Assembly: GCA_018817315.1 (NCBI GenBank)
Contig: JAHITV010000018.1
Span: forward strand, 12,012 to 76,011
DNA length: 64,000 bases
Direction of reading: 5' to 3'
Source of the DNA: Patescibacteria group bacterium
Lineage (GTDB): Bacteria > Patescibacteriota > Patescibacteriia > UBA1558 > UBA10009
Under the pieces are notes generated by a model, which searched no databases, was not told the origin of the DNA, and saw nothing but the letters and a program-made list of their open reading frames with translations. Made by a program: the position numbers and the translations under genes. Within the stretch, counting starts at the first letter, position 1, and the number at the start of each line of letters is the position of its first letter. This document shows, one piece after another, positions 1-64,000 of the stretch.

Positions 1-378
1 CTTTCTGTCATGGTTACAGAAAAAGGTGGCAAAACTATTGCTGAAGCTTTAAAGATCACTCCTACAGATATTATTAAACGGCTTTCAGGATTGCCCAGTA
101 GAAAAATTCATTGCAGTGTTTTGGGTGATAAAGCTTTGGAAGCGGCTATTAATGATTATTTTCAAAGAACAAATCAAAAAGAAAGGATTAAGGCAAGCGG
201 CTCCAGAGTAATTGATAAAGAATTAAACATTACTGATAAAGATATTGAACAAGCAGTTAAAGACGGAGCTAAAACTTTAGAGGAAGTTCAGCAAAAAACC
301 AAGGTTGGCTTAGGTGATCCTAATTGTTTGCCAGAAGCAGAGGAGTTAGTAAGGTTTTATGTGGAGAAGTATTATTAG
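1..378 (+). CDS. NifU/IscU-like Fe-S cluster assembly protein, C-terminal part (5' end of gene lies outside the window)
   Basis: The ORF is open to the window edge. The motif 'KIHCSVLGDKALEAAINDY' matches the conserved C-terminal Cys region of IscU/NifU scaffolds, and a BFD-like segment follows. Confidence 0.5.
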   Translation, partial: LSVMVTEKGGKTIAEALKITPTDIIKRLSGLPSRKIHCSVLGDKALEAAINDYFQRTNQKERIKASGSRVIDKELNITDKDIEQAVKDGAKTLEEVQQKTKVGLGDPNCLPEAEELVRFYVEKYY

Positions 379-458
379 TAACCAGTAACCAGTAATCAGT
401 AATCAGCCCGCCCGGCACGCCTTTGGCGTAGCCAAGGCGGATGGGTAACCAGTAATCG
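378..458. repeat. Tandem heptad repeats (GTAACCA/GTAATCA x4) flanking a GC-rich hairpin (407-446)
   Basis: Direct reading: gtaaccagtaaccagtaatcagtaatcag, then cccgcccggcacgcctttggcgtagccaaggcggatggg, then gtaaccagtaatcgg. A related heptad family recurs at 57997-58091. Confidence 0.6.
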
Positions 459-503
459 GGGGATTGACTTGTCAATAATTTAGGGCAGGTGTAGGGTAAA
501 AGT

Positions 504-1154
504 ATGGATTATCTTGGTATAAAAATTGACCATTTTGAGCAAAGTGGCTTTAGAATAAAGGCGGAAAATAAGGTTATTTACCTTGATCCCAGCAATCTTA
601 AAGCAGAGCAGGTGGAAAAAGCAGATTTTATTTTAATTACCCATGAGCATTTTGACCATTGCAGTGTTAATGACCTTAAAAAGATCATTGCTCCCGAGAC
701 TATAGTCATTGCTCCGGCTCAGTGCCAGCAACATCTTAAAACTTTAAAAGTAAAGGAGATAATTTATGTTTATCCGAATCAGGCTTTGGCTTTGGATGGC
801 ATAAAAGTGGAAACAGTGCCGGCTTATAATTTAGATAAATTCCGTTCTACTGGAATGGTTTATCATCCTAAAGAAGATGAAAAAGTTGGGTATATTGTAG
901 AAATTCAGGGAGTAAGGATTTATCATGCTGGTGATACTGATAATATTCCAGAAATGGCAAAGCTTTCTCATATTGATATTGCGATGGTACCAGTCAGCGG
1001 GACTTATGTGATGACTTGGCAAGAAGCAGTGGCGGCTTTAGAGGTTATTAAGCCAAAATTAGCCATTCCTATGCATTATGGCAGTATTATAGGCTCAAAA
1101 GAGGACGCAGAAAAACTTAAAAATTCAGCTGATTGTCCTGTAGAAATTATTTAA
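504..1154 (+). CDS. MBL-fold metal-dependent hydrolase (metallo-beta-lactamase superfamily)
   Basis: The HxHxDH motif 'ILITHEHFDH' is present, followed by downstream His/Asp ligands (HAGDTD ... MHYG). Length is 216 aa. Confidence 0.7.
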   Translation: MDYLGIKIDHFEQSGFRIKAENKVIYLDPSNLKAEQVEKADFILITHEHFDHCSVNDLKKIIAPETIVIAPAQCQQHLKTLKVKEIIYVYPNQALALDGIKVETVPAYNLDKFRSTGMVYHPKEDEKVGYIVEIQGVRIYHAGDTDNIPEMAKLSHIDIAMVPVSGTYVMTWQEAVAALEVIKPKLAIPMHYGSIIGSKEDAEKLKNSADCPVEII

Positions 1155-1347
1155 AAACAGCTATGTTTGTTTTTTTTGTCAGAGTCGGTTATAATTAAGG
1201 TTGCGTTTTGGTTTATCCACAAGGACAAGAAAAAATCAATATATAGTGTTATAATAACCCTTGGGACTACTACATCTAGTAGTCTCAAATTATCTCAAAT
1301 TAAGGAATAATTAAGCTGAAAAGCAATTTTTTATATAAATTATACTT

Positions 1348-4224
1348 ATGGCTTTATATTCAACTTCAGCTGATGAGAAATTTACCGAAGATTATGCCGT
1401 TAAAACAGCCGAGGAAGAGGAATTTAAGGATAATCATGATAATTTTGTTTCAACTGGTAAAAAAACAGGAGGTTTAGAGGTAAAAAGACACTTCACCAAA
1501 GAAGGCATGCATCCTTATGAGGAAGTTAATTGGGAATTTAGAGAAGCTTCTATTACCAATGACAAAGGAGAGGTAGTTTTTTCCCAAAAGGAGGTGCAAA
1601 TCCCCAGTTCTTGGTCGCAGACCGCCACTAACATTGCTGTTTCCCATTATTTTCGCGGCCGTCTAGGCACTAAAGAAAGAGAAACAAGCGTTAAACAGAT
1701 GGTGGATCGGGTAGCTAAGACCATTACCTCTTGGGGCAAAGAGCAGAATTACTTTAAAACAGAGGAGGACGCGGATATTTATGAGAAAGAATTAACCTAT
1801 TTACTAATTAACCAGTACGCCGCTTTTAATTCACCGGTTTGGTATAATGTTGGTTTAAGCGAGCACCCCCAATGCAGTGCTTGTTTTATTAATTCTGTCC
1901 AGGACGACATGCGTTCCATTCTTAATTTAACAGCTACAGAAGGCATGTTATTTAAATATGGCTCTGGTACCGGCACTAATCTTTCTGTTTTAAGATCCTC
2001 TAAAGAATATCTGTCTGATTCTTCTGGTAAAGCTTCTGGACCAGTATCTTTTATGAAGGGTTTTGATGCTTTTGCCGGAGTAATCAAATCAGGCGGCAAA
2101 ACCAGAAGAGCGGCCAAAATGGTTATTTTAAACATTGATCATCCGGATATAAAAGAATTTATTAATTGTAAAGCTTTAGAAGAAAAAAAGGCCTGGGCTT
2201 TAATAGAAATGGGTTATGACGGAACATTAAATGGTGAAGCTTATGCTTCTGTTTTTTTTCAGAATGCCAATAATAGCGTGCGCGTTACTGATGGGTTTAT
2301 GCAGGCCGTGGAAAATGACGGTCAATGGAAAACCAGATATGTAAAAACTAAAGAAGCAGCTGATACTTACCGTGCCAGAGATTTAATGAAGCAAATAACC
2401 GAAGCTGCTTGGATTTGCGGTGATCCCGGCTTACAGTTTGATACTATCATTAATGAATGGCATACCTGTATTAATTCCGGACGCATTAATGCCTCTAATC
2501 CTTGCAGTGAATTTATGTTTTTGGATGATTCATCCTGTAATTTAGCTTCACTTAACTTAATGAAATTCAGAAACAAAGATAATGGCTTTAATATTGAATC
2601 TTTTAAAAAAGCAGTAGAAATAATTATTATTGCTCAAGAAATAATCGTGGATAACGCCAGTTACCCCACACCAGCCATTACTCAAACTTCTTATGATTTT
2701 AGACCATTGGGTTTAGGTTATGCTAATTTAGGAGCACTATTAATGAGTTTGGGTTTGGGTTATGACGGTGATGAAGGCCGCAATTATGCTGCAGCAATCA
2801 CTTCTTTAATGACTGGACAGGCTTATTTACAATCAGCAAAAACCGCTGCTTTTAAAGGACCTTTTAAATATTTTGAGCTAAATAAAGAGCCAATGTTAAA
2901 AGTTATTGGTATGCATCAGGTTGCTGCCAATAAAATTGACAACAGAGGAGTAGCAGCTAGTTTATTGCAGGCCGGTAAAGAGGTTTGGGACAAAGCTTTG
3001 GTTTTTGGCAAGCAGGCAGGTTTTAGAAATGCTCAAGTTTCTTTACTTGCTCCTACTGGTACTATTGGTTTTTTAATGGATTGTGATACTACCGGTGTTG
3101 AACCGGATATTGCCTTGGTTAAATATAAATGGTTGGTAGGGGGTGGGATGATGAAGATTGTTAATAGTGTTGTGCCTTTAGCTTTGAAAAATTTAGGTTA
3201 TTTACCGGAAGAAATTGATAGTATTTTAGAATATATTGATGAAAACGAAACTATTGAGGGGGCGCCTAAGTTAAAGGAGGAGCATCTACCTGTTTTTGAT
3301 TGCGCCTTTAAACCTAAAAAAGGTAAACGTAGTATTCATTATATGGGGCATATAAAAATAATGGGAGCAGTGCAACCGTTTCTTTCTGGGGCAATTTCTA
3401 AAACTGTTAATATGCCCCATGAAGCTACAACCGAAGATATAGAAGAAGTTTATTTGACTGCTTGGAAACTCGGTATAAAAGCCATTGCTATTTATCGTGA
3501 TGGTTCTAAACGTACTCAACCACTTACTACTTCACTTGATGGTGAAGCAAAAGTTAAAAGCGAGGTAATAAAGCCTGCCAGAAAAAGATTACCGGATGAA
3601 CGGCAAGCCATCACTCATAAATTTTCCATTGCTAATCATGAAGGTTATATGACCGTAGGTTTGTATGAAAACGGAGTACCAGGGGAAATATTTATTACTA
3701 TGTCTAAAGAAGGCAGTGTTATTTCTGGCTTGATGGATTCTTTTGCCACAGCTGTTTCTGTGGGATTGCAATATGGCGTGCCTTTAAAAGTTTTAGTTAA
3801 TCGTTTTATTCATTCCCGTTTTGAACCTTCTGGTTTTACTAATAATCCTAATATTAGAATAGCTAAATCAATCGTGGATTATATTTTTAGATGGTTGGCT
3901 TTAAAATTTTTGCCGCCGGAAGATTTGATGTATGTAGGGCTTAATAATGTGGAGTCGCTAACTAATGGCAATGGCAAAAGTGATTTAGAAAAACTGACAA
4001 AAGTGGCTGATGAAGAAGCTATTAAACATGAAAAGAATGTTAATGAAGATACAGAGGAAGAGAACATAATTTATCAACAGGTGACTATGGATTTAAGAGG
4101 TGATAAAGAAACTTTTGATATGCAATCTGATGCTCCGATTTGCGATACTTGCGGTTCTATGATGGTTAGAAACGGGTCCTGTTACCGGTGTATGAATTGT
4201 GGCAGTACCAGTGGTTGTTCTTAA
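1348..4224 (+). CDS. nrdJ: Class II (adenosylcobalamin-dependent) ribonucleotide reductase
   Basis: The N-terminal 'EVQIPSSWSQTATNIAVSHYFRG' is NrdJ-type. The active-site 'SNPCSEF' (N-x-C-x-E) is present, as is a C-terminal CxxC...CxxC zinc ribbon. Length is 958 aa. Confidence 0.85.
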   Translation: MALYSTSADEKFTEDYAVKTAEEEEFKDNHDNFVSTGKKTGGLEVKRHFTKEGMHPYEEVNWEFREASITNDKGEVVFSQKEVQIPSSWSQTATNIAVSHYFRGRLGTKERETSVKQMVDRVAKTITSWGKEQNYFKTEEDADIYEKELTYLLINQYAAFNSPVWYNVGLSEHPQCSACFINSVQDDMRSILNLTATEGMLFKYGSGTGTNLSVLRSSKEYLSDSSGKASGPVSFMKGFDAFAGVIKSGGKTRRAAKMVILNIDHPDIKEFINCKALEEKKAWALIEMGYDGTLNGEAYASVFFQNANNSVRVTDGFMQAVENDGQWKTRYVKTKEAADTYRARDLMKQITEAAWICGDPGLQFDTIINEWHTCINSGRINASNPCSEFMFLDDSSCNLASLNLMKFRNKDNGFNIESFKKAVEIIIIAQEIIVDNASYPTPAITQTSYDFRPLGLGYANLGALLMSLGLGYDGDEGRNYAAAITSLMTGQAYLQSAKTAAFKGPFKYFELNKEPMLKVIGMHQVAANKIDNRGVAASLLQAGKEVWDKALVFGKQAGFRNAQVSLLAPTGTIGFLMDCDTTGVEPDIALVKYKWLVGGGMMKIVNSVVPLALKNLGYLPEEIDSILEYIDENETIEGAPKLKEEHLPVFDCAFKPKKGKRSIHYMGHIKIMGAVQPFLSGAISKTVNMPHEATTEDIEEVYLTAWKLGIKAIAIYRDGSKRTQPLTTSLDGEAKVKSEVIKPARKRLPDERQAITHKFSIANHEGYMTVGLYENGVPGEIFITMSKEGSVISGLMDSFATAVSVGLQYGVPLKVLVNRFIHSRFEPSGFTNNPNIRIAKSIVDYIFRWLALKFLPPEDLMYVGLNNVESLTNGNGKSDLEKLTKVADEEAIKHEKNVNEDTEEENIIYQQVTMDLRGDKETFDMQSDAPICDTCGSMMVRNGSCYRCMNCGSTSGCS

Positions 4225-4284
4225 TTTTTTGCATTCGGTTGAGTTTTGGTATACAATGTTTATTGTTAATTGAAATAAATTCAG

Positions 4285-4309
4285 CCTTGTCAAGCTCAGC
4301 TTGACAAGG
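4285..4309 (+). terminator. Perfect 11-bp hairpin ccttgtcaagc-tca-gcttgacaagg downstream of nrdJ (terminator, or P1 of the downstream riboswitch)
   Basis: Perfect inverted repeat read directly. It is not followed by a T-run, so its function is uncertain. Confidence 0.4.
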
Positions 4310-4311
4310 GG

Positions 4312-4495
4312 CGATCAGGGAATGGGGTGACTTCTCGACAAGCTCGAAGTTCGAGAATATTCCTCAGCAGTCGCGCTACTGTAATTTAACCTTGATTTTC
4401 TAAGGGTTTTAATATAAGCCCTTCGGGACTTCGACCGAGCTTAGTCGAAGTCTAAACTCAAGGTTGATTAGCCAGAGAACTGATCCTGGATTATT
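4312..4495 (+). ncRNA. Candidate cobalamin (B12) riboswitch aptamer
   Basis: 'cAGGGAAtggGGTGA' (4316-4330) resembles the GGAA..GGTG core. 'GCAGTCGCGCTACTGTAA' (4366-4383) matches the conserved GCnGnCCCGCnACnGTnA element at 17 of 18 constrained positions. 'AGCCAGAGAAC..CCTGG' (4470-4489) is a degenerate B12-box (AGYCMGGAGACCKGCC). Several internal hairpins are present. It sits upstream of a putative B12-uptake operon. Confidence 0.45.
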
Positions 4496-4598
4496 ATAAT
4501 TTTACTTACCTTACTTTTCGCGTTAAAGAGGGGTAGTAATTTTCATCTTTTGTTTTCTCAAGGGGTTTTAAAAAGACTCTTTGAAAAAATAAAAGATA

Positions 4599-4630
4599 AT
4601 TACCCCTCTCTTAAAAAAGAGGGGTAATTT
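4599..4630 (+). terminator. Expression-platform terminator hairpin aattacccctct-cttaaaaa-agaggggtaatt followed by TT; an alternative pairing partner 'agaggggtagtaatt' lies at 4522-4536
   Basis: Perfect 12-bp stem. The upstream copy of the 3' arm could form a competing antiterminator structure, which is the classic riboswitch/attenuator layout. It sits 40 nt upstream of ORF 4671. Confidence 0.5.
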
Positions 4631-4670
4631 TATGGATTTATTCAATATTAAAAAGTATTAAATAAAAATT

Positions 4671-6452
4671 ATGAAAGCCAGAATTAAAATTTTATTTATG
4701 ACTATTTTAATGGTCATAATCAGTTTCCCTGCTAGCTTATTAGTTAAAGCAGAAGTCAGTCAACTAACAATTGATTATTTATTAGCCCAAACCCAGGATC
4801 AATGGATTACTATGGCTTTAGCTGCCAGCGGTAGCAGTAATCTAGATTTGAGTTATTTGGATAATTTTAGTGGATCTTCTGCTAATGATTTTTCTAAAAC
4901 CGTTCTAGCTTTAACCGCAGCTAGTCAGAATCCCTACAATTATAACGGCACTGACTTTATTCAAGGACTTAGTAATTATTATCAGAATAATCAGATCGGT
5001 TCACCGTCTTTATTAAGCGATGATTTTTGGGCTATTCTGGCTTTACGGTCAGCTGGCGTAGAAATCAGCGATAACATTATTCAAGACAGCAAAAATTTTA
5101 TTTTAACTAATCAAAATCCAGACGGCGGCTGGAGTTATGCACCAGGAACTGAAAGTGATACTAATGATACGGCAGCTGCTATAATGGCTTTGTTAGATGC
5201 CGGTCTTTTGTCGAATAATAGTCAGATTCAGTCAGCTGTCAGTTATTTACACGCGCAGCAAAATCCAGACGGCGGCTTTGCTTTTACTGAGGGCGGTCAA
5301 TCAGATTCTGGTTCTGATGCCTGGGTAATCAGTGCCATTTATAAACTAGGAGACGATCCCTTAACCTGGATACAAGGAGAAAATAATCCTCTCGGTCATT
5401 TAGAATCTTTAGGTTTAGCTGACGGTTCGTTTAAATGGATAGCTTCTGATACTCAAGGCAATCCTTTAATGACTGCTTATGCCGCCATAGCTTTAGTTGC
5501 TAAATTTTATCCAGTCAGCTATTATCAGCCTTCTTCCTCCGATTCTCAATTACATCATTTAAGAATTGAAGGAGCAAATAATACTTATTGTGACGCAGAA
5601 GTAGAAGCGGCTAATGCCTTAGAGATTGTGGAAAACGGTGCTACTGTTTGTGGTTATACTTATGAAATTGAACAAACCAGCTGGGGTTCATATTTGGTAG
5701 CTATTAATAATGAAGTTGCCACCGGCACTTTTGGTTGGATGTATCGGGTTAATTGGCTTTCACCTATGGTTGGTGCCAATGATTATATTTTGGAAGAAGG
5801 AGATGAAGTATTATGGGCTTACAGTGAATGGGGCTATCAACCATTAAAGATAAGTTTATCCAACGATCAGGTTCAACTAGGAGAAGAAGTTACAGTCACT
5901 GTAGAATATTTTAATGAAAACGATTGGTTAGCTGCTAATGAAGCCACAGTGTACGCTGGCAGTCAAACTTTGACTACTAATCCCAGTGGGCAAGTTACTG
6001 TTTCTTTTGCTGAAGTTGGTGCTTATAAAATATACGCTGAAAAACAGAATTTTATCCGCAGTCCCAGATTAAGTTTAGTGGTCGGTAGCGGCATTTCCCA
6101 AACAGTGAACATGATTGTGAATATTGATAATTCTACTCCCACAGATTATTTATCCTTTATTATTGATCCTACTGATTTGGATTTTGGCACTTTAAGGCCT
6201 GGTGGAAATACTCTCAATAATCTTACGGTTATTAATAACGGTACAGTTACTTTTCATCTAGAAGCTATAGTTAGCGGAGATTCTTTATTTGAAGGAAATA
6301 CTTACTTAAATGAATCTTTGTGGGAAGATTATAGCGATAATTATGGTGTTAATCAGTCAAAGGAGGTAGAGGTTGATTTAAGAGTTCCAGAAGATTTCAA
6401 CAGCAGTGGTCAAAAAAATGGCAGTTTGATTTTTTGGGCTTCTAGAAATTAA
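4671..6452 (+). CDS. Secreted transcobalamin-like protein: prenyltransferase/squalene-oxidase alpha/alpha-toroid repeats + DUF4430-like beta domain + C-terminal beta-rich extension
   Basis: N-terminal signal/TM. Repeated 'QNPDGGWSYA' and 'QNPDGGFAFT' (QxxDGGW repeats). The central 'GTFGWMYRVNW...GANDYILEEGDEVLWAY' matches the DUF4430 (transcobalamin beta-domain-like) pattern. Length is 593 aa. Confidence 0.5.
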   Translation: MKARIKILFMTILMVIISFPASLLVKAEVSQLTIDYLLAQTQDQWITMALAASGSSNLDLSYLDNFSGSSANDFSKTVLALTAASQNPYNYNGTDFIQGLSNYYQNNQIGSPSLLSDDFWAILALRSAGVEISDNIIQDSKNFILTNQNPDGGWSYAPGTESDTNDTAAAIMALLDAGLLSNNSQIQSAVSYLHAQQNPDGGFAFTEGGQSDSGSDAWVISAIYKLGDDPLTWIQGENNPLGHLESLGLADGSFKWIASDTQGNPLMTAYAAIALVAKFYPVSYYQPSSSDSQLHHLRIEGANNTYCDAEVEAANALEIVENGATVCGYTYEIEQTSWGSYLVAINNEVATGTFGWMYRVNWLSPMVGANDYILEEGDEVLWAYSEWGYQPLKISLSNDQVQLGEEVTVTVEYFNENDWLAANEATVYAGSQTLTTNPSGQVTVSFAEVGAYKIYAEKQNFIRSPRLSLVVGSGISQTVNMIVNIDNSTPTDYLSFIIDPTDLDFGTLRPGGNTLNNLTVINNGTVTFHLEAIVSGDSLFEGNTYLNESLWEDYSDNYGVNQSKEVEVDLRVPEDFNSSGQKNGSLIFWASRN

Positions 6453-6467
6453 AGCAATTTTTCTCAA

Positions 6468-7046
6468 ATGATTATTATGAAAAGAATATTATTAATTTTA
6501 TTTGTTACTTTAGGATGGATTTTAACAGTTTCAGCAGCAGGAATTGCCGTTACTCCCACTAAATTGTTTTTTCAGTCAGAAGTAAAGAGTTCTAAAACTC
6601 AAACATTGACAGTTAAAAATATTTCACCATCGCCTTTGATTTATAATCTTTACAGCGATGAACTTACTGATCAGATTGTTATTCAACCGCAGTCTCTGCG
6701 TTTGGATCCAACTGAAAGCCAGAGAGTAGAAATTACCATAAAGCCACGTTACACAGGCGTTTATATAACCAATATTTCCATTTTGGCTCAAAATTTAGAT
6801 AAACGTGAGTTTAATGCTATTGCTGCTATTAAAGTTCCTTTAGAGATGAGAGTCTTTCCTAAAGAGGGATCATTTTTGTCCAAAATGTATTTATGGTTTA
6901 TAATTAGTTTTACTGCTTTAGTAATTTTGTTAATCATCTTTATAATTATCAGCAAAAGAAAAAAACGTTCGTTTTGGCAGAAAGTCGGACAAGCGGTCAA
7001 TTTACTGGATCATCATAAAAAACCGTGGTGGAAAAAATTTATTTAA
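6468..7046 (+). CDS. Hypothetical surface protein with N-terminal signal peptide and C-terminal TM anchor plus basic tail (SKRKKR)
   Basis: Called from hydrophobicity pattern only. Length is 192 aa. Confidence 0.4.
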   Translation: MIIMKRILLILFVTLGWILTVSAAGIAVTPTKLFFQSEVKSSKTQTLTVKNISPSPLIYNLYSDELTDQIVIQPQSLRLDPTESQRVEITIKPRYTGVYITNISILAQNLDKREFNAIAAIKVPLEMRVFPKEGSFLSKMYLWFIISFTALVILLIIFIIISKRKKRSFWQKVGQAVNLLDHHKKPWWKKFI

Positions 7047-7055
7047 AAATTTGAT

Positions 7056-7616
7056 GTGGATAATATGTCAGAAAACACCTTTGGCAAAATTCATGTTTAT
7101 ACCGGCGATGGTAAGGGTAAAACAACAGCGGCTTTAGGTTTGGCTATTAGAGCGTTGGGTAATAATAAAAAAATAGCTATTATTTATTTTGATAAAGGCG
7201 GAGATTTTTATAATGAAAGAAAAGTTTTAGACCAGTTAATAGGTAATAATTTTCAGTATTTTGTCACTGGTCAGCAAAGATTTGATCCCCTGAAAAAAGT
7301 TTTTAGATTTGGCGTAGAAGCAGAGGACAAAGCTGAAGCTTTAAGGGGATTAAACATTATTGAAAGATTATTCAATGAGGCCACCGTAGATTTATTGATT
7401 CTGGACGAAATCAATCCAGCCATTCATTTAGGTTTAGTGGAACTGGAAATGTTTTTGAAAATTCTGGAAAAAAGACCTTCCCAGATAGAATTGATTTTAA
7501 CCGGCCGTAATGCAACTCCTCAAGTTTTAGCCAAAGCAGATTTAATCACAGAAATGAAGGAAGTTAAACATTATTTTAATGAAGGCCTTAAAGCCAGAGA
7601 AGGTATAGAATATTAA
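7056..7616 (+). CDS. cobA: ATP:cob(I)alamin adenosyltransferase (CobA/CobO/BtuR family, EC 2.5.1.17)
   Basis: The P-loop 'KIHVYTGDGKGKTTAALGLAIRALG' matches the CobA signature 'VFTGNGKGKTTAAFG'. 'LILDEI', 'LILTGR' and C-terminal 'VKHYFNEGLKAREGIEY' align with the CobA C-terminus. Confidence 0.85.
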   Translation: MDNMSENTFGKIHVYTGDGKGKTTAALGLAIRALGNNKKIAIIYFDKGGDFYNERKVLDQLIGNNFQYFVTGQQRFDPLKKVFRFGVEAEDKAEALRGLNIIERLFNEATVDLLILDEINPAIHLGLVELEMFLKILEKRPSQIELILTGRNATPQVLAKADLITEMKEVKHYFNEGLKAREGIEY

Positions 7617-7633
7617 GAATTTAATAATAAATT

Positions 7634-8074
7634 ATGAAAAATATTAAATTTGTTATCATTGCTTTAATTTTTTTGGTGGTAGGGTTTTTTGCTGGTCAAA
7701 GTTATCAGTTAAATCCCGTTGTTCAAAACTCAACCGTGGAGAATAAAGAACAGCAGGAATTATCTGATATTACTATTTCAATCAAGTTTGACGAGAATAA
7801 TATCAGAGAGATTCAGAATTTAATTATTTCCCAAGATCAAACAGTTTTGGATTTACTTACCAAAGTTGCCGAGGAAAATGATCTAGCTTTTAAAACCCAG
7901 GATTACGGCGATTTAGGTATGCTAGTCACTCAAATAGGGGATAAAGTTAATGGTCAGAATAATAAATATTGGCAGTATTATATTAATGGAGAATTTGCTG
8001 CTGTCGGTGCCGATCAATATAAACTTACAGGCAAAGAAAGAATAGAATGGCAATTTAGCGAAAGTGAATTTTAA
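7634..8074 (+). CDS. DUF4430-family (transcobalamin beta-domain-like) secreted/membrane-anchored protein
   Basis: N-terminal TM/signal. 'KYWQYYINGEFAAVGADQYKLTGKERIEWQF' fits the DUF4430 pattern (W.YyvNg...ga..y.L.dgD.I.w.y). Length is 146 aa. Confidence 0.55.
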   Translation: MKNIKFVIIALIFLVVGFFAGQSYQLNPVVQNSTVENKEQQELSDITISIKFDENNIREIQNLIISQDQTVLDLLTKVAEENDLAFKTQDYGDLGMLVTQIGDKVNGQNNKYWQYYINGEFAAVGADQYKLTGKERIEWQFSESEF

Positions 8075-8101
8075 TTAATAATTTTTTATAATATCAACTA
8101 T

Positions 8102-8653
8102 ATGAAAAGTAAAACTTTAATTTTGGGAATTTTAATTTTATTTATTGTTGGTCTGGTTATGAGACTAGCACCACATCCAGCAAATTTTAGCCCAGTGGCA
8201 GCTATAGCTTTATTTGCTGGTTATTATCTATCTAAAAGATGGGCAATTATTCTGCCAATAGCGGTAATGTTGTTAACAGATATCTTGATAGGTTTTTATG
8301 ATTGGAAATTAATGCTGGCGGTGTACAGTTGTATAATGCTGGCAGGTGTAGTTGGCATAATAATCAGAAAAAGTAAGAGTGTTTTGAATGTGTTAACTGC
8401 TACTTTGGTAATTTCTTTAAGCTTTTTTATTGTCACTAATTTAGCAGTCTGGTTATTTTCTCCTTGGTATGCCCATAATTGGTCTGGTTTGATGTTATGT
8501 TATACTTTAGCGGTGCCATTCTTTAAAAACACTTTAGCAGGAAATCTATTTTTTGTAACTGTTTTCTTTGGCAGTTTTGAATTAATTAGACAGTTTTTAG
8601 CTAAAGGAGTTATTGATTTAAGACAGAATTATAAATCAACATTTTTGAAATAA
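8102..8653 (+). CDS. Small polytopic membrane protein (about 6 TM), ECF S-component-like; possible vitamin/cobalamin transporter by genomic context
   Basis: 183 aa and about 6 hydrophobic helices, a size and topology typical of ECF S-components. Function is inferred only from neighbours. Confidence 0.3.
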   Translation: MKSKTLILGILILFIVGLVMRLAPHPANFSPVAAIALFAGYYLSKRWAIILPIAVMLLTDILIGFYDWKLMLAVYSCIMLAGVVGIIIRKSKSVLNVLTATLVISLSFFIVTNLAVWLFSPWYAHNWSGLMLCYTLAVPFFKNTLAGNLFFVTVFFGSFELIRQFLAKGVIDLRQNYKSTFLK

Positions 8654-8753
8654 ATTATCCTTTGATTATAAAAAACCTTGTATCGAATCAAGCTTGATGG
8701 TACAAGGTTTTTTTGTTGCAGACAATTTTAAAATTTTTTGCTATAATAATTAT

Positions 8754-9791
8754 ATGAATATCAATAAATTTTTTGAAACAGCGGTAGAAAAACAGGCTTC
8801 GGATATCCATTTAATAGTGGGTAAGCCGCCTATTTTAAGAATCAATGGCCAGTTATCACCCATTCCTAAGATAGAAATTCTTAATCAACTAGAGCTGGAA
8901 AAATTTATTTTTTCTTTACTAACCCCTAATCAAAAGGAGAAATTTATAAAACGTCGTGATCTGGATTTTTCTTATGAAACCAGTGATGGTTCACGTTTTC
9001 GTGTTAACATTTTATGGGAGAAAGATAATGTTGGGTTGGTAGCCAGAATTATTTCTTCTGATGTACCGACGATGGAAGAAGTGGGTTTACCAAGAGTAGT
9101 TTATGATATGATTTGTGCTCGTCAGGGATTAGTTTTGGTTACTGGTCCTACTGGTTGCGGCAAATCTACTTCTCTGGCAGCCATGATTAATCAGATAAAC
9201 AATGAGCGAGCAGTGAACATTGTTACTTTAGAGGATCCTATTGAATATATTTTTAAACCAGAAAAAAGCATTATTATGCAACGTCAGTTAGGCACTGATA
9301 TGATAAGCTTTCAAAGCGCTTTAAAACACGTGGTTCGCCAGGATCCAGATGTTATTATGGTGGGTGAGATGCGTGATTTTGAAACTATTGCCGCTACTTT
9401 AACTTTAGCTGAAACCGGACATTTGGTCTTAGCCACTTTGCATACTTATAATTCCAGCCAGACTATTGATCGCATTGTTGATGTTTTTCCTCCCTTTCAA
9501 CAAAATCAAATCAGATTACAGTTGTCTTTATCTTTAAACGGGGTTATTAGCCAGCAGTTACTGCCTAAAAAGGGTGGTGGCAGAATAGCAACTAGAGAAG
9601 TTTTAATTAATAATCCGGCCATTGTTAACATTATTAGAGAAAACAAGATCCCCCAAATAAAAACTGCCATTCAAACCAGCGCTGATGAAGGCATGTTTAC
9701 CTTACAGCAAGATTTAAGACGATTACTTAAAGAGGGATTAGTTGAAAAAGAGGTGGTAGAATATTATTTGCAGACTCTACCCAAGATATAA
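8754..9791 (+). CDS. pilT: Type IV pilus retraction ATPase PilT (the ORF may start at 8694)
   Basis: Walker A 'GPTGCGKSTSLAAMI', 'VGEMRD' Asp box, 'TLHT' His box. Length is about 345-365 aa. Confidence 0.8.
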   Translation: MNINKFFETAVEKQASDIHLIVGKPPILRINGQLSPIPKIEILNQLELEKFIFSLLTPNQKEKFIKRRDLDFSYETSDGSRFRVNILWEKDNVGLVARIISSDVPTMEEVGLPRVVYDMICARQGLVLVTGPTGCGKSTSLAAMINQINNERAVNIVTLEDPIEYIFKPEKSIIMQRQLGTDMISFQSALKHVVRQDPDVIMVGEMRDFETIAATLTLAETGHLVLATLHTYNSSQTIDRIVDVFPPFQQNQIRLQLSLSLNGVISQQLLPKKGGGRIATREVLINNPAIVNIIRENKIPQIKTAIQTSADEGMFTLQQDLRRLLKEGLVEKEVVEYYLQTLPKI

Positions 9792-9846
9792 AAACGGTGA
9801 TCAATATGGCGCTTAATTAGCTGGCGCTTTTTATTATCATAAAATC

Positions 9847-10488
9847 ATGTTAGGAATTTCTCACTTTACAGATTTTATTATTCATTTAGATGATTATCTA
9901 CTTTTAATTGTTAATGATTATGGTTTTTTGACTTATCTGATTCTTTGGTTAATCATTTTTTGCGAGACAGGTTTAGTCTTAACACCATTTTTACCAGGTG
10001 ATTCTTTATTATTTGTGGTAGGAACTTTAGCTGCCATGGGTTTATTAAAAGTGGGATTATTGTTCGGTCTTTTGTTTTTAGCCGCAGTTGTGGGAGATAC
10101 AGTAAATTATTGGTTGGGTCATTTTATTGGGCCAAAAATATTCAATAAAGAAGATTCTCGTTTATTTAATAAGAAATATCTTGAGCGCGCTTTTCGTTTC
10201 TATCAAAAATATGGCGGTCAGACTATTGTTTTAGCCAGGTTCGTGCCTTTTCTTCGGACTTTTGTGCCTTTTGTAGCAGGTATGGCCAGAATGAATTATT
10301 GGCTGTTTATTGTTTATAATATTTTAGGCGGTTTTTTGTGGGTGGGAATTTTTATTTTTGGCGGATATTTTTTCGGTAATCTGCCTTTTGTCAAAGATAA
10401 CTTTACTTTATTCATCTTGGGGATTATTTTTGTCACTTTAATACCGCCAGTTTTTAGACTTATAAAAAAACCCAAGAGATCAGAATGA
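9847..10488 (+). CDS. DedA/SNARE-associated family membrane protein
   Basis: 'VLTPFLPGDSLLFVVGTLAA' is the DedA signature, with multiple TM segments. Confidence 0.75.
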   Translation: MLGISHFTDFIIHLDDYLLLIVNDYGFLTYLILWLIIFCETGLVLTPFLPGDSLLFVVGTLAAMGLLKVGLLFGLLFLAAVVGDTVNYWLGHFIGPKIFNKEDSRLFNKKYLERAFRFYQKYGGQTIVLARFVPFLRTFVPFVAGMARMNYWLFIVYNILGGFLWVGIFIFGGYFFGNLPFVKDNFTLFILGIIFVTLIPPVFRLIKKPKRSE

Positions 10489-10501
10489 ATTTTATTAATC
10501 T

Positions 10502-10534
10502 AAAACACAGTCAAATTCTTAACTGTGTTTTTTA
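10502..10534. terminator. Bidirectional hairpin aaacacagt-N10-actgtgttt followed by TTTT, between convergent genes
   Basis: Inverted repeat with a T-run, read directly. Confidence 0.45.
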
Positions 10535-10542
10535 GTAGTCTA

Positions 10543-11181
10543 TTATTTTATTAAGTGTTTTGTATAACCTATTTTTACAAGTTGTTTATAAGCATCCCAG
10601 ACATCATCCGGTATTTCTTGAGATATTTGAAAACCTCTTGAGGGATATATTTTAAGACGTTGCAAGTCTCCCACTATAATATTAATTACGTCTTTTTTAG
10701 AAATTTCTTTGGTAGGATATTCTTCAAATGATATTTGAGGAGAAGTTATTATAATTTTTTTATTTGGCCAGACCTTTTTAAAGGTTGCATAAGTTCTCCT
10801 TTCCATATACGGTTTTTGAACCACAATTATTTTCTTTGTTTTAATATGATGTTTGGCTAAAAGTTCTCTGGTAAATTTTATATTTTCTCCTGTATTAGTA
10901 GACTTATTTTCTATAAGTATTTTATTTTTCGGAATACCCATATTTATTGCGATCTGAGCGAATTTATCAGCTTCTGGCTCATGCCAAGTATTTTCTGTGA
11001 GATTTCCTAATCCACCAGAAAAAATAAGTAAGGGTGCATATTTGTCTAGAAATAATTGTGCACCTTTTTCAGCTACTCGCAGATCATGACTGCCTAGAGC
11101 CAAAATGCAATCAGCTTTTTCTAGTTTATGATTTAAATGATGATAATCCCAAATCAATTGAGCAAGTTGATCAGTTTTCAT
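10543..11181 (-). CDS. DUF218 (YdcF/SanA-like) domain protein
   Basis: Contains 'LLIFSGGLG' and has the size and pattern of DUF218. Confidence 0.5.
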   Translation of the reverse strand: MKTDQLAQLIWDYHHLNHKLEKADCILALGSHDLRVAEKGAQLFLDKYAPLLIFSGGLGNLTENTWHEPEADKFAQIAINMGIPKNKILIENKSTNTGENIKFTRELLAKHHIKTKKIIVVQKPYMERRTYATFKKVWPNKKIIITSPQISFEEYPTKEISKKDVINIIVGDLQRLKIYPSRGFQISQEIPDDVWDAYKQLVKIGYTKHLIK

Positions 11182-11200
11182 ATTAAAATAAATTTGTGAT

Positions 11201-11435
11201 TGGTACCCCCGCTAGGATTTGAACCTAGAACCTTCTGGTCCGACCCCGCACCAATAATTTTTTATTTTATAATTTCTTTTGGTGTCCCTGGGAGGATTCG
11301 AACCTCCAATTACGGGTCCGAAGCCCGTTGTGATATCCATTTCACCACAGGGACAGCAAGAGAGATTATAAGATTAGAATTTAGATTAATAAATAACGAG
11401 ATTGGTGCGGGGCTATCCAATTGAGCTACGAGGGC
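11201..11435 (-). ncRNA. Interrupted/split tRNA-like gene. The 5' part has acceptor + D-arm (11401-11435). The 3' part has a long variable arm + T-arm + acceptor + CCA (11201-11258). A 12-bp extended helix (ccccgcaccaat / attggtgcgggg) brackets a 142-nt insertion that contains tRNA-Arg
   Basis: Manual folding. Acceptor gccctcg pairs with cgggggt (two G-U). T-arm is ctagg-ttcaaat-cctag. A CCA is encoded. A 4-bp variable arm suggests class II. The anticodon loop is replaced by the long helix plus insertion. Confidence 0.45.
11280..11354 (-). tRNA. tRNA-Arg (anticodon UCG), CCA encoded
   Basis: Manual fold. Acceptor gtccctg/cagggac. D-stem gtga/tcac. Anticodon stem acggg/cccgt with loop cTTCGGa. 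T-arm ggagg-ttcgaat-cctcc. Confidence 0.75.
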
Positions 11436-11463
11436 AGGCGATGGAAAACTAAGACGGTTAAAA

Positions 11464-12849
11464 TTAGCGAATGTATTGTAAAGGATCAGTCTTTACCCCA
11501 TTAATTCTAACTTCAAAATGCAGATGCGGTCCGGTGGAATATCCAGTAGAGCCAATAGCAGCAATAACCTGACCACGGCTAACTGCTTCTCCTACTTTAA
11601 CTAAAATTCTGGAGGCATGAGCATACAAAGTTTTTAAACCCCCTCCATGATTAATAATAACAAAATAGCCGTATCCTCCGCTGCTCCAGCCAGCTTGTTC
11701 TACTCGGCCAGACTCTGCCGCATAAATTGGTTGACCTGTTTTATTGCCGATATCTAAACCAGCATGTCGCCAACGAAAGTATTGAGTAATGCGGCGAGAA
11801 TTAGTAGGCCATTGTAATTTAGAACCACTTTGAACTGATGGAGTAAAAATATTTATAATAGAAGGAGCTTTTGTGACAGTGGCGGTATAGGCAACTGGTT
11901 TGACTCCTTCAGGAATAATAATAGATTGACCAGCTTGAATATCAGTGGCAGAAGCTAGTTTATTGAATTCAATAATTTTTTCTACGTCTGCCTGGTAGGT
12001 CTTGGCGATTTTTTGTAAAGTATCTCCTGATTTAATTTTATGACTAATACCACTGATTGGTAAAATTTTTAGAGTTTGTCCGGGTTTAATAGTGGAGTAA
12101 TAAGATAAATTATTTTCCCAGAGCATGCTTACCACACTGATATTAAAATTTTTGGCAATAGTAGAAATAGTGTCACCACTTTCAACGGTGTAATTAATTA
12201 CTTTATCCCTTTTTTTAGTAATAGCTTCGGGATCGGTGATTTCCGGAGAAATAAGAGCTGATTCATCTTGGGTGGTAGCAACCAATGAATCAATTTTTTC
12301 TTCCACGGTTGCAGCCGGCGACTCTTCGGTTAAAGCTTCTTCAGCAAGATAAGAAACCGGAGACAATTCTTCGGACAAAGGCCCTTCTTCTATTTCACTT
12401 TCTAAATCTTCATCAGTAAAATATTCACCCACATTAGTGATTTTATAAAGAATATTTTTTTGTCCGTATTTTTCGGGATGTATTGGCTTGGCCTGTAAAT
12501 TATTGATTACTCCTAATAAACCGATTAAAACAATTATTATTAAGGGTAAATAATAGCTGTGATTTTTGGAAGCATCTTGATTTTTGGAAGCAAAGCTAGC
12601 TATTATTTTTTTTAGCTGACGGTTTAATTTGTAAGCCGGCAAAAAAACAGTATAAAAAGTGATTTTATATAAGATGAAACACGGCCAAAGTAAAATTTTC
12701 CCTATTAAAAGCAAAGGTTTTTTAAATTTGCTTGTAATTTTCAATACTTTTAATAGGGTGACTAGGAGTTTTTGTTTAAATTCTGAAGAAATATATTTTT
12801 CGTTAAATTTTATGTTTAATAAAATAACATAATTACTATCTTTGGTCAA
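11464..12849 (-). CDS. Membrane-anchored peptidoglycan hydrolase: 2x LysM + M23 (LytM) peptidase domain
   Basis: LysM motifs ('YTVESGDTISTIAKNF', 'HKIKSGDTLQKIAKTY'). C-terminal M23 motifs ('NHGGGLKTLYAHAS', 'GSTGYSTGPHLHFEV'). Confidence 0.8.
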   Translation of the reverse strand: MTKDSNYVILLNIKFNEKYISSEFKQKLLVTLLKVLKITSKFKKPLLLIGKILLWPCFILYKITFYTVFLPAYKLNRQLKKIIASFASKNQDASKNHSYYLPLIIIVLIGLLGVINNLQAKPIHPEKYGQKNILYKITNVGEYFTDEDLESEIEEGPLSEELSPVSYLAEEALTEESPAATVEEKIDSLVATTQDESALISPEITDPEAITKKRDKVINYTVESGDTISTIAKNFNISVVSMLWENNLSYYSTIKPGQTLKILPISGISHKIKSGDTLQKIAKTYQADVEKIIEFNKLASATDIQAGQSIIIPEGVKPVAYTATVTKAPSIINIFTPSVQSGSKLQWPTNSRRITQYFRWRHAGLDIGNKTGQPIYAAESGRVEQAGWSSGGYGYFVIINHGGGLKTLYAHASRILVKVGEAVSRGQVIAAIGSTGYSTGPHLHFEVRINGVKTDPLQYIR

Positions 12850-12916
12850 AGTTTTTACTTGTAAAGTAAGGTAAATTAGTCTAAAATAAAACTTATCTTA
12901 AAGATATATATTTTTT

Positions 12917-15370
12917 ATGACAACTTATTATAATCATAAAAAAATTGAAGGTAAATGGCAACAAAAATGGGAACAACAGCCGCTTAATCAGGCCGTTGAT
13001 TTTTCTAAAAATTTCAAGAAGTATGTCTTGGATATGTTTCCTTATCCTTCGGGCGAAGGTTTGCATGTTGGTCATCCAGAAGGTTACACCGCTACTGATA
13101 TTTATTCCAGGTATTTGAGAATGAACGGTTTTAATGTTTTGCATCCTATTGGTTGGGACGCTTTTGGTCTGCCGGCGGAAAATTATGCCATCCAGCAAAA
13201 AGTTCATCCGCAAAAGTCAACAAAAAAGAATATTGAATATTTTCGTCAGCAAATAAAATCCCTGGGTTTTTCTTATGATTGGTCCAGGGAAATAAATACC
13301 TCTGATCCTGATTATTATTGTTGGACGCAATGGCTTTTTTTACAGCTTTATAAAAAAGATTTGGCTTATAAAAAGAAAGCGCCGGTTAATTGGTGCAAGG
13401 ATTGTAAAACGGTTTTAGCCAATGAACAGGTAATTGATGGCAAGTGCGAACGTTGCAATCATCAGGTAATACAGAAAGATTTAGAACAGTGGTTTTTTAA
13501 AATTACAGCATACGCCGAAGAACTTTTAAAAGAGATTGACAAATTAGACTGGTCACAGGCTTTAAAAAATGCTCAAAAAAATTGGATCGGAAGATCAGAA
13601 GGAGCTCTTATTAAATTCCAAGTTTCAAATTCAAAACGAATCATTGAAGTTTTTACCACTCGTCCTGATACTTTGTTTGGTGCAACTTATATGGTGCTGG
13701 CGCCTGAACATCAGTTAATCCAAGAATTAAAGGAGAAAATTACTAACTGGCCAGAAGTTGAAAAATATATCAAGCAAGCACGGAATAAAAATCAAATGGA
13801 ACGGACAGATTTAGCTAAAGAAAAAACAGGCGTGGAATTAAAAGGCATTAAAGCAATTAATCCTGCCACTAAAAAAGAAATTCCTATTTGGCTTGCCGAT
13901 TATGTTTTAACTAGTTATGGCACTGGTGCGATTATGGCTGTGCCAGCGCATGATCAGAGAGATTGGGAGTTTGCTGATAAGTATCATTTAAATAAGAAGG
14001 TAGTTGTATATAACCCTAATTATATTAAAGATGAATATATTGAAAATGGAGGATTTTTACCCCAGGCAATGGAAGAAGAGGGAGAAGTAATTAATTCTAA
14101 TGGTTGTGGAGATTTTGCTATGGATGGATGGCCTACTGAAAAAGCAATTAAAGAGGTAATTAGTATTTTAGAAAGAAAAAAATTAGGTAAAGCTCAAACG
14201 CAATATAAAATACGCGATTGGCTGGTCAGTCGTCAACGTTATTGGGGTGCGCCAATTCCTATTATATATTGTGATAAATGTGGTGTTGTTCCAGTTCCAG
14301 AAAAAGACTTGCCAGTGTTACTGCCAGATGATGTGGATTTTAAACCGACTGGAGAATCACCTTTAGTCCGTTCAAAAAAATTCCATCAGGTTAAATGTCC
14401 AAAGTGCGGCAGTGCTGCCAGACGTGAGTCAGATACGATGGATACTTTTGTTTGTTCGGCTTGGTATTTTTTAAGATTTTGCGATCCGCAAAATAGCAAG
14501 GAAATTTTTAATCAGAAAAAAATAAAATATTGGCTGCCAGTTAATTTATATGTCGGCGGAATGGAGCATGCGGTTGGTCATCTTATTTATGCGCGGTTTA
14601 TTACCAAAGCTTTAAGAGATGCAGGTTTTTTAAATTTTAGCGAACCCTTTTTAAAAATCAGAAACCAGGGGATTATTCTGGCAGAAGACGGCCGTAAAAT
14701 GAGCAAGCGCTGGAAAAACGTCATTAATCCCGATAAAGTTGTTGAGGAATACGGCGCAGATACCATGAGAATGTATGAAATGTTTATGGGACCTTTAGAA
14801 GATCATAAACCTTGGGACAGTAAAAATATTATGGGAATTAGAAGATTTTTGGAAAAAGTTTATAAACTGATTAATTTCTTTAAATCACCTTCATCATCCG
14901 CTGATGAAAAAACAGAACGTTTATTAAATAAAACCATAAAAAAAGTTACGGCAGATATAGAAGAGCTAAAATTTAACACAGCTATTTCCGCGATGATGGA
15001 ATTAGTAAATTATTTTACTTCTCCTCAGCAAAAGTTGACTGCCAAACAATTGGAAACATTGGTAAAATTGTTAGCGCCCTTTGCGCCTCATTTAGCTGAA
15101 GAATTATGGCAAAAATTAGGCCATAAAAGATCAATCTTTAAAGAAAGCTGGCCTAAGTTTGATCCTAAATTAGTTATTGATGAAAAAGTAACTGTTGTTA
15201 TTCAAGTTAACGGAAAACTTAGAGCAACTATACAGGTTAAAAGAGGTGTAGGTGAAAAAGAACTAAAAGAATTAGTTAATAAGCAAGCACAAATTAAAAA
15301 ACATCTTAAAGGCAAGGAAATTAAAAAGTTTATTTACATCAAAGATAAACTTGTTAATTTAGTTATTTGA
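12917..15370 (+). CDS. leuS: Leucyl-tRNA synthetase
   Basis: HIGH motif 'HVGHPEGY' and KMSKS motif 'KMSKRW'. Length is 817 aa with LeuS-type zinc/editing regions. Confidence 0.9.
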   Translation: MTTYYNHKKIEGKWQQKWEQQPLNQAVDFSKNFKKYVLDMFPYPSGEGLHVGHPEGYTATDIYSRYLRMNGFNVLHPIGWDAFGLPAENYAIQQKVHPQKSTKKNIEYFRQQIKSLGFSYDWSREINTSDPDYYCWTQWLFLQLYKKDLAYKKKAPVNWCKDCKTVLANEQVIDGKCERCNHQVIQKDLEQWFFKITAYAEELLKEIDKLDWSQALKNAQKNWIGRSEGALIKFQVSNSKRIIEVFTTRPDTLFGATYMVLAPEHQLIQELKEKITNWPEVEKYIKQARNKNQMERTDLAKEKTGVELKGIKAINPATKKEIPIWLADYVLTSYGTGAIMAVPAHDQRDWEFADKYHLNKKVVVYNPNYIKDEYIENGGFLPQAMEEEGEVINSNGCGDFAMDGWPTEKAIKEVISILERKKLGKAQTQYKIRDWLVSRQRYWGAPIPIIYCDKCGVVPVPEKDLPVLLPDDVDFKPTGESPLVRSKKFHQVKCPKCGSAARRESDTMDTFVCSAWYFLRFCDPQNSKEIFNQKKIKYWLPVNLYVGGMEHAVGHLIYARFITKALRDAGFLNFSEPFLKIRNQGIILAEDGRKMSKRWKNVINPDKVVEEYGADTMRMYEMFMGPLEDHKPWDSKNIMGIRRFLEKVYKLINFFKSPSSSADEKTERLLNKTIKKVTADIEELKFNTAISAMMELVNYFTSPQQKLTAKQLETLVKLLAPFAPHLAEELWQKLGHKRSIFKESWPKFDPKLVIDEKVTVVIQVNGKLRATIQVKRGVGEKELKELVNKQAQIKKHLKGKEIKKFIYIKDKLVNLVI

Positions 15371-15377
15371 TTTTTTA

Positions 15378-16571
15378 ATGTCAATAATTTCTCGTTATCA
15401 TCAAAAGAATATCTTACCACCCGGTTTAGCTTCTTTATATACTTCACGTACAATTGTTTTGATTGCCATGGGTTTTACGGGGTTGTTTTACCCAATTTTT
15501 TTATTACTCAATTTTCATAGTTTAGAAAAAACTATCATTTGGTATTTAGTCACCTGGGCTCTTTATGTATTTTCAGTGGCCCTGGGGGTTAAAATGATAA
15601 ATTATATTGGCATAAAGAATTCTATAATTGCTTCTTTACCATTTTTAGCTTTGTTTTATTTTGCTTCTTATAATTTTTCCAATAATCTTTTGTTTTGGGT
15701 TGTTATTGCTGCCTTGGCATTAACTTTTTATCGCATGCTTTTTTGGGTTCCTTTTCATACGGACTTTACAAAATTTTCACAAAAAAAAATTAGAGGTAGG
15801 CAAATCGGTTTGTTGGGTTCCATTTCTTCAATTTTAGGAATTATTATTCCGGTTATTTCTGGTTTTTTAATTAAAAACTATGGTTTTGATTTTGTTTTTG
15901 TGATTGTAATAATTTTAATTTTTGTGGCTATTATTCCTTTAATTTTTTTACCCAAGGTTAAAGAAAAATTCAGTTGGAGTTATTTAAAAACCTGGAAAGA
16001 ATATTTTGCTCACAAAAACCGTAAAATGATGGTGGCTTATATGGCTGATGGAGCGGAAAATTGGATTGGCGGAGTGTTATGGCCGATTTTTATTTGGCAA
16101 TTATTAAACGGTGAATTTTTAACCGTTGGTCTATTAAGTTCCGTTATTACTTTTGTAGCTGTGATTTTAAAATTAATTATTGGAGACTACACGGATCGTT
16201 TTGATAAAAGGAAACTGGTGGGTTGGGGTTCAATTTTATATTCAGTTGGCTGGATTGTTAAAATATTTATCACCACGGCAGTGCAAATATTCTTTGCTTC
16301 AACTTATCATAATTTCGCTATGGTGATTTTAAGAACTCCCTTTAGCGCTTTGGTTTATGAAAAAATGGCGGATAGCGGTCATTACGTTGATGAATATTCA
16401 ACATTAAGAGAAATGTATTTACATAGCGGACGTATTATAGTTATTGTGATTGTATTATTTCTATTAAACTATTTATCACTAAATTTCATCTTTATTTTAG
16501 CGGCTTTTGCTTCTTTATTTGTTAATTTATTACCTAAGCAGGGTTTATATGAAAAAACGGGAATTAAGTAA
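15378..16571 (+). CDS. Polytopic membrane transporter (MFS-like, about 10-12 TM), function unknown
   Basis: Called from hydrophobicity pattern only. Confidence 0.4.
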   Translation: MSIISRYHQKNILPPGLASLYTSRTIVLIAMGFTGLFYPIFLLLNFHSLEKTIIWYLVTWALYVFSVALGVKMINYIGIKNSIIASLPFLALFYFASYNFSNNLLFWVVIAALALTFYRMLFWVPFHTDFTKFSQKKIRGRQIGLLGSISSILGIIIPVISGFLIKNYGFDFVFVIVIILIFVAIIPLIFLPKVKEKFSWSYLKTWKEYFAHKNRKMMVAYMADGAENWIGGVLWPIFIWQLLNGEFLTVGLLSSVITFVAVILKLIIGDYTDRFDKRKLVGWGSILYSVGWIVKIFITTAVQIFFASTYHNFAMVILRTPFSALVYEKMADSGHYVDEYSTLREMYLHSGRIIVIVIVLFLLNYLSLNFIFILAAFASLFVNLLPKQGLYEKTGIK

Positions 16572-17178
16572 ATCAGCCGAAAGTTTTATCGTAAATGAGG
16601 CAGTCAAAATATTAAAGAAAGGCAAAATAATTGTTTATCCCACAGAAACAGCTTATGGACTGGGAGCTGATTTTTCTAATCCCCAAGCCCTAAAGAAAAT
16701 TTATCAGATTAAAGGCAGAAGTTTTAAAAAACCACTGTCAATTATAGTAAGTGATTTTAAGATGGCTAAAAAATTAATTAAGTTTGATAAATTTTCTTTA
16801 AAACTTGCCAAAAAATATTGGCCAGGACCTTTAACTTTAGTTTTAGAGCCCACCAAAGTCATAGAAAAGTTTCAGCAAAAAGGTCAATTACCTCAAAATT
16901 CGATTGCTTTGAGAATTTCTTCCAATCAACTGATTACTAAAATAGTTAAAAAATTAGGCCGACCAGTTACGGCTACTAGCGCTAACTTTGCTGATCAAAA
17001 AGAATGTTATACTGCAAGAAAAGTTTTAAAAAGTTTTAAGAATAAAAAATATCAACCAGATTTAATTATTGATGCAGGTGTATTGCCTAGACGAAAAACT
17101 TCAACTATTGTTAATGTTATAGATAGTCAGATAAAAGTTTTAAGAAAAGGCACGATAAAATTAAATCCTAAATTCTAA
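16549..17178 (+). CDS. tsaC: L-threonylcarbamoyladenylate synthase (YrdC/Sua5 domain)
   Basis: 'KIIVYPTETAYGLGADFSN' is the YrdC signature. The start is probably the internal Met at 16549 rather than ORF start 16507. Confidence 0.75.
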   Translation: MKKRELSKSAESFIVNEAVKILKKGKIIVYPTETAYGLGADFSNPQALKKIYQIKGRSFKKPLSIIVSDFKMAKKLIKFDKFSLKLAKKYWPGPLTLVLEPTKVIEKFQQKGQLPQNSIALRISSNQLITKIVKKLGRPVTATSANFADQKECYTARKVLKSFKNKKYQPDLIIDAGVLPRRKTSTIVNVIDSQIKVLRKGTIKLNPKF

Positions 17179-17284
17179 GTACTAAATACCGTTCGGTTTG
17201 TCTCGATGCCGACTCAACACGGAGGCGAGCTCACGGCCGAATGGGTATTAGGATTTAGAAATTAGAATTTAGTATTTATCCTTT

Positions 17285-18142
17285 ATGGATTTATTAAAAC
17301 AAACCAAATTTTTAATAAAAAAAACAGGACTAAAACCGGATAAATTAAAGGGGCAGAATTTTTGTATTGAGCAAAAAGTGATTGAGGAGATGATTAAGGC
17401 AGCTAACATTTCCCCTCAAGATACAATCATAGAAGTCGGTCCGGGTTTTGGTTTTTTAACCGACAAGTTATGTAATAAAACTAAAGAGGTTATAGCAGTG
17501 GAGCTGGATAAAAAGTTATTTAAGATAGTAAAAAATTTAGAAAAATTTTATAATAACCTGCAGGCCATTGAAGGGGATATCCTAAAATTAAAGATGGAGA
17601 ATTTGTTATCAAGAAAAAGAACAGTTGAAAAATTTCAAAATTATAAAATTGTAGCTAATCTTCCTTATGCTATCTCTTCAGTTTTTTTAAAAAAATTTTT
17701 AACCAGCGATTTTAAACCTCAAGCCATGACTTTGTTATTACAAAAGGAAGTGGCTCAAAGAATTTGCGCTGCCCCTGGAAAAATGAGTCTGCTGGCTTTA
17801 TCAATTCAGCTTTATAGTAAACCTGTTTTGATTAAAATAATATCCAAGGAAAGTTTTTGGCCTGTGCCTCAAGTAGATTCAGCAATCTTAAGGATAGAAA
17901 AGATTCACGCCTTTCCTTTTGCCAAAGAAGTGCCGGAAAAAGTATTTTGGCAGGTAATAAGATCCGGTTTTTGCAGTAAACGCAAACAGCTACATAATAA
18001 TTTAAAGAACAGCTTGCATTTAAATACTGATCAGCTGGACAAAGTCTTTTCCCAAAGTCAATTAAATGAAAAAATTAGGGCTCAAGAACTCTCTCTTAAA
18101 GATTGGTTAAAGTTAGCTAAAAGCTATAATAGACTTTGTTGA
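17285..18142 (+). CDS. rsmA: 16S rRNA (adenine1518/1519-N6)-dimethyltransferase
   Basis: 'GQNFCIEQKVIEEMIKAA' and the SAM motif 'IIEVGPGFGFLT'. Confidence 0.8.
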   Translation: MDLLKQTKFLIKKTGLKPDKLKGQNFCIEQKVIEEMIKAANISPQDTIIEVGPGFGFLTDKLCNKTKEVIAVELDKKLFKIVKNLEKFYNNLQAIEGDILKLKMENLLSRKRTVEKFQNYKIVANLPYAISSVFLKKFLTSDFKPQAMTLLLQKEVAQRICAAPGKMSLLALSIQLYSKPVLIKIISKESFWPVPQVDSAILRIEKIHAFPFAKEVPEKVFWQVIRSGFCSKRKQLHNNLKNSLHLNTDQLDKVFSQSQLNEKIRAQELSLKDWLKLAKSYNRLC

Positions 18143-18167
18143 CGATAAGAAGCAGTCGTGATATAAT
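18139..18167 (+). promoter_or_regulatory. Near-consensus sigma70-type promoter TTGACG-17nt-TATAAT upstream of ORF 18200 and the giant surface-protein/VirB6-like operon
   Basis: TTGACG at 18139-18144, a 17-nt spacer, and TATAAT at 18162-18167. Confidence 0.55.
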
Positions 18168-18199
18168 TTAGTAAGATTTTTATTATTATTTTGGTGAAT

Positions 18200-18997
18200 A
18201 TGCCTAATGAATTTTTACCAGAAGATGATATCTTACTAAATGATAATGAAGTTCAGTCAGATTCAAAAGATAAAAATAAAAGCTTGTCCGGAAAACCCGT
18301 GGGCTTGCTGATTTTGCTTTCAGTTTTGGTAATTGTGGCTTTAATAGTAACAGCCCGTCAATGGGTGCAGAATTTAAAACTTCCTTTTTTAGTTCCTCAA
18401 ACTCAAAGAACCGACAATATCAATATTCTTACTGATAATGATTTAAGTAATTTTTTAGTTCTTCAGGCAAAGGACACTGATAATGATACTTTATCAGACT
18501 ATGATGAACTTTATTTATATTATACTTCACCTTATCTAGAAGATTCTGATTCTGATGGTTTAAATGATGCCGAAGAAATAAAAAATAATACTGATCCTAA
18601 TTGTCCTAAAGGTTCCCAATGTTCTACTGCTGTTGGTCAAACTACACCATCTTCACCGACTTCCCAGTTAAACCTGGAAAGTATAGCTCATTTAACCTCT
18701 GATCAGCTAAGATCATTGTTAATCCAACAAGGAATGTCTGCCGAAGAAGTTGATCAGCTTGATGAGGAAACGTTGCGCAGGACTTTTTTGGAAAACGTTA
18801 ATGATATTTCACCAACTGGCAGCGATTTTTCTTATTTACTTTCCGGCACTGATGTTAATTTAACCCCCGACCAATTAAGACAGCTGTTAATTGGTCAAGG
18901 GGTAAATAAAGAAGAAGTGGATAAATTATCCGATGAAGAATTATCAATTATCTGGCAGCAAGCGCTTGAACAGTTTGAACAAGATAACAACCCTTAA
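18200..18997 (+). CDS. Acidic secreted/membrane-anchored protein with Ca-binding-like DxDxDG repeats and an internal duplication
   Basis: N-terminal TM. 'DTDNDTLSDYDE', 'DSDSDGLNDAEE'. The repeats 'LTSDQLRSLLIQQGMSAEEVDQL' and 'LTPDQLRQLLIGQGVNKEEVDKL' are a duplication. The likely start is ATG 18200 rather than TTG 18191. Confidence 0.4.
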   Translation: MPNEFLPEDDILLNDNEVQSDSKDKNKSLSGKPVGLLILLSVLVIVALIVTARQWVQNLKLPFLVPQTQRTDNINILTDNDLSNFLVLQAKDTDNDTLSDYDELYLYYTSPYLEDSDSDGLNDAEEIKNNTDPNCPKGSQCSTAVGQTTPSSPTSQLNLESIAHLTSDQLRSLLIQQGMSAEEVDQLDEETLRRTFLENVNDISPTGSDFSYLLSGTDVNLTPDQLRQLLIGQGVNKEEVDKLSDEELSIIWQQALEQFEQDNNP

Positions 18998-19013
18998 GTT
19001 TTAAACTAAGTCA

Positions 19014-22000
19014 ATGATAAATTTATCTTCAAAAAGGCAAAAAATAGTTACTATTCTTTTGGCTTTTTTTATCAGTTTTTTGATTTTTAGTAACGTAGCT
19101 GTGCCAAAAATATATGCAGCTATTGATCCTGGCGCCTCTCAGCTTTTAAGTCCGCCTCCTGCGGGCATGCCCGTTGCTGACGTTGCTCTCTATTCCAGAA
19201 GTGTTTGGAAGACCATTTCGGATATGTATAATAAATATTTCCGACAGGCTATTGCCGCAGCATTTAAAACTTCTGCCAAAATTTTCTTAAGTAAAATAGC
19301 TTATGATACAGCTAATTATTTAGCTACCGGAGATGTGGGTCAAAAACCTTTGTATTATACCCAGCCCTGGAAATATTTTATCAAGGATGCTGGCGATGCA
19401 GCATTAGGAGGTTTTTTAGATGAATTAACTAAAGATTTTGGTCGTTTTAATATTTGTGAACCTTCAACTATAAATGTTAAGTTAGCCATACACACTTCCT
19501 TATTTCAAAGCAGGTATCCTATTAAACCTCGCTGTACCTTTAGCGAGATGCAGAAAAACTGGACCAAGTGGCAGCAGGAAGTCCGTCAGGAGCCAGGTAA
19601 ATTTGTCAGAGATTTAAAAGAATCCTTTAATCCCGAAGAAAATGATATAGGAATGTATTTAAGTTTGCATTCTTCTTTGTTAACTGCCCAAGAAGAAGCC
19701 AAGCTTAATGCCTGGTTAGAACGGAGTGTTAATCAGGGCATCAAAGATGTAACCTCGCCTATTACCGGAGCAATTAAAACCCCAGCATTACTATTAGGAG
19801 AGAAATTTGCCACCATGGATGAAAAGACTGGACAGGTTGAATTTACTTATACCGGGGAGATTGTTGATGCTTTTTTAGGGACCTTTACTAACACTTTAAT
19901 GTCTAAATGGATGGATACTTTGTTTAAGAAGGGCTTTAATGTGGCTGAAGAAAGTTCCAGTATTGCCGGCCTATCCAGTGTTTTAAATCAAAGTGGTTAT
20001 AATGTAGAAAGGGCTCAACAGCATTTTGCCAGTTTAGCAGAAGTAAATTTTACCAGCGGTCAGGAAAATGTTTTAAATTTATTAACTTTACCTGCTGTTT
20101 CCATTATTACTGATGCGCCTGCCGGTCCAACCAATGAAGTTATTACTGATCAATTTGCCAGTGCTGTAAGAGAGAAAATAACCTTAAAAGAAGCCATTGA
20201 TAAAGGTTTTATTGATGGGATCAAGCCGGTTGGTTTTGATAATTCAGGTGAACAGCCAAATTATAGGGATGGCTATCCTTACCGCAGTTTAGTGATTTTA
20301 CGTACCCATCGCATTGCACCAGTAGGCTGGGAACTGGCAGCCATGTATCATAAAAAATATGGTGAAACTTCCACAATTAATTTTAATTACTTAATCAATT
20401 GTTATGAGGATCCAACAGATCCAGGTAATCCCTATAAACCTTTTTCTTGCCGCGAAGATACTAATGGTAATGGCATAATCCCAGAAGCTGAAAATAACAG
20501 TAATACCCCGGGTGAAAAAGATTTTAATCCTTATTATCATTTAGTTGATCCTAACTGGGTTTTAAAATCACCAGAAACATACTGTAAACGTAAAGGCCCT
20601 GGTCCGGAAATTGTTAATGATCAAATAGAATGTTTAGCGGATAATGTGAGGGGCACAGCCAATAATCAAACAGATGCAGAGGGCAATGTTATTCAGGTCC
20701 CTATTGATGGGCCTAATTGTCAGGCTGATGTAAATCCGGATTTGCCGGTGCGCGTTGTTCAGCGAAATACTGATTATTGCGGTGATTGGCAAAGTTGTAT
20801 TTTGGAAAACGACGAAGGCAGTTGCGCTGCTTATGGTTATTGTGTAAAAGAAAAACCTATTTGGCATTTTGAGGGAGAACAATGTCCGGCTTATTATAAT
20901 TCCTGTGAAAGTTTTTCAAGCCCCAGTGGTAAACAATATTCTTTTTTAAGAAATACTCTTAAAAACTGCAATCAAAGTGAAGCGGGTTGCGCTTGGTATT
21001 CAACAGCAGCAACACCAGTTTCTGCTACTGAACTTGCTTGGTCGTCGCTGGAAAGAATTTATTTAAACGAAGAGGCACAGTCCTGCGATGGCACTAATGC
21101 CGGCTGTACTAAACTGGGAAGAATGCTACCGGGAATCAACCTGGCTTTTAATGGTAGTTTTAGTGAACCCAGTTCTAATAATTTGCCTTTGGGTTGGCAA
21201 GTAAATCCTGGTGCGCCGGCAAGCTGTAATTATATCCATGACGTTGATACTAAAGAAATGGAAATTAGCGGCAGTTTGGTAAGTGGCCAACATTGTCAAT
21301 TAGACAGTTCCGGTTTTATTCCTCTTAATCCAGAATTTACTTACTCTTTCAGTTATAAAATTAAATCTCCAACGGGAGCAACAGCTTATGTAGGATTAGT
21401 TTATTATGATGCCAATAAAGTTATATGTGGTTCAGGACATGTTGCACCTTGTAATACTCCTTATGGACATGAAATGTTTGACGGTGCTATTAATGTCACC
21501 AGTGGATACACTTATCATCAGTGGGATATTGGCCCTGAAGCCGTTTCTAATGTAGATCTTTTACCCGGAGCAAAATATGTCAAGATTTCCATTAAAGCCC
21601 CGGCAGAATCTGACAGTACAATTTTAATAGATGATATACAGTTTGCCATAGTTAAATCACCTGTTTTAAGTCATAATTTAGAAAATTTTACCATTAATCC
21701 AGAAACTTACCGTTTTGATTACAGTTTAGGGCAAGCTTTTAATTCTTATCTTAAGGTACCGCCTGATTATTTAGATTGCGAAAGCGGGAACAGCGCTTAT
21801 TGTGATAATTATGCTGATGTTTGTCTGCCAGAAGAAGTTGGTTGTCAGGGTTATACTCCTTTGGTCGGCGGTCCAGAAATTCCAGCTAAAACTTCCCCTG
21901 CGGACGTATGTCCTGCTGAATGTAATGGCTATGAGAGTTATTTGCAATTAGTTAATTATTTTGAAGAAATAGAAGATCCCGTAGCTGAACCGATTTATCA

Positions 22001-25000
22001 ATACTTTATTCCCCAGACTGCCACTGAATGCCCGTTACAGGATGTAGGCTGTGAACAGTTCACTAATCTTGACGAAGTAGCGCAAGGCGGTGAAGGGATT
22101 GAGTATTTTACTTATCTTAGGCAGTGTATTTCTGCTAACAGTGGAAACATTCAAGCTTATTTTACTTGGGAAGGATCAGATACTACCGGTTATCAATTAA
22201 AGAAATGGGAGCTCTTAAGAAGTGGTACTAATGCTCCTTGTACTAATATTATAGTAGGTACAGAACAGTGTCAGGATGCTGCTTTTGGTGCTAAAACCTG
22301 TGGGCCGGAAACACCCAGTAATCCTGATGATGATCCGGAAGTTGATCCTAACTGCCGCGATTTTATAGATGCCAGCGGTAATCATTATTTTCGTTTACAA
22401 CAATATTTAATTACTGCTTCGGGTGAATGTCATCCTTACCGCCGTACCGCTACTGGACAGATTTACAATGCTGATCCTTATGAAGGCAAAACCTGCGCTT
22501 CCAGTTCTAACAATTGCCGGGAATATAAAGGTAATATCGGCAATAATGTCCGTAATTTAATTAATGTTGATTTTGAAGACGGTACAGTTGGTAATTTCAC
22601 TAATACTAATGGTTCAACTGCTGGACTAGTAATCAGCAATGAATCAGTTTATCAGTCCGGGCATTCATTAAAGGTTGGTGTTTCTAATGACACTATTGTT
22701 TATCCTTTATCTGGACAGCTTAAAATTAATAGACAGTATAAATTATCTTTTTGGGCAAAGAAGGTGGATATTGGAGCGGGTAATAAGGCAAGTATGGTTT
22801 CTAAGAGTGATAATTCCAAATTCAGATTAGTGGATTTGTTTACCAAAAAAACCAAAGCTCAACCTATGGTTACCATCCTTAGTTTTTCGCAAATAGGCCT
22901 GACTGATGAATGGCAGCTTTATTCTTTGGGTCCGGTGGAGCTGGAAAGTGTTCAACCAGACTCTCAAATGGAATTGACAATTAACGGCTTAACTCCGGCT
23001 GAAGGATTTTATATTGATAACATCATTTTACAGGAATTCATGTCTAATTTTTATGTAATCCGTGATTCCTGGAACACACCTTTATCTTGTGATGAGCCGT
23101 TTGTGGGCGCGCAATTAGGATGTTCAGCTTATCGTGACCGGCAAAATACCATTAATTACCTTAAATCATTTGATTATATTTGTTCTCTTTCCCGCGTTGG
23201 TTGTGAAGCATTCGTTACCACTCAAAATTCTTCCTTAAGTCAGGCAGAACAGACATACTTTGCCACCTGCGATAATTATGTAGGTGAAATAGGAAGTGGT
23301 GCCTGTAGTAATCCTGCTATTCCAGGTAGCGGCAGTTGTTGTACTATCCGAGGCGTGGAAAAATGTAATGTGCCAGGCGGTCAGGATTTTTGCCAGTATG
23401 AAAATATCACTGTACCTAATGATGAACTAATATATTTGATTAATGATGCTGAAAAAACTTGCAATAGCGGTCAAAAAGGTTGTGAAATGATGGGTTCACC
23501 GACACTGGATAGAAGCAATGATTATTTCAGCGGCGGTGATTATGATGATTATTTGGATAATTATATTCAGGGTTATACCACTGCTTATATGATCAATGAT
23601 CCTGATCAATACAGTTCGCAGCTTTGCAGTGAAAGCGGTTTGTTTTGTACTACTTTAACCGGCGAGTTAACCGGCACTAATTATTATTTTGATCCTTATT
23701 CTTTAGGGACAACCGGAGATGACGGAAGTACTGTTGGTTTGACCTGTTATTATGATAGTAGTGCCGGCATCTGGAGAAAAAGTGTTGATGATCAGCCGTG
23801 CAGCGCTACAGAATTTATGTCCATGGTCGGTCAGGAAGATTATGAGGGCTGGGTAGGCTTATGCAGCTCGGCTTATTCCACTTGTACAGAATACCGCGAT
23901 CCTGAACAGCCGGCTTTTGATAAAGCCCAAGAATGCGATGCTACTATTACGCCGCAGATGCGCGGTATTTGTGGTGATGGAGATCATGATGAATCAATAG
24001 TTACGGTTAATGGCAGGAAGTATTGCCAGAAGATAATTAATGGTATTTCGCATAAAGTTTGTCAGATAAGGACTGTTGGAGGTGTGGATGTTCCGTGTCC
24101 TTATACAGAATATGATTGGATTTGTGCTGATTCAGCTATACCCCCAGGAGGTTATTTCTGTAAAGTTCCCGGAACAAGTAAAAATGCTTGTTATGTTGGG
24201 CAGGGGCAGTCTTTATGTTTTTATTCTTTAGCGTGTCAGTCTTACTATTATAAAGCAAAGTCAGTTAAAACCTGTGAAAGCGGCATTGTAGATAGAGAAG
24301 CTGGCTGTTTGCTGTTTAATGATACAAGCAATCCTAATTTAACTTTAAGCAGTAATCTAACAGCTGATGGTCAGTCGCCGCAATCGCCGGTAGCAGGTTG
24401 TAGCAGTGATTATAACAGTGCGGATAATTGTGATGCTAATACTTCTTCTCCCCTTAAAGTAAGAAGAGACCGAGAATGCGCCGAAACACTTTTCTGCACT
24501 TCTTCGGTAGAAGTGACTGATGATCAGGGCAATGCTTCCAGAATTTGTTTAGGCGTTGGTCGCTGTAAAAAAGTAGATCCAGACAATCCTTATAATTGTT
24601 TGGAAATATCTGCCAGTCCAGTTTTGGAAGAACAAACATATTCTTTTAATTTGGCTAATACTTCCGAAGGGGTAGATAGTATCCGTTATCTTTCTGGTTA
24701 TTCTAAAGCAGGGTTGATTTGGAATGATGTGAATGATAATAGAGAAGAGGATGATCTCAAGGATAAAATCATTAAAGGATATTATCCGCCTGAACAGATG
24801 TATCAGCTGGGAGATGATTTAGCAATTAATAATGGCGGCTTTGAAAACACCGGCAATACTGTTGCAGATATCTTGGACTGGTCATTTTTAACAACACCAG
24901 TAGGCAACTGCAGTTATGGTTTGGATAATAACAATCCTTACACCGGCACTTACAGTTTACGTACCCGTCTTAATCAGGACAGTAATTACTGTAATGCTAC

Positions 25001-27326
25001 TAACGGTTTATATAATATTAATCCCGGTAAAAGTTATATTTTCTCTTTTTATGCCCGTTCAGAAAATGGCGCCCAGCGCATCAGGCCAGAAGTACAGTTT
25101 TTTACTGCCAGCGGAGGTTTTATTTCTGCCGCCAGAATAGATGTGTTTCCGTCCCAGCAATGGACATATTACTCCATTATTTTAGGGCCAGACGACGTTA
25201 ATATTCCCAATAATACCCGGAAAGTTAAAATTGCTTTACTTGGTCCGCATTCTGGTGATGGTATTGATAGTAAAGGGGATATCGGTAATGTTTGGTTTGA
25301 TGAAGTGCAGTTTAAGCCAGCTTTAAAAACCGCAGAAAAACAATTGGCAGTTAAAGAGTGTCGTTTGTATCCAGAAGATGATGCTTTGGCTTGCGAATAT
25401 ACAGATTATCAAACTCATCGTGGTTGGTATGGTTATTGCTTGGAGCATGATCCTAAAAATTCTTCGGCCTGTTTGCAATGGTATCCAGTAGATAGCATTG
25501 CCGGAGCATCTTTAGTGACTTTAGGACAAAGCGCTATTGGTTATGATAATCGTTTACCTTTGTATTATTGTTTGCAAAGTGGCGGTAAATATGAAATTGG
25601 TAAAGTCAGTTCACCTAATACAGGATATCTTACCAGCGGTTACAAAATTCAGTCGCATAAAGCTTATTCGCATGAGAATTGTTCAGATTGTCCTCAATGT
25701 GATGCTGGTAATTTTCCGTCTGGTGCACCTGGCCATAATTTTTATTTCTGTGAAGATTCTCATAATTTTACTGACCCAGTAATTACACTGAATTCAGGGG
25801 ATGCTGATTATAAAAATTTTACTGTTGATGATGTTGCTAAAATTACAGTAGATGTGGTTTATCAAGGCGGTGGCTGGTTACCGCCAGGAGAACATAAATT
25901 AAGCGGTCCAAGTTCTGTTACTAATCCTTCTGGTATTCCAGCTGGAAATTATTATAAATTTGTTTATGAACATAATTATCCTCCTCCAGGTGATAATGGC
26001 ACTAACAGTTATAAGGTTGATTTATACTTTGTAGATAGTTTGAGCTCTCCTGATAATAAAAGATTAAAATATATTTATTTCTATTTTAACGATAATACCA
26101 GCGAGAGCGGCGGTGCGACTTTTGATCTTTATTATTATTTGCGTGAACCTTGTCCTTATATTGCTAAGGCAGTCAGAGGAGCTGATGAAGGAGGCAATAT
26201 CAAAGAAAAATCTTGGTATACCCGTTATAAATATGGCTGGAGCACTAGTGCTGGCAATGCCATGGGTTATAACAAAGAAATGACAGAAGATCCTTATGGC
26301 AGTTCACCTGTTTCTGGTACTAATCCAGCTGCTTGGACAGGTCAATACACGCCTTTAACTATTTACCGGGGAGATCCTAGAAATTCAGAAATTAGTGCTC
26401 ATAATTTTTCGGGTATGCCTTTTACTGTGCCGCAAAACACCACTTATCCTCAACGAGTTTGTGTAGGCGGACCTTTGGATAACCAGCCTTGTTTAGATTC
26501 TTATTTAAGCGATGACAGTGATAATGATTGTTATGAAAAAGGCTGTTCCAGTCCTCCTTGTGGCGGAGTGTGCATGGGTGTGGGCAAATACTGCTACAGT
26601 AATCAAACATTTTTAACTAACGGAGATACTTGCAATTCTAATGCAGATTGTTTTGGCGAATATCCTTTTTGCCGCGCACCTAGTTTAACCGTTAATAATG
26701 CACCGCAAGAAGGTTTGCTTCGTTTGCAGCAGTTGTATGCTGATATTTATGGTATCTGGGAATTTGACGAACAGTCTGGTAGATATGATTTGTTATGTTC
26801 AAAAAGTAATCCACTAGCATGTAGTTTAGGCGATACTAATATAGCTGATACTACTGGTACTGCTCCATATATTGGTAATATTAAACTTAATGGTCATACT
26901 GGTGACGTTGATTTAACTGCGCCTGGCGGAGTAGTAAATTTAAGCTTTACTACAGATTTGGATAATGACCACATGCCTTTGGAAAGCGTGGGTATTAACT
27001 GGATGGATGGCGGCGGTGAAGATACTTATGATGTTTCCATGAGTGAACAGCCTGCTGATTCTAATCCTCACCGTTTAGCTCATTTTTACGGCTGCGTGCC
27101 TAACAGTGAAGGAGATCATTGTGTTTTCTGCTGGGATGCCGCTACTAATAGCTGGATAGATTCGTATGATGGCAGCTGTACTTATCAAGGTCCTTGGATA
27201 ACTGTGCAGGATCATTGGGAATGGTGCCCTGATGGTTATCAGGGAGATGATTATACTTGCGATCCTAGATCAAATGGCATCCAATATTTGGGAGGCAGAA
27301 TTCATATTAATCCGCGAACTTTTTAA
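19014..27326 (+). CDS. Giant (2770 aa) cysteine-rich extracellular protein with at least three CBM4/9-like carbohydrate-binding beta-sandwich modules
   Basis: N-terminal TM/signal. More than 150 Cys. Three 'N(G)GFE...W' modules at about aa 730, 1190 and 1960 ('INNGGFENTGNTVADILDWSF'). The gene abuts the next ORF with zero spacing. Confidence 0.6.
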   Translation: MINLSSKRQKIVTILLAFFISFLIFSNVAVPKIYAAIDPGASQLLSPPPAGMPVADVALYSRSVWKTISDMYNKYFRQAIAAAFKTSAKIFLSKIAYDTANYLATGDVGQKPLYYTQPWKYFIKDAGDAALGGFLDELTKDFGRFNICEPSTINVKLAIHTSLFQSRYPIKPRCTFSEMQKNWTKWQQEVRQEPGKFVRDLKESFNPEENDIGMYLSLHSSLLTAQEEAKLNAWLERSVNQGIKDVTSPITGAIKTPALLLGEKFATMDEKTGQVEFTYTGEIVDAFLGTFTNTLMSKWMDTLFKKGFNVAEESSSIAGLSSVLNQSGYNVERAQQHFASLAEVNFTSGQENVLNLLTLPAVSIITDAPAGPTNEVITDQFASAVREKITLKEAIDKGFIDGIKPVGFDNSGEQPNYRDGYPYRSLVILRTHRIAPVGWELAAMYHKKYGETSTINFNYLINCYEDPTDPGNPYKPFSCREDTNGNGIIPEAENNSNTPGEKDFNPYYHLVDPNWVLKSPETYCKRKGPGPEIVNDQIECLADNVRGTANNQTDAEGNVIQVPIDGPNCQADVNPDLPVRVVQRNTDYCGDWQSCILENDEGSCAAYGYCVKEKPIWHFEGEQCPAYYNSCESFSSPSGKQYSFLRNTLKNCNQSEAGCAWYSTAATPVSATELAWSSLERIYLNEEAQSCDGTNAGCTKLGRMLPGINLAFNGSFSEPSSNNLPLGWQVNPGAPASCNYIHDVDTKEMEISGSLVSGQHCQLDSSGFIPLNPEFTYSFSYKIKSPTGATAYVGLVYYDANKVICGSGHVAPCNTPYGHEMFDGAINVTSGYTYHQWDIGPEAVSNVDLLPGAKYVKISIKAPAESDSTILIDDIQFAIVKSPVLSHNLENFTINPETYRFDYSLGQAFNSYLKVPPDYLDCESGNSAYCDNYADVCLPEEVGCQGYTPLVGGPEIPAKTSPADVCPAECNGYESYLQLVNYFEEIEDPVAEPIYQYFIPQTATECPLQDVGCEQFTNLDEVAQGGEGIEYFTYLRQCISANSGNIQAYFTWEGSDTTGYQLKKWELLRSGTNAPCTNIIVGTEQCQDAAFGAKTCGPETPSNPDDDPEVDPNCRDFIDASGNHYFRLQQYLITASGECHPYRRTATGQIYNADPYEGKTCASSSNNCREYKGNIGNNVRNLINVDFEDGTVGNFTNTNGSTAGLVISNESVYQSGHSLKVGVSNDTIVYPLSGQLKINRQYKLSFWAKKVDIGAGNKASMVSKSDNSKFRLVDLFTKKTKAQPMVTILSFSQIGLTDEWQLYSLGPVELESVQPDSQMELTINGLTPAEGFYIDNIILQEFMSNFYVIRDSWNTPLSCDEPFVGAQLGCSAYRDRQNTINYLKSFDYICSLSRVGCEAFVTTQNSSLSQAEQTYFATCDNYVGEIGSGACSNPAIPGSGSCCTIRGVEKCNVPGGQDFCQYENITVPNDELIYLINDAEKTCNSGQKGCEMMGSPTLDRSNDYFSGGDYDDYLDNYIQGYTTAYMINDPDQYSSQLCSESGLFCTTLTGELTGTNYYFDPYSLGTTGDDGSTVGLTCYYDSSAGIWRKSVDDQPCSATEFMSMVGQEDYEGWVGLCSSAYSTCTEYRDPEQPAFDKAQECDATITPQMRGICGDGDHDESIVTVNGRKYCQKIINGISHKVCQIRTVGGVDVPCPYTEYDWICADSAIPPGGYFCKVPGTSKNACYVGQGQSLCFYSLACQSYYYKAKSVKTCESGIVDREAGCLLFNDTSNPNLTLSSNLTADGQSPQSPVAGCSSDYNSADNCDANTSSPLKVRRDRECAETLFCTSSVEVTDDQGNASRICLGVGRCKKVDPDNPYNCLEISASPVLEEQTYSFNLANTSEGVDSIRYLSGYSKAGLIWNDVNDNREEDDLKDKIIKGYYPPEQMYQLGDDLAINNGGFENTGNTVADILDWSFLTTPVGNCSYGLDNNNPYTGTYSLRTRLNQDSNYCNATNGLYNINPGKSYIFSFYARSENGAQRIRPEVQFFTASGGFISAARIDVFPSQQWTYYSIILGPDDVNIPNNTRKVKIALLGPHSGDGIDSKGDIGNVWFDEVQFKPALKTAEKQLAVKECRLYPEDDALACEYTDYQTHRGWYGYCLEHDPKNSSACLQWYPVDSIAGASLVTLGQSAIGYDNRLPLYYCLQSGGKYEIGKVSSPNTGYLTSGYKIQSHKAYSHENCSDCPQCDAGNFPSGAPGHNFYFCEDSHNFTDPVITLNSGDADYKNFTVDDVAKITVDVVYQGGGWLPPGEHKLSGPSSVTNPSGIPAGNYYKFVYEHNYPPPGDNGTNSYKVDLYFVDSLSSPDNKRLKYIYFYFNDNTSESGGATFDLYYYLREPCPYIAKAVRGADEGGNIKEKSWYTRYKYGWSTSAGNAMGYNKEMTEDPYGSSPVSGTNPAAWTGQYTPLTIYRGDPRNSEISAHNFSGMPFTVPQNTTYPQRVCVGGPLDNQPCLDSYLSDDSDNDCYEKGCSSPPCGGVCMGVGKYCYSNQTFLTNGDTCNSNADCFGEYPFCRAPSLTVNNAPQEGLLRLQQLYADIYGIWEFDEQSGRYDLLCSKSNPLACSLGDTNIADTTGTAPYIGNIKLNGHTGDVDLTAPGGVVNLSFTTDLDNDHMPLESVGINWMDGGGEDTYDVSMSEQPADSNPHRLAHFYGCVPNSEGDHCVFCWDAATNSWIDSYDGSCTYQGPWITVQDHWEWCPDGYQGDDYTCDPRSNGIQYLGGRIHINPRTF

Positions 27327-30300
27327 ATGAATTTTTTAAAGTTACAATTAAAATTTTTGCCTAAAAAAAAGATATTTTTAATTCTGTTCAGTTTAGTAGT
27401 TATGGTAATTTTCTTGGGGTTTGCCACAAATTTTAGTTTTGCCCAAGAAACATTACCGGAAGCATATGATAAAGCTGATTTTGGGCGATTAAGTTCAGAG
27501 ATAGGATGGTTTGCGGCAATTATCGGCTCGTTTTTGTTATGGATTGTCGGTCTTTTAGCAGGAATATTGTTATGGTTAATGGATTTAGTAGTATCTATCT
27601 TTCAGTATAATGATTTTATCCATGCCCAAGCAGTGGAGATTGGCTGGCCTTTGGTAAGAGATCTTTGCAACATGTTTTTTGTGGTAATAATTTTGGTTAT
27701 TGCCTTTTCCACTATTTTGCGGATTTCCACTTACCATTACCGGAGTACTTTGCTTAAACTGGTGATTATGGCCATTCTTATTAATTTTTCCAAAACTATT
27801 TTAGGATTTGTTATTGATTTTGCCCAGGTGATTATGCTGACTTTTGTTAATGGTTTTAGGGAAGCGGCTTTACTTAATCTAGAAAAATCTTTTGGCATTA
27901 GCAGTTGGCTTAGTATAGGAGAAGTAGCTCCGAACAAAGGACTTTCCTGGGCAGCGGTTATAGGGGCTTTGTTATTGTCAGTGATTTTGGCGGTAGTGGC
28001 AATTTTTACTATGCTGGTGTATTTGGTTTTACTGTTACAACGTATTATAACTTTGTGGATTTTAGTAATTATTTCTCCTATTGCTTTTTTGGGCACTGCT
28101 TTCCCTGCTTTGGCAAAATTTACCTCCCAATTTTGGCAGAGATTTTGGCAAATGATAACTTTGGGAATAACCATGGCTTTTTTTATGTGGCTTTCTTTAA
28201 CTGTATTATCCATGGCAGGCAGTAGTAATAGAAATTTAGCAGATGAATTTGAGGCTTCAAAAAGATACGAACAAATTAGCGGAGCTAAGCCCACTTATCA
28301 AATTACGGCCAGCAAGGTAAGTGACAGCGAACAGATGTTTGTGTTTGTTGTAGCTATAGCTTTATTGTTATTGGGTTTACAGTTTGCCGGTGAAGCCAGT
28401 GGCGTAGCTGGTAAATTTGCCGGCGCTGTTAGCGGTAAACTTTCTAGTTTTGGTGCCAAAGCAGCTAAACTGCCGTTTAAAGGCGCCTGGGGTTTGGCGA
28501 AAGAAGGAACTGATTTGCTTTATGAAAAAACAGGTTGGATGGATTTGAATATGAAAAGAAACTGGGAAAAATTTCAAACAGTTATGGGAGGCAGGAAAGG
28601 TAAACAGTTGCAAAAAGGTTTACAAAAGTCCATAGAAAGAGCTAGGGAAGGCGGTTTTATTAGTTCTCGTTTAGCGGCTTTAACTGGAGGCGTAGGCGAT
28701 CATTTTGATAATTATGGTTGGTGGAAAGGTATAGGTAGATTAACACGTCCTGGTTTAATGGGACGGAGAGCTAAAGAAAGAGGAGAAGAAAAAGAAAAAG
28801 AAGCTGAAAAACCAGCAGAAGAAGCAACTACTCTTTCAAAACTTGCTAAATATGGCGGCGTCAATGAAAGTTATTTAGCTAAAGGCATGGAGGATATAGC
28901 AACGCACAGAGCATGGTTAGAAAAAGAAAGAGAGAAGATAGAATCCGAAGGAGGAGATACAACCGAGATTGAAAATAGTTTAAGACAATTGGAAAATGAA
29001 GGATATATTTTACAGGCACATTTAGTTTTAAAGGATGTGGATCTTAATGAAGCAACATCAGAAGAGGTTTATAATAAATTAGAGGAGGAAAAAAGCAAGA
29101 TTGAGACGGAGTATAAAGATAATAATTCAACAATTAAAAGAATTGATGAGCAAATTAAGGAACTTGAGGAAAAGAAAAAAGAAAAAGAAGAAAAAGGACA
29201 AGAGTGGAAAGCTATTGAGCAAGAAAAATTAGAAAATTTTCAGTCAAAAAGATTAGAACTAACACAAAGACAAGATACTTTAAATAGGACTAAAATAGGA
29301 ATAGGAACATTAGGGAATGATCCTGAGAAAATAAAAGAGGCGCTTGATAAAAAAGCTTCTAAACATGGAGATGAAAATATAAGAAGAGTAAGTGCTCGTA
29401 GAAAAGCGTTGCAGAAAGCTATAGATGAAAAGAAAATTGATCCGTCAAGTGTTGGACGAGCTAAAAAACAGCTAGTAGACATGGATGCCGAGTTAGTATT
29501 CTTGAATGAACAAAGAAAATTAAAACGTTATGTTTCAAAGGATCAAAAGGATGAATGGTCCGAACAAGCTGAAGAAAAAGATAAAAAAGCAAGAAGATTA
29601 AGAGGTAAGGCAGCTAAGATAAGACCAGTTGTTGGTTTTGAAGCGCAAAGAGCCAGGCGCGCTTTAGAAGCAGAAGAATTAAAAAAGATAGCTGATGTAG
29701 AAGAACAGTCAGAACAAAACAGTCTTTTAGAGGAAGCAATAGCCAGGAAAGATAAACCTAGAATTGCCGCTATTATGAAAAAGATGGCGGCTACTAGTAA
29801 TGATAATGAATTTTTAAATCATTTTGGTTATGACTCTGGCTTTAATGGTTTTAAGGAATTTTTTGAAAAAGAAATAAAAGACAGAGCTGGTTTTAGTGAA
29901 CAGGAAATGTTGGCTACAGCTAATGACATTGCTTATATTAATGAGTCAGTAAAACACTGGAACACTGCCAGAATGTGCGCTATGGATAAGGGTAAATGGC
30001 GTTGGCATACTGAACCAGAGCATGTAATGAATGCCGGTACAGAAACCAGTAAACTTACAGAAAGGCAAGTAGTGACTTTTAATCGTTTAGGTTTTGGCGG
30101 AGAAGACCCCAGAACTGGCAAATATAAAATGGATGGGTTAGGCAAATTTATGGTAAGAACACATGGTTCGGCCTGGCTTGATAATCCCCGTTTAATTTTG
30201 GAGCAGGCTAATAGCAGCATGGTGCAAAAGTTGTTGGAATCAGAGCATAATTACGGGCAACTTACTCAAGCTTTGGCAGGTATGATGTATAAGGTTAAAA

Positions 30301-30455
30301 AGAATAGTGAATTTGCCGGTCATAAGGAAGGAGAAACAGTAAAAATGATAGACGCAATAACGCATTTATTCAACCAAAGAATGACCTCTCTTGCCAAAAA
30401 ATCAACATCCGAGATTACAGAGGAAGTGATGGAAAATATGGGACGTGAATCATAG
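27327..30455 (+). CDS. VirB6/TrbL-like polytopic membrane protein with a long charged coiled-coil C-terminal extension
   Basis: About 8 N-terminal TM helices followed by a K/E-rich coiled coil. It sits in a T4SS-like context and is translationally coupled to the giant protein. Confidence 0.4.
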   Translation: MNFLKLQLKFLPKKKIFLILFSLVVMVIFLGFATNFSFAQETLPEAYDKADFGRLSSEIGWFAAIIGSFLLWIVGLLAGILLWLMDLVVSIFQYNDFIHAQAVEIGWPLVRDLCNMFFVVIILVIAFSTILRISTYHYRSTLLKLVIMAILINFSKTILGFVIDFAQVIMLTFVNGFREAALLNLEKSFGISSWLSIGEVAPNKGLSWAAVIGALLLSVILAVVAIFTMLVYLVLLLQRIITLWILVIISPIAFLGTAFPALAKFTSQFWQRFWQMITLGITMAFFMWLSLTVLSMAGSSNRNLADEFEASKRYEQISGAKPTYQITASKVSDSEQMFVFVVAIALLLLGLQFAGEASGVAGKFAGAVSGKLSSFGAKAAKLPFKGAWGLAKEGTDLLYEKTGWMDLNMKRNWEKFQTVMGGRKGKQLQKGLQKSIERAREGGFISSRLAALTGGVGDHFDNYGWWKGIGRLTRPGLMGRRAKERGEEKEKEAEKPAEEATTLSKLAKYGGVNESYLAKGMEDIATHRAWLEKEREKIESEGGDTTEIENSLRQLENEGYILQAHLVLKDVDLNEATSEEVYNKLEEEKSKIETEYKDNNSTIKRIDEQIKELEEKKKEKEEKGQEWKAIEQEKLENFQSKRLELTQRQDTLNRTKIGIGTLGNDPEKIKEALDKKASKHGDENIRRVSARRKALQKAIDEKKIDPSSVGRAKKQLVDMDAELVFLNEQRKLKRYVSKDQKDEWSEQAEEKDKKARRLRGKAAKIRPVVGFEAQRARRALEAEELKKIADVEEQSEQNSLLEEAIARKDKPRIAAIMKKMAATSNDNEFLNHFGYDSGFNGFKEFFEKEIKDRAGFSEQEMLATANDIAYINESVKHWNTARMCAMDKGKWRWHTEPEHVMNAGTETSKLTERQVVTFNRLGFGGEDPRTGKYKMDGLGKFMVRTHGSAWLDNPRLILEQANSSMVQKLLESEHNYGQLTQALAGMMYKVKKNSEFAGHKEGETVKMIDAITHLFNQRMTSLAKKSTSEITEEVMENMGRES

Positions 30456-30483
30456 TTGAAATTTTTAATAATTTAAGCACAGT

Positions 30484-31758
30484 ATGAATAATTTAGAAAC
30501 TTTATTAATAGACCCTAAATTAAAAAATGAATTCAAAGGTTTAATTAAACAGACTTTGGGTATGATTGATGTGGCTGAAAATTTTAGATTGACGCGAGGT
30601 ATTGAAAAAGAAATGAATAATTTAAGCCCTGAAACCAAGAAAATTTTTGATGAAGAAATTAAACCTTTATTGATTAAGCTTAAATGGCGGGCATTTCCCA
30701 GATTAAAACAGGGACAAGTTTTGGATCTTTTGGAAAACCATCTTTTAGTTACTAAAGAATTTAAAGAAATTGATGATAGGATTTTGGATATTAAACAAGC
30801 TGTCAACAATCATTTATTGCAAATTATTGATCATGATGAAAGGGATAGATTTAAAATATTAGTTAGGCAGACGTTATTGGTTAATAAGGAAGTGGTGGAT
30901 GAAAGTTTGGCAGTTAAAACTGTAGGCGAATGGTTTAAAAATATAATTTCTCAAGTTGGTCCGCAATTAACAGACCGTCTTAAAGAAAGCGAATATTATT
31001 TAAGGGATAGTAATTTTACTAAATTATCAAAAATTGATCAGCAATTTTTAAAAGGAGTATTCAGTTTATATAAATACTGTCTTTATTCATCTATTACACC
31101 CGAAGGCCTGGATGAAACAATTACCGTGATTGAAGATGGGAAAATGAAGGTTATCCGTCAGGGTATGATTGAGGAAATTCCTTCTTTAGATAAGGAGGAT
31201 CTGGAATTTATTACTGGCTTAGGAGGAACCGCTGTAGGAGCCAAAGAAGAAACAAAGTATCAATCGTTAACCCAGCATTATCATTCTTTGTTGGATAAAT
31301 TAGTTAAAAAAGAACAGTTAAAAGCAGTTAAATTAAAATCATCGGTTGCAGAAATTTTGGCGGAAAGAATTAATAAAGCTTTAGAGCAAAAAGAGCAAAC
31401 AGTGGTTTTAGCTGGTTTAGAAAGATTGATACAAATAAAACAGTTGGCTAAAATTTTAGAAAATAAAAATTTTAATCAGATTTTTAAAAAATATTTAATT
31501 TCCAAGTTTGGTCAGTTTAATGAGGAAATGATTAAAAAGTTTACGGTTGAAGTTTTTGCTCTGTTATTACAATTTATTTTTATTGATCAATTAAGGAATA
31601 CCGAGGAAGAAGGAGCAGTGTTAGTATTATATATAGCTAATCTTCTGGCTAAACAGGGAAATGATCAGTATTTAGTCGCCGTGTACGGCGATTCTAAAAG
31701 CAATTCTTTTAAATGGCGGGAGATAAAAATCGGGCAGGGACAATTAAAATTTGGATAA
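30484..31758 (+). CDS. Hypothetical protein (424 aa)
   Basis: Long ORF with no recognisable motif. Confidence 0.4.
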   Translation: MNNLETLLIDPKLKNEFKGLIKQTLGMIDVAENFRLTRGIEKEMNNLSPETKKIFDEEIKPLLIKLKWRAFPRLKQGQVLDLLENHLLVTKEFKEIDDRILDIKQAVNNHLLQIIDHDERDRFKILVRQTLLVNKEVVDESLAVKTVGEWFKNIISQVGPQLTDRLKESEYYLRDSNFTKLSKIDQQFLKGVFSLYKYCLYSSITPEGLDETITVIEDGKMKVIRQGMIEEIPSLDKEDLEFITGLGGTAVGAKEETKYQSLTQHYHSLLDKLVKKEQLKAVKLKSSVAEILAERINKALEQKEQTVVLAGLERLIQIKQLAKILENKNFNQIFKKYLISKFGQFNEEMIKKFTVEVFALLLQFIFIDQLRNTEEEGAVLVLYIANLLAKQGNDQYLVAVYGDSKSNSFKWREIKIGQGQLKFG

Positions 31759-31790
31759 AACAGTAGCCAAGTCTGACTTGGCTACTGTTT
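31759..31790. terminator. Bidirectional terminator hairpin aacagtagccaagtc-t-gacttggctactgtt between convergent genes
   Basis: Perfect inverted repeat of about 13-15 bp, read directly. Confidence 0.55.
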
Positions 31791-32349
31791 AATTAACTCT
31801 TTCTATGTATTCACCGGTTTCGGTGTTTATTTTAATGATTTCACCTTCTTTAATGAATAAAGGGACTTTAATTTGTCTATCAGTTTCCATGGTCACCAGT
31901 TTGCTGGCAGATCCTGCAGTATCACCTTTAATAGCAGGAGGACTTTGAGTTACTTTTAGCGCTACCTTAACTGGCAGTTTTACAGTCACTGGTTTATTTT
32001 CATAAACTAAAACATCAACGTTCATGCCTTCCTTTAAAAAATTTGCCGCAGTTCCTATTACTTCTTTATTTAAACTAAACTGCTCATAAGTATCATTATA
32101 CATGAAGTGATAATCCTCATTTTCTTTATAAAGAAAACTGGCTTTAAGATTTTCCAGCTGGGCTTCTTCAATTTTATCTGCGCCAGAAAAAGTAATTTCC
32201 AAATTTTGCCCGGTAATAAGATTTTTGAGTTTAGTTTTCAAATTAGCGCCGCCTCTGCCCATTTTTACATGTTGAGCGTAAATCACCAGATAAGGATACC
32301 CTTTGTAGTTAATAGTTGTGCCTAGTTTAATGTCATTTATTGATAGCAT
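31789..32349 (-). CDS. efp: Elongation factor P
   Basis: 186 aa. The N-terminal 'MLSINDIKLGTTINYKGYPYLVIYAQHVKMGRGGANLKTKLKNL' is the canonical EF-P pattern with a KPG-loop-like region. Confidence 0.85.
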   Translation of the reverse strand: MLSINDIKLGTTINYKGYPYLVIYAQHVKMGRGGANLKTKLKNLITGQNLEITFSGADKIEEAQLENLKASFLYKENEDYHFMYNDTYEQFSLNKEVIGTAANFLKEGMNVDVLVYENKPVTVKLPVKVALKVTQSPPAIKGDTAGSASKLVTMETDRQIKVPLFIKEGEIIKINTETGEYIERVN

Positions 32350-32360
32350 GTCTGCAAATT

Positions 32361-32591
32361 TTATCTGGTAGTGTAGGGTAAAAGAGCCATGTATCTTGCC
32401 TGTTTAATGGCTTGGGCAAGTTTACGTTGATGTTTAGAACAAACACCGCTACGACGTCGGGGCACAATTTTTCCGTAAGAAGAGGTAAAACGTTGGAGTA
32501 ATTGCCACTGTTTAAAGTCAATTTCCTTAAAACCATTAACACAAAAGTAGCAATAACGTTTTTTATTGAGTAAATTTTTAGAATTAGACAT
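32361..32591 (-). CDS. rpsR: 30S ribosomal protein S18
   Basis: 'CYFCVNGFKEIDFKQWQLLQRFTSSYGKIVPRRRSGVCSKHQRKLAQAIKQARYMALLPY' is the S18 signature. Confidence 0.85.
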   Translation of the reverse strand: MSNSKNLLNKKRYCYFCVNGFKEIDFKQWQLLQRFTSSYGKIVPRRRSGVCSKHQRKLAQAIKQARYMALLPYTTR

Positions 32592-32612
32592 ATAAAAAAT
32601 GTAAGTTACTAA

Positions 32613-33050
32613 TTAAAAGGGAATATCTTCCACATTAATTTCTTTTGTTGGTTCTGGTTGAGAATAATCAGTTGAGGGAGCAGGTTGTTCATCTGTAGCA
32701 GTTTCAGTAGCAGGAGCAGAACCAGGTCGATCAAGCATAATCATGTTGTCGGCAATAATTTCTGTGCGATAACGTTTAATATTATTCTGATCATCCCAGG
32801 AACGGGTTTGCAGACGTCCTTCAATATAAACTTTGCCGCCTTTTTTTAAATACTGCCCTACAATTTCTGCTAATTTTCTCCAAGCAACCACATTATGAAA
32901 TTCGGCTTTTTCTTGTTTTTGACCACTGGCATCAGTCCAAACTATATTAGTAGCCACAGTAAAATTTGCTACTGGTTGGCCAGAAGGCGTGGTCCTAACT
33001 TCTGGATCGCGGGTTAAATTACCTATAATCATTGCTTTATTTAGGTTCAT
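32613..33050 (-). CDS. ssb: Single-stranded DNA-binding protein
   Basis: OB-fold '[21 protein letters not shown]' and the acidic C-terminal tail 'EDIPF'. Confidence 0.85.
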
Positions 33051-33095
33051 ATGTTTTAAGATTAATAATTAGATTAATATTAAAATTATAAGAAT

Positions 33096-33578
33096 TTATT
33101 TAACCATCTCATCTTCTAATAATTCATCCAACTTTTTATCTAGATCTTCTAAGCTGATTTTTGGCTTTTTAATTTTTTCTTTTGTTTCTTTGGCTTCTTC
33201 AGTTTTGATTTGATCAGCAATTTTTTTCTTAATTCTTTTGTCTTTTAATTGTTCCTGATCAGCAATTTCTGCGGCGGTTTTTTGATGTTTTTTGATTAAT
33301 AAAAATCTAAGAATGGATGAAGTAAGCTTTAATTCCTTTTCTATTGTTTTTGTTTTATCTGACTCCAGATCAAATTCCAGACAATAATAAAAACCATGGC
33401 GTAGTTGTTTAATAGGATAGGCCAATTTTTTTCGGCCAAGGTCTTCTTCTACGGTAAGTTTTGCCTGGTTTTTTTCAAGTAGGGATTTAATTTTATTAAG
33501 AATTTCGGGATGTTGGTCTTCTGCTAAATTACCCGGAATAATGAGGGTTAGCTCATAATGTTGTTGTTCATTTTCCAT
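33096..33578 (-). CDS. rpsF: 30S ribosomal protein S6 with K/E-rich C-terminal extension
   Basis: 'HYELTLIIPGNLAEDQ ... KLAYPIKQLRHGFYY' is the S6 pattern. The rpsF-ssb-rpsR gene order is conserved. Confidence 0.8.
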   Translation of the reverse strand: MENEQQHYELTLIIPGNLAEDQHPEILNKIKSLLEKNQAKLTVEEDLGRKKLAYPIKQLRHGFYYCLEFDLESDKTKTIEKELKLTSSILRFLLIKKHQKTAAEIADQEQLKDKRIKKKIADQIKTEEAKETKEKIKKPKISLEDLDKKLDELLEDEMVK

Positions 33579-34111
33579 AATTTTTTATAATTTATCCTAA
33601 ACTTTTTATTAATCAGCTTAGGAGTTTTCTTATAAATTTACTAAGAAAACGCGGTTAAATTATCACTATTTATATAGTGTTTCTCCATTTTGCCAAAAAG
33701 ATTGATAAATGTCAAGAGTTTAGAAATTGACAAATTTTATCAGAAAGAGTAAATTATAACATTAGCTCTTTATTGTCAACAAATACAACAAATAGATAGG
33801 GTAAAGCTATGTGGTTGTTTGTGATACATCTCCTTGCTGATGGAGGAAAATTTACAGATCCCACAGATGATCCTATTAGGTATGCAGTCAAAGTTTTTAT
33901 TTTGATGGTGTGGTTTCTCTTCATTGCTTACAAAATCTATCAGATTGGTAATATTGGAAGAGATAATCAATCCTAAAAGGGATACCATGGGGACTAAAGA
34001 TTGCCGTTGTAGGATTTCCTGCGACGGCCTTTTAATAAATTCAAAATTTGCCCTTTCGACAAGCTCAAGGCGTGGCATTGTTAAATTATCCCGAAAGTTT
34101 ATAATAATAGT

Positions 34112-35341
34112 ATGTTATTCAATCCTACCCGCAAAAAAAATTATGCTTTTGTTTTGGGTCACAGGCCTTTGCTTTCTCAAAAAGAAATTGAGAAAGTTTT
34201 AGAATTTCAAAAAGTGGATTTTAAAGAAATTTTTTTATCTTCGCAAGTTTTTATTATAGAAACATCTACTAAACTTGATCTTTTAAAACTGCAAAAGCAA
34301 TTAGGAGGAACAGTAAAAACAATTATCATCACTTATATTATTACTAAAGATAAACTAGAACGAACTGTCACTGAATTAGTCAACAGCAGAATAAATGAAT
34401 TAAGTTATCAGAAATTTATTAAAGATGGCAGTCAAAATTTTTCCAGAAAATATCAATTTGGTTTTAGCGTCTATGCCGAGGAAAAAATAAAGAATCTTTC
34501 CAAGATTGGTTTAAAAATTAAAAATGATTTAAAAGCAAGGAATATTAATTCACGTTTTGTTGTTTCTAAAAAAGCTGATTTGTCTTCGGTGATTGTGCAT
34601 AAAGAACGGCTACTTAATCAAGGAATAGATTTAGTAATTATTGCATCATCAGATAAATATTTTATTGGCTACACAGTTACTGTGCAGGAGTATGAGGATT
34701 ATTCCCAACGTGATTATGGCCGACCGGCGCGAGATGATAAATCAGGTTTACTGCCTCCTAAACTTGCCAAAATAATGATTAATATTTCCCAAACAGATTT
34801 TAGACAAACTATTTTAGATCCTTTTTGCGGTTCAGGAACAATTTTACAGGAAGCGCTTTTAATGGGTTATGTTAATCTTATCGCCTCTGATGTTTCTTTC
34901 AAAGCTATAGAAAAAACCCGTCATAATATTAACTGGCTTAAGACTAAGTATGATTTGGATATTTCCCGTTTAAAAATCCATCAACTTGATGCTACAACTA
35001 TTTCTCAACATTTATCTCCTGACTCAATAGATAGAATTATTACCGAACCATATTTGGGTCCTTCTTCTAAGATTTTCTCTGTCCAAACACCAAAGATTAT
35101 CAGTCAGATTACTGATCTATACTTAAAGTCGTTTACAGAGTTTTATAAGATTTTAAAAAAAGAAGGGAAGGTTATTATTATTTTCCCCATCATCAACGAT
35201 CAAAGACTTGATATTTTAGAACAAATCAAAAACAAAGGTTTTGTTGATGAATCTTTAAGCGAACAGTTACGTAGTTCTTTGGTTTACAGTAGAGAAAAAC
35301 AAAGAGTAAAACGTGAAATTTTTGTTTTCAAGAAAGTCTAA
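34112..35341 (+). CDS. SAM-dependent RNA methyltransferase (Trm11/RlmL-like, UPF0020 family)
   Basis: Motif I 'DPFCGSGTILQEA' and motif IV-like 'ITEPYLG'. Confidence 0.5.
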   Translation: MLFNPTRKKNYAFVLGHRPLLSQKEIEKVLEFQKVDFKEIFLSSQVFIIETSTKLDLLKLQKQLGGTVKTIIITYIITKDKLERTVTELVNSRINELSYQKFIKDGSQNFSRKYQFGFSVYAEEKIKNLSKIGLKIKNDLKARNINSRFVVSKKADLSSVIVHKERLLNQGIDLVIIASSDKYFIGYTVTVQEYEDYSQRDYGRPARDDKSGLLPPKLAKIMINISQTDFRQTILDPFCGSGTILQEALLMGYVNLIASDVSFKAIEKTRHNINWLKTKYDLDISRLKIHQLDATTISQHLSPDSIDRIITEPYLGPSSKIFSVQTPKIISQITDLYLKSFTEFYKILKKEGKVIIIFPIINDQRLDILEQIKNKGFVDESLSEQLRSSLVYSREKQRVKREIFVFKKV

Positions 35342-35464
35342 AAATAGAAAGATATCAGTCTTTTAAATAAGGCTAAGATTATATAAATTTTCTTGTAGTC
35401 TTGACTTGGTCGTGTTAAAATTTTAAAGTAGATTATTACTATTTTTTTATAATAAATAAATTTT

Positions 35465-37021
35465 ATGTCAAAAAAGAAGCAAAAAATTTGGAAGGCAGTG
35501 GCAGACATTGTCCAGAATACTTGTTTTATGATGGATTATCCGCTTAGATTTTTCTTTGAAGAATGGCCTAAATTGGGTCTTGGAAAAAAGTTTAATGAGT
35601 ATTTTACTTATTTTAAAGGTGATTTTAGTCAGATGGTTTATGTGGCGTGGGAGTTTGACGATCAGACAGAATTTATGGCAAAGAAGGTGATAAAAAAGCC
35701 GGTTTGGGCATACGGCCTGTTAAAAAAGGTGGAAGATTATTCTACTGAATTTTTTAGGGAAATGAAGAAAGTTAAGAAGTTGCCTTTAAGCAAGATGAGT
35801 AACGCTGAAATAATTAAGTTTCTAAAAAAGGTGGGTAAAATTCATTCCTGGCAGCATGGCTTGGGCGCGGCTCTTTCCTGGCATGCTGACGCTGAAGGCG
35901 AAAGAGTAACCAAGGCAGTGATGGCAGTAATAGAAGAAAGATTAAAAAAATCCTCTGTCAAGAAAAGTCTAGCAGAAGTTTTTTCCCTCATTACCACACC
36001 TCTTAGAGAAAGTCTTATACAGACTGAAGAAAAGAGTTTTTTGAAAGTTGCCCAAAGTATCAGTCAGCAGAAAAAAATGAAAAAAGTTTTTATTCAATCT
36101 GATTTAGATGAGTTAGTAAATAATTTAAAAGGTCTTGATAGGAGAACTTATAGAAAAATTTTAACTCATTATAATAAGTTTGCTCCTTTAACTTATCAAT
36201 ATAAAGGTCCGGCTTTCCCGCTTAGTGATTATGTCGGTAGATGGCAGGCATTATTGCGAGATGGAGCTTTACCAAATAAATTATTAAGGGAGTTAGAAAG
36301 AGAAAGTCAAAAGTTAAAAAAAGAACAGCAAAAATTAATTAAATCATTAAATTTCACCTTTCAAGAATCAAATTTAATAAAAGTTGCTCAATACATGATG
36401 TTTATTAAAGATTACCGCAAAAACGCTTTATATAATGCCATGTATTATTATGAATTTATTTTTAAGGAAATCGGTAAAAGATTACATTTGTCAGTTGGTC
36501 AGATACAGGCCATGGGATTTAAAGAGATTGTCCAAGCTTTACAATCAGGCAAAGTAAATACAGATGAATTAAATCAGAGACAGAAAGAAGCGGTAGCTTA
36601 TTGGGTTAGAAAACCTCAAGGGGTTAAAGATAAGATTTTGGTTGGCAAAGAGATGAAGAATTTTTTAAAGAAAATAGTTTGGCAAAAAATAAACACTGAA
36701 TCAGACGAATTAAAAGGTACCTGCGCTTATCCAGGAAAGGTTACAGGTATTGTTAAGATTATTAATACTCCAGACCAGATGAATAAAATGGAAAATGGTA
36801 ATATTATGGTGGCTCATAATACTAATCCTAACTTAGTGCCAGCCATGAAAAAAGCCACAGCTATTATAGGCGGCGCAGGCGGCTTAACCTGTCATTCTGC
36901 CATTGTTGCTCGGGAAATGAGAATTCCTTGCGTGGTAGGCGTAGCTAATTGCGACAGAATCTTAAAAGATGGTGATAAGGTAGAGGTAGATGCTGATAAA
37001 GGAGTAATAAGAAAAATCTAA
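35465..37021 (+). CDS. PEP-utilizing-enzyme swivel-domain protein, array paralog 1 (variable N-terminal domain + C-terminal phosphohistidine domain)
   Basis: C-terminal 'GGAGGLTCHSAIVAREMRIPCVVGV' is the PEP-utilizers phosphorylation signature. The shared 'E(I/L)xKRL' motif is present. Confidence 0.7.
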   Translation: MSKKKQKIWKAVADIVQNTCFMMDYPLRFFFEEWPKLGLGKKFNEYFTYFKGDFSQMVYVAWEFDDQTEFMAKKVIKKPVWAYGLLKKVEDYSTEFFREMKKVKKLPLSKMSNAEIIKFLKKVGKIHSWQHGLGAALSWHADAEGERVTKAVMAVIEERLKKSSVKKSLAEVFSLITTPLRESLIQTEEKSFLKVAQSISQQKKMKKVFIQSDLDELVNNLKGLDRRTYRKILTHYNKFAPLTYQYKGPAFPLSDYVGRWQALLRDGALPNKLLRELERESQKLKKEQQKLIKSLNFTFQESNLIKVAQYMMFIKDYRKNALYNAMYYYEFIFKEIGKRLHLSVGQIQAMGFKEIVQALQSGKVNTDELNQRQKEAVAYWVRKPQGVKDKILVGKEMKNFLKKIVWQKINTESDELKGTCAYPGKVTGIVKIINTPDQMNKMENGNIMVAHNTNPNLVPAMKKATAIIGGAGGLTCHSAIVAREMRIPCVVGVANCDRILKDGDKVEVDADKGVIRKI

Positions 37022-37101
37022 TATATTTTAAGTCAATATAAGGTTGACTTAAAGTTAAACTTTTGTTAAACTTTTATTATTAAGAAGCTAACTGATAAAT
37101 T

Positions 37102-37320
37102 ATGAGCAATATAATAGGTTTAAAAGAGTTAAGGCAAAATATGCCGGCTTATGCTAAAAAAGTTGAAAAAGGTCAATCTTTTGTGGTAGTTAAACAATCT
37201 AAGCCTTTGTTTAAAATCACTCCCTTGGAACAGGAAAGCGAGGAATGGGAGGAAGTAATTGATTTTACCAAAATTAAAAGAGGCGGAGTTAAATTAGATC
37301 AGCTACTTAGTCGTCTCTGA
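37102..37320 (+). CDS. Phd/YefM-family type II antitoxin
   Basis: 72 aa. 'LKELRQNMPAYAKKVEKGQSFVVVKQSKPLFKITPLE' fits the Phd pattern. It lies 4 nt upstream of the toxin. Confidence 0.55.
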   Translation: MSNIIGLKELRQNMPAYAKKVEKGQSFVVVKQSKPLFKITPLEQESEEWEEVIDFTKIKRGGVKLDQLLSRL

Positions 37321-37324
37321 ATTT

Positions 37325-37573
37325 ATGGACAAAATAGCTAAAGCTTTAAAACTTTTAAATCAGAGAGAAAAAAATACTGTCGCTGATATCTTAACTTCGC
37401 TTGAGAATCGGCTTTTTAAAAATTTAGACATCAAAAAACTTAAAGGCCATGATGATATTTTTAGGGCGCGAAAAGGAAAAATAAGGATTATCTACCGTTT
37501 AGTTAAAGGCAATATTATGATTTTAGCTATTGAGCGAAGGTCAGAAAATACGTATAAGAAGTTTAAAAAATAG
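37325..37573 (+). CDS. RelE/ParE-family type II toxin
   Basis: 82 aa. 'RARKGKIRIIYRLVKGNIMILAIERRSENTYKKF' fits RelE/ParE. Confidence 0.6.
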   Translation: MDKIAKALKLLNQREKNTVADILTSLENRLFKNLDIKKLKGHDDIFRARKGKIRIIYRLVKGNIMILAIERRSENTYKKFKK

Positions 37574-37578
37574 TTTGT

Positions 37579-38799
37579 ATGTCAAAAACCAAATGGATTA
37601 AACAACTAACCAGAGAAAATACTTTACTTGATAGGAGTTTAAGGACTTTGGCTTATCATCAAAGTGTCAGGGAGCTTGGCAAAGCAAGTATTTCTAAATG
37701 TCCGGTTGTTGGTTTTAATAAAGTTACTTCTTGGTATTATTCGCCTGTTGATTTTAAAAATCAGCAAAAGATTATTTTTAGTGAATTTAAAGGAAAAAAT
37801 ATTGATAAAATGGGTTTAGTCATCACTAAATTTTTGGAACAAGGGTATTTATGGGCCAAATCGCAGAGAGTTAAAAAAATTTTTAAAAAAGAGTTTAGCG
37901 ATTATCTCAAAGAATCGCAGAAACATCATGCCCATGGCCGGGGAGCGATTGTTTATGGTTATTGGGGCGAGCCAATAGTCGCTCAAAAATTAAAGAAAGT
38001 TTTAATAGGAAAAGTTAAACCAAGCGAAGTTGATCATACTTTATCAATTCTTTCTGCACCAAGACCAGTTAAAGGCCCTTTGACAGGGTTTCATCATTTA
38101 GCTAAAAGTGAAGTTAAAAAGCAAAAATTAATTAAAAAATTAAAATTGACTGTCAAAGAACAGGAATTGGTAAAAATCCTTTCCTGGTTTACTTTTTTTT
38201 ATGAAATGGGCGAGCATGTTTCTTCTTATCTTTATGATCAATTAGTTTCGCATTTAAAAAAAACAGTCAGAAACAAAAAAGAGTTAGTAGAATTAGCCTG
38301 GTACGATCCTTACAGTTTAGAAAAATATTTTAAAGGTAAAAAATTAAGCCAAGAGGAAATTAAGCGCCGTCAGAAATGCTACATTCTTAAAATTGATAAA
38401 AACAGATTAACTATTTTAAGCGGAGAAAAGGCGCAGGCTTATTATGATAAAAATTTTACAGAAAAATTACCCAAACAAGTACCAGTAATTAAAGGTACAG
38501 TCGCCAGTTTAGGTAAAACTCAAGGAATAGTTAAAATAATTATTACCCAGGATGATCAAAAGAAAATGCAAAAAGGTGACATTTTAGTTTCTACTATGAC
38601 CACGCCTCGTTTAATGACTGCTGTTAAAAAAGCCGGCGCAATTATCACTGACGAAGGAGGAATGACTGCTCATGCTGCCATTGTCAGTCGCGAGTTTAAT
38701 ATTCCTTGTATTGTAGGAACAAAAGTTGCGACTAAAATTCTCAAAGATGGAGATAAAGTAGTAGTAGATGCGGAGCGAGGTATTGTCAAGAAAGTATAA
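37579..38799 (+). CDS. PEP-utilizing swivel-domain protein, array paralog 2
   Basis: 'TDEGGMTAHAAIVSREFNIPCIVGT' at the C-terminus. Confidence 0.7.
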   Translation: MSKTKWIKQLTRENTLLDRSLRTLAYHQSVRELGKASISKCPVVGFNKVTSWYYSPVDFKNQQKIIFSEFKGKNIDKMGLVITKFLEQGYLWAKSQRVKKIFKKEFSDYLKESQKHHAHGRGAIVYGYWGEPIVAQKLKKVLIGKVKPSEVDHTLSILSAPRPVKGPLTGFHHLAKSEVKKQKLIKKLKLTVKEQELVKILSWFTFFYEMGEHVSSYLYDQLVSHLKKTVRNKKELVELAWYDPYSLEKYFKGKKLSQEEIKRRQKCYILKIDKNRLTILSGEKAQAYYDKNFTEKLPKQVPVIKGTVASLGKTQGIVKIIITQDDQKKMQKGDILVSTMTTPRLMTAVKKAGAIITDEGGMTAHAAIVSREFNIPCIVGTKVATKILKDGDKVVVDAERGIVKKV

Positions 38800-38802
38800 T
38801 AT

Positions 38803-40338
38803 ATGTCAAATATTGAATTATTACATCAAGAAACGTCTGTAAGTCCATTTACTTTAGGGGTTTACTATCGTGGTTTTCATCAAACCAAAAAAAATCATAA
38901 ATATCTTAAACCATTATATTTTAAGAATTCTTTTGTGGTTTTTAAAGGTGACAAAGTTGATTGGTACGGCGATATGGATAATTTTAAAGAGATGGCTGAT
39001 AAGATTATTAATGATGTTAAAAAAGATCCAAAATACAGTCAACGTTTATTAACTGATGTAAATAAACTTACTCAAAAGATTTTCAATGAAGGTAAAATTA
39101 TTCTTAAGTTAAATTTAAGGAAGTTGTCTAGTCAAACAATTGCTAGTCATTTAAATAAAATGTACCAGCTGGGTCAGGATATTAGTGATTTGGGCATGGT
39201 AGCGGTAATTCCAGATTTAAGACATAGTAAATTAACTACTTTATTAAAAGATATTATTAAGCAGAGAATTCAGCGGTTTAAGATAAAAAAACAGATTAAT
39301 TATTATTTTACCCCTTTAATTACTCCCACTGGAAGAGGTTTAGTGCATCAAGAGAAATTAGTAATTTTAAAATTAGTAAAAAAAGTTTCTCAAAATAAAG
39401 AATTAAATCAATTATTCAAAAAATATACACCGGATTATATTAATAATTTTTTGAAAAATAAATTCCCTGTAATTTTTAAGGAGATAGAAAATATTCATCA
39501 TAATTATAAATGGCTTTATTTTGGCCAGTTAGGCCCAGCTAAGTCTTTTACTCAATATCTTGAAGATATTAAGGTATATCTTCAAGATAAAAAGTTTAAG
39601 CAGGAATACAGCTCTTTAATCAAAGAAGGTAAAAATCTAAAAAGGTTACATAATCAGTACACCAAAGAGCTGCATCTTAACAATGTTGAAGAAAAATTAT
39701 TCATGGCTGCCAGAGATTTTAGCTATAATAAAACCTGCCGTTTTGACGCTCTTCTTTTTGACTATTATGTTTTAGATCAGTTATTAAAAGAAATCTCTAA
39801 AAGAAGCGGCTGGATAGTAAAAGATTTACGTTATATGTCAGTTGAGGAGATTATTAAGTTATTACAAAACAAAAAATGTCTCAAAAATAAAGAAATTAAA
39901 ACAAGAGAAAGGTTTTGTATCACTATTATAAGAGGTAAAAGAATACATTTTTTAACTGGCGTAAAAGCCAAAAATTACTTAAAACAAAAAGTAAAGAATT
40001 TAAAAGTAGAAGAGGATAAAACCATAATTCATGGCATGAGCGCTTTTTTGGGAAAAGTCAGCGGTACAGTAAAAATTGTTAATTCGCCCAAAGACATTAT
40101 TAAGATCAAAACAGGTGATGTTTTAGTTTCGGTACAAACCAATCCTGATTTATTGCCAGCCATGAAAAAAGCGGCTGCCTTTGTGACTGATATTGGCGGA
40201 ATTACTTCGCATGCTGCTATTGTCGCCAGAGAAATGAAAAAACCTTGCATTGTAGGTACAAAAGTCGCTACTACGATTTTTAAAGACGGAGATAAAATAG
40301 AAGTTGATGCTGTAAAAGGAGATGTTAAAAAAATTTAA
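38803..40338 (+). CDS. PEP-utilizing swivel-domain protein, array paralog 3
   Basis: 'TDIGGITSHAAIVAREMKKPCIVGT' at the C-terminus. Confidence 0.7.
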   Translation: MSNIELLHQETSVSPFTLGVYYRGFHQTKKNHKYLKPLYFKNSFVVFKGDKVDWYGDMDNFKEMADKIINDVKKDPKYSQRLLTDVNKLTQKIFNEGKIILKLNLRKLSSQTIASHLNKMYQLGQDISDLGMVAVIPDLRHSKLTTLLKDIIKQRIQRFKIKKQINYYFTPLITPTGRGLVHQEKLVILKLVKKVSQNKELNQLFKKYTPDYINNFLKNKFPVIFKEIENIHHNYKWLYFGQLGPAKSFTQYLEDIKVYLQDKKFKQEYSSLIKEGKNLKRLHNQYTKELHLNNVEEKLFMAARDFSYNKTCRFDALLFDYYVLDQLLKEISKRSGWIVKDLRYMSVEEIIKLLQNKKCLKNKEIKTRERFCITIIRGKRIHFLTGVKAKNYLKQKVKNLKVEEDKTIIHGMSAFLGKVSGTVKIVNSPKDIIKIKTGDVLVSVQTNPDLLPAMKKAAAFVTDIGGITSHAAIVAREMKKPCIVGTKVATTIFKDGDKIEVDAVKGDVKKI

Positions 40339-40341
40339 TTT

Positions 40342-41877
40342 ATGAAGGATTATTACACTTTAAAAAATATCAAAAAAGTAAAGTGGGGGGTTTTGGAAGA
40401 AAACCAGCCAATTAGCTTGTATCCTATTATGTATCCTGGTTGGTGCGGGATTATAAAAGGAACAGGCAGGATTTTAGGTAAGATTCAAAGAAGTATAATT
40501 TGCGTACATCAAAAACTCCATGGTTTTATTTTTATAAATCATAAAGAATGGACAGTCCTTGGTCAATATGCTTTAAAAAAAATTTTAAAAAATTCCTCAT
40601 GGGGCTACAATTTAAATAAAAAGATTCTTAAATACGCAGACGAGTTGATTGATTTTACCCATCATCAGATTTTTAAAGTAAATTTAAAAACAAAAACCAA
40701 AAATCAGCTTTATAAATTGTATAAAGAATACGATACTCGCCACAGCAGATTATACAACCAGGCTATTGTGCCGGTGTATCTGGATTTATACAAACCGCAT
40801 TTAACTTTTTATTTAACTGAATATTTACATCAACAGGTTAAAAAAGTTAAATACAGCAAAACTGCCAAAGAGTGTTTTGCTCTTTTAACAGTGCCGGAAA
40901 AGTTATCCAAAGTCCAATTAGCAGAGAAAGACTTATTGAATTTAGCTTTTAAAATAAAAAAAAGTTTAAGAGGCAGATTATTCAGTAAAAAAAGTGTTTC
41001 TAAAGATTCAGGAAAAAAAATTAATCAGCATATAGAAAAATTCAGGTATCAAGGATATAACTTTGAAGGGCCGGCTTTCCATGATAGTTATTTTGAGAAA
41101 AGATTAAAAGAAATGATAGAAGATAAAATTAGTCCAGCCATTAAACTTAAAGAAATTATTAAAGAAAAGAAGCAAGCCCAAAAAATCCATCAACAGTTAA
41201 TAAAAGATTTAAAAATAGATTATCAACATCACAAACTTCTAGAAATCACCCAAGGTTTTATTTATTCCAAAGACTACCGAAAGATGAGTTTAGTACAGTC
41301 ATATTATGAATTAGAGCCATTACTTAAAGAGATTGGAAGGAGATTGAAGTTAAGTTTGCCAGAAATCAGAAATTGTTTGTTAACAGAGATTAAATTAATG
41401 ACCGAAGGCAATCTTGCTAAACCAAAAGATTTAAATAAAAGAATGAAGGGTTGTTTATTTGTGGTCATAGACAGAAAATTACCAGGCAAAGTGTTGGTTG
41501 ATTCAAGGTATGTAGAAATGAGGAAATACCTCCTTAAAAAAGAAGATTTAACTCAAGTTAATTATTTTCATGGTCAAGCCGCTTGTTTAGGCAAGGCAGA
41601 AGGAACAGTTAAAATAATTAATACCATCAAAGATCTGCCTAAAATGAAAAAAGGCAATATCATGATTTCCCAGATGACCAACCCAGATTTAGTACCAGCC
41701 ATGAAAAAAGCTAAAGCCATAGTTACTGATTTAGGCGGTGTCACCTGTCATGCTGCTATAGTCTCCAGAGAATTAAGAATACCTTGTGTTATTGGAACTA
41801 AAATTGCGACTAAGGTGTTAAGAGATGGTGATAGGGTAGTGGTGGATGCTAATCAAGGTGATGTTAAGAAAACATAG
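40342..41877 (+). CDS. PEP-utilizing swivel-domain protein, array paralog 4
   Basis: 'TDLGGVTCHAAIVSRELRIPCVIGT' at the C-terminus. Confidence 0.7.
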   Translation: MKDYYTLKNIKKVKWGVLEENQPISLYPIMYPGWCGIIKGTGRILGKIQRSIICVHQKLHGFIFINHKEWTVLGQYALKKILKNSSWGYNLNKKILKYADELIDFTHHQIFKVNLKTKTKNQLYKLYKEYDTRHSRLYNQAIVPVYLDLYKPHLTFYLTEYLHQQVKKVKYSKTAKECFALLTVPEKLSKVQLAEKDLLNLAFKIKKSLRGRLFSKKSVSKDSGKKINQHIEKFRYQGYNFEGPAFHDSYFEKRLKEMIEDKISPAIKLKEIIKEKKQAQKIHQQLIKDLKIDYQHHKLLEITQGFIYSKDYRKMSLVQSYYELEPLLKEIGRRLKLSLPEIRNCLLTEIKLMTEGNLAKPKDLNKRMKGCLFVVIDRKLPGKVLVDSRYVEMRKYLLKKEDLTQVNYFHGQAACLGKAEGTVKIINTIKDLPKMKKGNIMISQMTNPDLVPAMKKAKAIVTDLGGVTCHAAIVSRELRIPCVIGTKIATKVLRDGDRVVVDANQGDVKKT

Positions 41878-41895
41878 TAAATTATTTATAATCTT

Positions 41896-43503
41896 ATGAA
41901 GTATTTAAAAGATGGTGATCCTTGGTATTTAGCTGAAGATATTCCGGACATGGATTTATTTTTTTCAGAAATTTGGCTTTCCTGTTTTGTTAATGAATTT
42001 AAAAATCCTACTGGCCGGGCGTATAAAAAAATTCTGACGCTTTTTAAGGGTTATCATTTATGGTTTTATTTTGGTGAAAATGATTCCAATTTAGAGGGCG
42101 AACATATCGTTAATAAGTTTATTAAGAACCCAAACTTTGCCAAAAAAGTAAATAAACAAACTATCATTGAAGCGGATAAATTAAGAAAGTTCGCCGAAAA
42201 ATTGCCAGAGGAAAACTTGCAAAAGTTATCCCAAAAACAACTTTGGGAATATTACGCCAATCATGACAAGATCCATACTCATTATTACCAATGGGTTTGG
42301 ATTCCGGTTGGCGCTGATATGTTCCATAATAATTTAACAGAAAGATTAAAACAATATTTAAGAAGTCTTAAGGTAACAGAAGATAAGATTAATGAGTATC
42401 TAGTCGTTTTAACCCAGCCAATGAAAAAATCTTTGATCCAGATTGAAACAGAGGAGTTTTTAAAGATAGCAGATTCAATCCAAAAAGATAAATATTATCA
42501 TAAATTATTTAAGGATTTATACAGAATTTTTGAAGAGCAGGAAGTGACTCCTTATGGCTTGGCTACCCATACACCAGAGTACGAACGATTATTGGAAAAG
42601 AAAATGGATGATCTCAAGGATAAAATCAAAAAGCCGTTGTTGCAAAAAATTTACAATCATTACCAAAAGTATTATTACGTCAAATTCATGTGGATTGGCA
42701 AAGAAGGCGTTAACAGTTTTGATTATTATCTTAAAGAGTTGGTTAAGATTGTTGGCCGGGAACAGAACGCCAAGAAGTTATTGACCGAAAAACAGAAAGA
42801 GCTGCAGCAGATTCTAAAGCAAAGAAAGAAACTGATAAAAAGATTACCAATCACCGGCAAATGGAAAGTATTGTTTGATAATTTTGGTGATTTTATGGTA
42901 ACTAAAATTTATCGGCGCTACGCCCAGATTTATGCTGTTTATCGGATGCAGCCAATTCTCAAGGAAATTGCTAAACGTCTTAAAATCAGCCTTTTTCAAG
43001 TAAGGTTTATGTTGCCTTCAGAGATTGCTAAAGCTTTATTAAAAGGAAAAATCAACCGTCAGGAATTAAAACAGCGCACCCATTTTTGCGTTCATTATAC
43101 AGAAAAAAATTATGAAAAAGTTTTTGTGGGTCAAGAGGCAAAAAAGATGGCTACCTTGATAAAAGCAAAATCTTTGGCTAAGGTAGAAGAGATTAAAGGT
43201 CAAACCGGTTGTATAGGAAAAGCTACGGGCGTTGTTAAAATTATTTTTCGGCCTAAAGATATGGTTAAAATGAATAAAGGCGATGTTTTAGTTTCTATTG
43301 CCACTGATCCTGATATTGTGCCAGCCATGAAAAAAGCAGCAGCCATTGTCACTGAACAGGGCGGTGTTACTTCCCATGCGGCGATTGTCAGCCGAGAACT
43401 AAAAATTCCTTGTGTGATCGGGACTAGAGTTGCAACCAGATTATTAAAGGACGGTGATAAGGTTGAGGTTGATGCTACCAAAGGAATTGTTAAGAGAATA
43501 TAA
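41896..43503 (+). CDS. PEP-utilizing swivel-domain protein, array paralog 5
   Basis: 'TEQGGVTSHAAIVSRELKIPCVIGT' at the C-terminus. Confidence 0.7.
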   Translation: MKYLKDGDPWYLAEDIPDMDLFFSEIWLSCFVNEFKNPTGRAYKKILTLFKGYHLWFYFGENDSNLEGEHIVNKFIKNPNFAKKVNKQTIIEADKLRKFAEKLPEENLQKLSQKQLWEYYANHDKIHTHYYQWVWIPVGADMFHNNLTERLKQYLRSLKVTEDKINEYLVVLTQPMKKSLIQIETEEFLKIADSIQKDKYYHKLFKDLYRIFEEQEVTPYGLATHTPEYERLLEKKMDDLKDKIKKPLLQKIYNHYQKYYYVKFMWIGKEGVNSFDYYLKELVKIVGREQNAKKLLTEKQKELQQILKQRKKLIKRLPITGKWKVLFDNFGDFMVTKIYRRYAQIYAVYRMQPILKEIAKRLKISLFQVRFMLPSEIAKALLKGKINRQELKQRTHFCVHYTEKNYEKVFVGQEAKKMATLIKAKSLAKVEEIKGQTGCIGKATGVVKIIFRPKDMVKMNKGDVLVSIATDPDIVPAMKKAAAIVTEQGGVTSHAAIVSRELKIPCVIGTRVATRLLKDGDKVEVDATKGIVKRI

Positions 43504-43611
43504 TATGATTTTATCCCGCTATTGCTTCGCTCATCAGGATGCTCGATTTTGTTGCGAAATCAAAGATTTCGACAAAATCGGCAAAATAATTAAATAATTA
43601 ACCAAAATATT

Positions 43612-44556
43612 ATGATTAAATTTAGAGAGGTGCCAGAAGCACCAAAAGAGTCAAAGGAGGCAAAAGAAAGACTAGAAACAAAAGTAGTTTTAAATTTTTT
43701 ACGTCATGAAGATAAAGAAAAACCTATAGAAGGGCAGTCAAGTGATGAAGTTGAATTGACTGAAGCAGGCAGGCAAGCTGCCATTGACAAAGGAAGGGAG
43801 GAGGGGAAAGAAGGTCATCCAGAAGTGGGTTTTGCTGTAGCCAGTCCTAAACCCAGAGCACAACACACTGCTCTTCTTAGATTGATGTCCGCCAGTAAAG
43901 AAGAATTAACTGATGAAATGGATTTTGAAGAAGCAAAAGCTTTAGTTAATAAGGAATTAGGATTTGGCACAAAAGTAACTCATTTACCAGAATTAGATTT
44001 TCATTTTGTGAATGAATTTAAAAAAAGATTTTTAAAAGCTTATGCCGAAGAAGGCCGGGGTTTAGAGTTTCTTTTACATGAGAGTGATGAGCTAGGTATT
44101 GAGTTAGGTGATAAAGAAAGCTGGTCTTATTCTAAAATGGCAGCTAACATTGCTTCTTTAATTGCCAGAGAAATGATGGTCGGTAATAGTTTTAATCGTA
44201 TTGCCTCAAAAGAGCCGAATAAATATAAAAAATATGATAATCATATAGAAAGATATCTGGGTACCCATCAAACTGTTACTGAATGTTTTTATATGAAAGT
44301 TTTGGAAAAATTACATGGTCGTGAAAAAGCTGAAGAATTTATAGAAATCTTTAGAGATAAGGAGGGTAAAGCTAACGGTTTTGATTTTCAGGGCGGCTTT
44401 AAAGTGGAAATTGTTAATGGTCCTCAAGGTCAAGAAGTTATTTTAGAAGGTGTTCAAGGTTTTGATGATATAGAATTAACTCCCGAGTTACTTAGCGGGA
44501 TAATTAGCGATGCCGAGGAATTAGACAAAAAAATTCCAGAAACACTCCAAACTTAA
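43612..44556 (+). CDS. Histidine-phosphatase-superfamily-like protein (PGM branch), paralog A
   Basis: 'FLRHEDKE' (RHG-like), 'LTEAGRQAAIDKG' (LTxxGxxQA) and 'VASPKPRAQHTA' (SPLxRAxxTA) occur in order. A later 'THQT' is a possible second His. Confidence 0.45.
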   Translation: MIKFREVPEAPKESKEAKERLETKVVLNFLRHEDKEKPIEGQSSDEVELTEAGRQAAIDKGREEGKEGHPEVGFAVASPKPRAQHTALLRLMSASKEELTDEMDFEEAKALVNKELGFGTKVTHLPELDFHFVNEFKKRFLKAYAEEGRGLEFLLHESDELGIELGDKESWSYSKMAANIASLIAREMMVGNSFNRIASKEPNKYKKYDNHIERYLGTHQTVTECFYMKVLEKLHGREKAEEFIEIFRDKEGKANGFDFQGGFKVEIVNGPQGQEVILEGVQGFDDIELTPELLSGIISDAEELDKKIPETLQT

Positions 44557-44562
44557 AATAAT

Positions 44563-46023
44563 ATGTCTAAAGAAAATCCTAACAGAAAAAAATGGCTATG
44601 GGAATGGGAAAGGCAAATTAGTTGTTTGATTGCTTATCAATTGGCTAAAACATACACCAAGGACAAAGCCTGGCCTTGGTTAAGAATGCCGGTTTTGTTT
44701 GCTGCCAGAGGCAAAGAAGTTAATTTATATTTTTCTGTTAAAGTAATTAATAAAAGTAGATTATTGGCTAAAAAAATTCAACAAAGCCGTAAATTTATCA
44801 TTGATTATAAAAAAGAAATACAACAGGAGGAAAAATTATTAGCTAAATACTGCCAGGAATTAAAACAAAAGTCTATCAGAGATTTAACCACTAGAAAAAT
44901 AATTAATCTTTTGCAAAAGTTTGGCGAACTATATCGTCAGCACGGCGTTACTCCCATAAGAACGCTTAATCGAATAGGACCAGGAATTGTCAGGAAGTTT
45001 TTTCTGCAAAAATACCAGGAAAAAGAGACTGATAAATGGTTGCCTATTTTATTTGCAGCTACCAGGCAAAGCGTTGATCGTCGGCAAGAAAAGGATATAT
45101 TGATGTTGGCAGGCAAAATCAGCACCCTTAAGAAATTGGCTGATAAAAAAACAGCCATTTTAATTTTTAGTTATTTAGACAAATATCAGTGGTTACCCTG
45201 CGGTTATGCTGAAGAATTGCCATTGCAAAAAAAGGATATAATTAAAAAGTTACAGCAAATTTTAAAAGAAAAGCAGTCACCTGTAATAAAACTCCGTCAA
45301 TTAATTAAAGAAGAAAAAGCTCTTTATCAAAAAAGAAAAAAATTATTAGCAAAACTTAACCTGCCAAGCTATATTGCCAATTTAGTAGAAGCACTTAGTG
45401 AATTTATTTTTTATAAGGATTTTATCAGGATGAATTATAATAAATTACATTTTTATAGTCGTCCGCTTTTTAAAGAAGCAGCTAAGAGATTGCAAGTTTC
45501 TTTAAAGGAATTGACTTATTTCACAGTTTCAGAGATCATTCAATTTTTACAAAGAGGCAAAATAGATAAAAGACTGCTTTTAGCCCGCCTTAGGAATTAT
45601 CTTTGCTATACTAAAGGAAAAGAAATTGAAATTTTAGTAGGTCAAAAAGCCAAAATAAAGGAACAGCAGGAAATTGAAGAGAGAGATAAACAAATAGCTC
45701 AACATTTAATTAAGGGCATTGGTGCTTCAGCAGGATATGCCAAAGGTTCCGTTAAAGTTATCAAACATTTTGTTACAACAGAAAAGATTCCCGCAAATTT
45801 TATTTTAGTTACTCCCATGACAACACCTGAACTAGTTCCTATTGCTAAAAAAGCTTTAGCTATTATTACTGACGAAGGCGGCATTACTTGTCATGCGGCT
45901 ATTGTCAGCCGTGAACTAAAAATACCTTGCGTGATTGGTACAAAAATCGCCACTAAAATTTTTAAAGACGGTGATAAAGTGGAGATTGATGCTAATAAAG
46001 GGATTGTTAAGAAAATCGGTTAG
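44563..46023 (+). CDS. PEP-utilizing swivel-domain protein, array paralog 6
   Basis: 'TDEGGITCHAAIVSRELKIPCVIGT' at the C-terminus. Confidence 0.7.
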   Translation: MSKENPNRKKWLWEWERQISCLIAYQLAKTYTKDKAWPWLRMPVLFAARGKEVNLYFSVKVINKSRLLAKKIQQSRKFIIDYKKEIQQEEKLLAKYCQELKQKSIRDLTTRKIINLLQKFGELYRQHGVTPIRTLNRIGPGIVRKFFLQKYQEKETDKWLPILFAATRQSVDRRQEKDILMLAGKISTLKKLADKKTAILIFSYLDKYQWLPCGYAEELPLQKKDIIKKLQQILKEKQSPVIKLRQLIKEEKALYQKRKKLLAKLNLPSYIANLVEALSEFIFYKDFIRMNYNKLHFYSRPLFKEAAKRLQVSLKELTYFTVSEIIQFLQRGKIDKRLLLARLRNYLCYTKGKEIEILVGQKAKIKEQQEIEERDKQIAQHLIKGIGASAGYAKGSVKVIKHFVTTEKIPANFILVTPMTTPELVPIAKKALAIITDEGGITCHAAIVSRELKIPCVIGTKIATKIFKDGDKVEIDANKGIVKKIG

Positions 46024-46027
46024 AAAT

Positions 46028-47005
46028 ATGAGAAATTTTAAGGAAAAAATCAAAACCTATTTTTTAAATCTTCCAAAAGGAATTTTACCGGTAAGTGTTG
46101 ATCCAGATCTTAAAGTTGAAAAGATTAGTGGCGGTGATTATAATTTGAATTTTAAAATTAATGTCAATGGAGAAAAATTTTTACTGCGACTTAACGTTGA
46201 AGCACAAAGTGGTTTAAAGAATCAAATTATGTATGAGTACAAAACCTTAAAGTTCCTGGAACCGTATAAAATAGCGCCAAAAGCGTATTATTTGGATGAT
46301 TCTAAGAAACATTTCCCCTTTGGTTTGATAATTGAAGAGTTTATAGCGGGAAAACGACTGGAAATTTCTTTGGCTTCGTTAAAAAAGTTAGCAAAAACTT
46401 TGGCTCGTTTGCATACCATTCCTTTAGGGAATAGAAATTTTTTGATAAGGTGGCAAAGCCCTTTAAAGGAACAATTGAAATTTGTAACTAATGAGTTTAA
46501 TCGATACAGGCAGAGAAAAATTATTAACAAAGAGTTTATTAATATTGGTAGTAAAATTATTAACAAAGTAAAAAGCCGGTTTAGAGTGATTGAGAAAAAA
46601 TTAAAACCTACTAGTATTATTCATACTGACTTGGTTGCAAGTAATATTATTGATACCGGCTATCAGGCATATTTAGTTGATTGGGAAAAAGGTCGGATTG
46701 AAGATCCTAGTTATGATATAGCGTTTTTCCTTTGCCCATTGATGAATTTATGGGATTGGCCTAGGATACTTACAGAGAAAGAAAAGGAATATTTTCTAAA
46801 AGTTTATGAAGAGGAAAGCGGAGACAAAGCTATCAGGACAAGAATAAATTACCGAATCCATCTGATTATTTTACATTTAGTATTATGGGCGGGAAACCGC
46901 ATTGCCGATGTTAAAGAGGGTTTAATAAGTAAAGAGTTGGGTAGGCAAAATTATGTCAGGTATAGAAAATTATTTGATCTTAATCAACTAAGAAAATATT
47001 TATAA
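46028..47005 (+). CDS. Protein-kinase-like phosphotransferase (APH/choline-kinase family)
   Basis: The Brenner-type motif 'IIHTDLVASNII' and 'YLVDWEKGRIEDPSYDIAFF' (DxE...D) are present. The start was moved to the internal Met so that it follows the paralog-6 stop. Confidence 0.55.
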   Translation: MRNFKEKIKTYFLNLPKGILPVSVDPDLKVEKISGGDYNLNFKINVNGEKFLLRLNVEAQSGLKNQIMYEYKTLKFLEPYKIAPKAYYLDDSKKHFPFGLIIEEFIAGKRLEISLASLKKLAKTLARLHTIPLGNRNFLIRWQSPLKEQLKFVTNEFNRYRQRKIINKEFINIGSKIINKVKSRFRVIEKKLKPTSIIHTDLVASNIIDTGYQAYLVDWEKGRIEDPSYDIAFFLCPLMNLWDWPRILTEKEKEYFLKVYEEESGDKAIRTRINYRIHLIILHLVLWAGNRIADVKEGLISKELGRQNYVRYRKLFDLNQLRKYL

Positions 47006-47009
47006 AAGT

Positions 47010-47975
47010 ATGGAAAAAATATCGGAATCTCCTTTTGAAAAAAAAGAAAAAGAGCCAAACAAAGTTGCTGCCAGATATTATTTTTTTCGGCATGATGAGC
47101 CAGTTTATTCCGATGAGGTGGCAAAGTTAATGAATAGTCATGGATATGAAGTTGAACATTATTCAGGCGCAGAATTTATAGCGGATCAGGAAGTTCCCGA
47201 AGAACAAGAAGGATTTCATCCGTCGGAGAAACAATTAAAGAAGTTCAAGGGTCGGAGAAGATCAGAAACTTTTGAACCGCGTTATGAAATAGAAGATCGT
47301 GCAAAATTTGAGGCAGTTATAAAAGAACCGTCTAGTAGAGAAAATTTGCAACCATTGGTTGGTATTTTAGAAGATAAAAATGTAGTGCCGTTTATTATTA
47401 CTGGTCCTAGAACTAGGCACGGTTTTTCTGCCCAAAGCATAAATAAGAGTTTAAAGGATCAAGGTATAGAAATTGATCAAAAGAGCGTTATAGTGACTGA
47501 TATGTTAACAGATATGAATAAACATTGGATTTATTTAACAGAAATTGCTGAAGAGAAAGGTTTGAAAAATCCCTGGGATGCCATCAGAAACCCAGCTTAT
47601 AAACAAGCATTAGAAGAGAAAAATATTGAAACAATGGTGGATATTGAAGAAAGAATAAAACATTTTTTACAGGTTTTGGATAGATTGTTCAAAAAGCACA
47701 AAACCAATGATCCTTTGCTTTCTGAAAAATTTCCGGCGGTGATTAGTGTTACTTCCGATTATTCTCAACTTACTCTACTCAAAGCTTTAGGAATTAAGGA
47801 GATAAATGGTGAGCCGATTTTGAAATTTAAACCGGACGTTGGTAGTTATGTTGAAGTGGAGTTAATGGAAAATGGTACTGCCAAAATTTATTATCAAGCT
47901 AGAGATCAGCAAAACCCTCAGTTAGTTGGTGAGGTTGATGATTTTTATGGGAAAATCAAGACCAACAAAGTTTAA
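47010..47975 (+). CDS. Histidine-phosphatase-like protein, paralog B (divergent)
   Basis: It has the same N-terminal layout as 43612 (K/E-rich leader then 'YYFFRHDE'). Other motifs are weaker. Confidence 0.3.
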   Translation: MEKISESPFEKKEKEPNKVAARYYFFRHDEPVYSDEVAKLMNSHGYEVEHYSGAEFIADQEVPEEQEGFHPSEKQLKKFKGRRRSETFEPRYEIEDRAKFEAVIKEPSSRENLQPLVGILEDKNVVPFIITGPRTRHGFSAQSINKSLKDQGIEIDQKSVIVTDMLTDMNKHWIYLTEIAEEKGLKNPWDAIRNPAYKQALEEKNIETMVDIEERIKHFLQVLDRLFKKHKTNDPLLSEKFPAVISVTSDYSQLTLLKALGIKEINGEPILKFKPDVGSYVEVELMENGTAKIYYQARDQQNPQLVGEVDDFYGKIKTNKV

Positions 47976-48129
47976 TAATTTTGGAGAATAAAATAAATAG
48001 TTTATTATGCCTCAAAAAATAAAATGGATAAAATTTTTTAGTCGCGGTAATCATCCTTTATTATTTATAGATTCGGTAACTATTGCTTATCGTGATAAAT
48101 ACGCTAAGTATTTTAATTTACCTTTTTAG

Positions 48130-49329
48130 ATGAAATATTTTCTTCGCCACAGTGGAAGCACCTACTTTGAAGAAAAGGAATTTAACGCTATTTACAAAAT
48201 ACTGCAAAAGCGAATAAATACTTTATGGCCTAAAAAGGTTATTTTAAAAATGAGAAAAGATTTAAAACAGCTGATTAAATATGTAAAAAGTTTAGATGCT
48301 AAAAAGATAAACCGTCAACAGTTGGAAAAATTTTTTGAATTGCTTCATTATGCCTGTCAAAGTATTTATTTTACTGTTTTTATGGCTTGGATAATAGAGG
48401 AAGAGGTTGGTAAGCTTACTTTGAATTTTAGCGCTAAAAAAAGAGATTTAATCCTAAGGCTTTGCCGTTCATTCTATTCGCCGGTTCAGGCACAATATAT
48501 CCAAGCTTTAAAACAATTTAAAAAAAGCGATTCTGAATTAGAAATTAAAAAAATTATCAAAAGATTTGGCTGGATTAAAAATTATTTAATGAATGTAAAA
48601 GAACTAACTGTTGAAGATATTAAAGAGGATTTAAAATCATTAGATAAAAAGCTTAAAGAGAAAGCAAAATTTCCCCGAATTCAACTTAATAGTAAATTAA
48701 AAAGATTGGTGAGTTTAGGTCAGCTTTATTCCCAATTTCGTGATTGGCGGTTGTTTGAGTTGAATAAAGTGTTTTATTACACCAAACCCTTTTTTGAAAG
48801 TTATTTTAAAAATACAGGTCTTAACTATGAACAGTTAATACAATTACGGGTAGCTGAATTTTTAAATAAAAAGTTTGATAAAAAAGCAATAATCAAAAGA
48901 CAAAAAGATCATGGAGTGATAATGCAGAATGGTAAAATTACTGTTATTACCGGCAAAGAACTTGCCAAAATTAAAAAAGAAACTGACAGTCAAATTAGTC
49001 AGCAAAAAGAAATTGTAGGAAAAGTAGCAATGACCGGCAAGGTTAGAGGCAGGGTCAGAATAGTTTTACCTTATAATTTTCATCAATTAAAAAAGGGTGA
49101 GATTGTAGTAACTTCAGAAACAACGCCAGAAGCAGTTTCTTATATACGTAATGTTAAAGCCATTATTACTGATGAGGGTGGTATTACTTCCCATGCTGCT
49201 ATTATTTTCAGAGAGTTAGGAATTCCTTGCGTGATTGGTACTAAAATTGTGACTAAAGTGTTGAAAGATGGTGATAAAGTAGAGGTGGATGCAAATAAAG
49301 GAATGGTTAAAGTTATTAAAAACAATTAA
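48130..49329 (+). CDS. PEP-utilizing swivel-domain protein, array paralog 7 (shortest N-terminal domain)
   Basis: 'TDEGGITSHAAIIFRELGIPCVIGT' at the C-terminus. Confidence 0.7.
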   Translation: MKYFLRHSGSTYFEEKEFNAIYKILQKRINTLWPKKVILKMRKDLKQLIKYVKSLDAKKINRQQLEKFFELLHYACQSIYFTVFMAWIIEEEVGKLTLNFSAKKRDLILRLCRSFYSPVQAQYIQALKQFKKSDSELEIKKIIKRFGWIKNYLMNVKELTVEDIKEDLKSLDKKLKEKAKFPRIQLNSKLKRLVSLGQLYSQFRDWRLFELNKVFYYTKPFFESYFKNTGLNYEQLIQLRVAEFLNKKFDKKAIIKRQKDHGVIMQNGKITVITGKELAKIKKETDSQISQQKEIVGKVAMTGKVRGRVRIVLPYNFHQLKKGEIVVTSETTPEAVSYIRNVKAIITDEGGITSHAAIIFRELGIPCVIGTKIVTKVLKDGDKVEVDANKGMVKVIKNN

Positions 49330-49347
49330 AGTCTTAATTTAATATTT

Positions 49348-50862
49348 ATGGCTTATAAAATTTTTGCCCGCGAAGTGGCTGCTCCTTTTTCTCCTATGCT
49401 TTTTTATTCTTTAGCAGAGATTGACGAAAGAGTTAATAAAATAGCGGGTTTTAAAGCAAAATCATCTTTACAAGAAGTCGTAGAAACAAATATCAGGTGG
49501 TGTTTGGAAGAGCAAAACACTTTAGCTATCCAAAAGAAAGTTTTTAAGAAGCTGGCAAAAAAACAGTTTTACCAAAAGGTGGTAAAAGAAAGTTATTCAA
49601 CCTTGGAAAAATTTAAACAAGCAATTCTTTTAATTAGAAAGCAAAATTTTAAAAAATTTACAGCCGGAGAATTAGCCCAATCTTTAGATAATTTTATAAA
49701 GATTTGGATTAAAGCTACTATTTGGGGACATATTATTAATATGTCTGATTTTCATTTTAATTTGTTGAGCGCTAAGCTTATAAAGTTAATCACAGAAAGG
49801 ATTAAAAAAAATAAAATAAAAGTTTCTACTGCCGAAGTGTTTGCCGTTTTAACTACTCCTCTTAAACGGAGTTTGCTTTTAGAGCAAGATCTAAACATGT
49901 TAAAATTACTAAAAGAGATTCAAAAGAATAAAGATTTAGAAAATTCCTTCAGGCAAAATAAAAATTTAAGAGCTAAATTAGAAAAATCATCTCTTTGGCC
50001 TAAAATCAAAGCTCATACCAAAAAATATGATTGGTTGCAGTATCATTATCTCGGTCCTACCATACTTTCGGTAAATTATTTTATTGAACTTTTACAAGGA
50101 TTAGTTAAGCAGAAAGTAAAAGCAGAAGAGAATTTAAAAGACTTAATGAATAAAGAAAAAGAAACAGAGGAGAAACAAGAAGAATTAAAAGATAAACTGA
50201 AATTCACTTCATCAGAGCTTTACTGGATAGAAATGGCTAAAGAGTTTATTTACTTAAAAGGTTATAGAAAAGATCTCACTTTTATGGCTTGCCGCTCTTA
50301 TGAGGACTTGTTAAAGGAGATGGCTAAAAGGTTTGATATTTCTTTAAAACAATTACAGTTTATGACTTTGGAAGAAATCTTAGATGGTTTAAGAAATAAT
50401 AATTATCCAAACCCGGATTTATTAAATGAACGGTTTAAATATTGCGTTATTTATTATCCTCAAGGCAAGGCAAAAGTGTATGTTGGTAAAAAAGCTAGAA
50501 AAATGGCAGAAAAAATTAAGGAAGAGAAAATTTCAGAAAAATTAAGAGAGTTTAAAGGTACGCCTGCTTTTCCGGGTAAAGCTACAGGTAAGGTAATTAA
50601 AGTATTTAATAGTAAAGATATGTCTAAGATGAAAGAAAAAAGGATTTTAGTTTCTCCTGCCACTAATCCTAATATTATGCCGGCTATTACTAAAGCTGCC
50701 GCTATTATCACTGATGAAGGTGGTATTACCTGTCATGCCGCTATCGTCAGCCGAGAATTAAAAATACCTTGTGTTATTGGCACTAAAATTGCTACACAAG
50801 TTCTTAAAGACGGTGATAAAGTGGAGGTAGATGCGGAGCAGGGTATTGTCAAAATTTTATAA
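49348..50862 (+). CDS. PEP-utilizing swivel-domain protein, array paralog 8
   Basis: 'TDEGGITCHAAIVSRELKIPCVIGT' at the C-terminus. Confidence 0.7.
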   Translation: MAYKIFAREVAAPFSPMLFYSLAEIDERVNKIAGFKAKSSLQEVVETNIRWCLEEQNTLAIQKKVFKKLAKKQFYQKVVKESYSTLEKFKQAILLIRKQNFKKFTAGELAQSLDNFIKIWIKATIWGHIINMSDFHFNLLSAKLIKLITERIKKNKIKVSTAEVFAVLTTPLKRSLLLEQDLNMLKLLKEIQKNKDLENSFRQNKNLRAKLEKSSLWPKIKAHTKKYDWLQYHYLGPTILSVNYFIELLQGLVKQKVKAEENLKDLMNKEKETEEKQEELKDKLKFTSSELYWIEMAKEFIYLKGYRKDLTFMACRSYEDLLKEMAKRFDISLKQLQFMTLEEILDGLRNNNYPNPDLLNERFKYCVIYYPQGKAKVYVGKKARKMAEKIKEEKISEKLREFKGTPAFPGKATGKVIKVFNSKDMSKMKEKRILVSPATNPNIMPAITKAAAIITDEGGITCHAAIVSRELKIPCVIGTKIATQVLKDGDKVEVDAEQGIVKIL

Positions 50863-50866
50863 ATTT

Positions 50867-52336
50867 ATGTCTAAGATTAATTGGATCCAAGTAACCAAAA
50901 GCGGAAAACTTCCTTTATTTTTAATGTGTACTATCCCTTATGCTTATAAGGAAGGATATCTGGGAAAAGTTTTAAAAGCTGATTTTAAAATTCATTATTA
51001 TCGTAGGATTTTAGGAGCATCTTATTTTGCTAAAAAAGAATGGGATGATTATTTAAAATTGATTAAAATTAAAGAGAACAATAATCCAGGTTATTTACTG
51101 AAAATAGGAACAGAGTTTGAAAAAAGAATTAAAGAGATTATTCTTTTCTGTAAAAAATATAATAATCGTGATTTTTCTAAAGTAAAGTTGCAGGAGCTCA
51201 AAAAGATTTATGATCAGTTTATTGATTTAAAAAAACAATGGCTTACTCCTGATTACACTTATTATGTAATAGATCGCTATTTACCAGAAATTCTTACTAT
51301 AGAAATTTCTAAAAAGCTGAAAAATAAAGAAAGGTTTAATGAAATTATTGAAGTCCTTACTAGTCTTGATCGTTCAACCCTGATCAGAGAGGAAAAAGTC
51401 CGGTTATTAAAATTAGCTGATTTAATAAAGAAAAAGAAATTCTCTTTTAAAAGTAAAAAGATCCAGAAACTAATTAAAAATCATATAGAAAAATTCGGTT
51501 TTCTTAATTATTATTTTTATTATTATAAACCTTATACTGCGATTCAGTTAGAAAAAAGAATTAAGGAAATTTTAGGTAAAAATATTAAGGCAGAAATCAA
51601 AAAAGTTGCAGCACAAGAGAAAAACAAAGAATTAACTCAAAAAATAATTCAAGAGCTTAATTTATCTAAAAAAACGCGGCTTATTATTAAAACTTTAAAA
51701 CAATGGGGATATTGTCTTAATTATCTTGATGAAGCTGGTTGTTTGATTAATCATTACTTTAAAAATTTTCTTTTAGAATTAGCTAAAAGGATGAAGATAA
51801 GTTATGCTATGTTAGTGGAGATGAATTTTGAAGAAATTGATGACTTTTTTAAAAAAGGAGAAATTTCTCCTCAACTGAAAATAAAATTAAAAGAAAGGAT
51901 AAAAAGCTGGGGATTGATTTGGAGCGGCGGAAAATTAAATATTTATTCAGGCAAGGAGTTAGCGAAATTGGAAAAAAGCGAAGTAAAGCAAAAAAAAACT
52001 CAAACAAAACAGGTCAAATTAATAAAAGGAGTTAATGCCTCCTCTGGAGTGGTAAAAGGGAAGATTCGGCTTTTGGAAAGTCATTGTGACATTTTTAAGA
52101 TGAAAAAAGGCGAAATTTTAGTAACTTCCAAAACCAATCCTAAATTTGTTCCTGCTATGGAAAAAGCTTTAGCTATTATTACTGATGAAGGCGGTTTACT
52201 TTCTCATGCGGCAGTTGTTTCCCGGGAATTAAAAATTCCTTGCATTACCGGTACTAAAATCGCCACTAAAATGCTCAAAAACGGAGATCAAGTGGAAGTA
52301 GATGCGGATAAGGGTATAGTTAAAAAAATAAAATAA
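50867..52336 (+). CDS. PEP-utilizing swivel-domain protein, array paralog 9
   Basis: 'TDEGGLLSHAAVVSRELKIPCITGT' at the C-terminus. The start is set at the internal Met after the previous gene's stop. Confidence 0.65.
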   Translation: MSKINWIQVTKSGKLPLFLMCTIPYAYKEGYLGKVLKADFKIHYYRRILGASYFAKKEWDDYLKLIKIKENNNPGYLLKIGTEFEKRIKEIILFCKKYNNRDFSKVKLQELKKIYDQFIDLKKQWLTPDYTYYVIDRYLPEILTIEISKKLKNKERFNEIIEVLTSLDRSTLIREEKVRLLKLADLIKKKKFSFKSKKIQKLIKNHIEKFGFLNYYFYYYKPYTAIQLEKRIKEILGKNIKAEIKKVAAQEKNKELTQKIIQELNLSKKTRLIIKTLKQWGYCLNYLDEAGCLINHYFKNFLLELAKRMKISYAMLVEMNFEEIDDFFKKGEISPQLKIKLKERIKSWGLIWSGGKLNIYSGKELAKLEKSEVKQKKTQTKQVKLIKGVNASSGVVKGKIRLLESHCDIFKMKKGEILVTSKTNPKFVPAMEKALAIITDEGGLLSHAAVVSRELKIPCITGTKIATKMLKNGDQVEVDADKGIVKKIK

Positions 52337-52338
52337 TT

Positions 52339-53745
52339 ATGTGGATAAAAAAATATACTCGTCCATCAAATGTTCAATATGATGAGCTGATCAGGGGCAG
52401 TGGTTTATTTCAGATACCTCTTCTTGTTTCAGTGATTAAGAGTTGTTTGGGTTTTCCGGTTGGCAAAGGTTTTTTGGAATTTTATATTCAAGAAAATGAA
52501 TGGGATAATCTAATGGAAAAAATGTCTAAGAAGATGTTGCGAGGACGGAATTTTTATCAAAGGTATGTTCAAGATTATCGCCAAGTTAGCAAACAATATT
52601 ATAAATCAGCTTTGCCTTTTAAAAAAGACTTAACCAAATTATCTAACAGGCAATTATTTAATCTTTATCAAAATTTTGTTAAATCAACTAGAGCAATGTG
52701 CTGGTTTTTTTATTCGGTTTGGGCAATTAATGAAGTCATTGAACCGGCATTCAAGAAAAAGATAATTAAAAAGTTTGGCGCTAAAGCTAAAAAGATTCTT
52801 TTAGCCATTAATTCCTTAACCCAAACCATCAGATTTGATCAACAACTAAAAGAGCTGTTAATTCTTAAAGATAAGGGCAATATTAATCAAAAAACATTAC
52901 AGGCCCATGTTCAGAAATGGGGTTATTTAAAAGTCTACGCGCCTCATCATCAACCTTTCAAAAGCGCTGATTTTCTTAAGATGATTAAAGGTGTTAAACC
53001 AAAAAAGCAACTCAAGGAAATAATAAAAGGATTAAAAGAAAATCAGAAGCAATATCAACAAGCTTTACAATTATTAAAGATCAATGAGGGATTATTTAAT
53101 CTAGCGCGCCTGATAAATTTGAATATTTATTTAAGAAACGAAAGGATGGATTTATATCGTGAAGTGACGATGTTAGTCAAGCCCTTTTATCAGGAATTAG
53201 ATCGGCGTTTGGGTTTGGCCAATTACCAGTCATCCTTTTTAACCATTGATGAGATAAATCAATTTCTGTTAAAAAATAAAAAACCAAATTTTCGTGAAAT
53301 TAAAGAGCGCGCTAAAATAAAATATGCCTGGTATTGTCAAGGTAAAACCAGAAGGTTAATTTTAAATCAAGCTGAAATCAAAAAATTATATAAAAAGAAA
53401 CTTGGTTCAAAGGAAAAATATTACGAATTAAACGGCATGGTTGCTTATCCGGCCGGTAAAGTTAGAGGCAGAGTCAGGATTGTTATTTCGGTCCATGATG
53501 AATTAAAATTTTGTCCCAAAGAAATTTTGGTTACTCCCATGACTCGTCCTGAATACACTAATATTATGAAAAAAGCTGCGGCTATAGTGACTGATGAGGG
53601 TGGCGTGACCTGTCATGCCGCAGTTCTTTCTCGCGAGTTAAAAATACCTTGTGTGATTGGCACAAAAATCGCCACCAAAGTTCTTAAAGATGGTGATATG
53701 GTAGAAGTTGATGCCAATAAGGGAATTATTAAAAAGTTAAAGTAG
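52339..53745 (+). CDS. PEP-utilizing swivel-domain protein, array paralog 10
   Basis: 'TDEGGVTCHAAVLSRELKIPCVIGT' at the C-terminus. Confidence 0.7.
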   Translation: MWIKKYTRPSNVQYDELIRGSGLFQIPLLVSVIKSCLGFPVGKGFLEFYIQENEWDNLMEKMSKKMLRGRNFYQRYVQDYRQVSKQYYKSALPFKKDLTKLSNRQLFNLYQNFVKSTRAMCWFFYSVWAINEVIEPAFKKKIIKKFGAKAKKILLAINSLTQTIRFDQQLKELLILKDKGNINQKTLQAHVQKWGYLKVYAPHHQPFKSADFLKMIKGVKPKKQLKEIIKGLKENQKQYQQALQLLKINEGLFNLARLINLNIYLRNERMDLYREVTMLVKPFYQELDRRLGLANYQSSFLTIDEINQFLLKNKKPNFREIKERAKIKYAWYCQGKTRRLILNQAEIKKLYKKKLGSKEKYYELNGMVAYPAGKVRGRVRIVISVHDELKFCPKEILVTPMTRPEYTNIMKKAAAIVTDEGGVTCHAAVLSRELKIPCVIGTKIATKVLKDGDMVEVDANKGIIKKLK

Positions 53746-53758
53746 TATAAGTATAATC

Positions 53759-53907
53759 TAAGCTTTGGTCGCTTACTTTGTCATTCTGAATCCCGTCAAG
53801 TCAGAGCTGGCGGGATGAAGAATCTAATAGGTACATAATTTTAAAAGATTCTTTCGTCGCTCAGTCTGACTGAACTCCTCAGAATGACAATGTGCGACCA
53901 AAGCTTA
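53759..53907. repeat. Long composite palindromic element: outer arms taagctttggtcgc..tgtcattctga / tcagaatgacaatgtgcgaccaaagctta, enclosing about 90 nt with two inner hairpins
   Basis: Read directly. A compact copy of the same element lies at 54468-54508. Confidence 0.6.
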
Positions 53908-53951
53908 TCGATTAATTAAATAATAACCAAGAGAGGTAGATTAAAGATTTT

Positions 53952-54452
53952 ATGTTGGATAATATTTTGAAAGATATTTCAGCGAATATTAAAGATATAT
54001 GGATTAATATTATTATTTTTGTTTTTTTAATCCCATCTTTTATTTGGTGTTTAAAGTGGATATATAGAAAGTGTAAGCCATTAAAGATTAGTCCTAGTAG
54101 CAGAAAAATATTAACTTCGAAAGATGGAGATAATTATAGTGAAGAATTTTTTATTTATTTAATAAACCATACACAAAGAACTTACTATGATATAAGTATT
54201 ATTTCAAAGTTTCCAAAAGGTATTGTTTTGAGTACTTATCCTGAGCCAGCTACTCATGGAGATTGTGGAATTAGTTGTGAAGGTTCTGATCAGGTTATAA
54301 TTAACAATATTAGGGCTAAAGGACAGGTAAAAATAAAAGTAAATGTTGATAAGAACAAATATAATAAAAATTTTATCTTAAAATTTAAAATAACCAACTT
54401 TAGCAAAACTGCCAAGTCAGTTTATAGGGGTACAAGAAGACAAATAAGATAA
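53952..54452 (+). CDS. Hypothetical small protein (166 aa, N-terminal TM), very AT-rich; cassette-like, flanked by the two palindromic repeat copies
   Basis: The ORF is bounded by the 53759-53907 and 54468-54508 elements. Confidence 0.35.
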   Translation: MLDNILKDISANIKDIWINIIIFVFLIPSFIWCLKWIYRKCKPLKISPSSRKILTSKDGDNYSEEFFIYLINHTQRTYYDISIISKFPKGIVLSTYPEPATHGDCGISCEGSDQVIINNIRAKGQVKIKVNVDKNKYNKNFILKFKITNFSKTAKSVYRGTRRQIR

Positions 54453-54467
54453 TAACATAGATACTAT

Positions 54468-54508
54468 ACTTTGGTCGCTTACTCTGTCATAACAATGTGT
54501 GACCAAAG
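54468..54508. repeat. Compact copy of the palindromic element (ctttggtcgcttactctgtcat | aacaatgtgtgaccaaag)
   Basis: It shares both arm sequences with the 53759 element but lacks the roughly 95-nt core. Confidence 0.6.
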
Positions 54509-54525
54509 ATTATTAATCAATTGAA

Positions 54526-55143
54526 ATGACTAAGAAAAATAAAATTAAATTGATTATTTTTGATTGTTATGGTTTGGTTTTAAACGAAGGTTTTCCTAAT
54601 ACTGCCAAAGCTTTGACTAAAAAATTCGGAGGCAAGTATCAGGACTATTATAAGGTGATGTATAAAAAATATTTTAATTTAGCAGCAGAAAGAAAAGTAT
54701 CTCAAAAGCAAGCGTGGTTTAAAACAGTAGAACGTTTTAATCTTCCTTTAACTTGGCAGGAATTAAGAGATTTACATTATAGCTTAATGAAAGTAGATCA
54801 AAGAGTAATTAACCTAAATCAGCAATTAAACAGCAGGGGTTATAAGACATTACTTTTATCAAAAAACACTCGTAGTCAATTCAGCGATGTTTGTCGAAAA
54901 TTTGGTTTGAAAAATAAATTTAAAAATGTGATTAATACTTGGGAATTGGGATTGCCTAAAGCTAGTCAGGCAACGTTAAAAGTAATTTTGAAAAGATTTA
55001 AAGTTAAGCCCAAAGAGATAATTTATGCTGATGATCAAATGAATAATTTAACGGACGCTAGAAAAATGGGCATTAAAACTATTTTAGTTAAAAATTTTAA
55101 GCAGCTCAAAAAAGAATTGAATAGTCTTTTGATTTCTTCTTAA
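54526..55143 (+). CDS. HAD-superfamily hydrolase-like protein (motif I variant with a single Asp)
   Basis: 'KLIIFDCYGLV' (hhhDxx) and C-terminal 'IYADDQMNNLTDARKMGIKTILV' (motif IV DD). Confidence 0.4.
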   Translation: MTKKNKIKLIIFDCYGLVLNEGFPNTAKALTKKFGGKYQDYYKVMYKKYFNLAAERKVSQKQAWFKTVERFNLPLTWQELRDLHYSLMKVDQRVINLNQQLNSRGYKTLLLSKNTRSQFSDVCRKFGLKNKFKNVINTWELGLPKASQATLKVILKRFKVKPKEIIYADDQMNNLTDARKMGIKTILVKNFKQLKKELNSLLISS

Positions 55144-55219
55144 ACTTTATCCAATTGAGCTAGATAGAATCAACTTTTTATATTTGACACTTCGGCTTTT
55201 CGCTATGCTCAAGGCTCAG

Positions 55220-55256
55220 TGTCAACCCAGCCCCGCTTAGCGGGGCTGGGTTGACA
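55220..55256 (+). terminator. Rho-independent terminator: tgtcaacccagccccgc-ttag-cggggctgggttgaca followed by an A/T-rich run
   Basis: Perfect 16-bp GC-rich stem. Confidence 0.6.
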
Positions 55257-55312
55257 TAAATAATATTTGTGATAAGATATTTTCGTTATTGTTTTTTTGT
55301 GTACTCTTTTCA

Positions 55313-55405
55313 GGCACCGTAGCTCAATCGGTACCTGCCTGCCGGCAGGCAGGGAGCGCTTTCCAGATCGGGAAGAGGTTGCTGGTTCAAGTCCGGTCGG
55401 TGCCT
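55313..55405 (+). tRNA. Atypical tRNA (anticodon GAU-like, Ile?) carrying a 20-nt perfect palindrome (cctgcctgccggcaggcagg) inserted in the D-loop; possible pseudogene or intervening sequence
   Basis: Manual fold. Acceptor ggcaccg/cggtgcc. D-stem gctc...gagc, interrupted by the palindrome at 55334-55353. Anticodon loop cAGATCg has A33 and C37, both non-canonical. T-arm gctgg-ttcaagt-ccggt. Confidence 0.45.
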
Positions 55406-55422
55406 CAATTTACAGTTTAACA

Positions 55423-55496
55423 GGTGCTGTAGCTCAGGTGGTTAGAGCGCCTGTCTGATAAACAGGAGGTCGGAGGTTCGAGTCCTTTCAGCACCA
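55423..55496 (+). tRNA. tRNA-Ile (anticodon GAU)
   Basis: Manual fold. Acceptor ggtgctg/cagcacc. D-arm gctcaggtggttagagc. Anticodon stem cctgt/acagg with loop cTGATAa. T-loop ttcgagt. Confidence 0.8.
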
Positions 55497-55514
55497 CACT
55501 TTACAAATTCAACC

Positions 55515-55588
55515 GGCGGTGTAGCTCAGGTGGTTAGAGCGCCTCCGTGACATGGAAGAGGTCGCGGGTTCGACTCCCGACACCGTCA
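55515..55588 (+). tRNA. tRNA-Val (anticodon GAC)
   Basis: Manual fold. Acceptor ggcggtg/caccgtc (one G-U). D-arm gctcaggtggttagagc. Anticodon loop gTGACAt. T-arm gcggg-ttcgact-cccga. Confidence 0.75.
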
Positions 55589-55695
55589 CTATAAAGGCCT
55601 ATGCAATTAGATGGTAGGCTTTTTTCTTTGATTTATTCCCCTTCGCCCTTCGCTACGCTCAGGGCTTTGGGGAATGAAATAGATTAATTAAATAC

Positions 55696-55718
55696 CTCGT
55701 CCAGCTTAGCTGGACGAG
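55696..55718 (+). terminator. Perfect 10-bp hairpin ctcgtccagc-tta-gctggacgag downstream of the tRNA cluster
   Basis: Inverted repeat read directly, with no strong T-run. Confidence 0.4.
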
Positions 55719-55812
55719 ATGACAAATGTATTTCATAATAAATATTCTGGTCTAATAATTTTTGTTGTTAAAAATTATTTTTTATGTTATAATTAACTAA
55801 GATTTTTAACTT

Positions 55813-56793
55813 TTGATTTATATGAGTAAATATATTTTACCTTTTAGTAAACTGGATAATAAAAGTGTAAAAGTGGCTGGGGGTAAAGGTGCTTCTTTGG
55901 GCGAAATGACTCAAATTAAATTGCCAGTACCGCCAGGGTTTGTGGTTTTGGCTTCAGCTTTTGAGCATTTTATAAAAAATACCAAGCATCTTCACGGTAA
56001 AACCCAAGCTGATTTAAATGTAATGATTGCGGCTGCTTTAGATAAAGTTAATTATAAGGATGTTAATTCTATTGATCGTACCTCAAATGTTATTCGTGAT
56101 TTGATTAATAGATCAAAAGTATTACCAGAGATCAAAAAAGAGATAATTCAGGAGTTTAAAAAGTTTAAAGCTAAATGGGTAGCGGTGCGCTCTTCTGCTA
56201 CTGCTGAAGATTCTAAAATTGCTTCCTGGGCAGGAGAGCTAGACACCTTTTTGTATGTTGATGAAAAGAAATTAGTAGAGACAGTTAAAAAATGTTGGTC
56301 TTCTCTTTTTACGCCTAGGGCGATTTTTTATCGTTTTGAAAAAAAGCTTCTTAAAGTTCCGGTTAGTGTGGCAGTGGTAATTCAGCAAATGGTCAAAAGT
56401 GAAATTTCGGGCGTAGCTTTTAGTGTTCATCCAGTAAGTAAGGACAAAAACCATCTGATTATAGAGGCCGGTTATGGTTTAGGTGAAGCCATTGTTTCTG
56501 GCACCATTACTCCTGATACTTATGTAGTCCAAAAAAAAGAGAATACTATTTTAGATGTTAATATCAGTACTCAACAAAAACAGATTGTGATGAAGACAGG
56601 CGGCGGCAGTATTTTAAAGCCAGTAGCTAAAAGCATGCAGTCCAAACAAAAATTAACCGGTAAGGAGATTATAGAATTAGCACAAATTATTAAGAAAATT
56701 GAAAAACATTATAAATCTCCGCAGGATATTGAATGGGCTTTGGTTAAAGGTAAGTTTTATGTATTACAATCAAGACCAATTACTACTTTATAA
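55813..56793 (+). CDS. Stand-alone PEP synthase / pyruvate phosphate dikinase / rifampin-phosphotransferase-type N-terminal ATP-grasp (PPDK_N) nucleotide-binding domain protein
   Basis: 'KSVKVAGGKGASLGEMTQIKLPVPPGFVVLASAFEHFI' matches the PPDK_N start. C-terminal 'PQDIEWALVKGKFYVLQSRPITT' matches the domain end. The 326 aa include no swivel or PEP-binding domains. Confidence 0.75.
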   Translation: MIYMSKYILPFSKLDNKSVKVAGGKGASLGEMTQIKLPVPPGFVVLASAFEHFIKNTKHLHGKTQADLNVMIAAALDKVNYKDVNSIDRTSNVIRDLINRSKVLPEIKKEIIQEFKKFKAKWVAVRSSATAEDSKIASWAGELDTFLYVDEKKLVETVKKCWSSLFTPRAIFYRFEKKLLKVPVSVAVVIQQMVKSEISGVAFSVHPVSKDKNHLIIEAGYGLGEAIVSGTITPDTYVVQKKENTILDVNISTQQKQIVMKTGGGSILKPVAKSMQSKQKLTGKEIIELAQIIKKIEKHYKSPQDIEWALVKGKFYVLQSRPITTL

Positions 56794-56819
56794 GATGTTT
56801 TTTGTAAAATAAAATTTAC

Positions 56820-57989
56820 ATGGTAGATGATAATTTACAATTAGATGACCTGACAGAAGAAATGATTATTAGGGATGAAGAGGGAAATTATAAAATCCTT
56901 AAAGACGGTAAATTATTGCCTTATCCAGCAAAAATCACACTTTCTCTCCCTCAATCAGCGCTACCCAAAGAAGAAGAAAAAGAAGTCAGTCAGTCAGTTA
57001 TTAAAACTGCTCAAGGTCATCCGGCTCTACAGCCGCCAGTGCCTGCTACTATTAGCAAAAAAGGAGCTGCTTTTTATTTTGCTCCCGAAGATGAAGAAGA
57101 AGTAGCAAAAATAAAATTACCTAAAGATACAATTCCCTCAAAAAAATATTCTTTGGATAAGATCCTAACTAAAGTTATTGTAAATAATGAAATAGAAAAT
57201 TTGTCGGAGGAAATAAAGTCAAGGTTAAAGAATGCTATCTTTTCCTATTTAAGAGATAGAAGGACTTTCGTGGATATGTCGGAGATTTTAAAACGTTCTC
57301 AAAGTAATGGCGGGTTAGAATTTGATCAATTGCTGGCAGAAAAAATAATGAGTTTTTTAAAAGAGGTTAAGGATAAAATTACTCAAGAGAAAGGTTTAGT
57401 TATTAAAGAGGAAATTAGCAAAATTGCTTTAAAAGAGCAATTAGTGCCGCCAGTTAGAAAAGTTCCTCCTGTGGTAGTAGATATTCCTAAGCCAAAAGAG
57501 GTAGAAATTAAAGCAAGGCCACCAAAAATTGAACTAATAAAAAAAGTTGAACCAATAAAAATAAAAAAGCAGGTTAAAGCACTACCAGTTAAACAGCCAG
57601 TCCGTCCTCAACGTGCTGTTAAGGAAGGCAAAGTTGCCATGAGGGATGTTCGTAAAGATTATAAATTAGTTGGGCCGGTAGAAGAGCTAGTTAGTCTTTC
57701 TTTGCAGACTTTGCATAGACTTGCGTCTAAACCCCAGGAACAAGTCCAAAAAATCCTGGAAAAGATTAATCGTTTAGGTGAAGATTCATTGGCAAAAAAA
57801 ACTGCCGGTATTCAGGGTTGGCGACGCAGTCCTTTGTATAAGATGTATTTAGCTATTGGACAGGCCAGCATGGAACATGGAGTTTCAGTAAAAGATATAA
57901 TTAATCAATATCATGCCCAGGGTAAAGATATCTTAACCATGGAAGAATTTGAGACAATTTCTGATATTAATAAAAAATTAAGATTTTAA
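56820..57989 (+). CDS. Hypothetical protein (389 aa; Pro/Lys-rich central region)
   Basis: Long ORF with no recognised motif. Confidence 0.4.
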   Translation: MVDDNLQLDDLTEEMIIRDEEGNYKILKDGKLLPYPAKITLSLPQSALPKEEEKEVSQSVIKTAQGHPALQPPVPATISKKGAAFYFAPEDEEEVAKIKLPKDTIPSKKYSLDKILTKVIVNNEIENLSEEIKSRLKNAIFSYLRDRRTFVDMSEILKRSQSNGGLEFDQLLAEKIMSFLKEVKDKITQEKGLVIKEEISKIALKEQLVPPVRKVPPVVVDIPKPKEVEIKARPPKIELIKKVEPIKIKKQVKALPVKQPVRPQRAVKEGKVAMRDVRKDYKLVGPVEELVSLSLQTLHRLASKPQEQVQKILEKINRLGEDSLAKKTAGIQGWRRSPLYKMYLAIGQASMEHGVSVKDIINQYHAQGKDILTMEEFETISDINKKLRF

Positions 57990-57996
57990 TGATTTG

Positions 57997-58091
57997 GTAA
58001 TCAGTAATCAGTAACTAGTAACCATGTTTATTTAGGAGTTTATTATAACTAATCCCTGATTACCGATTACTAATTACTAATTACTGATTAC
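57997..58091. repeat. Imperfect long inverted repeat built from GTAATCA/GTAATTA heptads: ggtaatcagtaatcagtaactagtaacc ... ctgattaccgattactaattactaattactgattac
   Basis: Read directly. The same heptad family occurs at 378-458. Confidence 0.6.
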
Positions 58092-58100
58092 TATAAATTT

Positions 58101-58547
58101 ATGCAACAATTTACCGTGCCACAATTTATTGAAGTAGAAGATAAAATTATCGGACCAATTACTGTACGTCAGTTTATTATTATGATTATTGGTGGTTTAT
58201 TTATGTTTTTAGAATATAAGTTATCTGATTTTGTTTTATTTCTTATCTTAGCCATACCTACTTTTGTTATTTTTGGAACTTTTGCCTTTTTAAAAATAAA
58301 TGGTATGCCTTTTCAATATTTTGTACTTAATGTGGTGGAAACTTTAAAAAAACCAAAGATCAGAGTTTGGTTAAAGGAGATTATTACTCCCACTGTTAAG
58401 AAAAAAAACAAGGAAGAACATCCCATTGAGTCATTACCTATAGAAAAACCATTAACAAAATCAAGAATTTCGGATATATCTTTAATAGTTGATACTGGTG
58501 GTATTTATAAGGGTGAAAGCCCGACGGCATCAGAATTTAAAAAATAA
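58101..58547 (+). CDS. Small two-TM membrane protein, VirB3/PrgI-like (T4SS) by size, topology and position
   Basis: 148 aa with two adjacent TM helices, immediately upstream of VirB4. Confidence 0.35.
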   Translation: MQQFTVPQFIEVEDKIIGPITVRQFIIMIIGGLFMFLEYKLSDFVLFLILAIPTFVIFGTFAFLKINGMPFQYFVLNVVETLKKPKIRVWLKEIITPTVKKKNKEEHPIESLPIEKPLTKSRISDISLIVDTGGIYKGESPTASEFKK

Positions 58548-58578
58548 TTAAATATTTATTAGTTTGAGCTGATAGATT

Positions 58579-59265
58579 ATGAAGAAAAATAAATTAGCTA
58601 ATAAAATTTCCATAGTTTCTACGCAAAAGTATTTGGATATTGCAGAAATCCGTGATGATTTGATTATCTTAAAAGATGGTACTGTCCGGGCAGCATTAAT
58701 GATTTCTTCGGTAAATTTTGCTTTAAAAAGTGAAGATGAACAAAACGCTATTATTCAAGCTTATGTTAGTTTTTTGAATTCCTTGGAATTTCCTTTACAA
58801 ATTATGGTGCAGTCTAGAAATTTGAATATTGATAAATATTTGGAGAAATTATCTCGTTTGGAAAAAGAACAAACCAATGAATTAATGAGAATGCAAATTG
58901 CTGATTATCGTGTCTTTTTGCAGGAACTTTTGGAGATTGGTAAAATTATGACTAAGAAATTTTATGTGGTAGTACCTTTTAGCGGAATCAAAAAAGAAAA
59001 AAGGAAATTCTGGGAACGTTTGCTGGACGTTTTTTCTCCAGCAACTTCCATAGTTATGAGCAAAAAGCAGTTTGAAAGATATCGGGAAGAAATTTCCAAA
59101 AGAATTGATTTTGTGGCTAACGGACTTTCCAGTATGGGATTAAATATTGTACAGTTAGACACTCAAAGTTTAATAGAAATTTTTTATAATATTTATAATT
59201 TTCAGTCAGCTGAAACAGAAAAAATGGCTGATGTAAATAAACTTAGAGTTGAGGAAACATTATAA
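58579..59265 (+). CDS. VirB4/TraC N-terminal domain encoded as a separate ORF (split gene or frameshift)
   Basis: 228 aa with no TM. The layout is typical of VirB4 N-terminal regions. The next ORF begins 38 nt downstream in another frame. The combined 855 aa equals a full-length VirB4. Confidence 0.4.
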   Translation: MKKNKLANKISIVSTQKYLDIAEIRDDLIILKDGTVRAALMISSVNFALKSEDEQNAIIQAYVSFLNSLEFPLQIMVQSRNLNIDKYLEKLSRLEKEQTNELMRMQIADYRVFLQELLEIGKIMTKKFYVVVPFSGIKKEKRKFWERLLDVFSPATSIVMSKKQFERYREEISKRIDFVANGLSSMGLNIVQLDTQSLIEIFYNIYNFQSAETEKMADVNKLRVEETL

Positions 59266-59303
59266 AATTTAAAATATCCACCTTTGGTGGAATAAGTAAA
59301 AAG

Positions 59304-61187
59304 ATGGTATTTAAAACTTCAAAAATAGAAGCAGAAGCCGCAGAGGAGAAAAAAAGATCTGCTAAAGCCTCCAAACCACAACTTAAGACCAAAGAACAAA
59401 AGGAGATTTTAGAAGCAGAGAAAGTGTATCGTGAGGGCATAACTTCAATCAAAGATATTATTTCACCTGCCAGCTTTAAAGTTGAACCAAGATTGATAGA
59501 ATTGAATGGTCAGTATTTAACCACTCTCTTTGTTATTAATTATCCTCGTTATATTAGCGTGGGCTGGTTTTCGCCGATTATTAATTACAGTTCTCCTTTA
59601 GATATTTCCATGTTCTTTTATCAGGTCAAAACAGAGATTATTCTTAAACAGTTAAAAAAGAAGGTTGGTGCTTTAGAAGCTCAATTAATGGCTGATGCCG
59701 AAAAAGGCGCGCCTCGTGATCCTTTGCGTGAAACAGCTTTAAGAGATATTGAAAAATTGCGTGATGATTTAACTCAAGGTACTGAAAAATTTTTCCAATT
59801 TGCTTTATATGTAACGATTTACGCCAAAACCAAAGAGGAGTTAGAACTTTTAGTGGAAAGAGTGGAATCAATTTTTGGCTCCAAATTAGTGTATTCTAAA
59901 AGAGCTTTGTATCAGGCAGAACAAGGATTTAATTCCTGCTTGCCTTTAGCTAATGACGAACTACAAATTTCTTTTAATATGAATTCTTCGCCTATTGCTA
60001 CTTCTTTTCCTTTTATTTCTTCGGAACTTACTTCGGACGAAGGAATTTTATACGGCGTTAACCGTCATAACAACAGTCTTATCATTTTTGACCGCTTTAC
60101 TTTACAAAATCCCAATATGGTAGTTTTTGCCACTTCCGGAGCTGGTAAAAGTTATGCGGTAAAGCTGGAAATTTTAAGAAGTATGATGATGGGCACGGAT
60201 GTGATGGTGATTGATCCAGAAAACGAATATAAATATTTATGTGATGCCGTGGGCGGAGCTTATATTAATATTTCCTTAAATTCAGAAAGCAAACTTAATC
60301 CTTTTGATTTACCTAGAGCCACTGAAGAAGCTAAACCAGCAGATATTATCAGGAGCGCAGTAATAACCTTAAAAGGTTTAATTAGATTGATGCTGGGAGA
60401 TTTGACTCATAAGGAAGACTCTATAGTGGACAGAGCTTTAATAGAAACTTATGCTAAAAAAGATATTACGGCAGATAGTGATTTAACCAAAGTTGAACCG
60501 CCATTAATGCAGGATTTTGAAGAAGTGCTTTCGGGCATGGCTGGCGGCGAAGATCTGGTAGAAAGATTAAAGAAATATACGCAAGGCACTTTTGCCGGTT
60601 TACTGAATAGTCCTACTAATATTGATGTTAAGAATCAATTAATTGTTTTTTCGGTTCGTGATCTGGAAGACGAATTAAAACCCTTGGCGATTTATACCAT
60701 TGTCAATTATATCTGGAATATTGTCCGTTCTGAATTAAAGAGACGGATTTTGGTTATTGATGAGGCGTGGTGGCTGATGCAGAGAGAAGACAGCGCTAAG
60801 TTTATTTTTGCCTTGGTTAAACGTTGCCGTAAATATTATTTAGGAGTAACTACCATTACCCAAGATGTTAATGATTTTTTAAATTCTCCTTATGGTCAGG
60901 CCATTGTCACTAATTCTGCTTTACAGTTATTGCTTAAGCAGTCGCCGGCTGCCATTAATATGGTGCAAAAAACTTTTCTCTTAACCGAAGGAGAAAAATA
61001 TTTACTTTTAGAGGGTAATGTGGGCGAAGGTATATTTTTTGCTGGTACTAAACATGTTGCTATTTTAGTCAGAGCTTCTTATACCGAAGATCAAATTATT
61101 ACTTCTGACCCACGGCAGCTTTTGGAAATTGAAGCTTCCAAAAAAGAATTTGATGCCACTCTAGCTACTAAGGAAGAAGGCGAATAA
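59304..61187 (+). CDS. VirB4/TrbE/CagE-family T4SS ATPase (C-terminal ATPase portion)
   Basis: Walker A 'FATSGAGKSYAV', Walker B 'LVIDEAWWLM' and 'GVTTITQD'. Confidence 0.75.
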   Translation: MVFKTSKIEAEAAEEKKRSAKASKPQLKTKEQKEILEAEKVYREGITSIKDIISPASFKVEPRLIELNGQYLTTLFVINYPRYISVGWFSPIINYSSPLDISMFFYQVKTEIILKQLKKKVGALEAQLMADAEKGAPRDPLRETALRDIEKLRDDLTQGTEKFFQFALYVTIYAKTKEELELLVERVESIFGSKLVYSKRALYQAEQGFNSCLPLANDELQISFNMNSSPIATSFPFISSELTSDEGILYGVNRHNNSLIIFDRFTLQNPNMVVFATSGAGKSYAVKLEILRSMMMGTDVMVIDPENEYKYLCDAVGGAYINISLNSESKLNPFDLPRATEEAKPADIIRSAVITLKGLIRLMLGDLTHKEDSIVDRALIETYAKKDITADSDLTKVEPPLMQDFEEVLSGMAGGEDLVERLKKYTQGTFAGLLNSPTNIDVKNQLIVFSVRDLEDELKPLAIYTIVNYIWNIVRSELKRRILVIDEAWWLMQREDSAKFIFALVKRCRKYYLGVTTITQDVNDFLNSPYGQAIVTNSALQLLLKQSPAAINMVQKTFLLTEGEKYLLLEGNVGEGIFFAGTKHVAILVRASYTEDQIITSDPRQLLEIEASKKEFDATLATKEEGE

Positions 61188-61195
61188 CATCATTA

Positions 61196-61780
61196 TTGAT
61201 TAATAAATTTATGAGCAAGAAAAAGAAATTAATTATTCTGGGTGTAATTGTTTTAGTAATTATAGGATTGGCTATTGCCTTGTTACTTTATGAAAAATTT
61301 CCTGGTTCAAAAGTCGGGGACCAAGAGCAAAAAGGAGATTTAGCTGTGGATGAAACTTTACCAAGACTGCCGGATGTTGTAGAAACTTCTAAACCGCAAA
61401 GTCCTTTAACTTCCTTGGAAAGCCGCGTTACCACAGTTGCCAGAAATTTTGCCGAAAGATTTTCCAGTTTTTCCACTGATAGTCAATACAGTAATTTAGA
61501 AGAAGTAGAAGTGCTGGCTAGTGCTCGTTTAATCAAACAATTGGAACAGATTAGGCAAGAGGTAGCAGACAATCAAGGGTATTACGGTATTACTTCCAAA
61601 GTTTTAAAAACAAAAATTAATTTTTTGGATGAAGCAAGCGGCACTGCCGAAGTAACGGTTACCTTGCAGAGAGAAGAAAGTCGTCAGGGGCAGGCACCAG
61701 TGGTTTATTACCAGAATTTGGATTTATCTTTAATTAGTTCTGGTCAAAATTGGTTAGTAGACAAAGTTCAATGGCAGTAA
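61196..61780 (+). CDS. Bitopic membrane protein, VirB8-like candidate (single N-terminal TM + about 160 aa globular domain)
   Basis: Called from topology and T4SS context only. Confidence 0.3.
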   Translation: MINKFMSKKKKLIILGVIVLVIIGLAIALLLYEKFPGSKVGDQEQKGDLAVDETLPRLPDVVETSKPQSPLTSLESRVTTVARNFAERFSSFSTDSQYSNLEEVEVLASARLIKQLEQIRQEVADNQGYYGITSKVLKTKINFLDEASGTAEVTVTLQREESRQGQAPVVYYQNLDLSLISSGQNWLVDKVQWQ

Positions 61781-62634
61781 TACCTAAAACTGATAAAAAT
61801 TTAGAAGCGCTTGATCCGCAAAAGCAGGCAAGAGAGTTTGAACAACAGCAAAAAGAAGTACAAAGAGAATTTAATAAAAGACAGAGAGCTCTAAGAAAAA
61901 GTCAGGTTGATGAAGGTGCAAACAATGGAATAGGGGATGAGATTGCAGGTTTACAGCAAATAACCATGCCTGCTCAAATCACTCCACCTGTATCTGAATC
62001 AGCCGAAGCGCTTGATCCGCAAAAGCAGGCAAGAGAACTTGAAGAACAGCAAAAAGAATTACAAAGAGATTTTAACAAAAGACAGAGAGCTTCAAGAGGT
62101 GGTCAAGATTTAAACATACCTCCACCAATTAGTACTCCACTGTCTAGAAAAGGTAAACCTGCAAAAACCGCAACCGAAACTGCCAGTCAACCGTCAGCAG
62201 ATCAAGCTACAGCTCCTACGGCTGATAATAAAAGATCTTTTCGTCAAAGAGCAAAAGAAGGCCGAGAACGAATGGAAAAAGTTAAAGCTTTAGTAGAGGG
62301 ACCAGCCGCAATAGAAGGCAAGATTCAAAGATTAAAAACCATTTACCGCATAATAAATAGCGGTTCTGCTGTAACTTTGGTTGGTCTTATTGTAACTTTT
62401 TTGGTAATGAATACTCAATTATTTCTGGCTACTTTATCGCCTGTTGCCAAAATTATAAAGATTCCCTTACCTAAATTGAATTGGTTTGAAATAGCTATTA
62501 TCATCTTCTTAGATATTATTTTAGCCGTTATTTTGTTGGCAATAATCTTTGCAATTTATATGATAATTTCCTGTACCGGCGGATTTCTAGGAATTGGCAA
62601 ACCAATTAAATGTCTGTGGGGATTTACCTTTTAA
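61771..62634 (+). CDS. Membrane protein with two near-identical about 30-aa repeats (EALDPQKQARE(F/L)E(Q/E)QQKE(V/L)QR(E/D)FNKRQRA) and C-terminal TM helices
   Basis: Nucleotide repeats of about 90 nt at 61808-61900 and 62017-62110. Three C-terminal hydrophobic helices. Confidence 0.4.
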   Translation: MAVIPKTDKNLEALDPQKQAREFEQQQKEVQREFNKRQRALRKSQVDEGANNGIGDEIAGLQQITMPAQITPPVSESAEALDPQKQARELEEQQKELQRDFNKRQRASRGGQDLNIPPPISTPLSRKGKPAKTATETASQPSADQATAPTADNKRSFRQRAKEGRERMEKVKALVEGPAAIEGKIQRLKTIYRIINSGSAVTLVGLIVTFLVMNTQLFLATLSPVAKIIKIPLPKLNWFEIAIIIFLDIILAVILLAIIFAIYMIISCTGGFLGIGKPIKCLWGFTF

Positions 62635-62649
62635 TGATAAAATAACTAA

Positions 62650-63768
62650 ATGAAGCTCTTAATCTTAAAATCATCTGCTCTTAAAGCTTGTTTAATTTGT
62701 TATCTTGTTTTTGTTATTGTTTTTCTTTTGAGTATGGTGCCTGCAGTTTTTGGTCAGCAGCAAGCTGGGGAAAAATGCAGTCCTGCTAAAGATTCTATTT
62801 TATTAAGTATGCCTATTCCAGGAACTGATTCCTCTCTTTTACAATATAATCAGGCCTGCCAGATGTACGAATTTAAAGGTGATTTAACAGATTATATTAA
62901 AGCGCTTTATAAATTTTTTGTGGGCATTGCCGGGATCCTCGCAGTTTTTATGATTATGTTCGGCGGCATCCAATGGTTATTTTCCGGCGGTAATGCCCAA
63001 AAAGTTTCCTCTGCCAAAGAAACTATTTTTGGTGCGGTAATCGGACTTATTTTAGCCATTGGTTCTTATACTATTTTACAGGTTATTAATCCAAGACTGG
63101 TAAAATTTTCTAGATTGGCTGACATGGTTGTTCAGGTACAAATTGGTTCAAAAGATTGGTATGATGAAAATGGTAGGTGTAAGCCTGCTAATCAACTTCC
63201 TTGTGGTGCATATTGTGAGCCATTAGAGAATGTTGGTGGTGAGCCAGTTTTGGGTGTTTGTAGTTTTTGCACTCCTTCTATTCTTGAAGATAATTATGTC
63301 TCTTGTGGTAAAAGTAAGTTAGGATCTGAATCAACTGAAGGTGAAGGAAATTGCTGGTATGCTCAATGTCCTGTTGATGCTGCTTGTACTTATGTGGGCT
63401 CTTTTTCTTCAGTAATTTCTCCTGGTTCTGTTTTTCAACCTCAATGTAGTGGTACTATAAATATAAGTTCAGGAGAAAAATCCTATACTTATACTTTTAA
63501 CAGAAGATCGGGTATTTTAGACACTTATTATAGTTTAGAATGTGGAAATTTACAAAATCAAATTATAGTTAGGCCCTATGCTTGGTGGAATCCTACTCCA
63601 GTTAGATTGATTGGACATCGTTGGGTGGGTACAGCATGTCCTTATAATAGGAATTGTGTTATTGATATCTCAAAAGGCTATACTATAACCGGAGACATAG
63701 ATTATATACCACTTGTTTCTCATTTTAATTATATTGGTGATTTTAATGATGCTAAATGTATTCCTTAA
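62650..63768 (+). CDS. VirB2/TrbC-pilin-like N-terminal module (signal + two TM) fused to a about 230-aa cysteine-rich extracellular domain
   Basis: 'FVGIAGILAVFMIMFGGIQWLFSGG' and 'AVIGLILAIGSYTILQVI' form a pilin-like hairpin. The C-terminus has 19 Cys. Confidence 0.35.
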   Translation: MKLLILKSSALKACLICYLVFVIVFLLSMVPAVFGQQQAGEKCSPAKDSILLSMPIPGTDSSLLQYNQACQMYEFKGDLTDYIKALYKFFVGIAGILAVFMIMFGGIQWLFSGGNAQKVSSAKETIFGAVIGLILAIGSYTILQVINPRLVKFSRLADMVVQVQIGSKDWYDENGRCKPANQLPCGAYCEPLENVGGEPVLGVCSFCTPSILEDNYVSCGKSKLGSESTEGEGNCWYAQCPVDAACTYVGSFSSVISPGSVFQPQCSGTINISSGEKSYTYTFNRRSGILDTYYSLECGNLQNQIIVRPYAWWNPTPVRLIGHRWVGTACPYNRNCVIDISKGYTITGDIDYIPLVSHFNYIGDFNDAKCIP

Positions 63769-63785
63769 AAATTAAGAGAATTATA

Positions 63786-64000
63786 TGAAATTGCCGTGGA
63801 AAAAAATATTAATCTTTCTGGGTTTTTTAGTTTTTGTTATTTTAATTAGTTATGCTATTTACTATTTTTTCTTTAGACCAGCTGCTACCAGAGAACCGCA
63901 AGTTTATGATCAGTCTCAAATAGCGCTTGAGCCGGGAGAACTGCCGCAAGTTATTAATGCTAATGTGGGAGTGGCTTTACCGGGAGGCATTAGCGGTTTG
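63786..64000 (+). CDS. Hypothetical membrane protein, 5' part (continues beyond the window)
   Basis: ATG at 63786 and an open frame to the window end. It has an N-terminal TM (MKLPWKKILIFLGFLVFVILISYAIYYFFF). Confidence 0.4.

Follow-up and report, generated by a model that had tools for sequence, protein, structure and literature searches.

A single stand-alone ATP-grasp gene and an array of ten paralogous genes, found together in a Patescibacteria genome fragment of 64,000 nucleotides (the whole stretch analysed, hereafter the window), probably form a two-component "water dikinase" system similar to rifampin phosphotransferase (RPH), in a one-to-many form. Each of the ten paralogs (S1 to S10) joins a putative substrate-binding domain (N) to a phosphohistidine swivel domain (C), while the remaining gene encodes only the ATP-grasp domain (G). 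Together, the paralogs take up about 14.5 kb, or 23% of the window (Table 1).

Table 1 Features of the array and of its surroundings (positions counted from the first nucleotide of the window)
Feature	Position	Strand	Description	Evidence and remarks
S1	35465–37021	+	518 aa, RPH-type substrate-binding and His swivel domain (predicted)	PF00391 E 1.2e-23, residues 443–513
Phd-like and ParE/RelE-like small ORFs	37102–37573	+	Phd-like (37102–37320), ParE/RelE-like (37325–37573)	Weak PF05016 match, E 4e-4, below curated cut-off
S2	37579–38799	+	406 aa, short form	PF00391 E 7.8e-26
S3	38803–40338	+	511 aa	PF00391 E 4.8e-25; 3 nt downstream of S2
S4	40342–41877	+	511 aa	PF00391 E 6.2e-25
S5	41896–43503	+	535 aa	PF00391 E 7.6e-26
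HP1	43612–44556	+	Histidine phosphatase superfamily, helical cap	
S6	44563–46023	+	486 aa	PF00391 E 3.1e-24
APH	46028–47005	+	APH / choline-kinase family kinase	PF01636 E 1.6e-17
ORF 47010	47010–47975	+	321 aa, "FFRHDE" motif	No Pfam or NCBIfam match
S7	48130–49329	+	399 aa, short form	PF00391 E 9.8e-25
S8	49348–50862	+	504 aa; paralog used for structure model	
S9	50867–52336	+	About 489 aa	PF00391 E 9.9e-25; ORF opens at 50831, overlapping S8
S10	52339–53745	+	468 aa	PF00391 E 6.7e-26
HAD	54526–55143	+	HAD-IA phosphatase	PF13419 / PF00702 E 1e-13
Three tRNA genes	55313–55589	+	Unusual 93-nt one, Ile-GAT, Val-GAC	ARAGORN; Rfam RF00005, 41–73 bits
ATP-grasp	55822–56793	+	Stand-alone ATP-grasp (PPDK_N), proposed common ATP-charging module	PF01326 E 9e-94

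The profile PF00391 matched the C-terminus of all ten paralogs (E 1e-23 to 1e-26; 83–90 bits against a Pfam gathering cut-off of 23.1), and the catalytic histidine of the GG-x-T-x-H-A-A motif is invariant among them. Pfam and the alignment thus agree with an earlier note on this DNA, which had claimed a common C-terminal domain of this type with a conserved histidine. The motif is of the PEP-synthase type (GG-x-T-[CS]-H); the longer signature quoted in that note holds as a consensus and not literally, the first paralog displaying GGAGGLTCHSAIVAREMRIPCVVGV. The N-terminal parts (289–425 aa) are homologous yet highly diverged, as had also been claimed, with pairwise identities of 13–26%. The swivel domain, which would need to dock on a common partner, displays a mean identity among paralogs of 55% (44–64% over the last 105 aa) versus 20% for the N-domain. 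Total lengths span 399–535 aa. In agreement with the claim that the paralogs carry neither an ATP-grasp domain nor a PEP/pyruvate TIM-barrel, the Pfam scan detected PF01326 and PF02896 in none of the ten; PF02896 was likewise absent from the ATP-grasp gene and from every other ORF scanned in the window. The number of ten genes was correct, but they are not strictly consecutive, since the Phd/ParE-like pair, HP1, the APH kinase, and ORF 47010 are interspersed among them. Scanning the array for promoters and terminators yielded about as many matches as shuffled sequence (86 vs 76 and 10 vs 11, respectively); hence, the operon structure is argued from the gene spacing of 3–20 nt alone.

The ATP-grasp ORF (55813–56793) matched PF01326 and no other Pfam family, scoring 314.8 bits (cut-off 27) and covering positions 2–311 of the 328 in the profile. 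The protein pairs end to end with residues 1–316 of RPH-Lm, and the ATP-site residues K22, R117, T136, and E297 (RPH numbering) are conserved. A separate gene encoding only this domain had been described as starting at 55813 and as 326 aa long; the gene is there, but its start is most likely the ATG at 55822, which gives 323 aa and matches the public record. Its homologs (59–77% identity) are all 310–342 aa long, and in more than 100 of them the C-terminal end falls exactly at the domain boundary. This protein is therefore a member of a conserved family of stand-alone proteins and not a fragment of an ordinary ppsA, a possibility raised in the earlier note. The HAD gene and three tRNA genes lie between it and the array, 2 kb away, which places it outside the array transcript.

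RPH-Lm (PDB 5FBS, 5HV1) is the sole solved structure that matches the paralogs across both the N-domain and the swivel. The fold of the modelled paralog, S8, was predicted at high confidence, and the model suggests an RPH-type helical substrate-binding domain immediately before the swivel. When the N-domain alone was compared with PDB sequences, only noise was retrieved (best match, an LSD1 coiled coil at E 0.06), with no significant match to RPH; thus, the homology of this domain to RPH rests on the predicted structure and the profile. In RPH, R666 and K670 are required for the second phosphotransfer (PMC4844700). A K-x-x-R-K motif of the paralogs lines up with these residues, with a basic residue at the position of R666 in eight of the ten and K or R at that of K670 in five. 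This first-position basic residue is what holds of the "KDYRK" landmark proposed earlier, which is literal in S1 and S4 only. S2, the most diverged paralog, displays Y in the motif column and S9 displays L, and both have no basic residue at the R666 position. The position of the essential Glu667 of RPH is acidic in five of the ten paralogs and unconserved across the family.

Numerous CPR and DPANN genomes carry arrays of this kind, as a survey of related genomes, proposed in the earlier note, revealed. At least three N+C genes were found in 22 of 79 related loci and at least five in 15, with array sizes of 3–10 paralogs, and no locus among the 79 displayed more than one stand-alone ATP-grasp gene. 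In the reverse test, all six stand-alone ATP-grasp homologs were flanked by paralogs (from 3 to at least 6). Meanwhile, 50 of the 72 N+C-bearing loci had no ATP-grasp inside 10 kb, a count of loci only, as further copies elsewhere in these genomes are possible. Fused G-N-C ORFs were detected in eight loci, and database proteins join G to several N-C units, including G-N-C-N-C. Database matches of 850 aa that were first read as RPH-like fusions are in fact tandem N-C-N-C fusions. The N-domain family comprises 5130 cluster representatives, concentrated in two large radiations of episymbiotic microbes, and the arrays are located amid housekeeping genes of very small genomes. In public records, the relatives carry no labels other than "phosphoenolpyruvate synthase", "PEP-utilizing enzyme", or "hypothetical".

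From one syntenic relative to the next, the set of paralogs changes, while the ATP-grasp stays conserved. In two such relatives, the ATP-grasp is 71–75% identical, whereas orthologs were found for three of the ten paralogs in one (L084) and for none in the other (L085). The orthologs in L084 include those of S1 (56%), S4 (62–64%, with another in locus L017), and S5 (70%); S5 is also 64% identical over 530 aa to a protein in L021, a MAG labelled Nanoarchaeia. A scan of viral contigs yielded matches to the swivel domain and none to the N-domain, and thus gave no indication of the modules being carried by phages.

Acylphosphatase, HAD, and histidine phosphatase genes recur beside the arrays. The HAD is the commonest accessory gene: in 13 of 80 loci, homologs lie at most three genes from the arrays, and L084 and L086 have homologs as well. 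HP1 displays both the histidine phosphatase fold and the catalytic R-H...R...H set, and genes of its type recur as accessories inside such arrays. The earlier note had listed histidine-phosphatase-like genes in the plural; a second one is unconfirmed, as ORF 47010 could not be linked to HP1 (BLASTP E 1.2, no match to the HP1 HMM), and no homologs of this ORF were found in related loci. That note had also taken the co-located genes to suggest a phospho-modification system, which suits the HAD and HP1 and does not extend to the APH kinase and the toxin-antitoxin pair. No homolog of the APH kinase was found in any related locus: it is specific to this genome and no conserved part of the system. 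The Phd/ParE-like pair, with no counterpart in other arrays, is probably an unrelated insertion. We considered whether the 389-aa gene that follows the ATP-grasp encodes a third subunit but rejected this, because the gene always accompanies a PrgI/TraC/VirB4 cluster; it belongs with this type IV secretion-like cluster. PADLOC returned no defence-system match for S8, the ATP-grasp, HP1, ORF 47010, the APH kinase, ORF 53952, the HAD, or ORF 56820.

We postulate a mechanism in which ATP would be bound by the 323-aa ATP-grasp protein, and its beta-phosphate would be passed to the swivel histidine of any of the ten paralogs, with release of AMP and Pi. The charged swivel domain would then return to its own helical N-terminal domain, where the phosphate would be transferred to the small molecule that occupies the pocket specific to that paralog. 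With any paralog open to charging and each pocket specific, one conserved charging subunit would serve a library of variable specificity. The genomic arrangement suggests that the one ATP-grasp charges all ten paralogs, each of which may have its own substrate, perhaps metabolites derived from the host or else toxic/antibiotic compounds. The HAD and the histidine phosphatase nearby are probably involved in later removal of the phosphate or in resetting the system. There is precedent for such a mode of action, as HpeHI, PpsAB, and CreHI operate likewise as two proteins (PMC12167813). A broader and decidedly more speculative possibility is that CPR and DPANN share a combinatorial kinase, in which a slow-evolving ATP-grasp charger would phosphorylate the swivel histidines of a fast-turnover, evolvable set of specificity subunits, as many as ten or more, each acting on a different small molecule. 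For ultra-small symbionts, such a kinase would be a cheap substitute for many dedicated kinases in trapping host-derived metabolites or disarming toxic compounds, with modules swapped across the bacterial-archaeal boundary.

Other explanations for these genes were weighed. The paralogs could act without the ATP-grasp, moving phosphate between small molecules or taking it from another donor, while the ATP-grasp has a separate role. HpeH is capable of this by itself, transferring phosphate from 4-phosphoacetophenone to acetovanillone without its partner (PMC12167813), and both the majority of N+C loci with no ATP-grasp nearby and the tRNA genes that separate the array from the ATP-grasp in the window are in line with it. 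Nevertheless, the location of every stand-alone ATP-grasp homolog among paralogs, together with the fused G-N-C ORFs and the G-N-C-N-C proteins, makes this reading unlikely. The window also offers the ATP-grasp no other candidate partner, as neither a PEP/pyruvate barrel nor a further swivel protein was found among the ORFs scanned. A role for the paralogs as regulatory histidine kinases or in a phosphorelay with protein targets, by analogy with VadK or PTS enzyme I, is quite unlikely, since an RPH-type substrate domain makes a phosphorelay less likely than small-molecule phosphorylation.

We consider it very unlikely that the paralogs are biosynthetic enzymes of the ligase type (PigC/RedH/HapC), in which phosphate activates a carbonyl for condensation in the building or tailoring of natural products. 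These enzymes share the RPH-like superfamily with the paralogs, and the weak NCBIfam similarity to PigC/RedH extends past the swivel (e.g., residues 190–516 of S1, E 3e-19), but the scores of 56–76 bits are far under the cut-offs of 1300–1350. Moreover, the scanned neighbourhood displayed no PKS, NRPS, or pyrrole-pathway genes, and a setting of housekeeping genes in very small genomes argues against such a role. As for remnants of ppsA, or decaying duplicates devoid of function, the public labels of the relatives and the similarity of the swivel and ATP-grasp to archaeal PEP synthase speak in their favour. However, the ORFs are intact and have full-length orthologs at up to 70% identity elsewhere, the PF02896 barrel is missing, the fold is predicted at high confidence, the N-domain family is large, and the ATP-grasp ends at its domain boundary throughout its homologs. 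The intact ORFs, missing barrel, and conserved families refute this explanation, to which we assign almost no probability.

CPR genomes are roughly 1 Mb in size; hence, the ten paralogs would make up around 1.5% of such a genome, a large outlay for an organism that lost most of its metabolism. If one ATP-grasp serves many subunits, as we propose, this would be a modular design for kinase diversity that is undescribed for this enzyme class. It would also imply a set of phosphorylated metabolites at the symbiont-host interface, and wherever a "PEP synthase" call in the metabolic reconstruction of a CPR or DPANN genome rests on these genes, it would need correction.

Among known systems, archaeal PEP synthase provides the best sequence matches for both the swivel and the ATP-grasp (the match to 8a8e has E 1e-27 and 5e-64, respectively), and the NCBIfam PEP_synth models scored 100–318 bits, under cut-offs of 598–740. 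PEP synthase and PPDK possess a PEP/pyruvate TIM-barrel, whereas the substrate domain of the paralogs is another fold. PigC, RedH, and HapC also combine an ATP-grasp, a helical substrate domain, and a swivel histidine, but they are single chains of about 880 aa that phosphorylate for condensation in a pigment pathway. RPH is likewise a single chain, of 867 aa (ATP-grasp, RIF-binding domain, and swivel), while here these parts are split into separate genes. The paralogs are just 14–17% identical to it, do not keep Glu667, and score 33–67 bits with the NCBIfam RPH models (NF041857 / NF000283; cut-offs 999–1700); nothing suggests that rifamycins are a substrate.

The closest parallel is provided by the two-protein dikinases PpsAB, CreHI, HpeHI, and AcvAB, already characterised with the same split (PMC12167813). 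Thus, the split architecture put forward in the earlier note is present but not novel. HpeI and PpsB consist of an ATP-grasp only, and HpeH and PpsA of an RPH-type substrate domain followed by the His swivel, as found here. The window ATP-grasp matched PDB chain 9goj at E 6e-45; this chain, whose deposited name is "Phosphoenolpyruvate synthase", is probably HpeI. The paralogs scored 60–106 bits with the NCBIfam PRK08296 models, whose cut-offs are 578–730. No description of the arrays was found in the literature searched, which covered few subscription-journal papers, so that this is not proof of absence. The known enzymes make AMP and Pi via a swivelling phosphohistidine, and a pathway phosphatase (AcvF/HpeD) acts later. 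They are encoded by one-to-one gene pairs in Proteobacteria and Actinomycetota and act in aromatic catabolism with a carboxylase, whereas the genes described here stand at ten to one in CPR/DPANN, with no carboxylase among the window neighbours scanned. The specificity subunits are also shorter than the models of about 570–630 positions. It is this many-to-one arrangement, and not the split itself, that looks new.

The array lies in an ordinary chromosomal context (locus tags KKF32_02070 to 02135 of a Patescibacteria MAG, on a 99,465-bp contig), with EF-P, SSB, ribosomal protein S6, LeuRS, KsgA and class II ribonucleotide reductase genes upstream and a type IV secretion-like cluster downstream. 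The earlier note had described ten swivel-domain ORFs and one ATP-grasp-only ORF, which was confirmed with small corrections. The mobile domain of PEP-utilising enzymes (PF00391) matches about 70 C-terminal residues of ten ORFs on the + strand (E 1e-23 to 1e-26), PF01326 occurs alone in the downstream ORF, and the Pfam scan found neither PF01326 nor PF02896 in any of the ten. The paralogs do not form an unbroken run as had been claimed, since a Phd/ParE-like pair, a histidine phosphatase, an APH-family kinase and an unassigned ORF lie in between; likewise, the quoted swivel signature holds as a consensus but not as an exact string. The phospho-accepting His is kept in 10/10 paralogs. MAFFT alignment gave 44-64% identity (mean 55%) over the last 105 residues and 13-26% (mean 20%) over the preceding 289-425 residues, which are yet alignable throughout. 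The swivel domain, which has to dock on the common partner, is thus the best conserved region of the paralogs. Such a pattern is consistent with a shared partner, although it is weak evidence for one because the same holds for PEP-utilising enzymes in general.

Coordinates of features in the window and in related loci of other genomes
Feature	Location	Coordinates
Class II (B12-dependent) ribonucleotide reductase, C-terminal TSCPD domain	window	1348-4224
Two adjacent very large ORFs	window	19014-30455
Array of ten paralogs (S1-S10)	window	35465-53745
Paralog S2	window	37579-38799
Paralog S4	window	40342-41877
Paralog S5	window	41896-43503
Histidine phosphatase HP1	window	43612-44556
Paralog S8	window	49348-50862
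Paralog S9	window	50867-52336
Perfect 18-nt inverted repeat	window	55220-55256
tRNA-like gene	window	55313-55405
Inverted repeat within the tRNA-like gene	window	55326-55361
ATP-grasp ORF	window	55813-56793
Secretion-like cluster	window	56820-63768
Homolog of S5	L021	9791-11431
Acylphosphatase (PF00708)	L086	12511-12783
Acylphosphatase (PF00708)	L087	12507-12782
Flavin genes	L081	11033-14283

No Pfam or NCBIfam model covers the N-terminal domain (N-domain) above threshold, and as a single sequence it had no match in the PDB. A profile built from 62 family members could be aligned to residues 521-866 of RPH-Lm, a rifampin phosphotransferase (RPH), at E 1e-28, and the alignment extends ~240 residues upstream of the swivel domain. 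Hence, each paralog joins a RIF-binding-type domain to a swivel domain, which the first reading of the sequence had guessed. Their "KDYRK" landmark aligns with G-Y-R666-E667-Y-P-K670 of RPH, a stretch whose R666, E667 and K670 touch the transferred phosphate and in which the substitutions R666A and E667A eliminate phosphotransfer in its second step (PMC4844700). In the window, the R666 column is basic in 8/10 paralogs (Y in S2, L in S9) and the K670 column is K or R in 5/10; the E667 column is acidic in 5/10 and is not conserved across the wider family. In the public record, S8 (KKF32_02095) is a 373-aa "hypothetical protein" that leaves out the first 131 residues of the ORF. The longer form is supported by full-length orthologs of 496-506 aa (56-58% identity).

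PF01326 (PPDK_N ATP-grasp) is the sole Pfam domain of the downstream ORF and spans it end to end (E 9e-94). The protein likely starts at the ATG at 55822, which gives the 323 aa of the public record, and its stop coincides exactly with the ATP-grasp boundary of RPH at residue 316. It matches residues 1-316 of RPH-Lm (E 2e-59), the archaeal PEP synthase 8a8e (E 6e-64) and the 387-residue chain 9goj (E 6e-45), deposited as "Phosphoenolpyruvate synthase", which we take to be the stand-alone ATP-grasp protein HpeI. The RPH ATP-site residues probed by mutagenesis (K22, R117, T136 and E297; PMC4844700) are all conserved. Its best 120 database relatives (59-77% identity) are all 310-342 aa long and carry PF01326 only, which bears out its stand-alone status and rules out a gene fragment.

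Arrays of this kind recur in related genomes, as the earlier note had proposed to check. A survey of one genome per species (GTDB representatives), in which locus ORFs were scored with HMMs of the N-domain (N) and swivel domain (C) and with the ATP-grasp sequence (G), yielded 79 loci. These span many Patescibacteria lineages (Nealson-, Taylor-, Uhr-, Buchanan-, Komeili-, Morani-, Woese-, Roizman- and Levyi-bacteria) and include DPANN archaea (Micrarchaeota, Iainarchaeum, Woesearchaeota, Nanoarchaeia). At least two N+C genes were present in 35/79 loci, at least three in 22, at least five in 15 and at least seven in six; a Nealsonbacteria locus with 10 and a Woesearchaeota locus with 9 are examples. 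None of the 79 contained a second stand-alone ATP-grasp. Seven loci (L006, L008, L026, L030, L038, L042, L067) share the layout of the window, namely an array and a single ATP-grasp gene on the same strand, the latter at the array end or among its last genes in the gene maps. Conversely, starting from stand-alone ATP-grasp homologs on long contigs, 6/6 were flanked by three to at least six PF00391-only genes. G-N-C fusion ORFs, single chains like RPH, occurred in 8 loci.

Of 1.84 billion representatives of 50%-identity clusters, a profile of the ten N-domains alone matched 5130 at E <=1e-3 (3513 at <=1e-10). The domain order was scored in the 138 best matches, of which 105 were single N-C proteins, mostly of ~500 aa. 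Tandem fusions of whole units were also observed among database proteins (P0144-P0148, P0145, P0197, P0277), as N-C-N-C or N-C-N-C-N-C, and three fusions included the ATP-grasp (N-C-N-C-N-C-G-N-C of 2309 aa, G-N-C-N-C and N-C-N-C-G). These may be real polyproteins, since some junctions have no start Met, or alternatively read-through gene calls.

Loci L084 and L085 are syntenic with the window, running from a UPF0020 methyltransferase through the array and the ATP-grasp to a 388-aa gene and PrgI/TraC/VirB4. Their ATP-grasp proteins are 75% and 71% identical to that of the window. Meanwhile, L084 has at least six paralogs, only three of them orthologous to window genes (S1 56%, S4 64%, S5 70%), and the 3 paralogs of L085 are each at most 36% identical to any window paralog. 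Therefore, the chromosomal site stays fixed and the ATP-grasp evolves slowly, while the number and repertoire of its neighbouring paralogs turn over fast. Some paralogs are closer to genes of distant genomes than to their own array: identity is 62% between S4 and an L017 gene, and 64% over 530 aa between S5 and a gene of L021, from a MAG labelled Candidatus Nanoarchaeia, versus at most 40% between either and other window paralogs (local BLASTP). The S5 match points to CPR-DPANN transfer or to mis-binning. The paralogs belong to old subfamilies, which seem to move from lineage to lineage.

Neighbours of family members were clustered across 80 loci. The HAD-IA phosphatase of the window was the commonest companion (13/80 loci), and HAD genes also occur in L084 and L086. 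Other histidine-phosphatase-like genes and acylphosphatases adjoin the ATP-grasp in L085, L086 and L087. The acylphosphatase genes of L086 and L087 lie directly 3' of the paralog downstream of the ATP-grasp; this enzyme adds a third phosphohydrolase class associated with the system. The Hpe/Acv pathways offer a precedent for pairing a kinase with a pathway phosphatase; there, phosphorylation serves as a transient activation. The arrays are accompanied by neither a carboxylase nor any other obvious pathway enzyme. Genes for riboflavin kinase (flavokinase), an FAD-synthetase-like nucleotidyltransferase, riboflavin synthase and lumazine synthase adjoin arrays in several loci (L081, where HP1 and the ATP-grasp gene flank them, and L032, L058, L068, L078) and are a possible lead to the substrates. 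The APH-like kinase and toxin-antitoxin pair, which the earlier note had taken as hints of a phospho-modification system, had no counterparts in related loci, and neither had ORF 47010 and ORF 53952.

The secretion-like cluster that follows the ATP-grasp gene encodes a 389-aa protein, PrgI, a TraC-like protein and a VirB4/TraG P-loop ATPase, and is conserved in L084, L085, L020 and L005; the 389-aa gene always travels with it. T4SS pilin genes come next in the window, L084 and L085. Three tRNA genes separate the array from the ATP-grasp gene. A 93-nt tRNA-like gene (Rfam tRNA score 40.8 bits) received no assignable anticodon from ARAGORN, which reported a four-base "ggca"; it has an inverted repeat of ~18 nt per arm just past the D-loop region and may hold an intron or insertion like those reported for CPR tRNAs. 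The stretch from the HAD gene to the tRNA cluster contains an 18-nt inverted repeat (TGTCAACCCAGCCCCGCT / AGCGGGGCTGGGTTGACA) whose arms match perfectly and are 1 nt apart, and by eye a "TTCGCTA[CT]GCTCA[AG]GGCT"-like motif flanks the cluster on both sides, near 55200 and 55650. Elsewhere, the two very large ORFs (2770 aa and 1042 aa, the latter with no Pfam match) probably encode giant surface proteins; GC skew is strongly elevated (0.32) around 28-30 kb.

The domain identities, fold, catalytic residues and gene arrangement are established here; we infer that one ATP-grasp charges all ten paralogs and that each has its own substrate. By homology with RPH and HpeHI, the ATP-grasp would bind ATP, whose beta-phosphate would go to the swivel His of a paralog while AMP and Pi leave. 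The swivel domain would then swing back to its own N-domain, where the conserved basic motif would place the phosphate for transfer to a hydroxyl or other nucleophile of a bound small molecule. We regard this mechanism as a whole as probable. It is unlikely that the paralogs carry out phosphotransfer independently of the ATP-grasp, slightly more unlikely that they are protein-directed regulatory kinases like VadK or enzyme I, and we give still less credence to PigC-like ligases. That they are ppsA fragments or pseudogenes is refuted by the lack of PF02896 in the paralogs, the 5130 N-domain cluster representatives and the uniform 310-342 aa of the ATP-grasp relatives.

Two ideas about the substrates of this putative phosphotransfer to small molecules fit the data. 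Kinship with RPH, fast turnover and variable copy number favour antibiotic or xenobiotic detoxification. The conservation of subfamilies across domains, the phosphatases found as partners, the neighbouring flavin genes and the way these organisms live favour the capture or activation of metabolites that they scavenge.

The structural interpretation of the earlier note was largely right, and the split architecture it saw is present; the split itself is not novel, because PpsAB, CreHI, AcvAB and HpeHI had already been characterised. The two-component RPH-like dikinase is established, with the same division of labour in the ATP-dependent phenylphosphate synthase PpsAB, 4-cresol kinase CreHI and acetovanillone/hydroxyacetophenone kinases AcvAB and HpeHI (PMC12167813). 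Crystallography showed HpeI to be an RPH-like ATP-grasp, HpeH was modelled as RIF-binding-like and swivel domains, and the conserved His is essential in HpeHI (PMC12167813). What appears not to have been described is the hallmark common to CPR bacteria and DPANN archaea, in which one ATP-grasp stands next to as many as ten specificity subunits in a rapidly evolving array: we found no account of these arrays in the literature, our coverage of which was incomplete and does not prove absence. Against the PRK08296 models (NCBIfam) of the known two-component systems, the window proteins scored 60-106 bits versus cut-offs of 578-730. In those systems the two genes form 1:1 pairs within clusters for aromatic catabolism, whereas the window sets ten paralogs against one ATP-grasp.

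Follow-up and report, generated by a model that had tools for sequence, protein, structure and literature searches.

The 64,000-nt stretch of DNA analyzed here (the window) belongs to a member of the Patescibacteria in the candidate-phyla-radiation. Three of its genes, named P1 (43612–44556, 314 aa), the kinase (46028–47005) and P3 (47010–47975, 321 aa), are nested among ten genes for swivel-domain proteins, all on the + strand, with intergenic gaps of 6, 4, and 4 nt around them. A preliminary description had placed the P1 and P3 ORFs at exactly these coordinates, and its family calls (two proteins of the histidine-phosphatase (HP) fold, one APH/choline-kinase (ChoK) enzyme, and one HAD-family hydrolase) agree with our HMM and Foldseek searches. 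P1, the kinase, and P3 are real genes, which fall into two separately conserved modules, A (with P1) and B (with the kinase and P3). The account below is built on what was observed of fold, family assignment, residue conservation, gene order, and linkage.

The swivel array and its presumed ATP-grasp partner

Swivel paralogs 1–5 are located at 35465–37021, 37579–38799, 38803–40338, 40342–41877, and 41896–43503, paralog 6 (44563–46023) sits between P1 and the kinase, and paralogs 7–10 occupy 48130–49329, 49348–50862, 50831–52336, and 52339–53745. They were identified by PF00391 or by a swivel HMM derived from the window. PF00391 matched the three scanned members of paralogs 1–5 (the first, second, and fifth) with E-values of 1e-23 to 1e-26, paralog 6 with 3.1e-24, and paralog 7 with 9.8e-25; the window-derived HMM detected paralogs 3 (E 4e-48) and 4 (E 2e-51), both included in our alignment A4, as well as all of paralogs 7–10. 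As annotated for paralog 6, a helical N-domain precedes a C-terminal PEP-utilizers phospho-His domain. Every one of the ten paralogs in A4 retains the catalytic His, and the mean pairwise identity is 56% in the swivel region and around 20% in the N-domains.

A stand-alone ATP-grasp (PPDK_N) subunit is encoded at 55813–56793 on the + strand (PF01326, 9.4e-94). In rifampin phosphotransferase (RPH), it matches the ATP-grasp domain end to end (5hv6, 3.3e-60; residues 1–316 of 5fbs) and covers positions 1–313 of the 864-position NCBIfam rph profile (1.9e-80). We presume that all ten swivel paralogs share it as their ATP-binding partner. Since tRNA genes part it from the array, the whole system need not be co-transcribed. 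The profile of A4 matches RPH over residues 579–875 of 5hv2 (E 5.4e-29); by this profile comparison, the swivel paralogs correspond to the part of RPH that comprises the rifampin-binding and swivel domains, as in HpeHI, CreHI, and PpsAB. The ATP-grasp, helical substrate-binding, and His swivel parts of RPH (PDB 5hv1, 5fbs; PMC4844700) are thus all significantly matched in the window. RPH, however, is a single chain of about 865 aa and the window version is split; the detectable similarity of the swivel paralogs to the RIF-binding domain is confined to roughly its last 190 residues; and RPH has no known HP partner, unlike the P1-linked system of the window.

The same division of labor is found in HpeHI, CreHI, and the phenylphosphate synthase PpsAB, characterized two-component dikinases with exactly this split (PMC12167813). 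Like the window, they have a separate RPH-like ATP-grasp subunit and a partner that joins an RPH-like substrate-binding domain to a C-terminal swivel bearing the catalytic His. They differ in that the window holds ten partner paralogs per ATP-grasp gene (1–7 in the other loci), which are 399–535 aa long compared with about 640 aa. Furthermore, no carboxylase or oxidase genes lie beside the window array, and its host is a reduced-genome member of the Patescibacteria, not an aromatic degrader, with a predicted dikinase system.

P1 and its linkage to swivel genes

The motifs proposed for P1 are present as described: RHE at 31, LTEAGRQAA at 49, SPKPRAQHTA at 78, and THQ at 218. With PF00300, the profile suggested as a check, P1 scores 15.8 bits (E 0.011), under the cut-off of 21.7, and other evidence establishes its HP fold. 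The AlphaFold model (pLDDT 90.1, pTM 0.90) was compared with the PDB by Foldseek, where 50/50 of the best matches listed belong to the HP superfamily (best E 1.4e-6), and around 28 proteins of the P1 family have precomputed PF00300 matches. R31, H32, S78, R82, S158, D159, R214, H219, and E224 are invariant among 22 family sequences reaching down to 29% identity, so that P1 carries a full catalytic set; S158 and D159 lie in an inserted helical cap some 75 residues long. P1 shares the fold and the RH..R..H core of branch 1 of the superfamily (PF00300: dPGM, PhoE, CobC, GpgP, TIGAR), and differs from branch 1 and from the branch 2 acid phosphatases in its score under the Pfam cut-off, its long insertions, and an ExE leader that is conserved at the N-terminus and disordered in the model.

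A P1-family gene directly adjoins a swivel (PF00391) gene in all 20 non-redundant Patescibacteria loci, drawn from several lineages, and an ATP-grasp (PPDK_N) gene, stand-alone or fused, lies within the fetched flank in 12 of the 20. The minimal operons read swivel-P1-PPDK_N (L025), swivel-P1 (L031), and P1-swivel (L008). P1 is usually present in one copy per array, as is the ATP-grasp gene, and the carriers number from one to ten. Among 89 P1-family members, none carries a swivel or ATP-grasp domain in the same polypeptide. L029 has, directly downstream of PPDK_N and swivel genes, a gene that joins a P1-family domain to an N-formylglutamate-amidohydrolase (PF05013) domain, an arrangement that may be taken as a hint of small-molecule chemistry for the family.

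These data bear on whether P1 acts on a protein, as a phosphohistidine phosphatase or phospho-acceptor similar to SixA that would discharge the swivel His and so reset or regulate all ten carriers. SixA, an HP-superfamily enzyme sharing the RH nucleophile motif with P1, dephosphorylates phospho-His on the carrier protein NPr and has Ndk and PfkA as further targets (PMC7948535, PMC12934123, PMC11974560); the phospho-His carriers on which it works belong to a PEP-dependent phosphorelay in which Enzyme I has a PF00391 swivel domain. A single P1 for many carriers would suit such a role, the swivel is the conserved element common to them, and the conserved disordered leader could serve as a docking peptide. 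The best PDB match of the P1-family profile is the SixA-sized Alr0221 (3f2i, E 7.9e-5), but it covers the N-terminal 67 residues only, a region common to all HP enzymes and the extent of the likeness to SixA itself. SixA has about 160 residues and no cap, whereas the 314-residue P1 has a large cap with invariant residues, as is typical of small-molecule HP enzymes. The amidohydrolase fusion points to metabolite chemistry, and constitutive discharge of the carriers would amount to a futile ATPase. We consider this role for P1 rather unlikely.

The kinase and P3

The kinase start in the ORF list was a TTG at 45935, which overlaps the upstream gene; the ATG at 46028 lies 4 nt past the upstream stop and yields 325 aa, the length of the homologs, and is therefore the likely start on this sequence comparison. 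Numbered from this ATG, the proposed motifs appear as HTDLVASN (the Brenner motif, HxDxxxxN) at 199 and DWE (DxE) at 218. The protein exceeds both Pfam cut-offs for the APH/choline-kinase family (PF01636, 1.6e-17 and 64.5 bits; PF01633, 2.4e-14). No NCBIfam equivalog was found for it, the best model, GntI, giving 49 bits where 357 are required.

In the PDB, spectinomycin phosphotransferase (3i0o, 1.8e-5) matches the kinase best, with hygromycin and macrolide phosphotransferases also among its closest relatives there. Together with the closeness of the swivel paralogs and ATP-grasp subunit to RPH, and with the counting of rph-like genes in CPR resistome surveys (PMC8651080), this could suggest a battery of RPH-like modules and an APH-type kinase for inactivating xenobiotics or antibiotics, with the HP and HAD genes as incidental neighbors. 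The unbroken P1-swivel linkage is not incidental, however, the similarity to resistance enzymes is at the family level with NCBIfam scores far under equivalog cut-offs, a phosphatase would undo the inactivation, and PADLOC returned no matches. Such a battery is highly improbable.

An APH kinase lies directly upstream of P3 in the window and in five other loci (the P0025 contig, L009, L026, L027, and L028), the two genes being joined by a start/stop overlap or a 4-nt gap, the latter in the window. In L026–L028, the flanks retrieved around the pair (up to 10 kb; for L026, about 1.2 kb on the downstream side) contain no swivel gene. A conserved pairing of an APH/choline-kinase-family gene with an HP-fold gene is undescribed, as far as we searched.

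For P3, the preliminary description was accurate for RHD at 27; LTxxGxxQA is absent, and GPRTRHGFSA at 132 replaces SPxxRAxxTA. PF00300 finds no match, and the HP fold is established from other evidence: a model with pLDDT 90.5, 50/50 HP-superfamily proteins among the best Foldseek PDB matches listed (best E 5.8e-5), and the relatives P0033 and P0035, which exceed the PF00300 cut-off. Besides lacking a Pfam match, P3 is set apart from the superfamily by long insertions and by an ExE leader conserved at its N-terminus. The family alignment shows no variation at R134, R136, and D250 and next to none at R27 and the nucleophile H28. P3 has TSD at 248 where relatives carry THD, which places Ser249 at the expected second catalytic His, a mapping based on motif and secondary-structure position and not on residue-level structural superposition. 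Like the branch 2 acid phosphatases, the P3 family has an HD-like Asp; Asp250 occupies what we take to be the position of the proton donor in the HD motif of those enzymes. P3 itself has Ser for the second His.

The Ser is shared by the window P3 and 8 of 12 aligned family members, which form the P3 clade, whereas the four distant members have His. This substitution suggests altered or weakened catalysis, and P3 may lack phosphatase activity altogether. As a pseudo-phosphatase, it would bind phosphate or another ligand as a partner or regulator of the adjacent kinase; the strict pairing would fit a complex, and HP-fold pseudoenzymes are known (8gdl, a flea acid-phosphatase pseudoenzyme, is among the fold matches of P1). 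The retention of Arg27, His28, Arg134, Arg136, and Asp250 is hard to explain without catalysis or phosphate binding, and we regard such a pseudo-phosphatase as unlikely.

P1 and P3 had been called paralogs, for which we find no support at the sequence level (BLASTP E 1.2). With shallow profiles, hhalign gave a probability of 0.4%; with deeper profiles, it reached 50–65% over 37–130 columns (E 6.3e-5 at 65%). An ExE leader 12–15 residues ahead of the RH motif is common to both. On these comparisons, they appear to be deeply diverged superfamily members, not paralogs in any useful sense.

The HAD-superfamily hydrolase (54526–55143, + strand) was confirmed by PF13419 (8.4e-14) and PF00702 (1.1e-13), and against NCBIfam it stays under all cut-offs except that of a generic HAD-IA model. 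Its motif I reads FDCYG, that is DxY and not DxD, so phosphatase activity is not assured. The gene occurs in only two P1 loci, and one also lies inside the L004 array.

Proposed transient phosphorylation and the two modules

The proposal of a phosphorylate/dephosphorylate cycle has precedent in two-component dikinase pathways, but one cycle common to all genes is not indicated, because P1 is tied to swivel and ATP-grasp genes and the kinase-P3 pair also occurs without a nearby swivel. In such a cycle, P1 and P3 as paralogous phosphatases, the kinase, and the HAD protein would act on one small molecule in integration with the phospho-carriers. Tight packing on the same strand, the similar size and fold of P1 and P3 together with their weak profile similarity and common leader, and, on the closest relative contig, a kinase followed by P3 and next by an HP-like gene would agree with it. 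Against it stand the failure of BLASTP to relate P1 and P3, the different linkage rules, and the finding that the window is the only one of the 20 P1 loci with the kinase and P3, and that the HAD gene is in two of them. We consider a single cycle very unlikely.

Our preferred reading, to which we assign a probability of roughly 45%, is a split small-molecule dikinase array of the RPH/HpeHI type that holds P1 as its phosphatase, with an autonomous kinase-P3 pair inserted. From the observations above, we infer which way the phosphate flows, that the substrates are small molecules, and that P1 and P3 act as hydrolases. The ATP-grasp subunit would transfer ATP's beta-phosphate to the invariant His of each swivel paralog, which would hand it to a small molecule held by its own divergent helical N-domain. 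P1, the usually single-copy and constantly linked third gene of the dikinase system, would most likely strip the phosphate from the phosphorylated product or products, giving transient phosphorylation as in the Hpe/Cre pathways. In the Hpe pathway, the HpeHI kinase is followed by a carboxylase and then by the cluster-encoded phosphatase HpeD, which removes the phosphate (PMC9618137, PMC12167813); HpeD is a NagD-like HAD enzyme, whereas the constantly linked putative phosphatase of the window has the HP fold.

Several observations weigh against this array with P1 as phosphatase. No modifying enzyme (carboxylase or oxidase) is encoded that would act after phosphorylation and before dephosphorylation, so a plain phosphorylate-then-dephosphorylate sequence would waste ATP. 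One P1 would serve up to ten paralogs with conserved swivels and divergent N-domains, and action on the common element, the phospho-swivel, therefore fits at least as well. P1 is also under the Pfam cut-off, and P3 is without the second catalytic His.

Within the preferred reading, module B would be an autonomous, tightly coupled two-gene unit whose most likely role is to phosphorylate a different small molecule and then to dephosphorylate or bind it. Collectively, judged from its linkage across Patescibacteria loci, P1 proves to be a constant, previously undescribed partner of these predicted split, ATP-driven phosphorylating (dikinase) systems.

Gene layout and split dikinase architecture

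The window is chromosomal, on a contig of a metagenome-assembled Patescibacteria (CPR) genome, with KKF32_02070 and KKF32_02085 as exact protein matches, and the neighbors of the array include genes for class II ribonucleotide reductase, LeuRS, EF-P, SSB, and S6. Every gene from 35465 to 56793 lies on the + strand. Five swivel paralogs, from a set of ten PF00391 phospho-histidine carrier genes, are followed by the gene of protein P1 (43612–44556), swivel paralog 6 (44563–46023, + strand), an APH-type kinase gene (46028–47005), the gene of protein P3 (47010–47975), and four more swivel paralogs. Then come a 166-aa open reading frame (ORF), a HAD-family gene (54526–55143, + strand), three tRNA-like genes, and a stand-alone PPDK_N ATP-grasp gene (55813–56793, + strand). 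The P1 and P3 ORFs are both present where the preliminary description placed them, and the genes from P1 to P3 are separated by only 6 nt (P1/swivel 6), 4 nt (swivel 6/kinase), and 4 nt (kinase/P3).

The ten swivel paralogs carry an invariant histidine in a conserved C-terminal domain, with a mean pairwise identity of 56% in this domain and 20% in the N-domains. Their alignment profile (A4) aligns to residues 579–875 of the rifampin phosphotransferase (RPH) chain 5hv2 with an E-value of 5.4e-29, spanning the swivel domain and ~190 residues of the rifampin-binding domain; for the N-terminal ~200 residues of the paralogs, no RPH match was detectable. The PPDK_N protein matches PF01326 (9.4e-94), and its residues 4–326 align to RPH 1–316 (~1e-60), covering the ATP-grasp domain end to end. 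In the known two-component dikinases HpeHI, CreHI, and PpsAB, one subunit binds ATP and the other bears the substrate site and the swivel histidine (PMC12167813). The window array is split in the same way, into a stand-alone ATP-grasp protein and an RPH-like/swivel partner. As read from sequence, the array is a predicted split dikinase of the RPH/HpeHI type.

The tRNA-like genes (55313–55589), called as tRNA-Ile(GAT), tRNA-Val(GAC), and a 94-nt ARAGORN call with an undetermined four-base anticodon (ggca), lie between the HAD and PPDK_N genes, setting the ATP-grasp gene apart from the swivel genes. A 557-nt gap (37022–37578) lies between swivel paralogs 1 and 2, neighboring genes being otherwise 3–18 nt apart, and the N-terminus of paralog 2 is ~100 residues shorter. 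Six-frame translation of the intergenic gaps, in which swivel and N-domain remnants were sought, returned only the end of the upstream gene, and no N-domain remnant was detected within 37022–37578. The ORFs of paralogs 8 and 9, as listed, overlap by 32 nt (50831–50862); paralog 9 may in fact start at a downstream ATG (MSKINW...). The 166-aa ORF (53952–54452), which follows the last swivel paralog and precedes the HAD gene, has a hydrophobic N-terminal segment and no Pfam or NCBIfam match. Upstream of the array (19014–30455), one gene encodes a protein of 2770 aa that includes a carbohydrate-binding module and another a 1042-aa protein without Pfam match; downstream (58101–63768) lies a cluster resembling type IV secretion genes (PrgI, TraG-like ATPase, T4SS pilin). 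A promoter and terminator scan of 35000–54999 gave counts equal to the shuffled expectation, and the PADLOC defence models matched none of six proteins (P1, kinase, P3, swivel paralog 5, PPDK_N, and HAD).

Histidine phosphatase-fold proteins, the kinase, and the HAD protein

The motifs described earlier for P1 were confirmed as RHE (31), LTEAGRQAA (49), and SPKPRAQHTA (78), and a THQ motif (218) was found in addition. In the suggested check against PF00300, P1 itself falls short, scoring 15.8 bits against a gathering cut-off of 21.7. Some P1 relatives do reach this family: the match is precomputed on ~28 of 89 family members, and a fusion protein of locus L029 scores 39.4 bits. P1 has 23 close homologs, whose source labels, where given, are Patescibacteria/Uhrbacteria or 'bacterium'; a few of the 89 members found by profile search already bear the name 'histidine phosphatase family protein'. 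When the PDB was searched directly by sequence, neither P1 nor P3 gave a match at E-values up to 10.

The AlphaFold model of P1 (pLDDT 90.1, pTM 0.90) has the strand order of histidine phosphatases (HPs), with a helical insertion (134–206) between core strands as a cap. The best 50 Foldseek matches listed from the PDB all belong to the HP superfamily with a probability of 1.00, at TM-scores of just 0.35–0.56. Across 22 sequences, down to 29% identity, R31, H32, S78, R82, K121, S158, D159, R214, H219, E224, and K229 are invariant. Strand 23–31 ends at R31-H32, forming the RH nucleophile motif; R82 (SPxxR) is the second arginine, and H219 (GTHQ), after strand 211–218, is the second histidine. 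Since these four residues are invariant, the predicted catalytic R-H-R-H core is complete, and the presence of S158 and D159 among the invariant positions indicates that the cap supplies invariant residues. By its residues and predicted fold, P1 is an HP-superfamily protein with a complete catalytic core. P1 differs in build from SixA-type phosphohistidine phosphatases, which have a small, capless HP domain of ~160 aa whose active site is open to protein substrates: P1 is 314 aa long, with helices 134–206 inserted between core strands.

P3 retains less of the proposed motif set. RHD (27) is present, LTxxGxxQA is absent, and GPRTRHGFSA (132) stands in place of SPxxRAxxTA; no Pfam match at all was obtained, including PF00300, though its relatives P0033 (41.6 bits) and P0035 (22.2 bits) exceed the PF00300 cut-off. 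The family is rare: there is one close homolog, and an exhaustive HMMER search over 1.8 billion representatives gave 13 matches. The P3 model has a pLDDT of 90.5, and the best 50 Foldseek matches listed are HP enzymes only. In 12 aligned family sequences, R134, R136, and D250 never vary, while R27 and H28 are nearly invariant; the RH motif and second arginine are thus present, and the model together with the PF00300 matches of relatives places P3 in the HP fold. P3 reads TSD (248) where relatives read THD: position 249 is serine in P3 and most aligned members, and histidine in four distant relatives (P0032, P0033, P0035, and P0037). The correspondence of S249 to the second histidine was drawn by motif and strand position in the model, not by superposition; an hhalign comparison of A3 and A7 with an E. 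coli GpmA sequence gave an unreliable global alignment and was set aside. Because of Ser249, P3 may be a weakened or non-catalytic HP member.

The earlier view of P1 and P3 as paralogs did not hold at the sequence level, where the BLASTP E-value is 1.2 and the shallow hhalign probability 0.4%. Deeper profiles raise the probability to 50–65%, a weak similarity, and the N-terminal leaders of both families share an ExE motif 12–15 residues before RH. P1 and P3 could thus represent two distantly related sister lineages of the HP superfamily. The leaders of P1 (43612–43680, consensus YREVPxAPExKEGE) and P3 (47010–47090) are conserved yet modeled at low confidence (pLDDT 39–69), and this conserved segment could be a docking peptide.

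The kinase bears the APH/ChoK motifs ascribed to it, HTDLVASN at 199 (Brenner HxDxxxxN) and DWE at 218 (the metal-binding DxE), and scores above cut-off for both PF01636 (64.5 bits) and PF01633 (53.8 bits). Its sequence identifies 46028–47005 as an APH/choline-kinase family member, which fits no defined substrate subfamily (choline, thiamine, aminoglycoside, macrolide, and others), every NCBIfam equivalog score being far below cut-off. PF13419 matches the HAD protein at 52.5 bits. The preliminary description had named a lack of significant HMM matches as counting against its assignments; taken literally, half of this was found (PF00300 for P1 and P3) and half was not (PF01636 and PF13419 both matched). 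Motif I of the HAD protein is FDCYG, a DxY as in haloacid dehalogenases, where typical HAD phosphatases have DxD with the second aspartate as general acid/base. This aspartate is missing from some HAD phosphatases too, so the protein may still have phosphatase activity. Among full-length NCBIfam matches, haloacid dehalogenase type II ranks best but scores well under its cut-off, and a HAD gene within an Uhrbacteria array (L004, 4034–4621) has FDTGG as motif I.

Gene neighborhoods in related loci

Related loci were found by exact-protein look-ups and pattern scans, with the P1-family pattern derived from alignment A5, and were annotated with Pfam and with HMMs made from proteins of the window; several contigs are short. 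In all 20 non-redundant loci retrieved, the P1-family gene directly adjoins a swivel gene on the same strand, under the lineage labels Uhrbacteria, Doudnabacteria, Saccharibacteria, Paceibacterota, Falkowbacteria, Parcubacteria, and Azambacteria. PPDK_N, stand-alone or fused to swivel domains, lies within the fetched flank in 12 of the 20, and the HAD gene occurs in 2 only. The minimal forms are swivel-P1-PPDK_N (L025), swivel-P1 (L031), and P1-swivel (L008). No fusion of P1 to a swivel or ATP-grasp domain was seen among the 89 family members. In L029 (Azambacteria), the gene at 1642–3564, which immediately follows PPDK_N and a short swivel gene, encodes a 640-aa fusion of a P1-family HP (PF00300, 6.8e-10) and an N-formylglutamate amidohydrolase (PF05013, 2.3e-30).

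A second, stand-alone P1 gene of L029 lies 4.4 kb downstream of the fusion, behind an AbiEii gene. Giant fusions of PPDK_N with one or several swivel domains were observed at L018 4309–9936 (1875 aa), L022 4523–7897 (1124 aa), and L030 1692–5045 (1117 aa), the first two on contigs labeled Saccharibacteria and Paceibacterota; the P1-family gene follows directly (L018) or behind one or two more swivel genes (L022 and L030). Toxin-antitoxin-like genes (Phd/YefM, PIN, AbiEii) are located between swivel genes in L006 (7804–8404 and 12572–13241) and L029 (6604–7869). Between P1 and PPDK_N of L002 (11033–14283) lie a flavokinase fragment, riboflavin synthase, lumazine synthase, and a methyltransferase, and these riboflavin-related genes may hint at the substrate or lie there by coincidence. 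A typical array with six swivel genes, P1, and PPDK_N occurs in L020 (CAZHTA010000004.1, labeled 'uncultured Gammaproteobacteria'), which may reflect mis-binning or horizontal transfer.

Of the 20 P1 loci, only the window contains the kinase and P3. An APH-type kinase followed by P3 is also found in the closest relative contig, in L009, and in three metagenome contigs (L026–L028), where the kinase gene overlaps the start of P3 and its product barely aligns with the window kinase (BLASTP E-values 0.007–0.04). The flanking sequence retrieved around these three pairs (at most 10 kb; ~1.2 kb on the downstream side in L026) contains no swivel gene. In L010, a P3-like gene of more distant kinship adjoins a swivel gene and a PfkB kinase.

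Proposed phosphate transfer and its significance

From the folds, residues, and gene linkage, which are the directly shown part, we infer the following mechanism, to which as a whole we give a probability of roughly 0.45. The ATP-grasp subunit would charge the swivel histidine of each paralog, and each paralog would then phosphorylate a small molecule held by its own N-domain. P1, as a capped and catalytically complete HP, would later strip the phosphate from the small molecule, as HpeD takes phosphate off in the Hpe pathway (PMC9618137). The kinase and P3 would form a separate kinase-HP unit inserted into the swivel array.

The main rival places P1 on the phospho-swivel histidine, in the way that SixA acts on NPr (PMC7948535). 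Such a target would account for one P1 serving many carriers that have only the swivel domain in common, but the large cap with its invariant residues and the amidohydrolase fusion in L029 both count against it, and we consider it unlikely. In another and rather improbable proposal, the P1 family would be dedicated to a three-part phosphorelay as its discharging or accepting enzyme: one ATP-grasp 'charger' would phosphorylate up to ten paralogous carrier/substrate-binding proteins on their swivel histidine, and the HP enzyme would then draw the phosphate off this histidine for resetting, proofreading, or routing. In the searches made, the system of ATP-grasp protein, carriers, and P1 was found almost only in Patescibacteria-labeled contigs. 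If true, a histidine phosphatase would be seen for the first time as the partner of a PEP-utilizer swivel domain, and bacteria of minimal metabolism would possess a multi-substrate phosphotransfer network of a new kind.

The enzyme superfamilies and split dikinases are already known; with enzymes from such well-known superfamilies, the novelty lies in arrangement and linkage, not in chemistry. The literature searched, of incomplete coverage that does not prove absence, held nothing on this system in CPR/Patescibacteria, and described neither a multi-paralog array with one common ATP-grasp gene, nor a constant HP-fold partner of a swivel array, nor a conserved kinase-P3 pair. Two HP lineages carried as 'hypothetical protein' in standard annotation are now delimited, as is the conserved pair of kinase and HP-fold genes. 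A tiny Patescibacteria genome devotes ~20 kb to ten paralogs of one enzyme subunit and accessory genes, and related arrays recur in Uhrbacteria, Doudnabacteria, Saccharibacteria, Falkowbacteria, Paceibacterota, and others. Together, the ATP-grasp protein, the carrier, and P1 offer a concrete, testable three-protein system for learning what these organisms phosphorylate.
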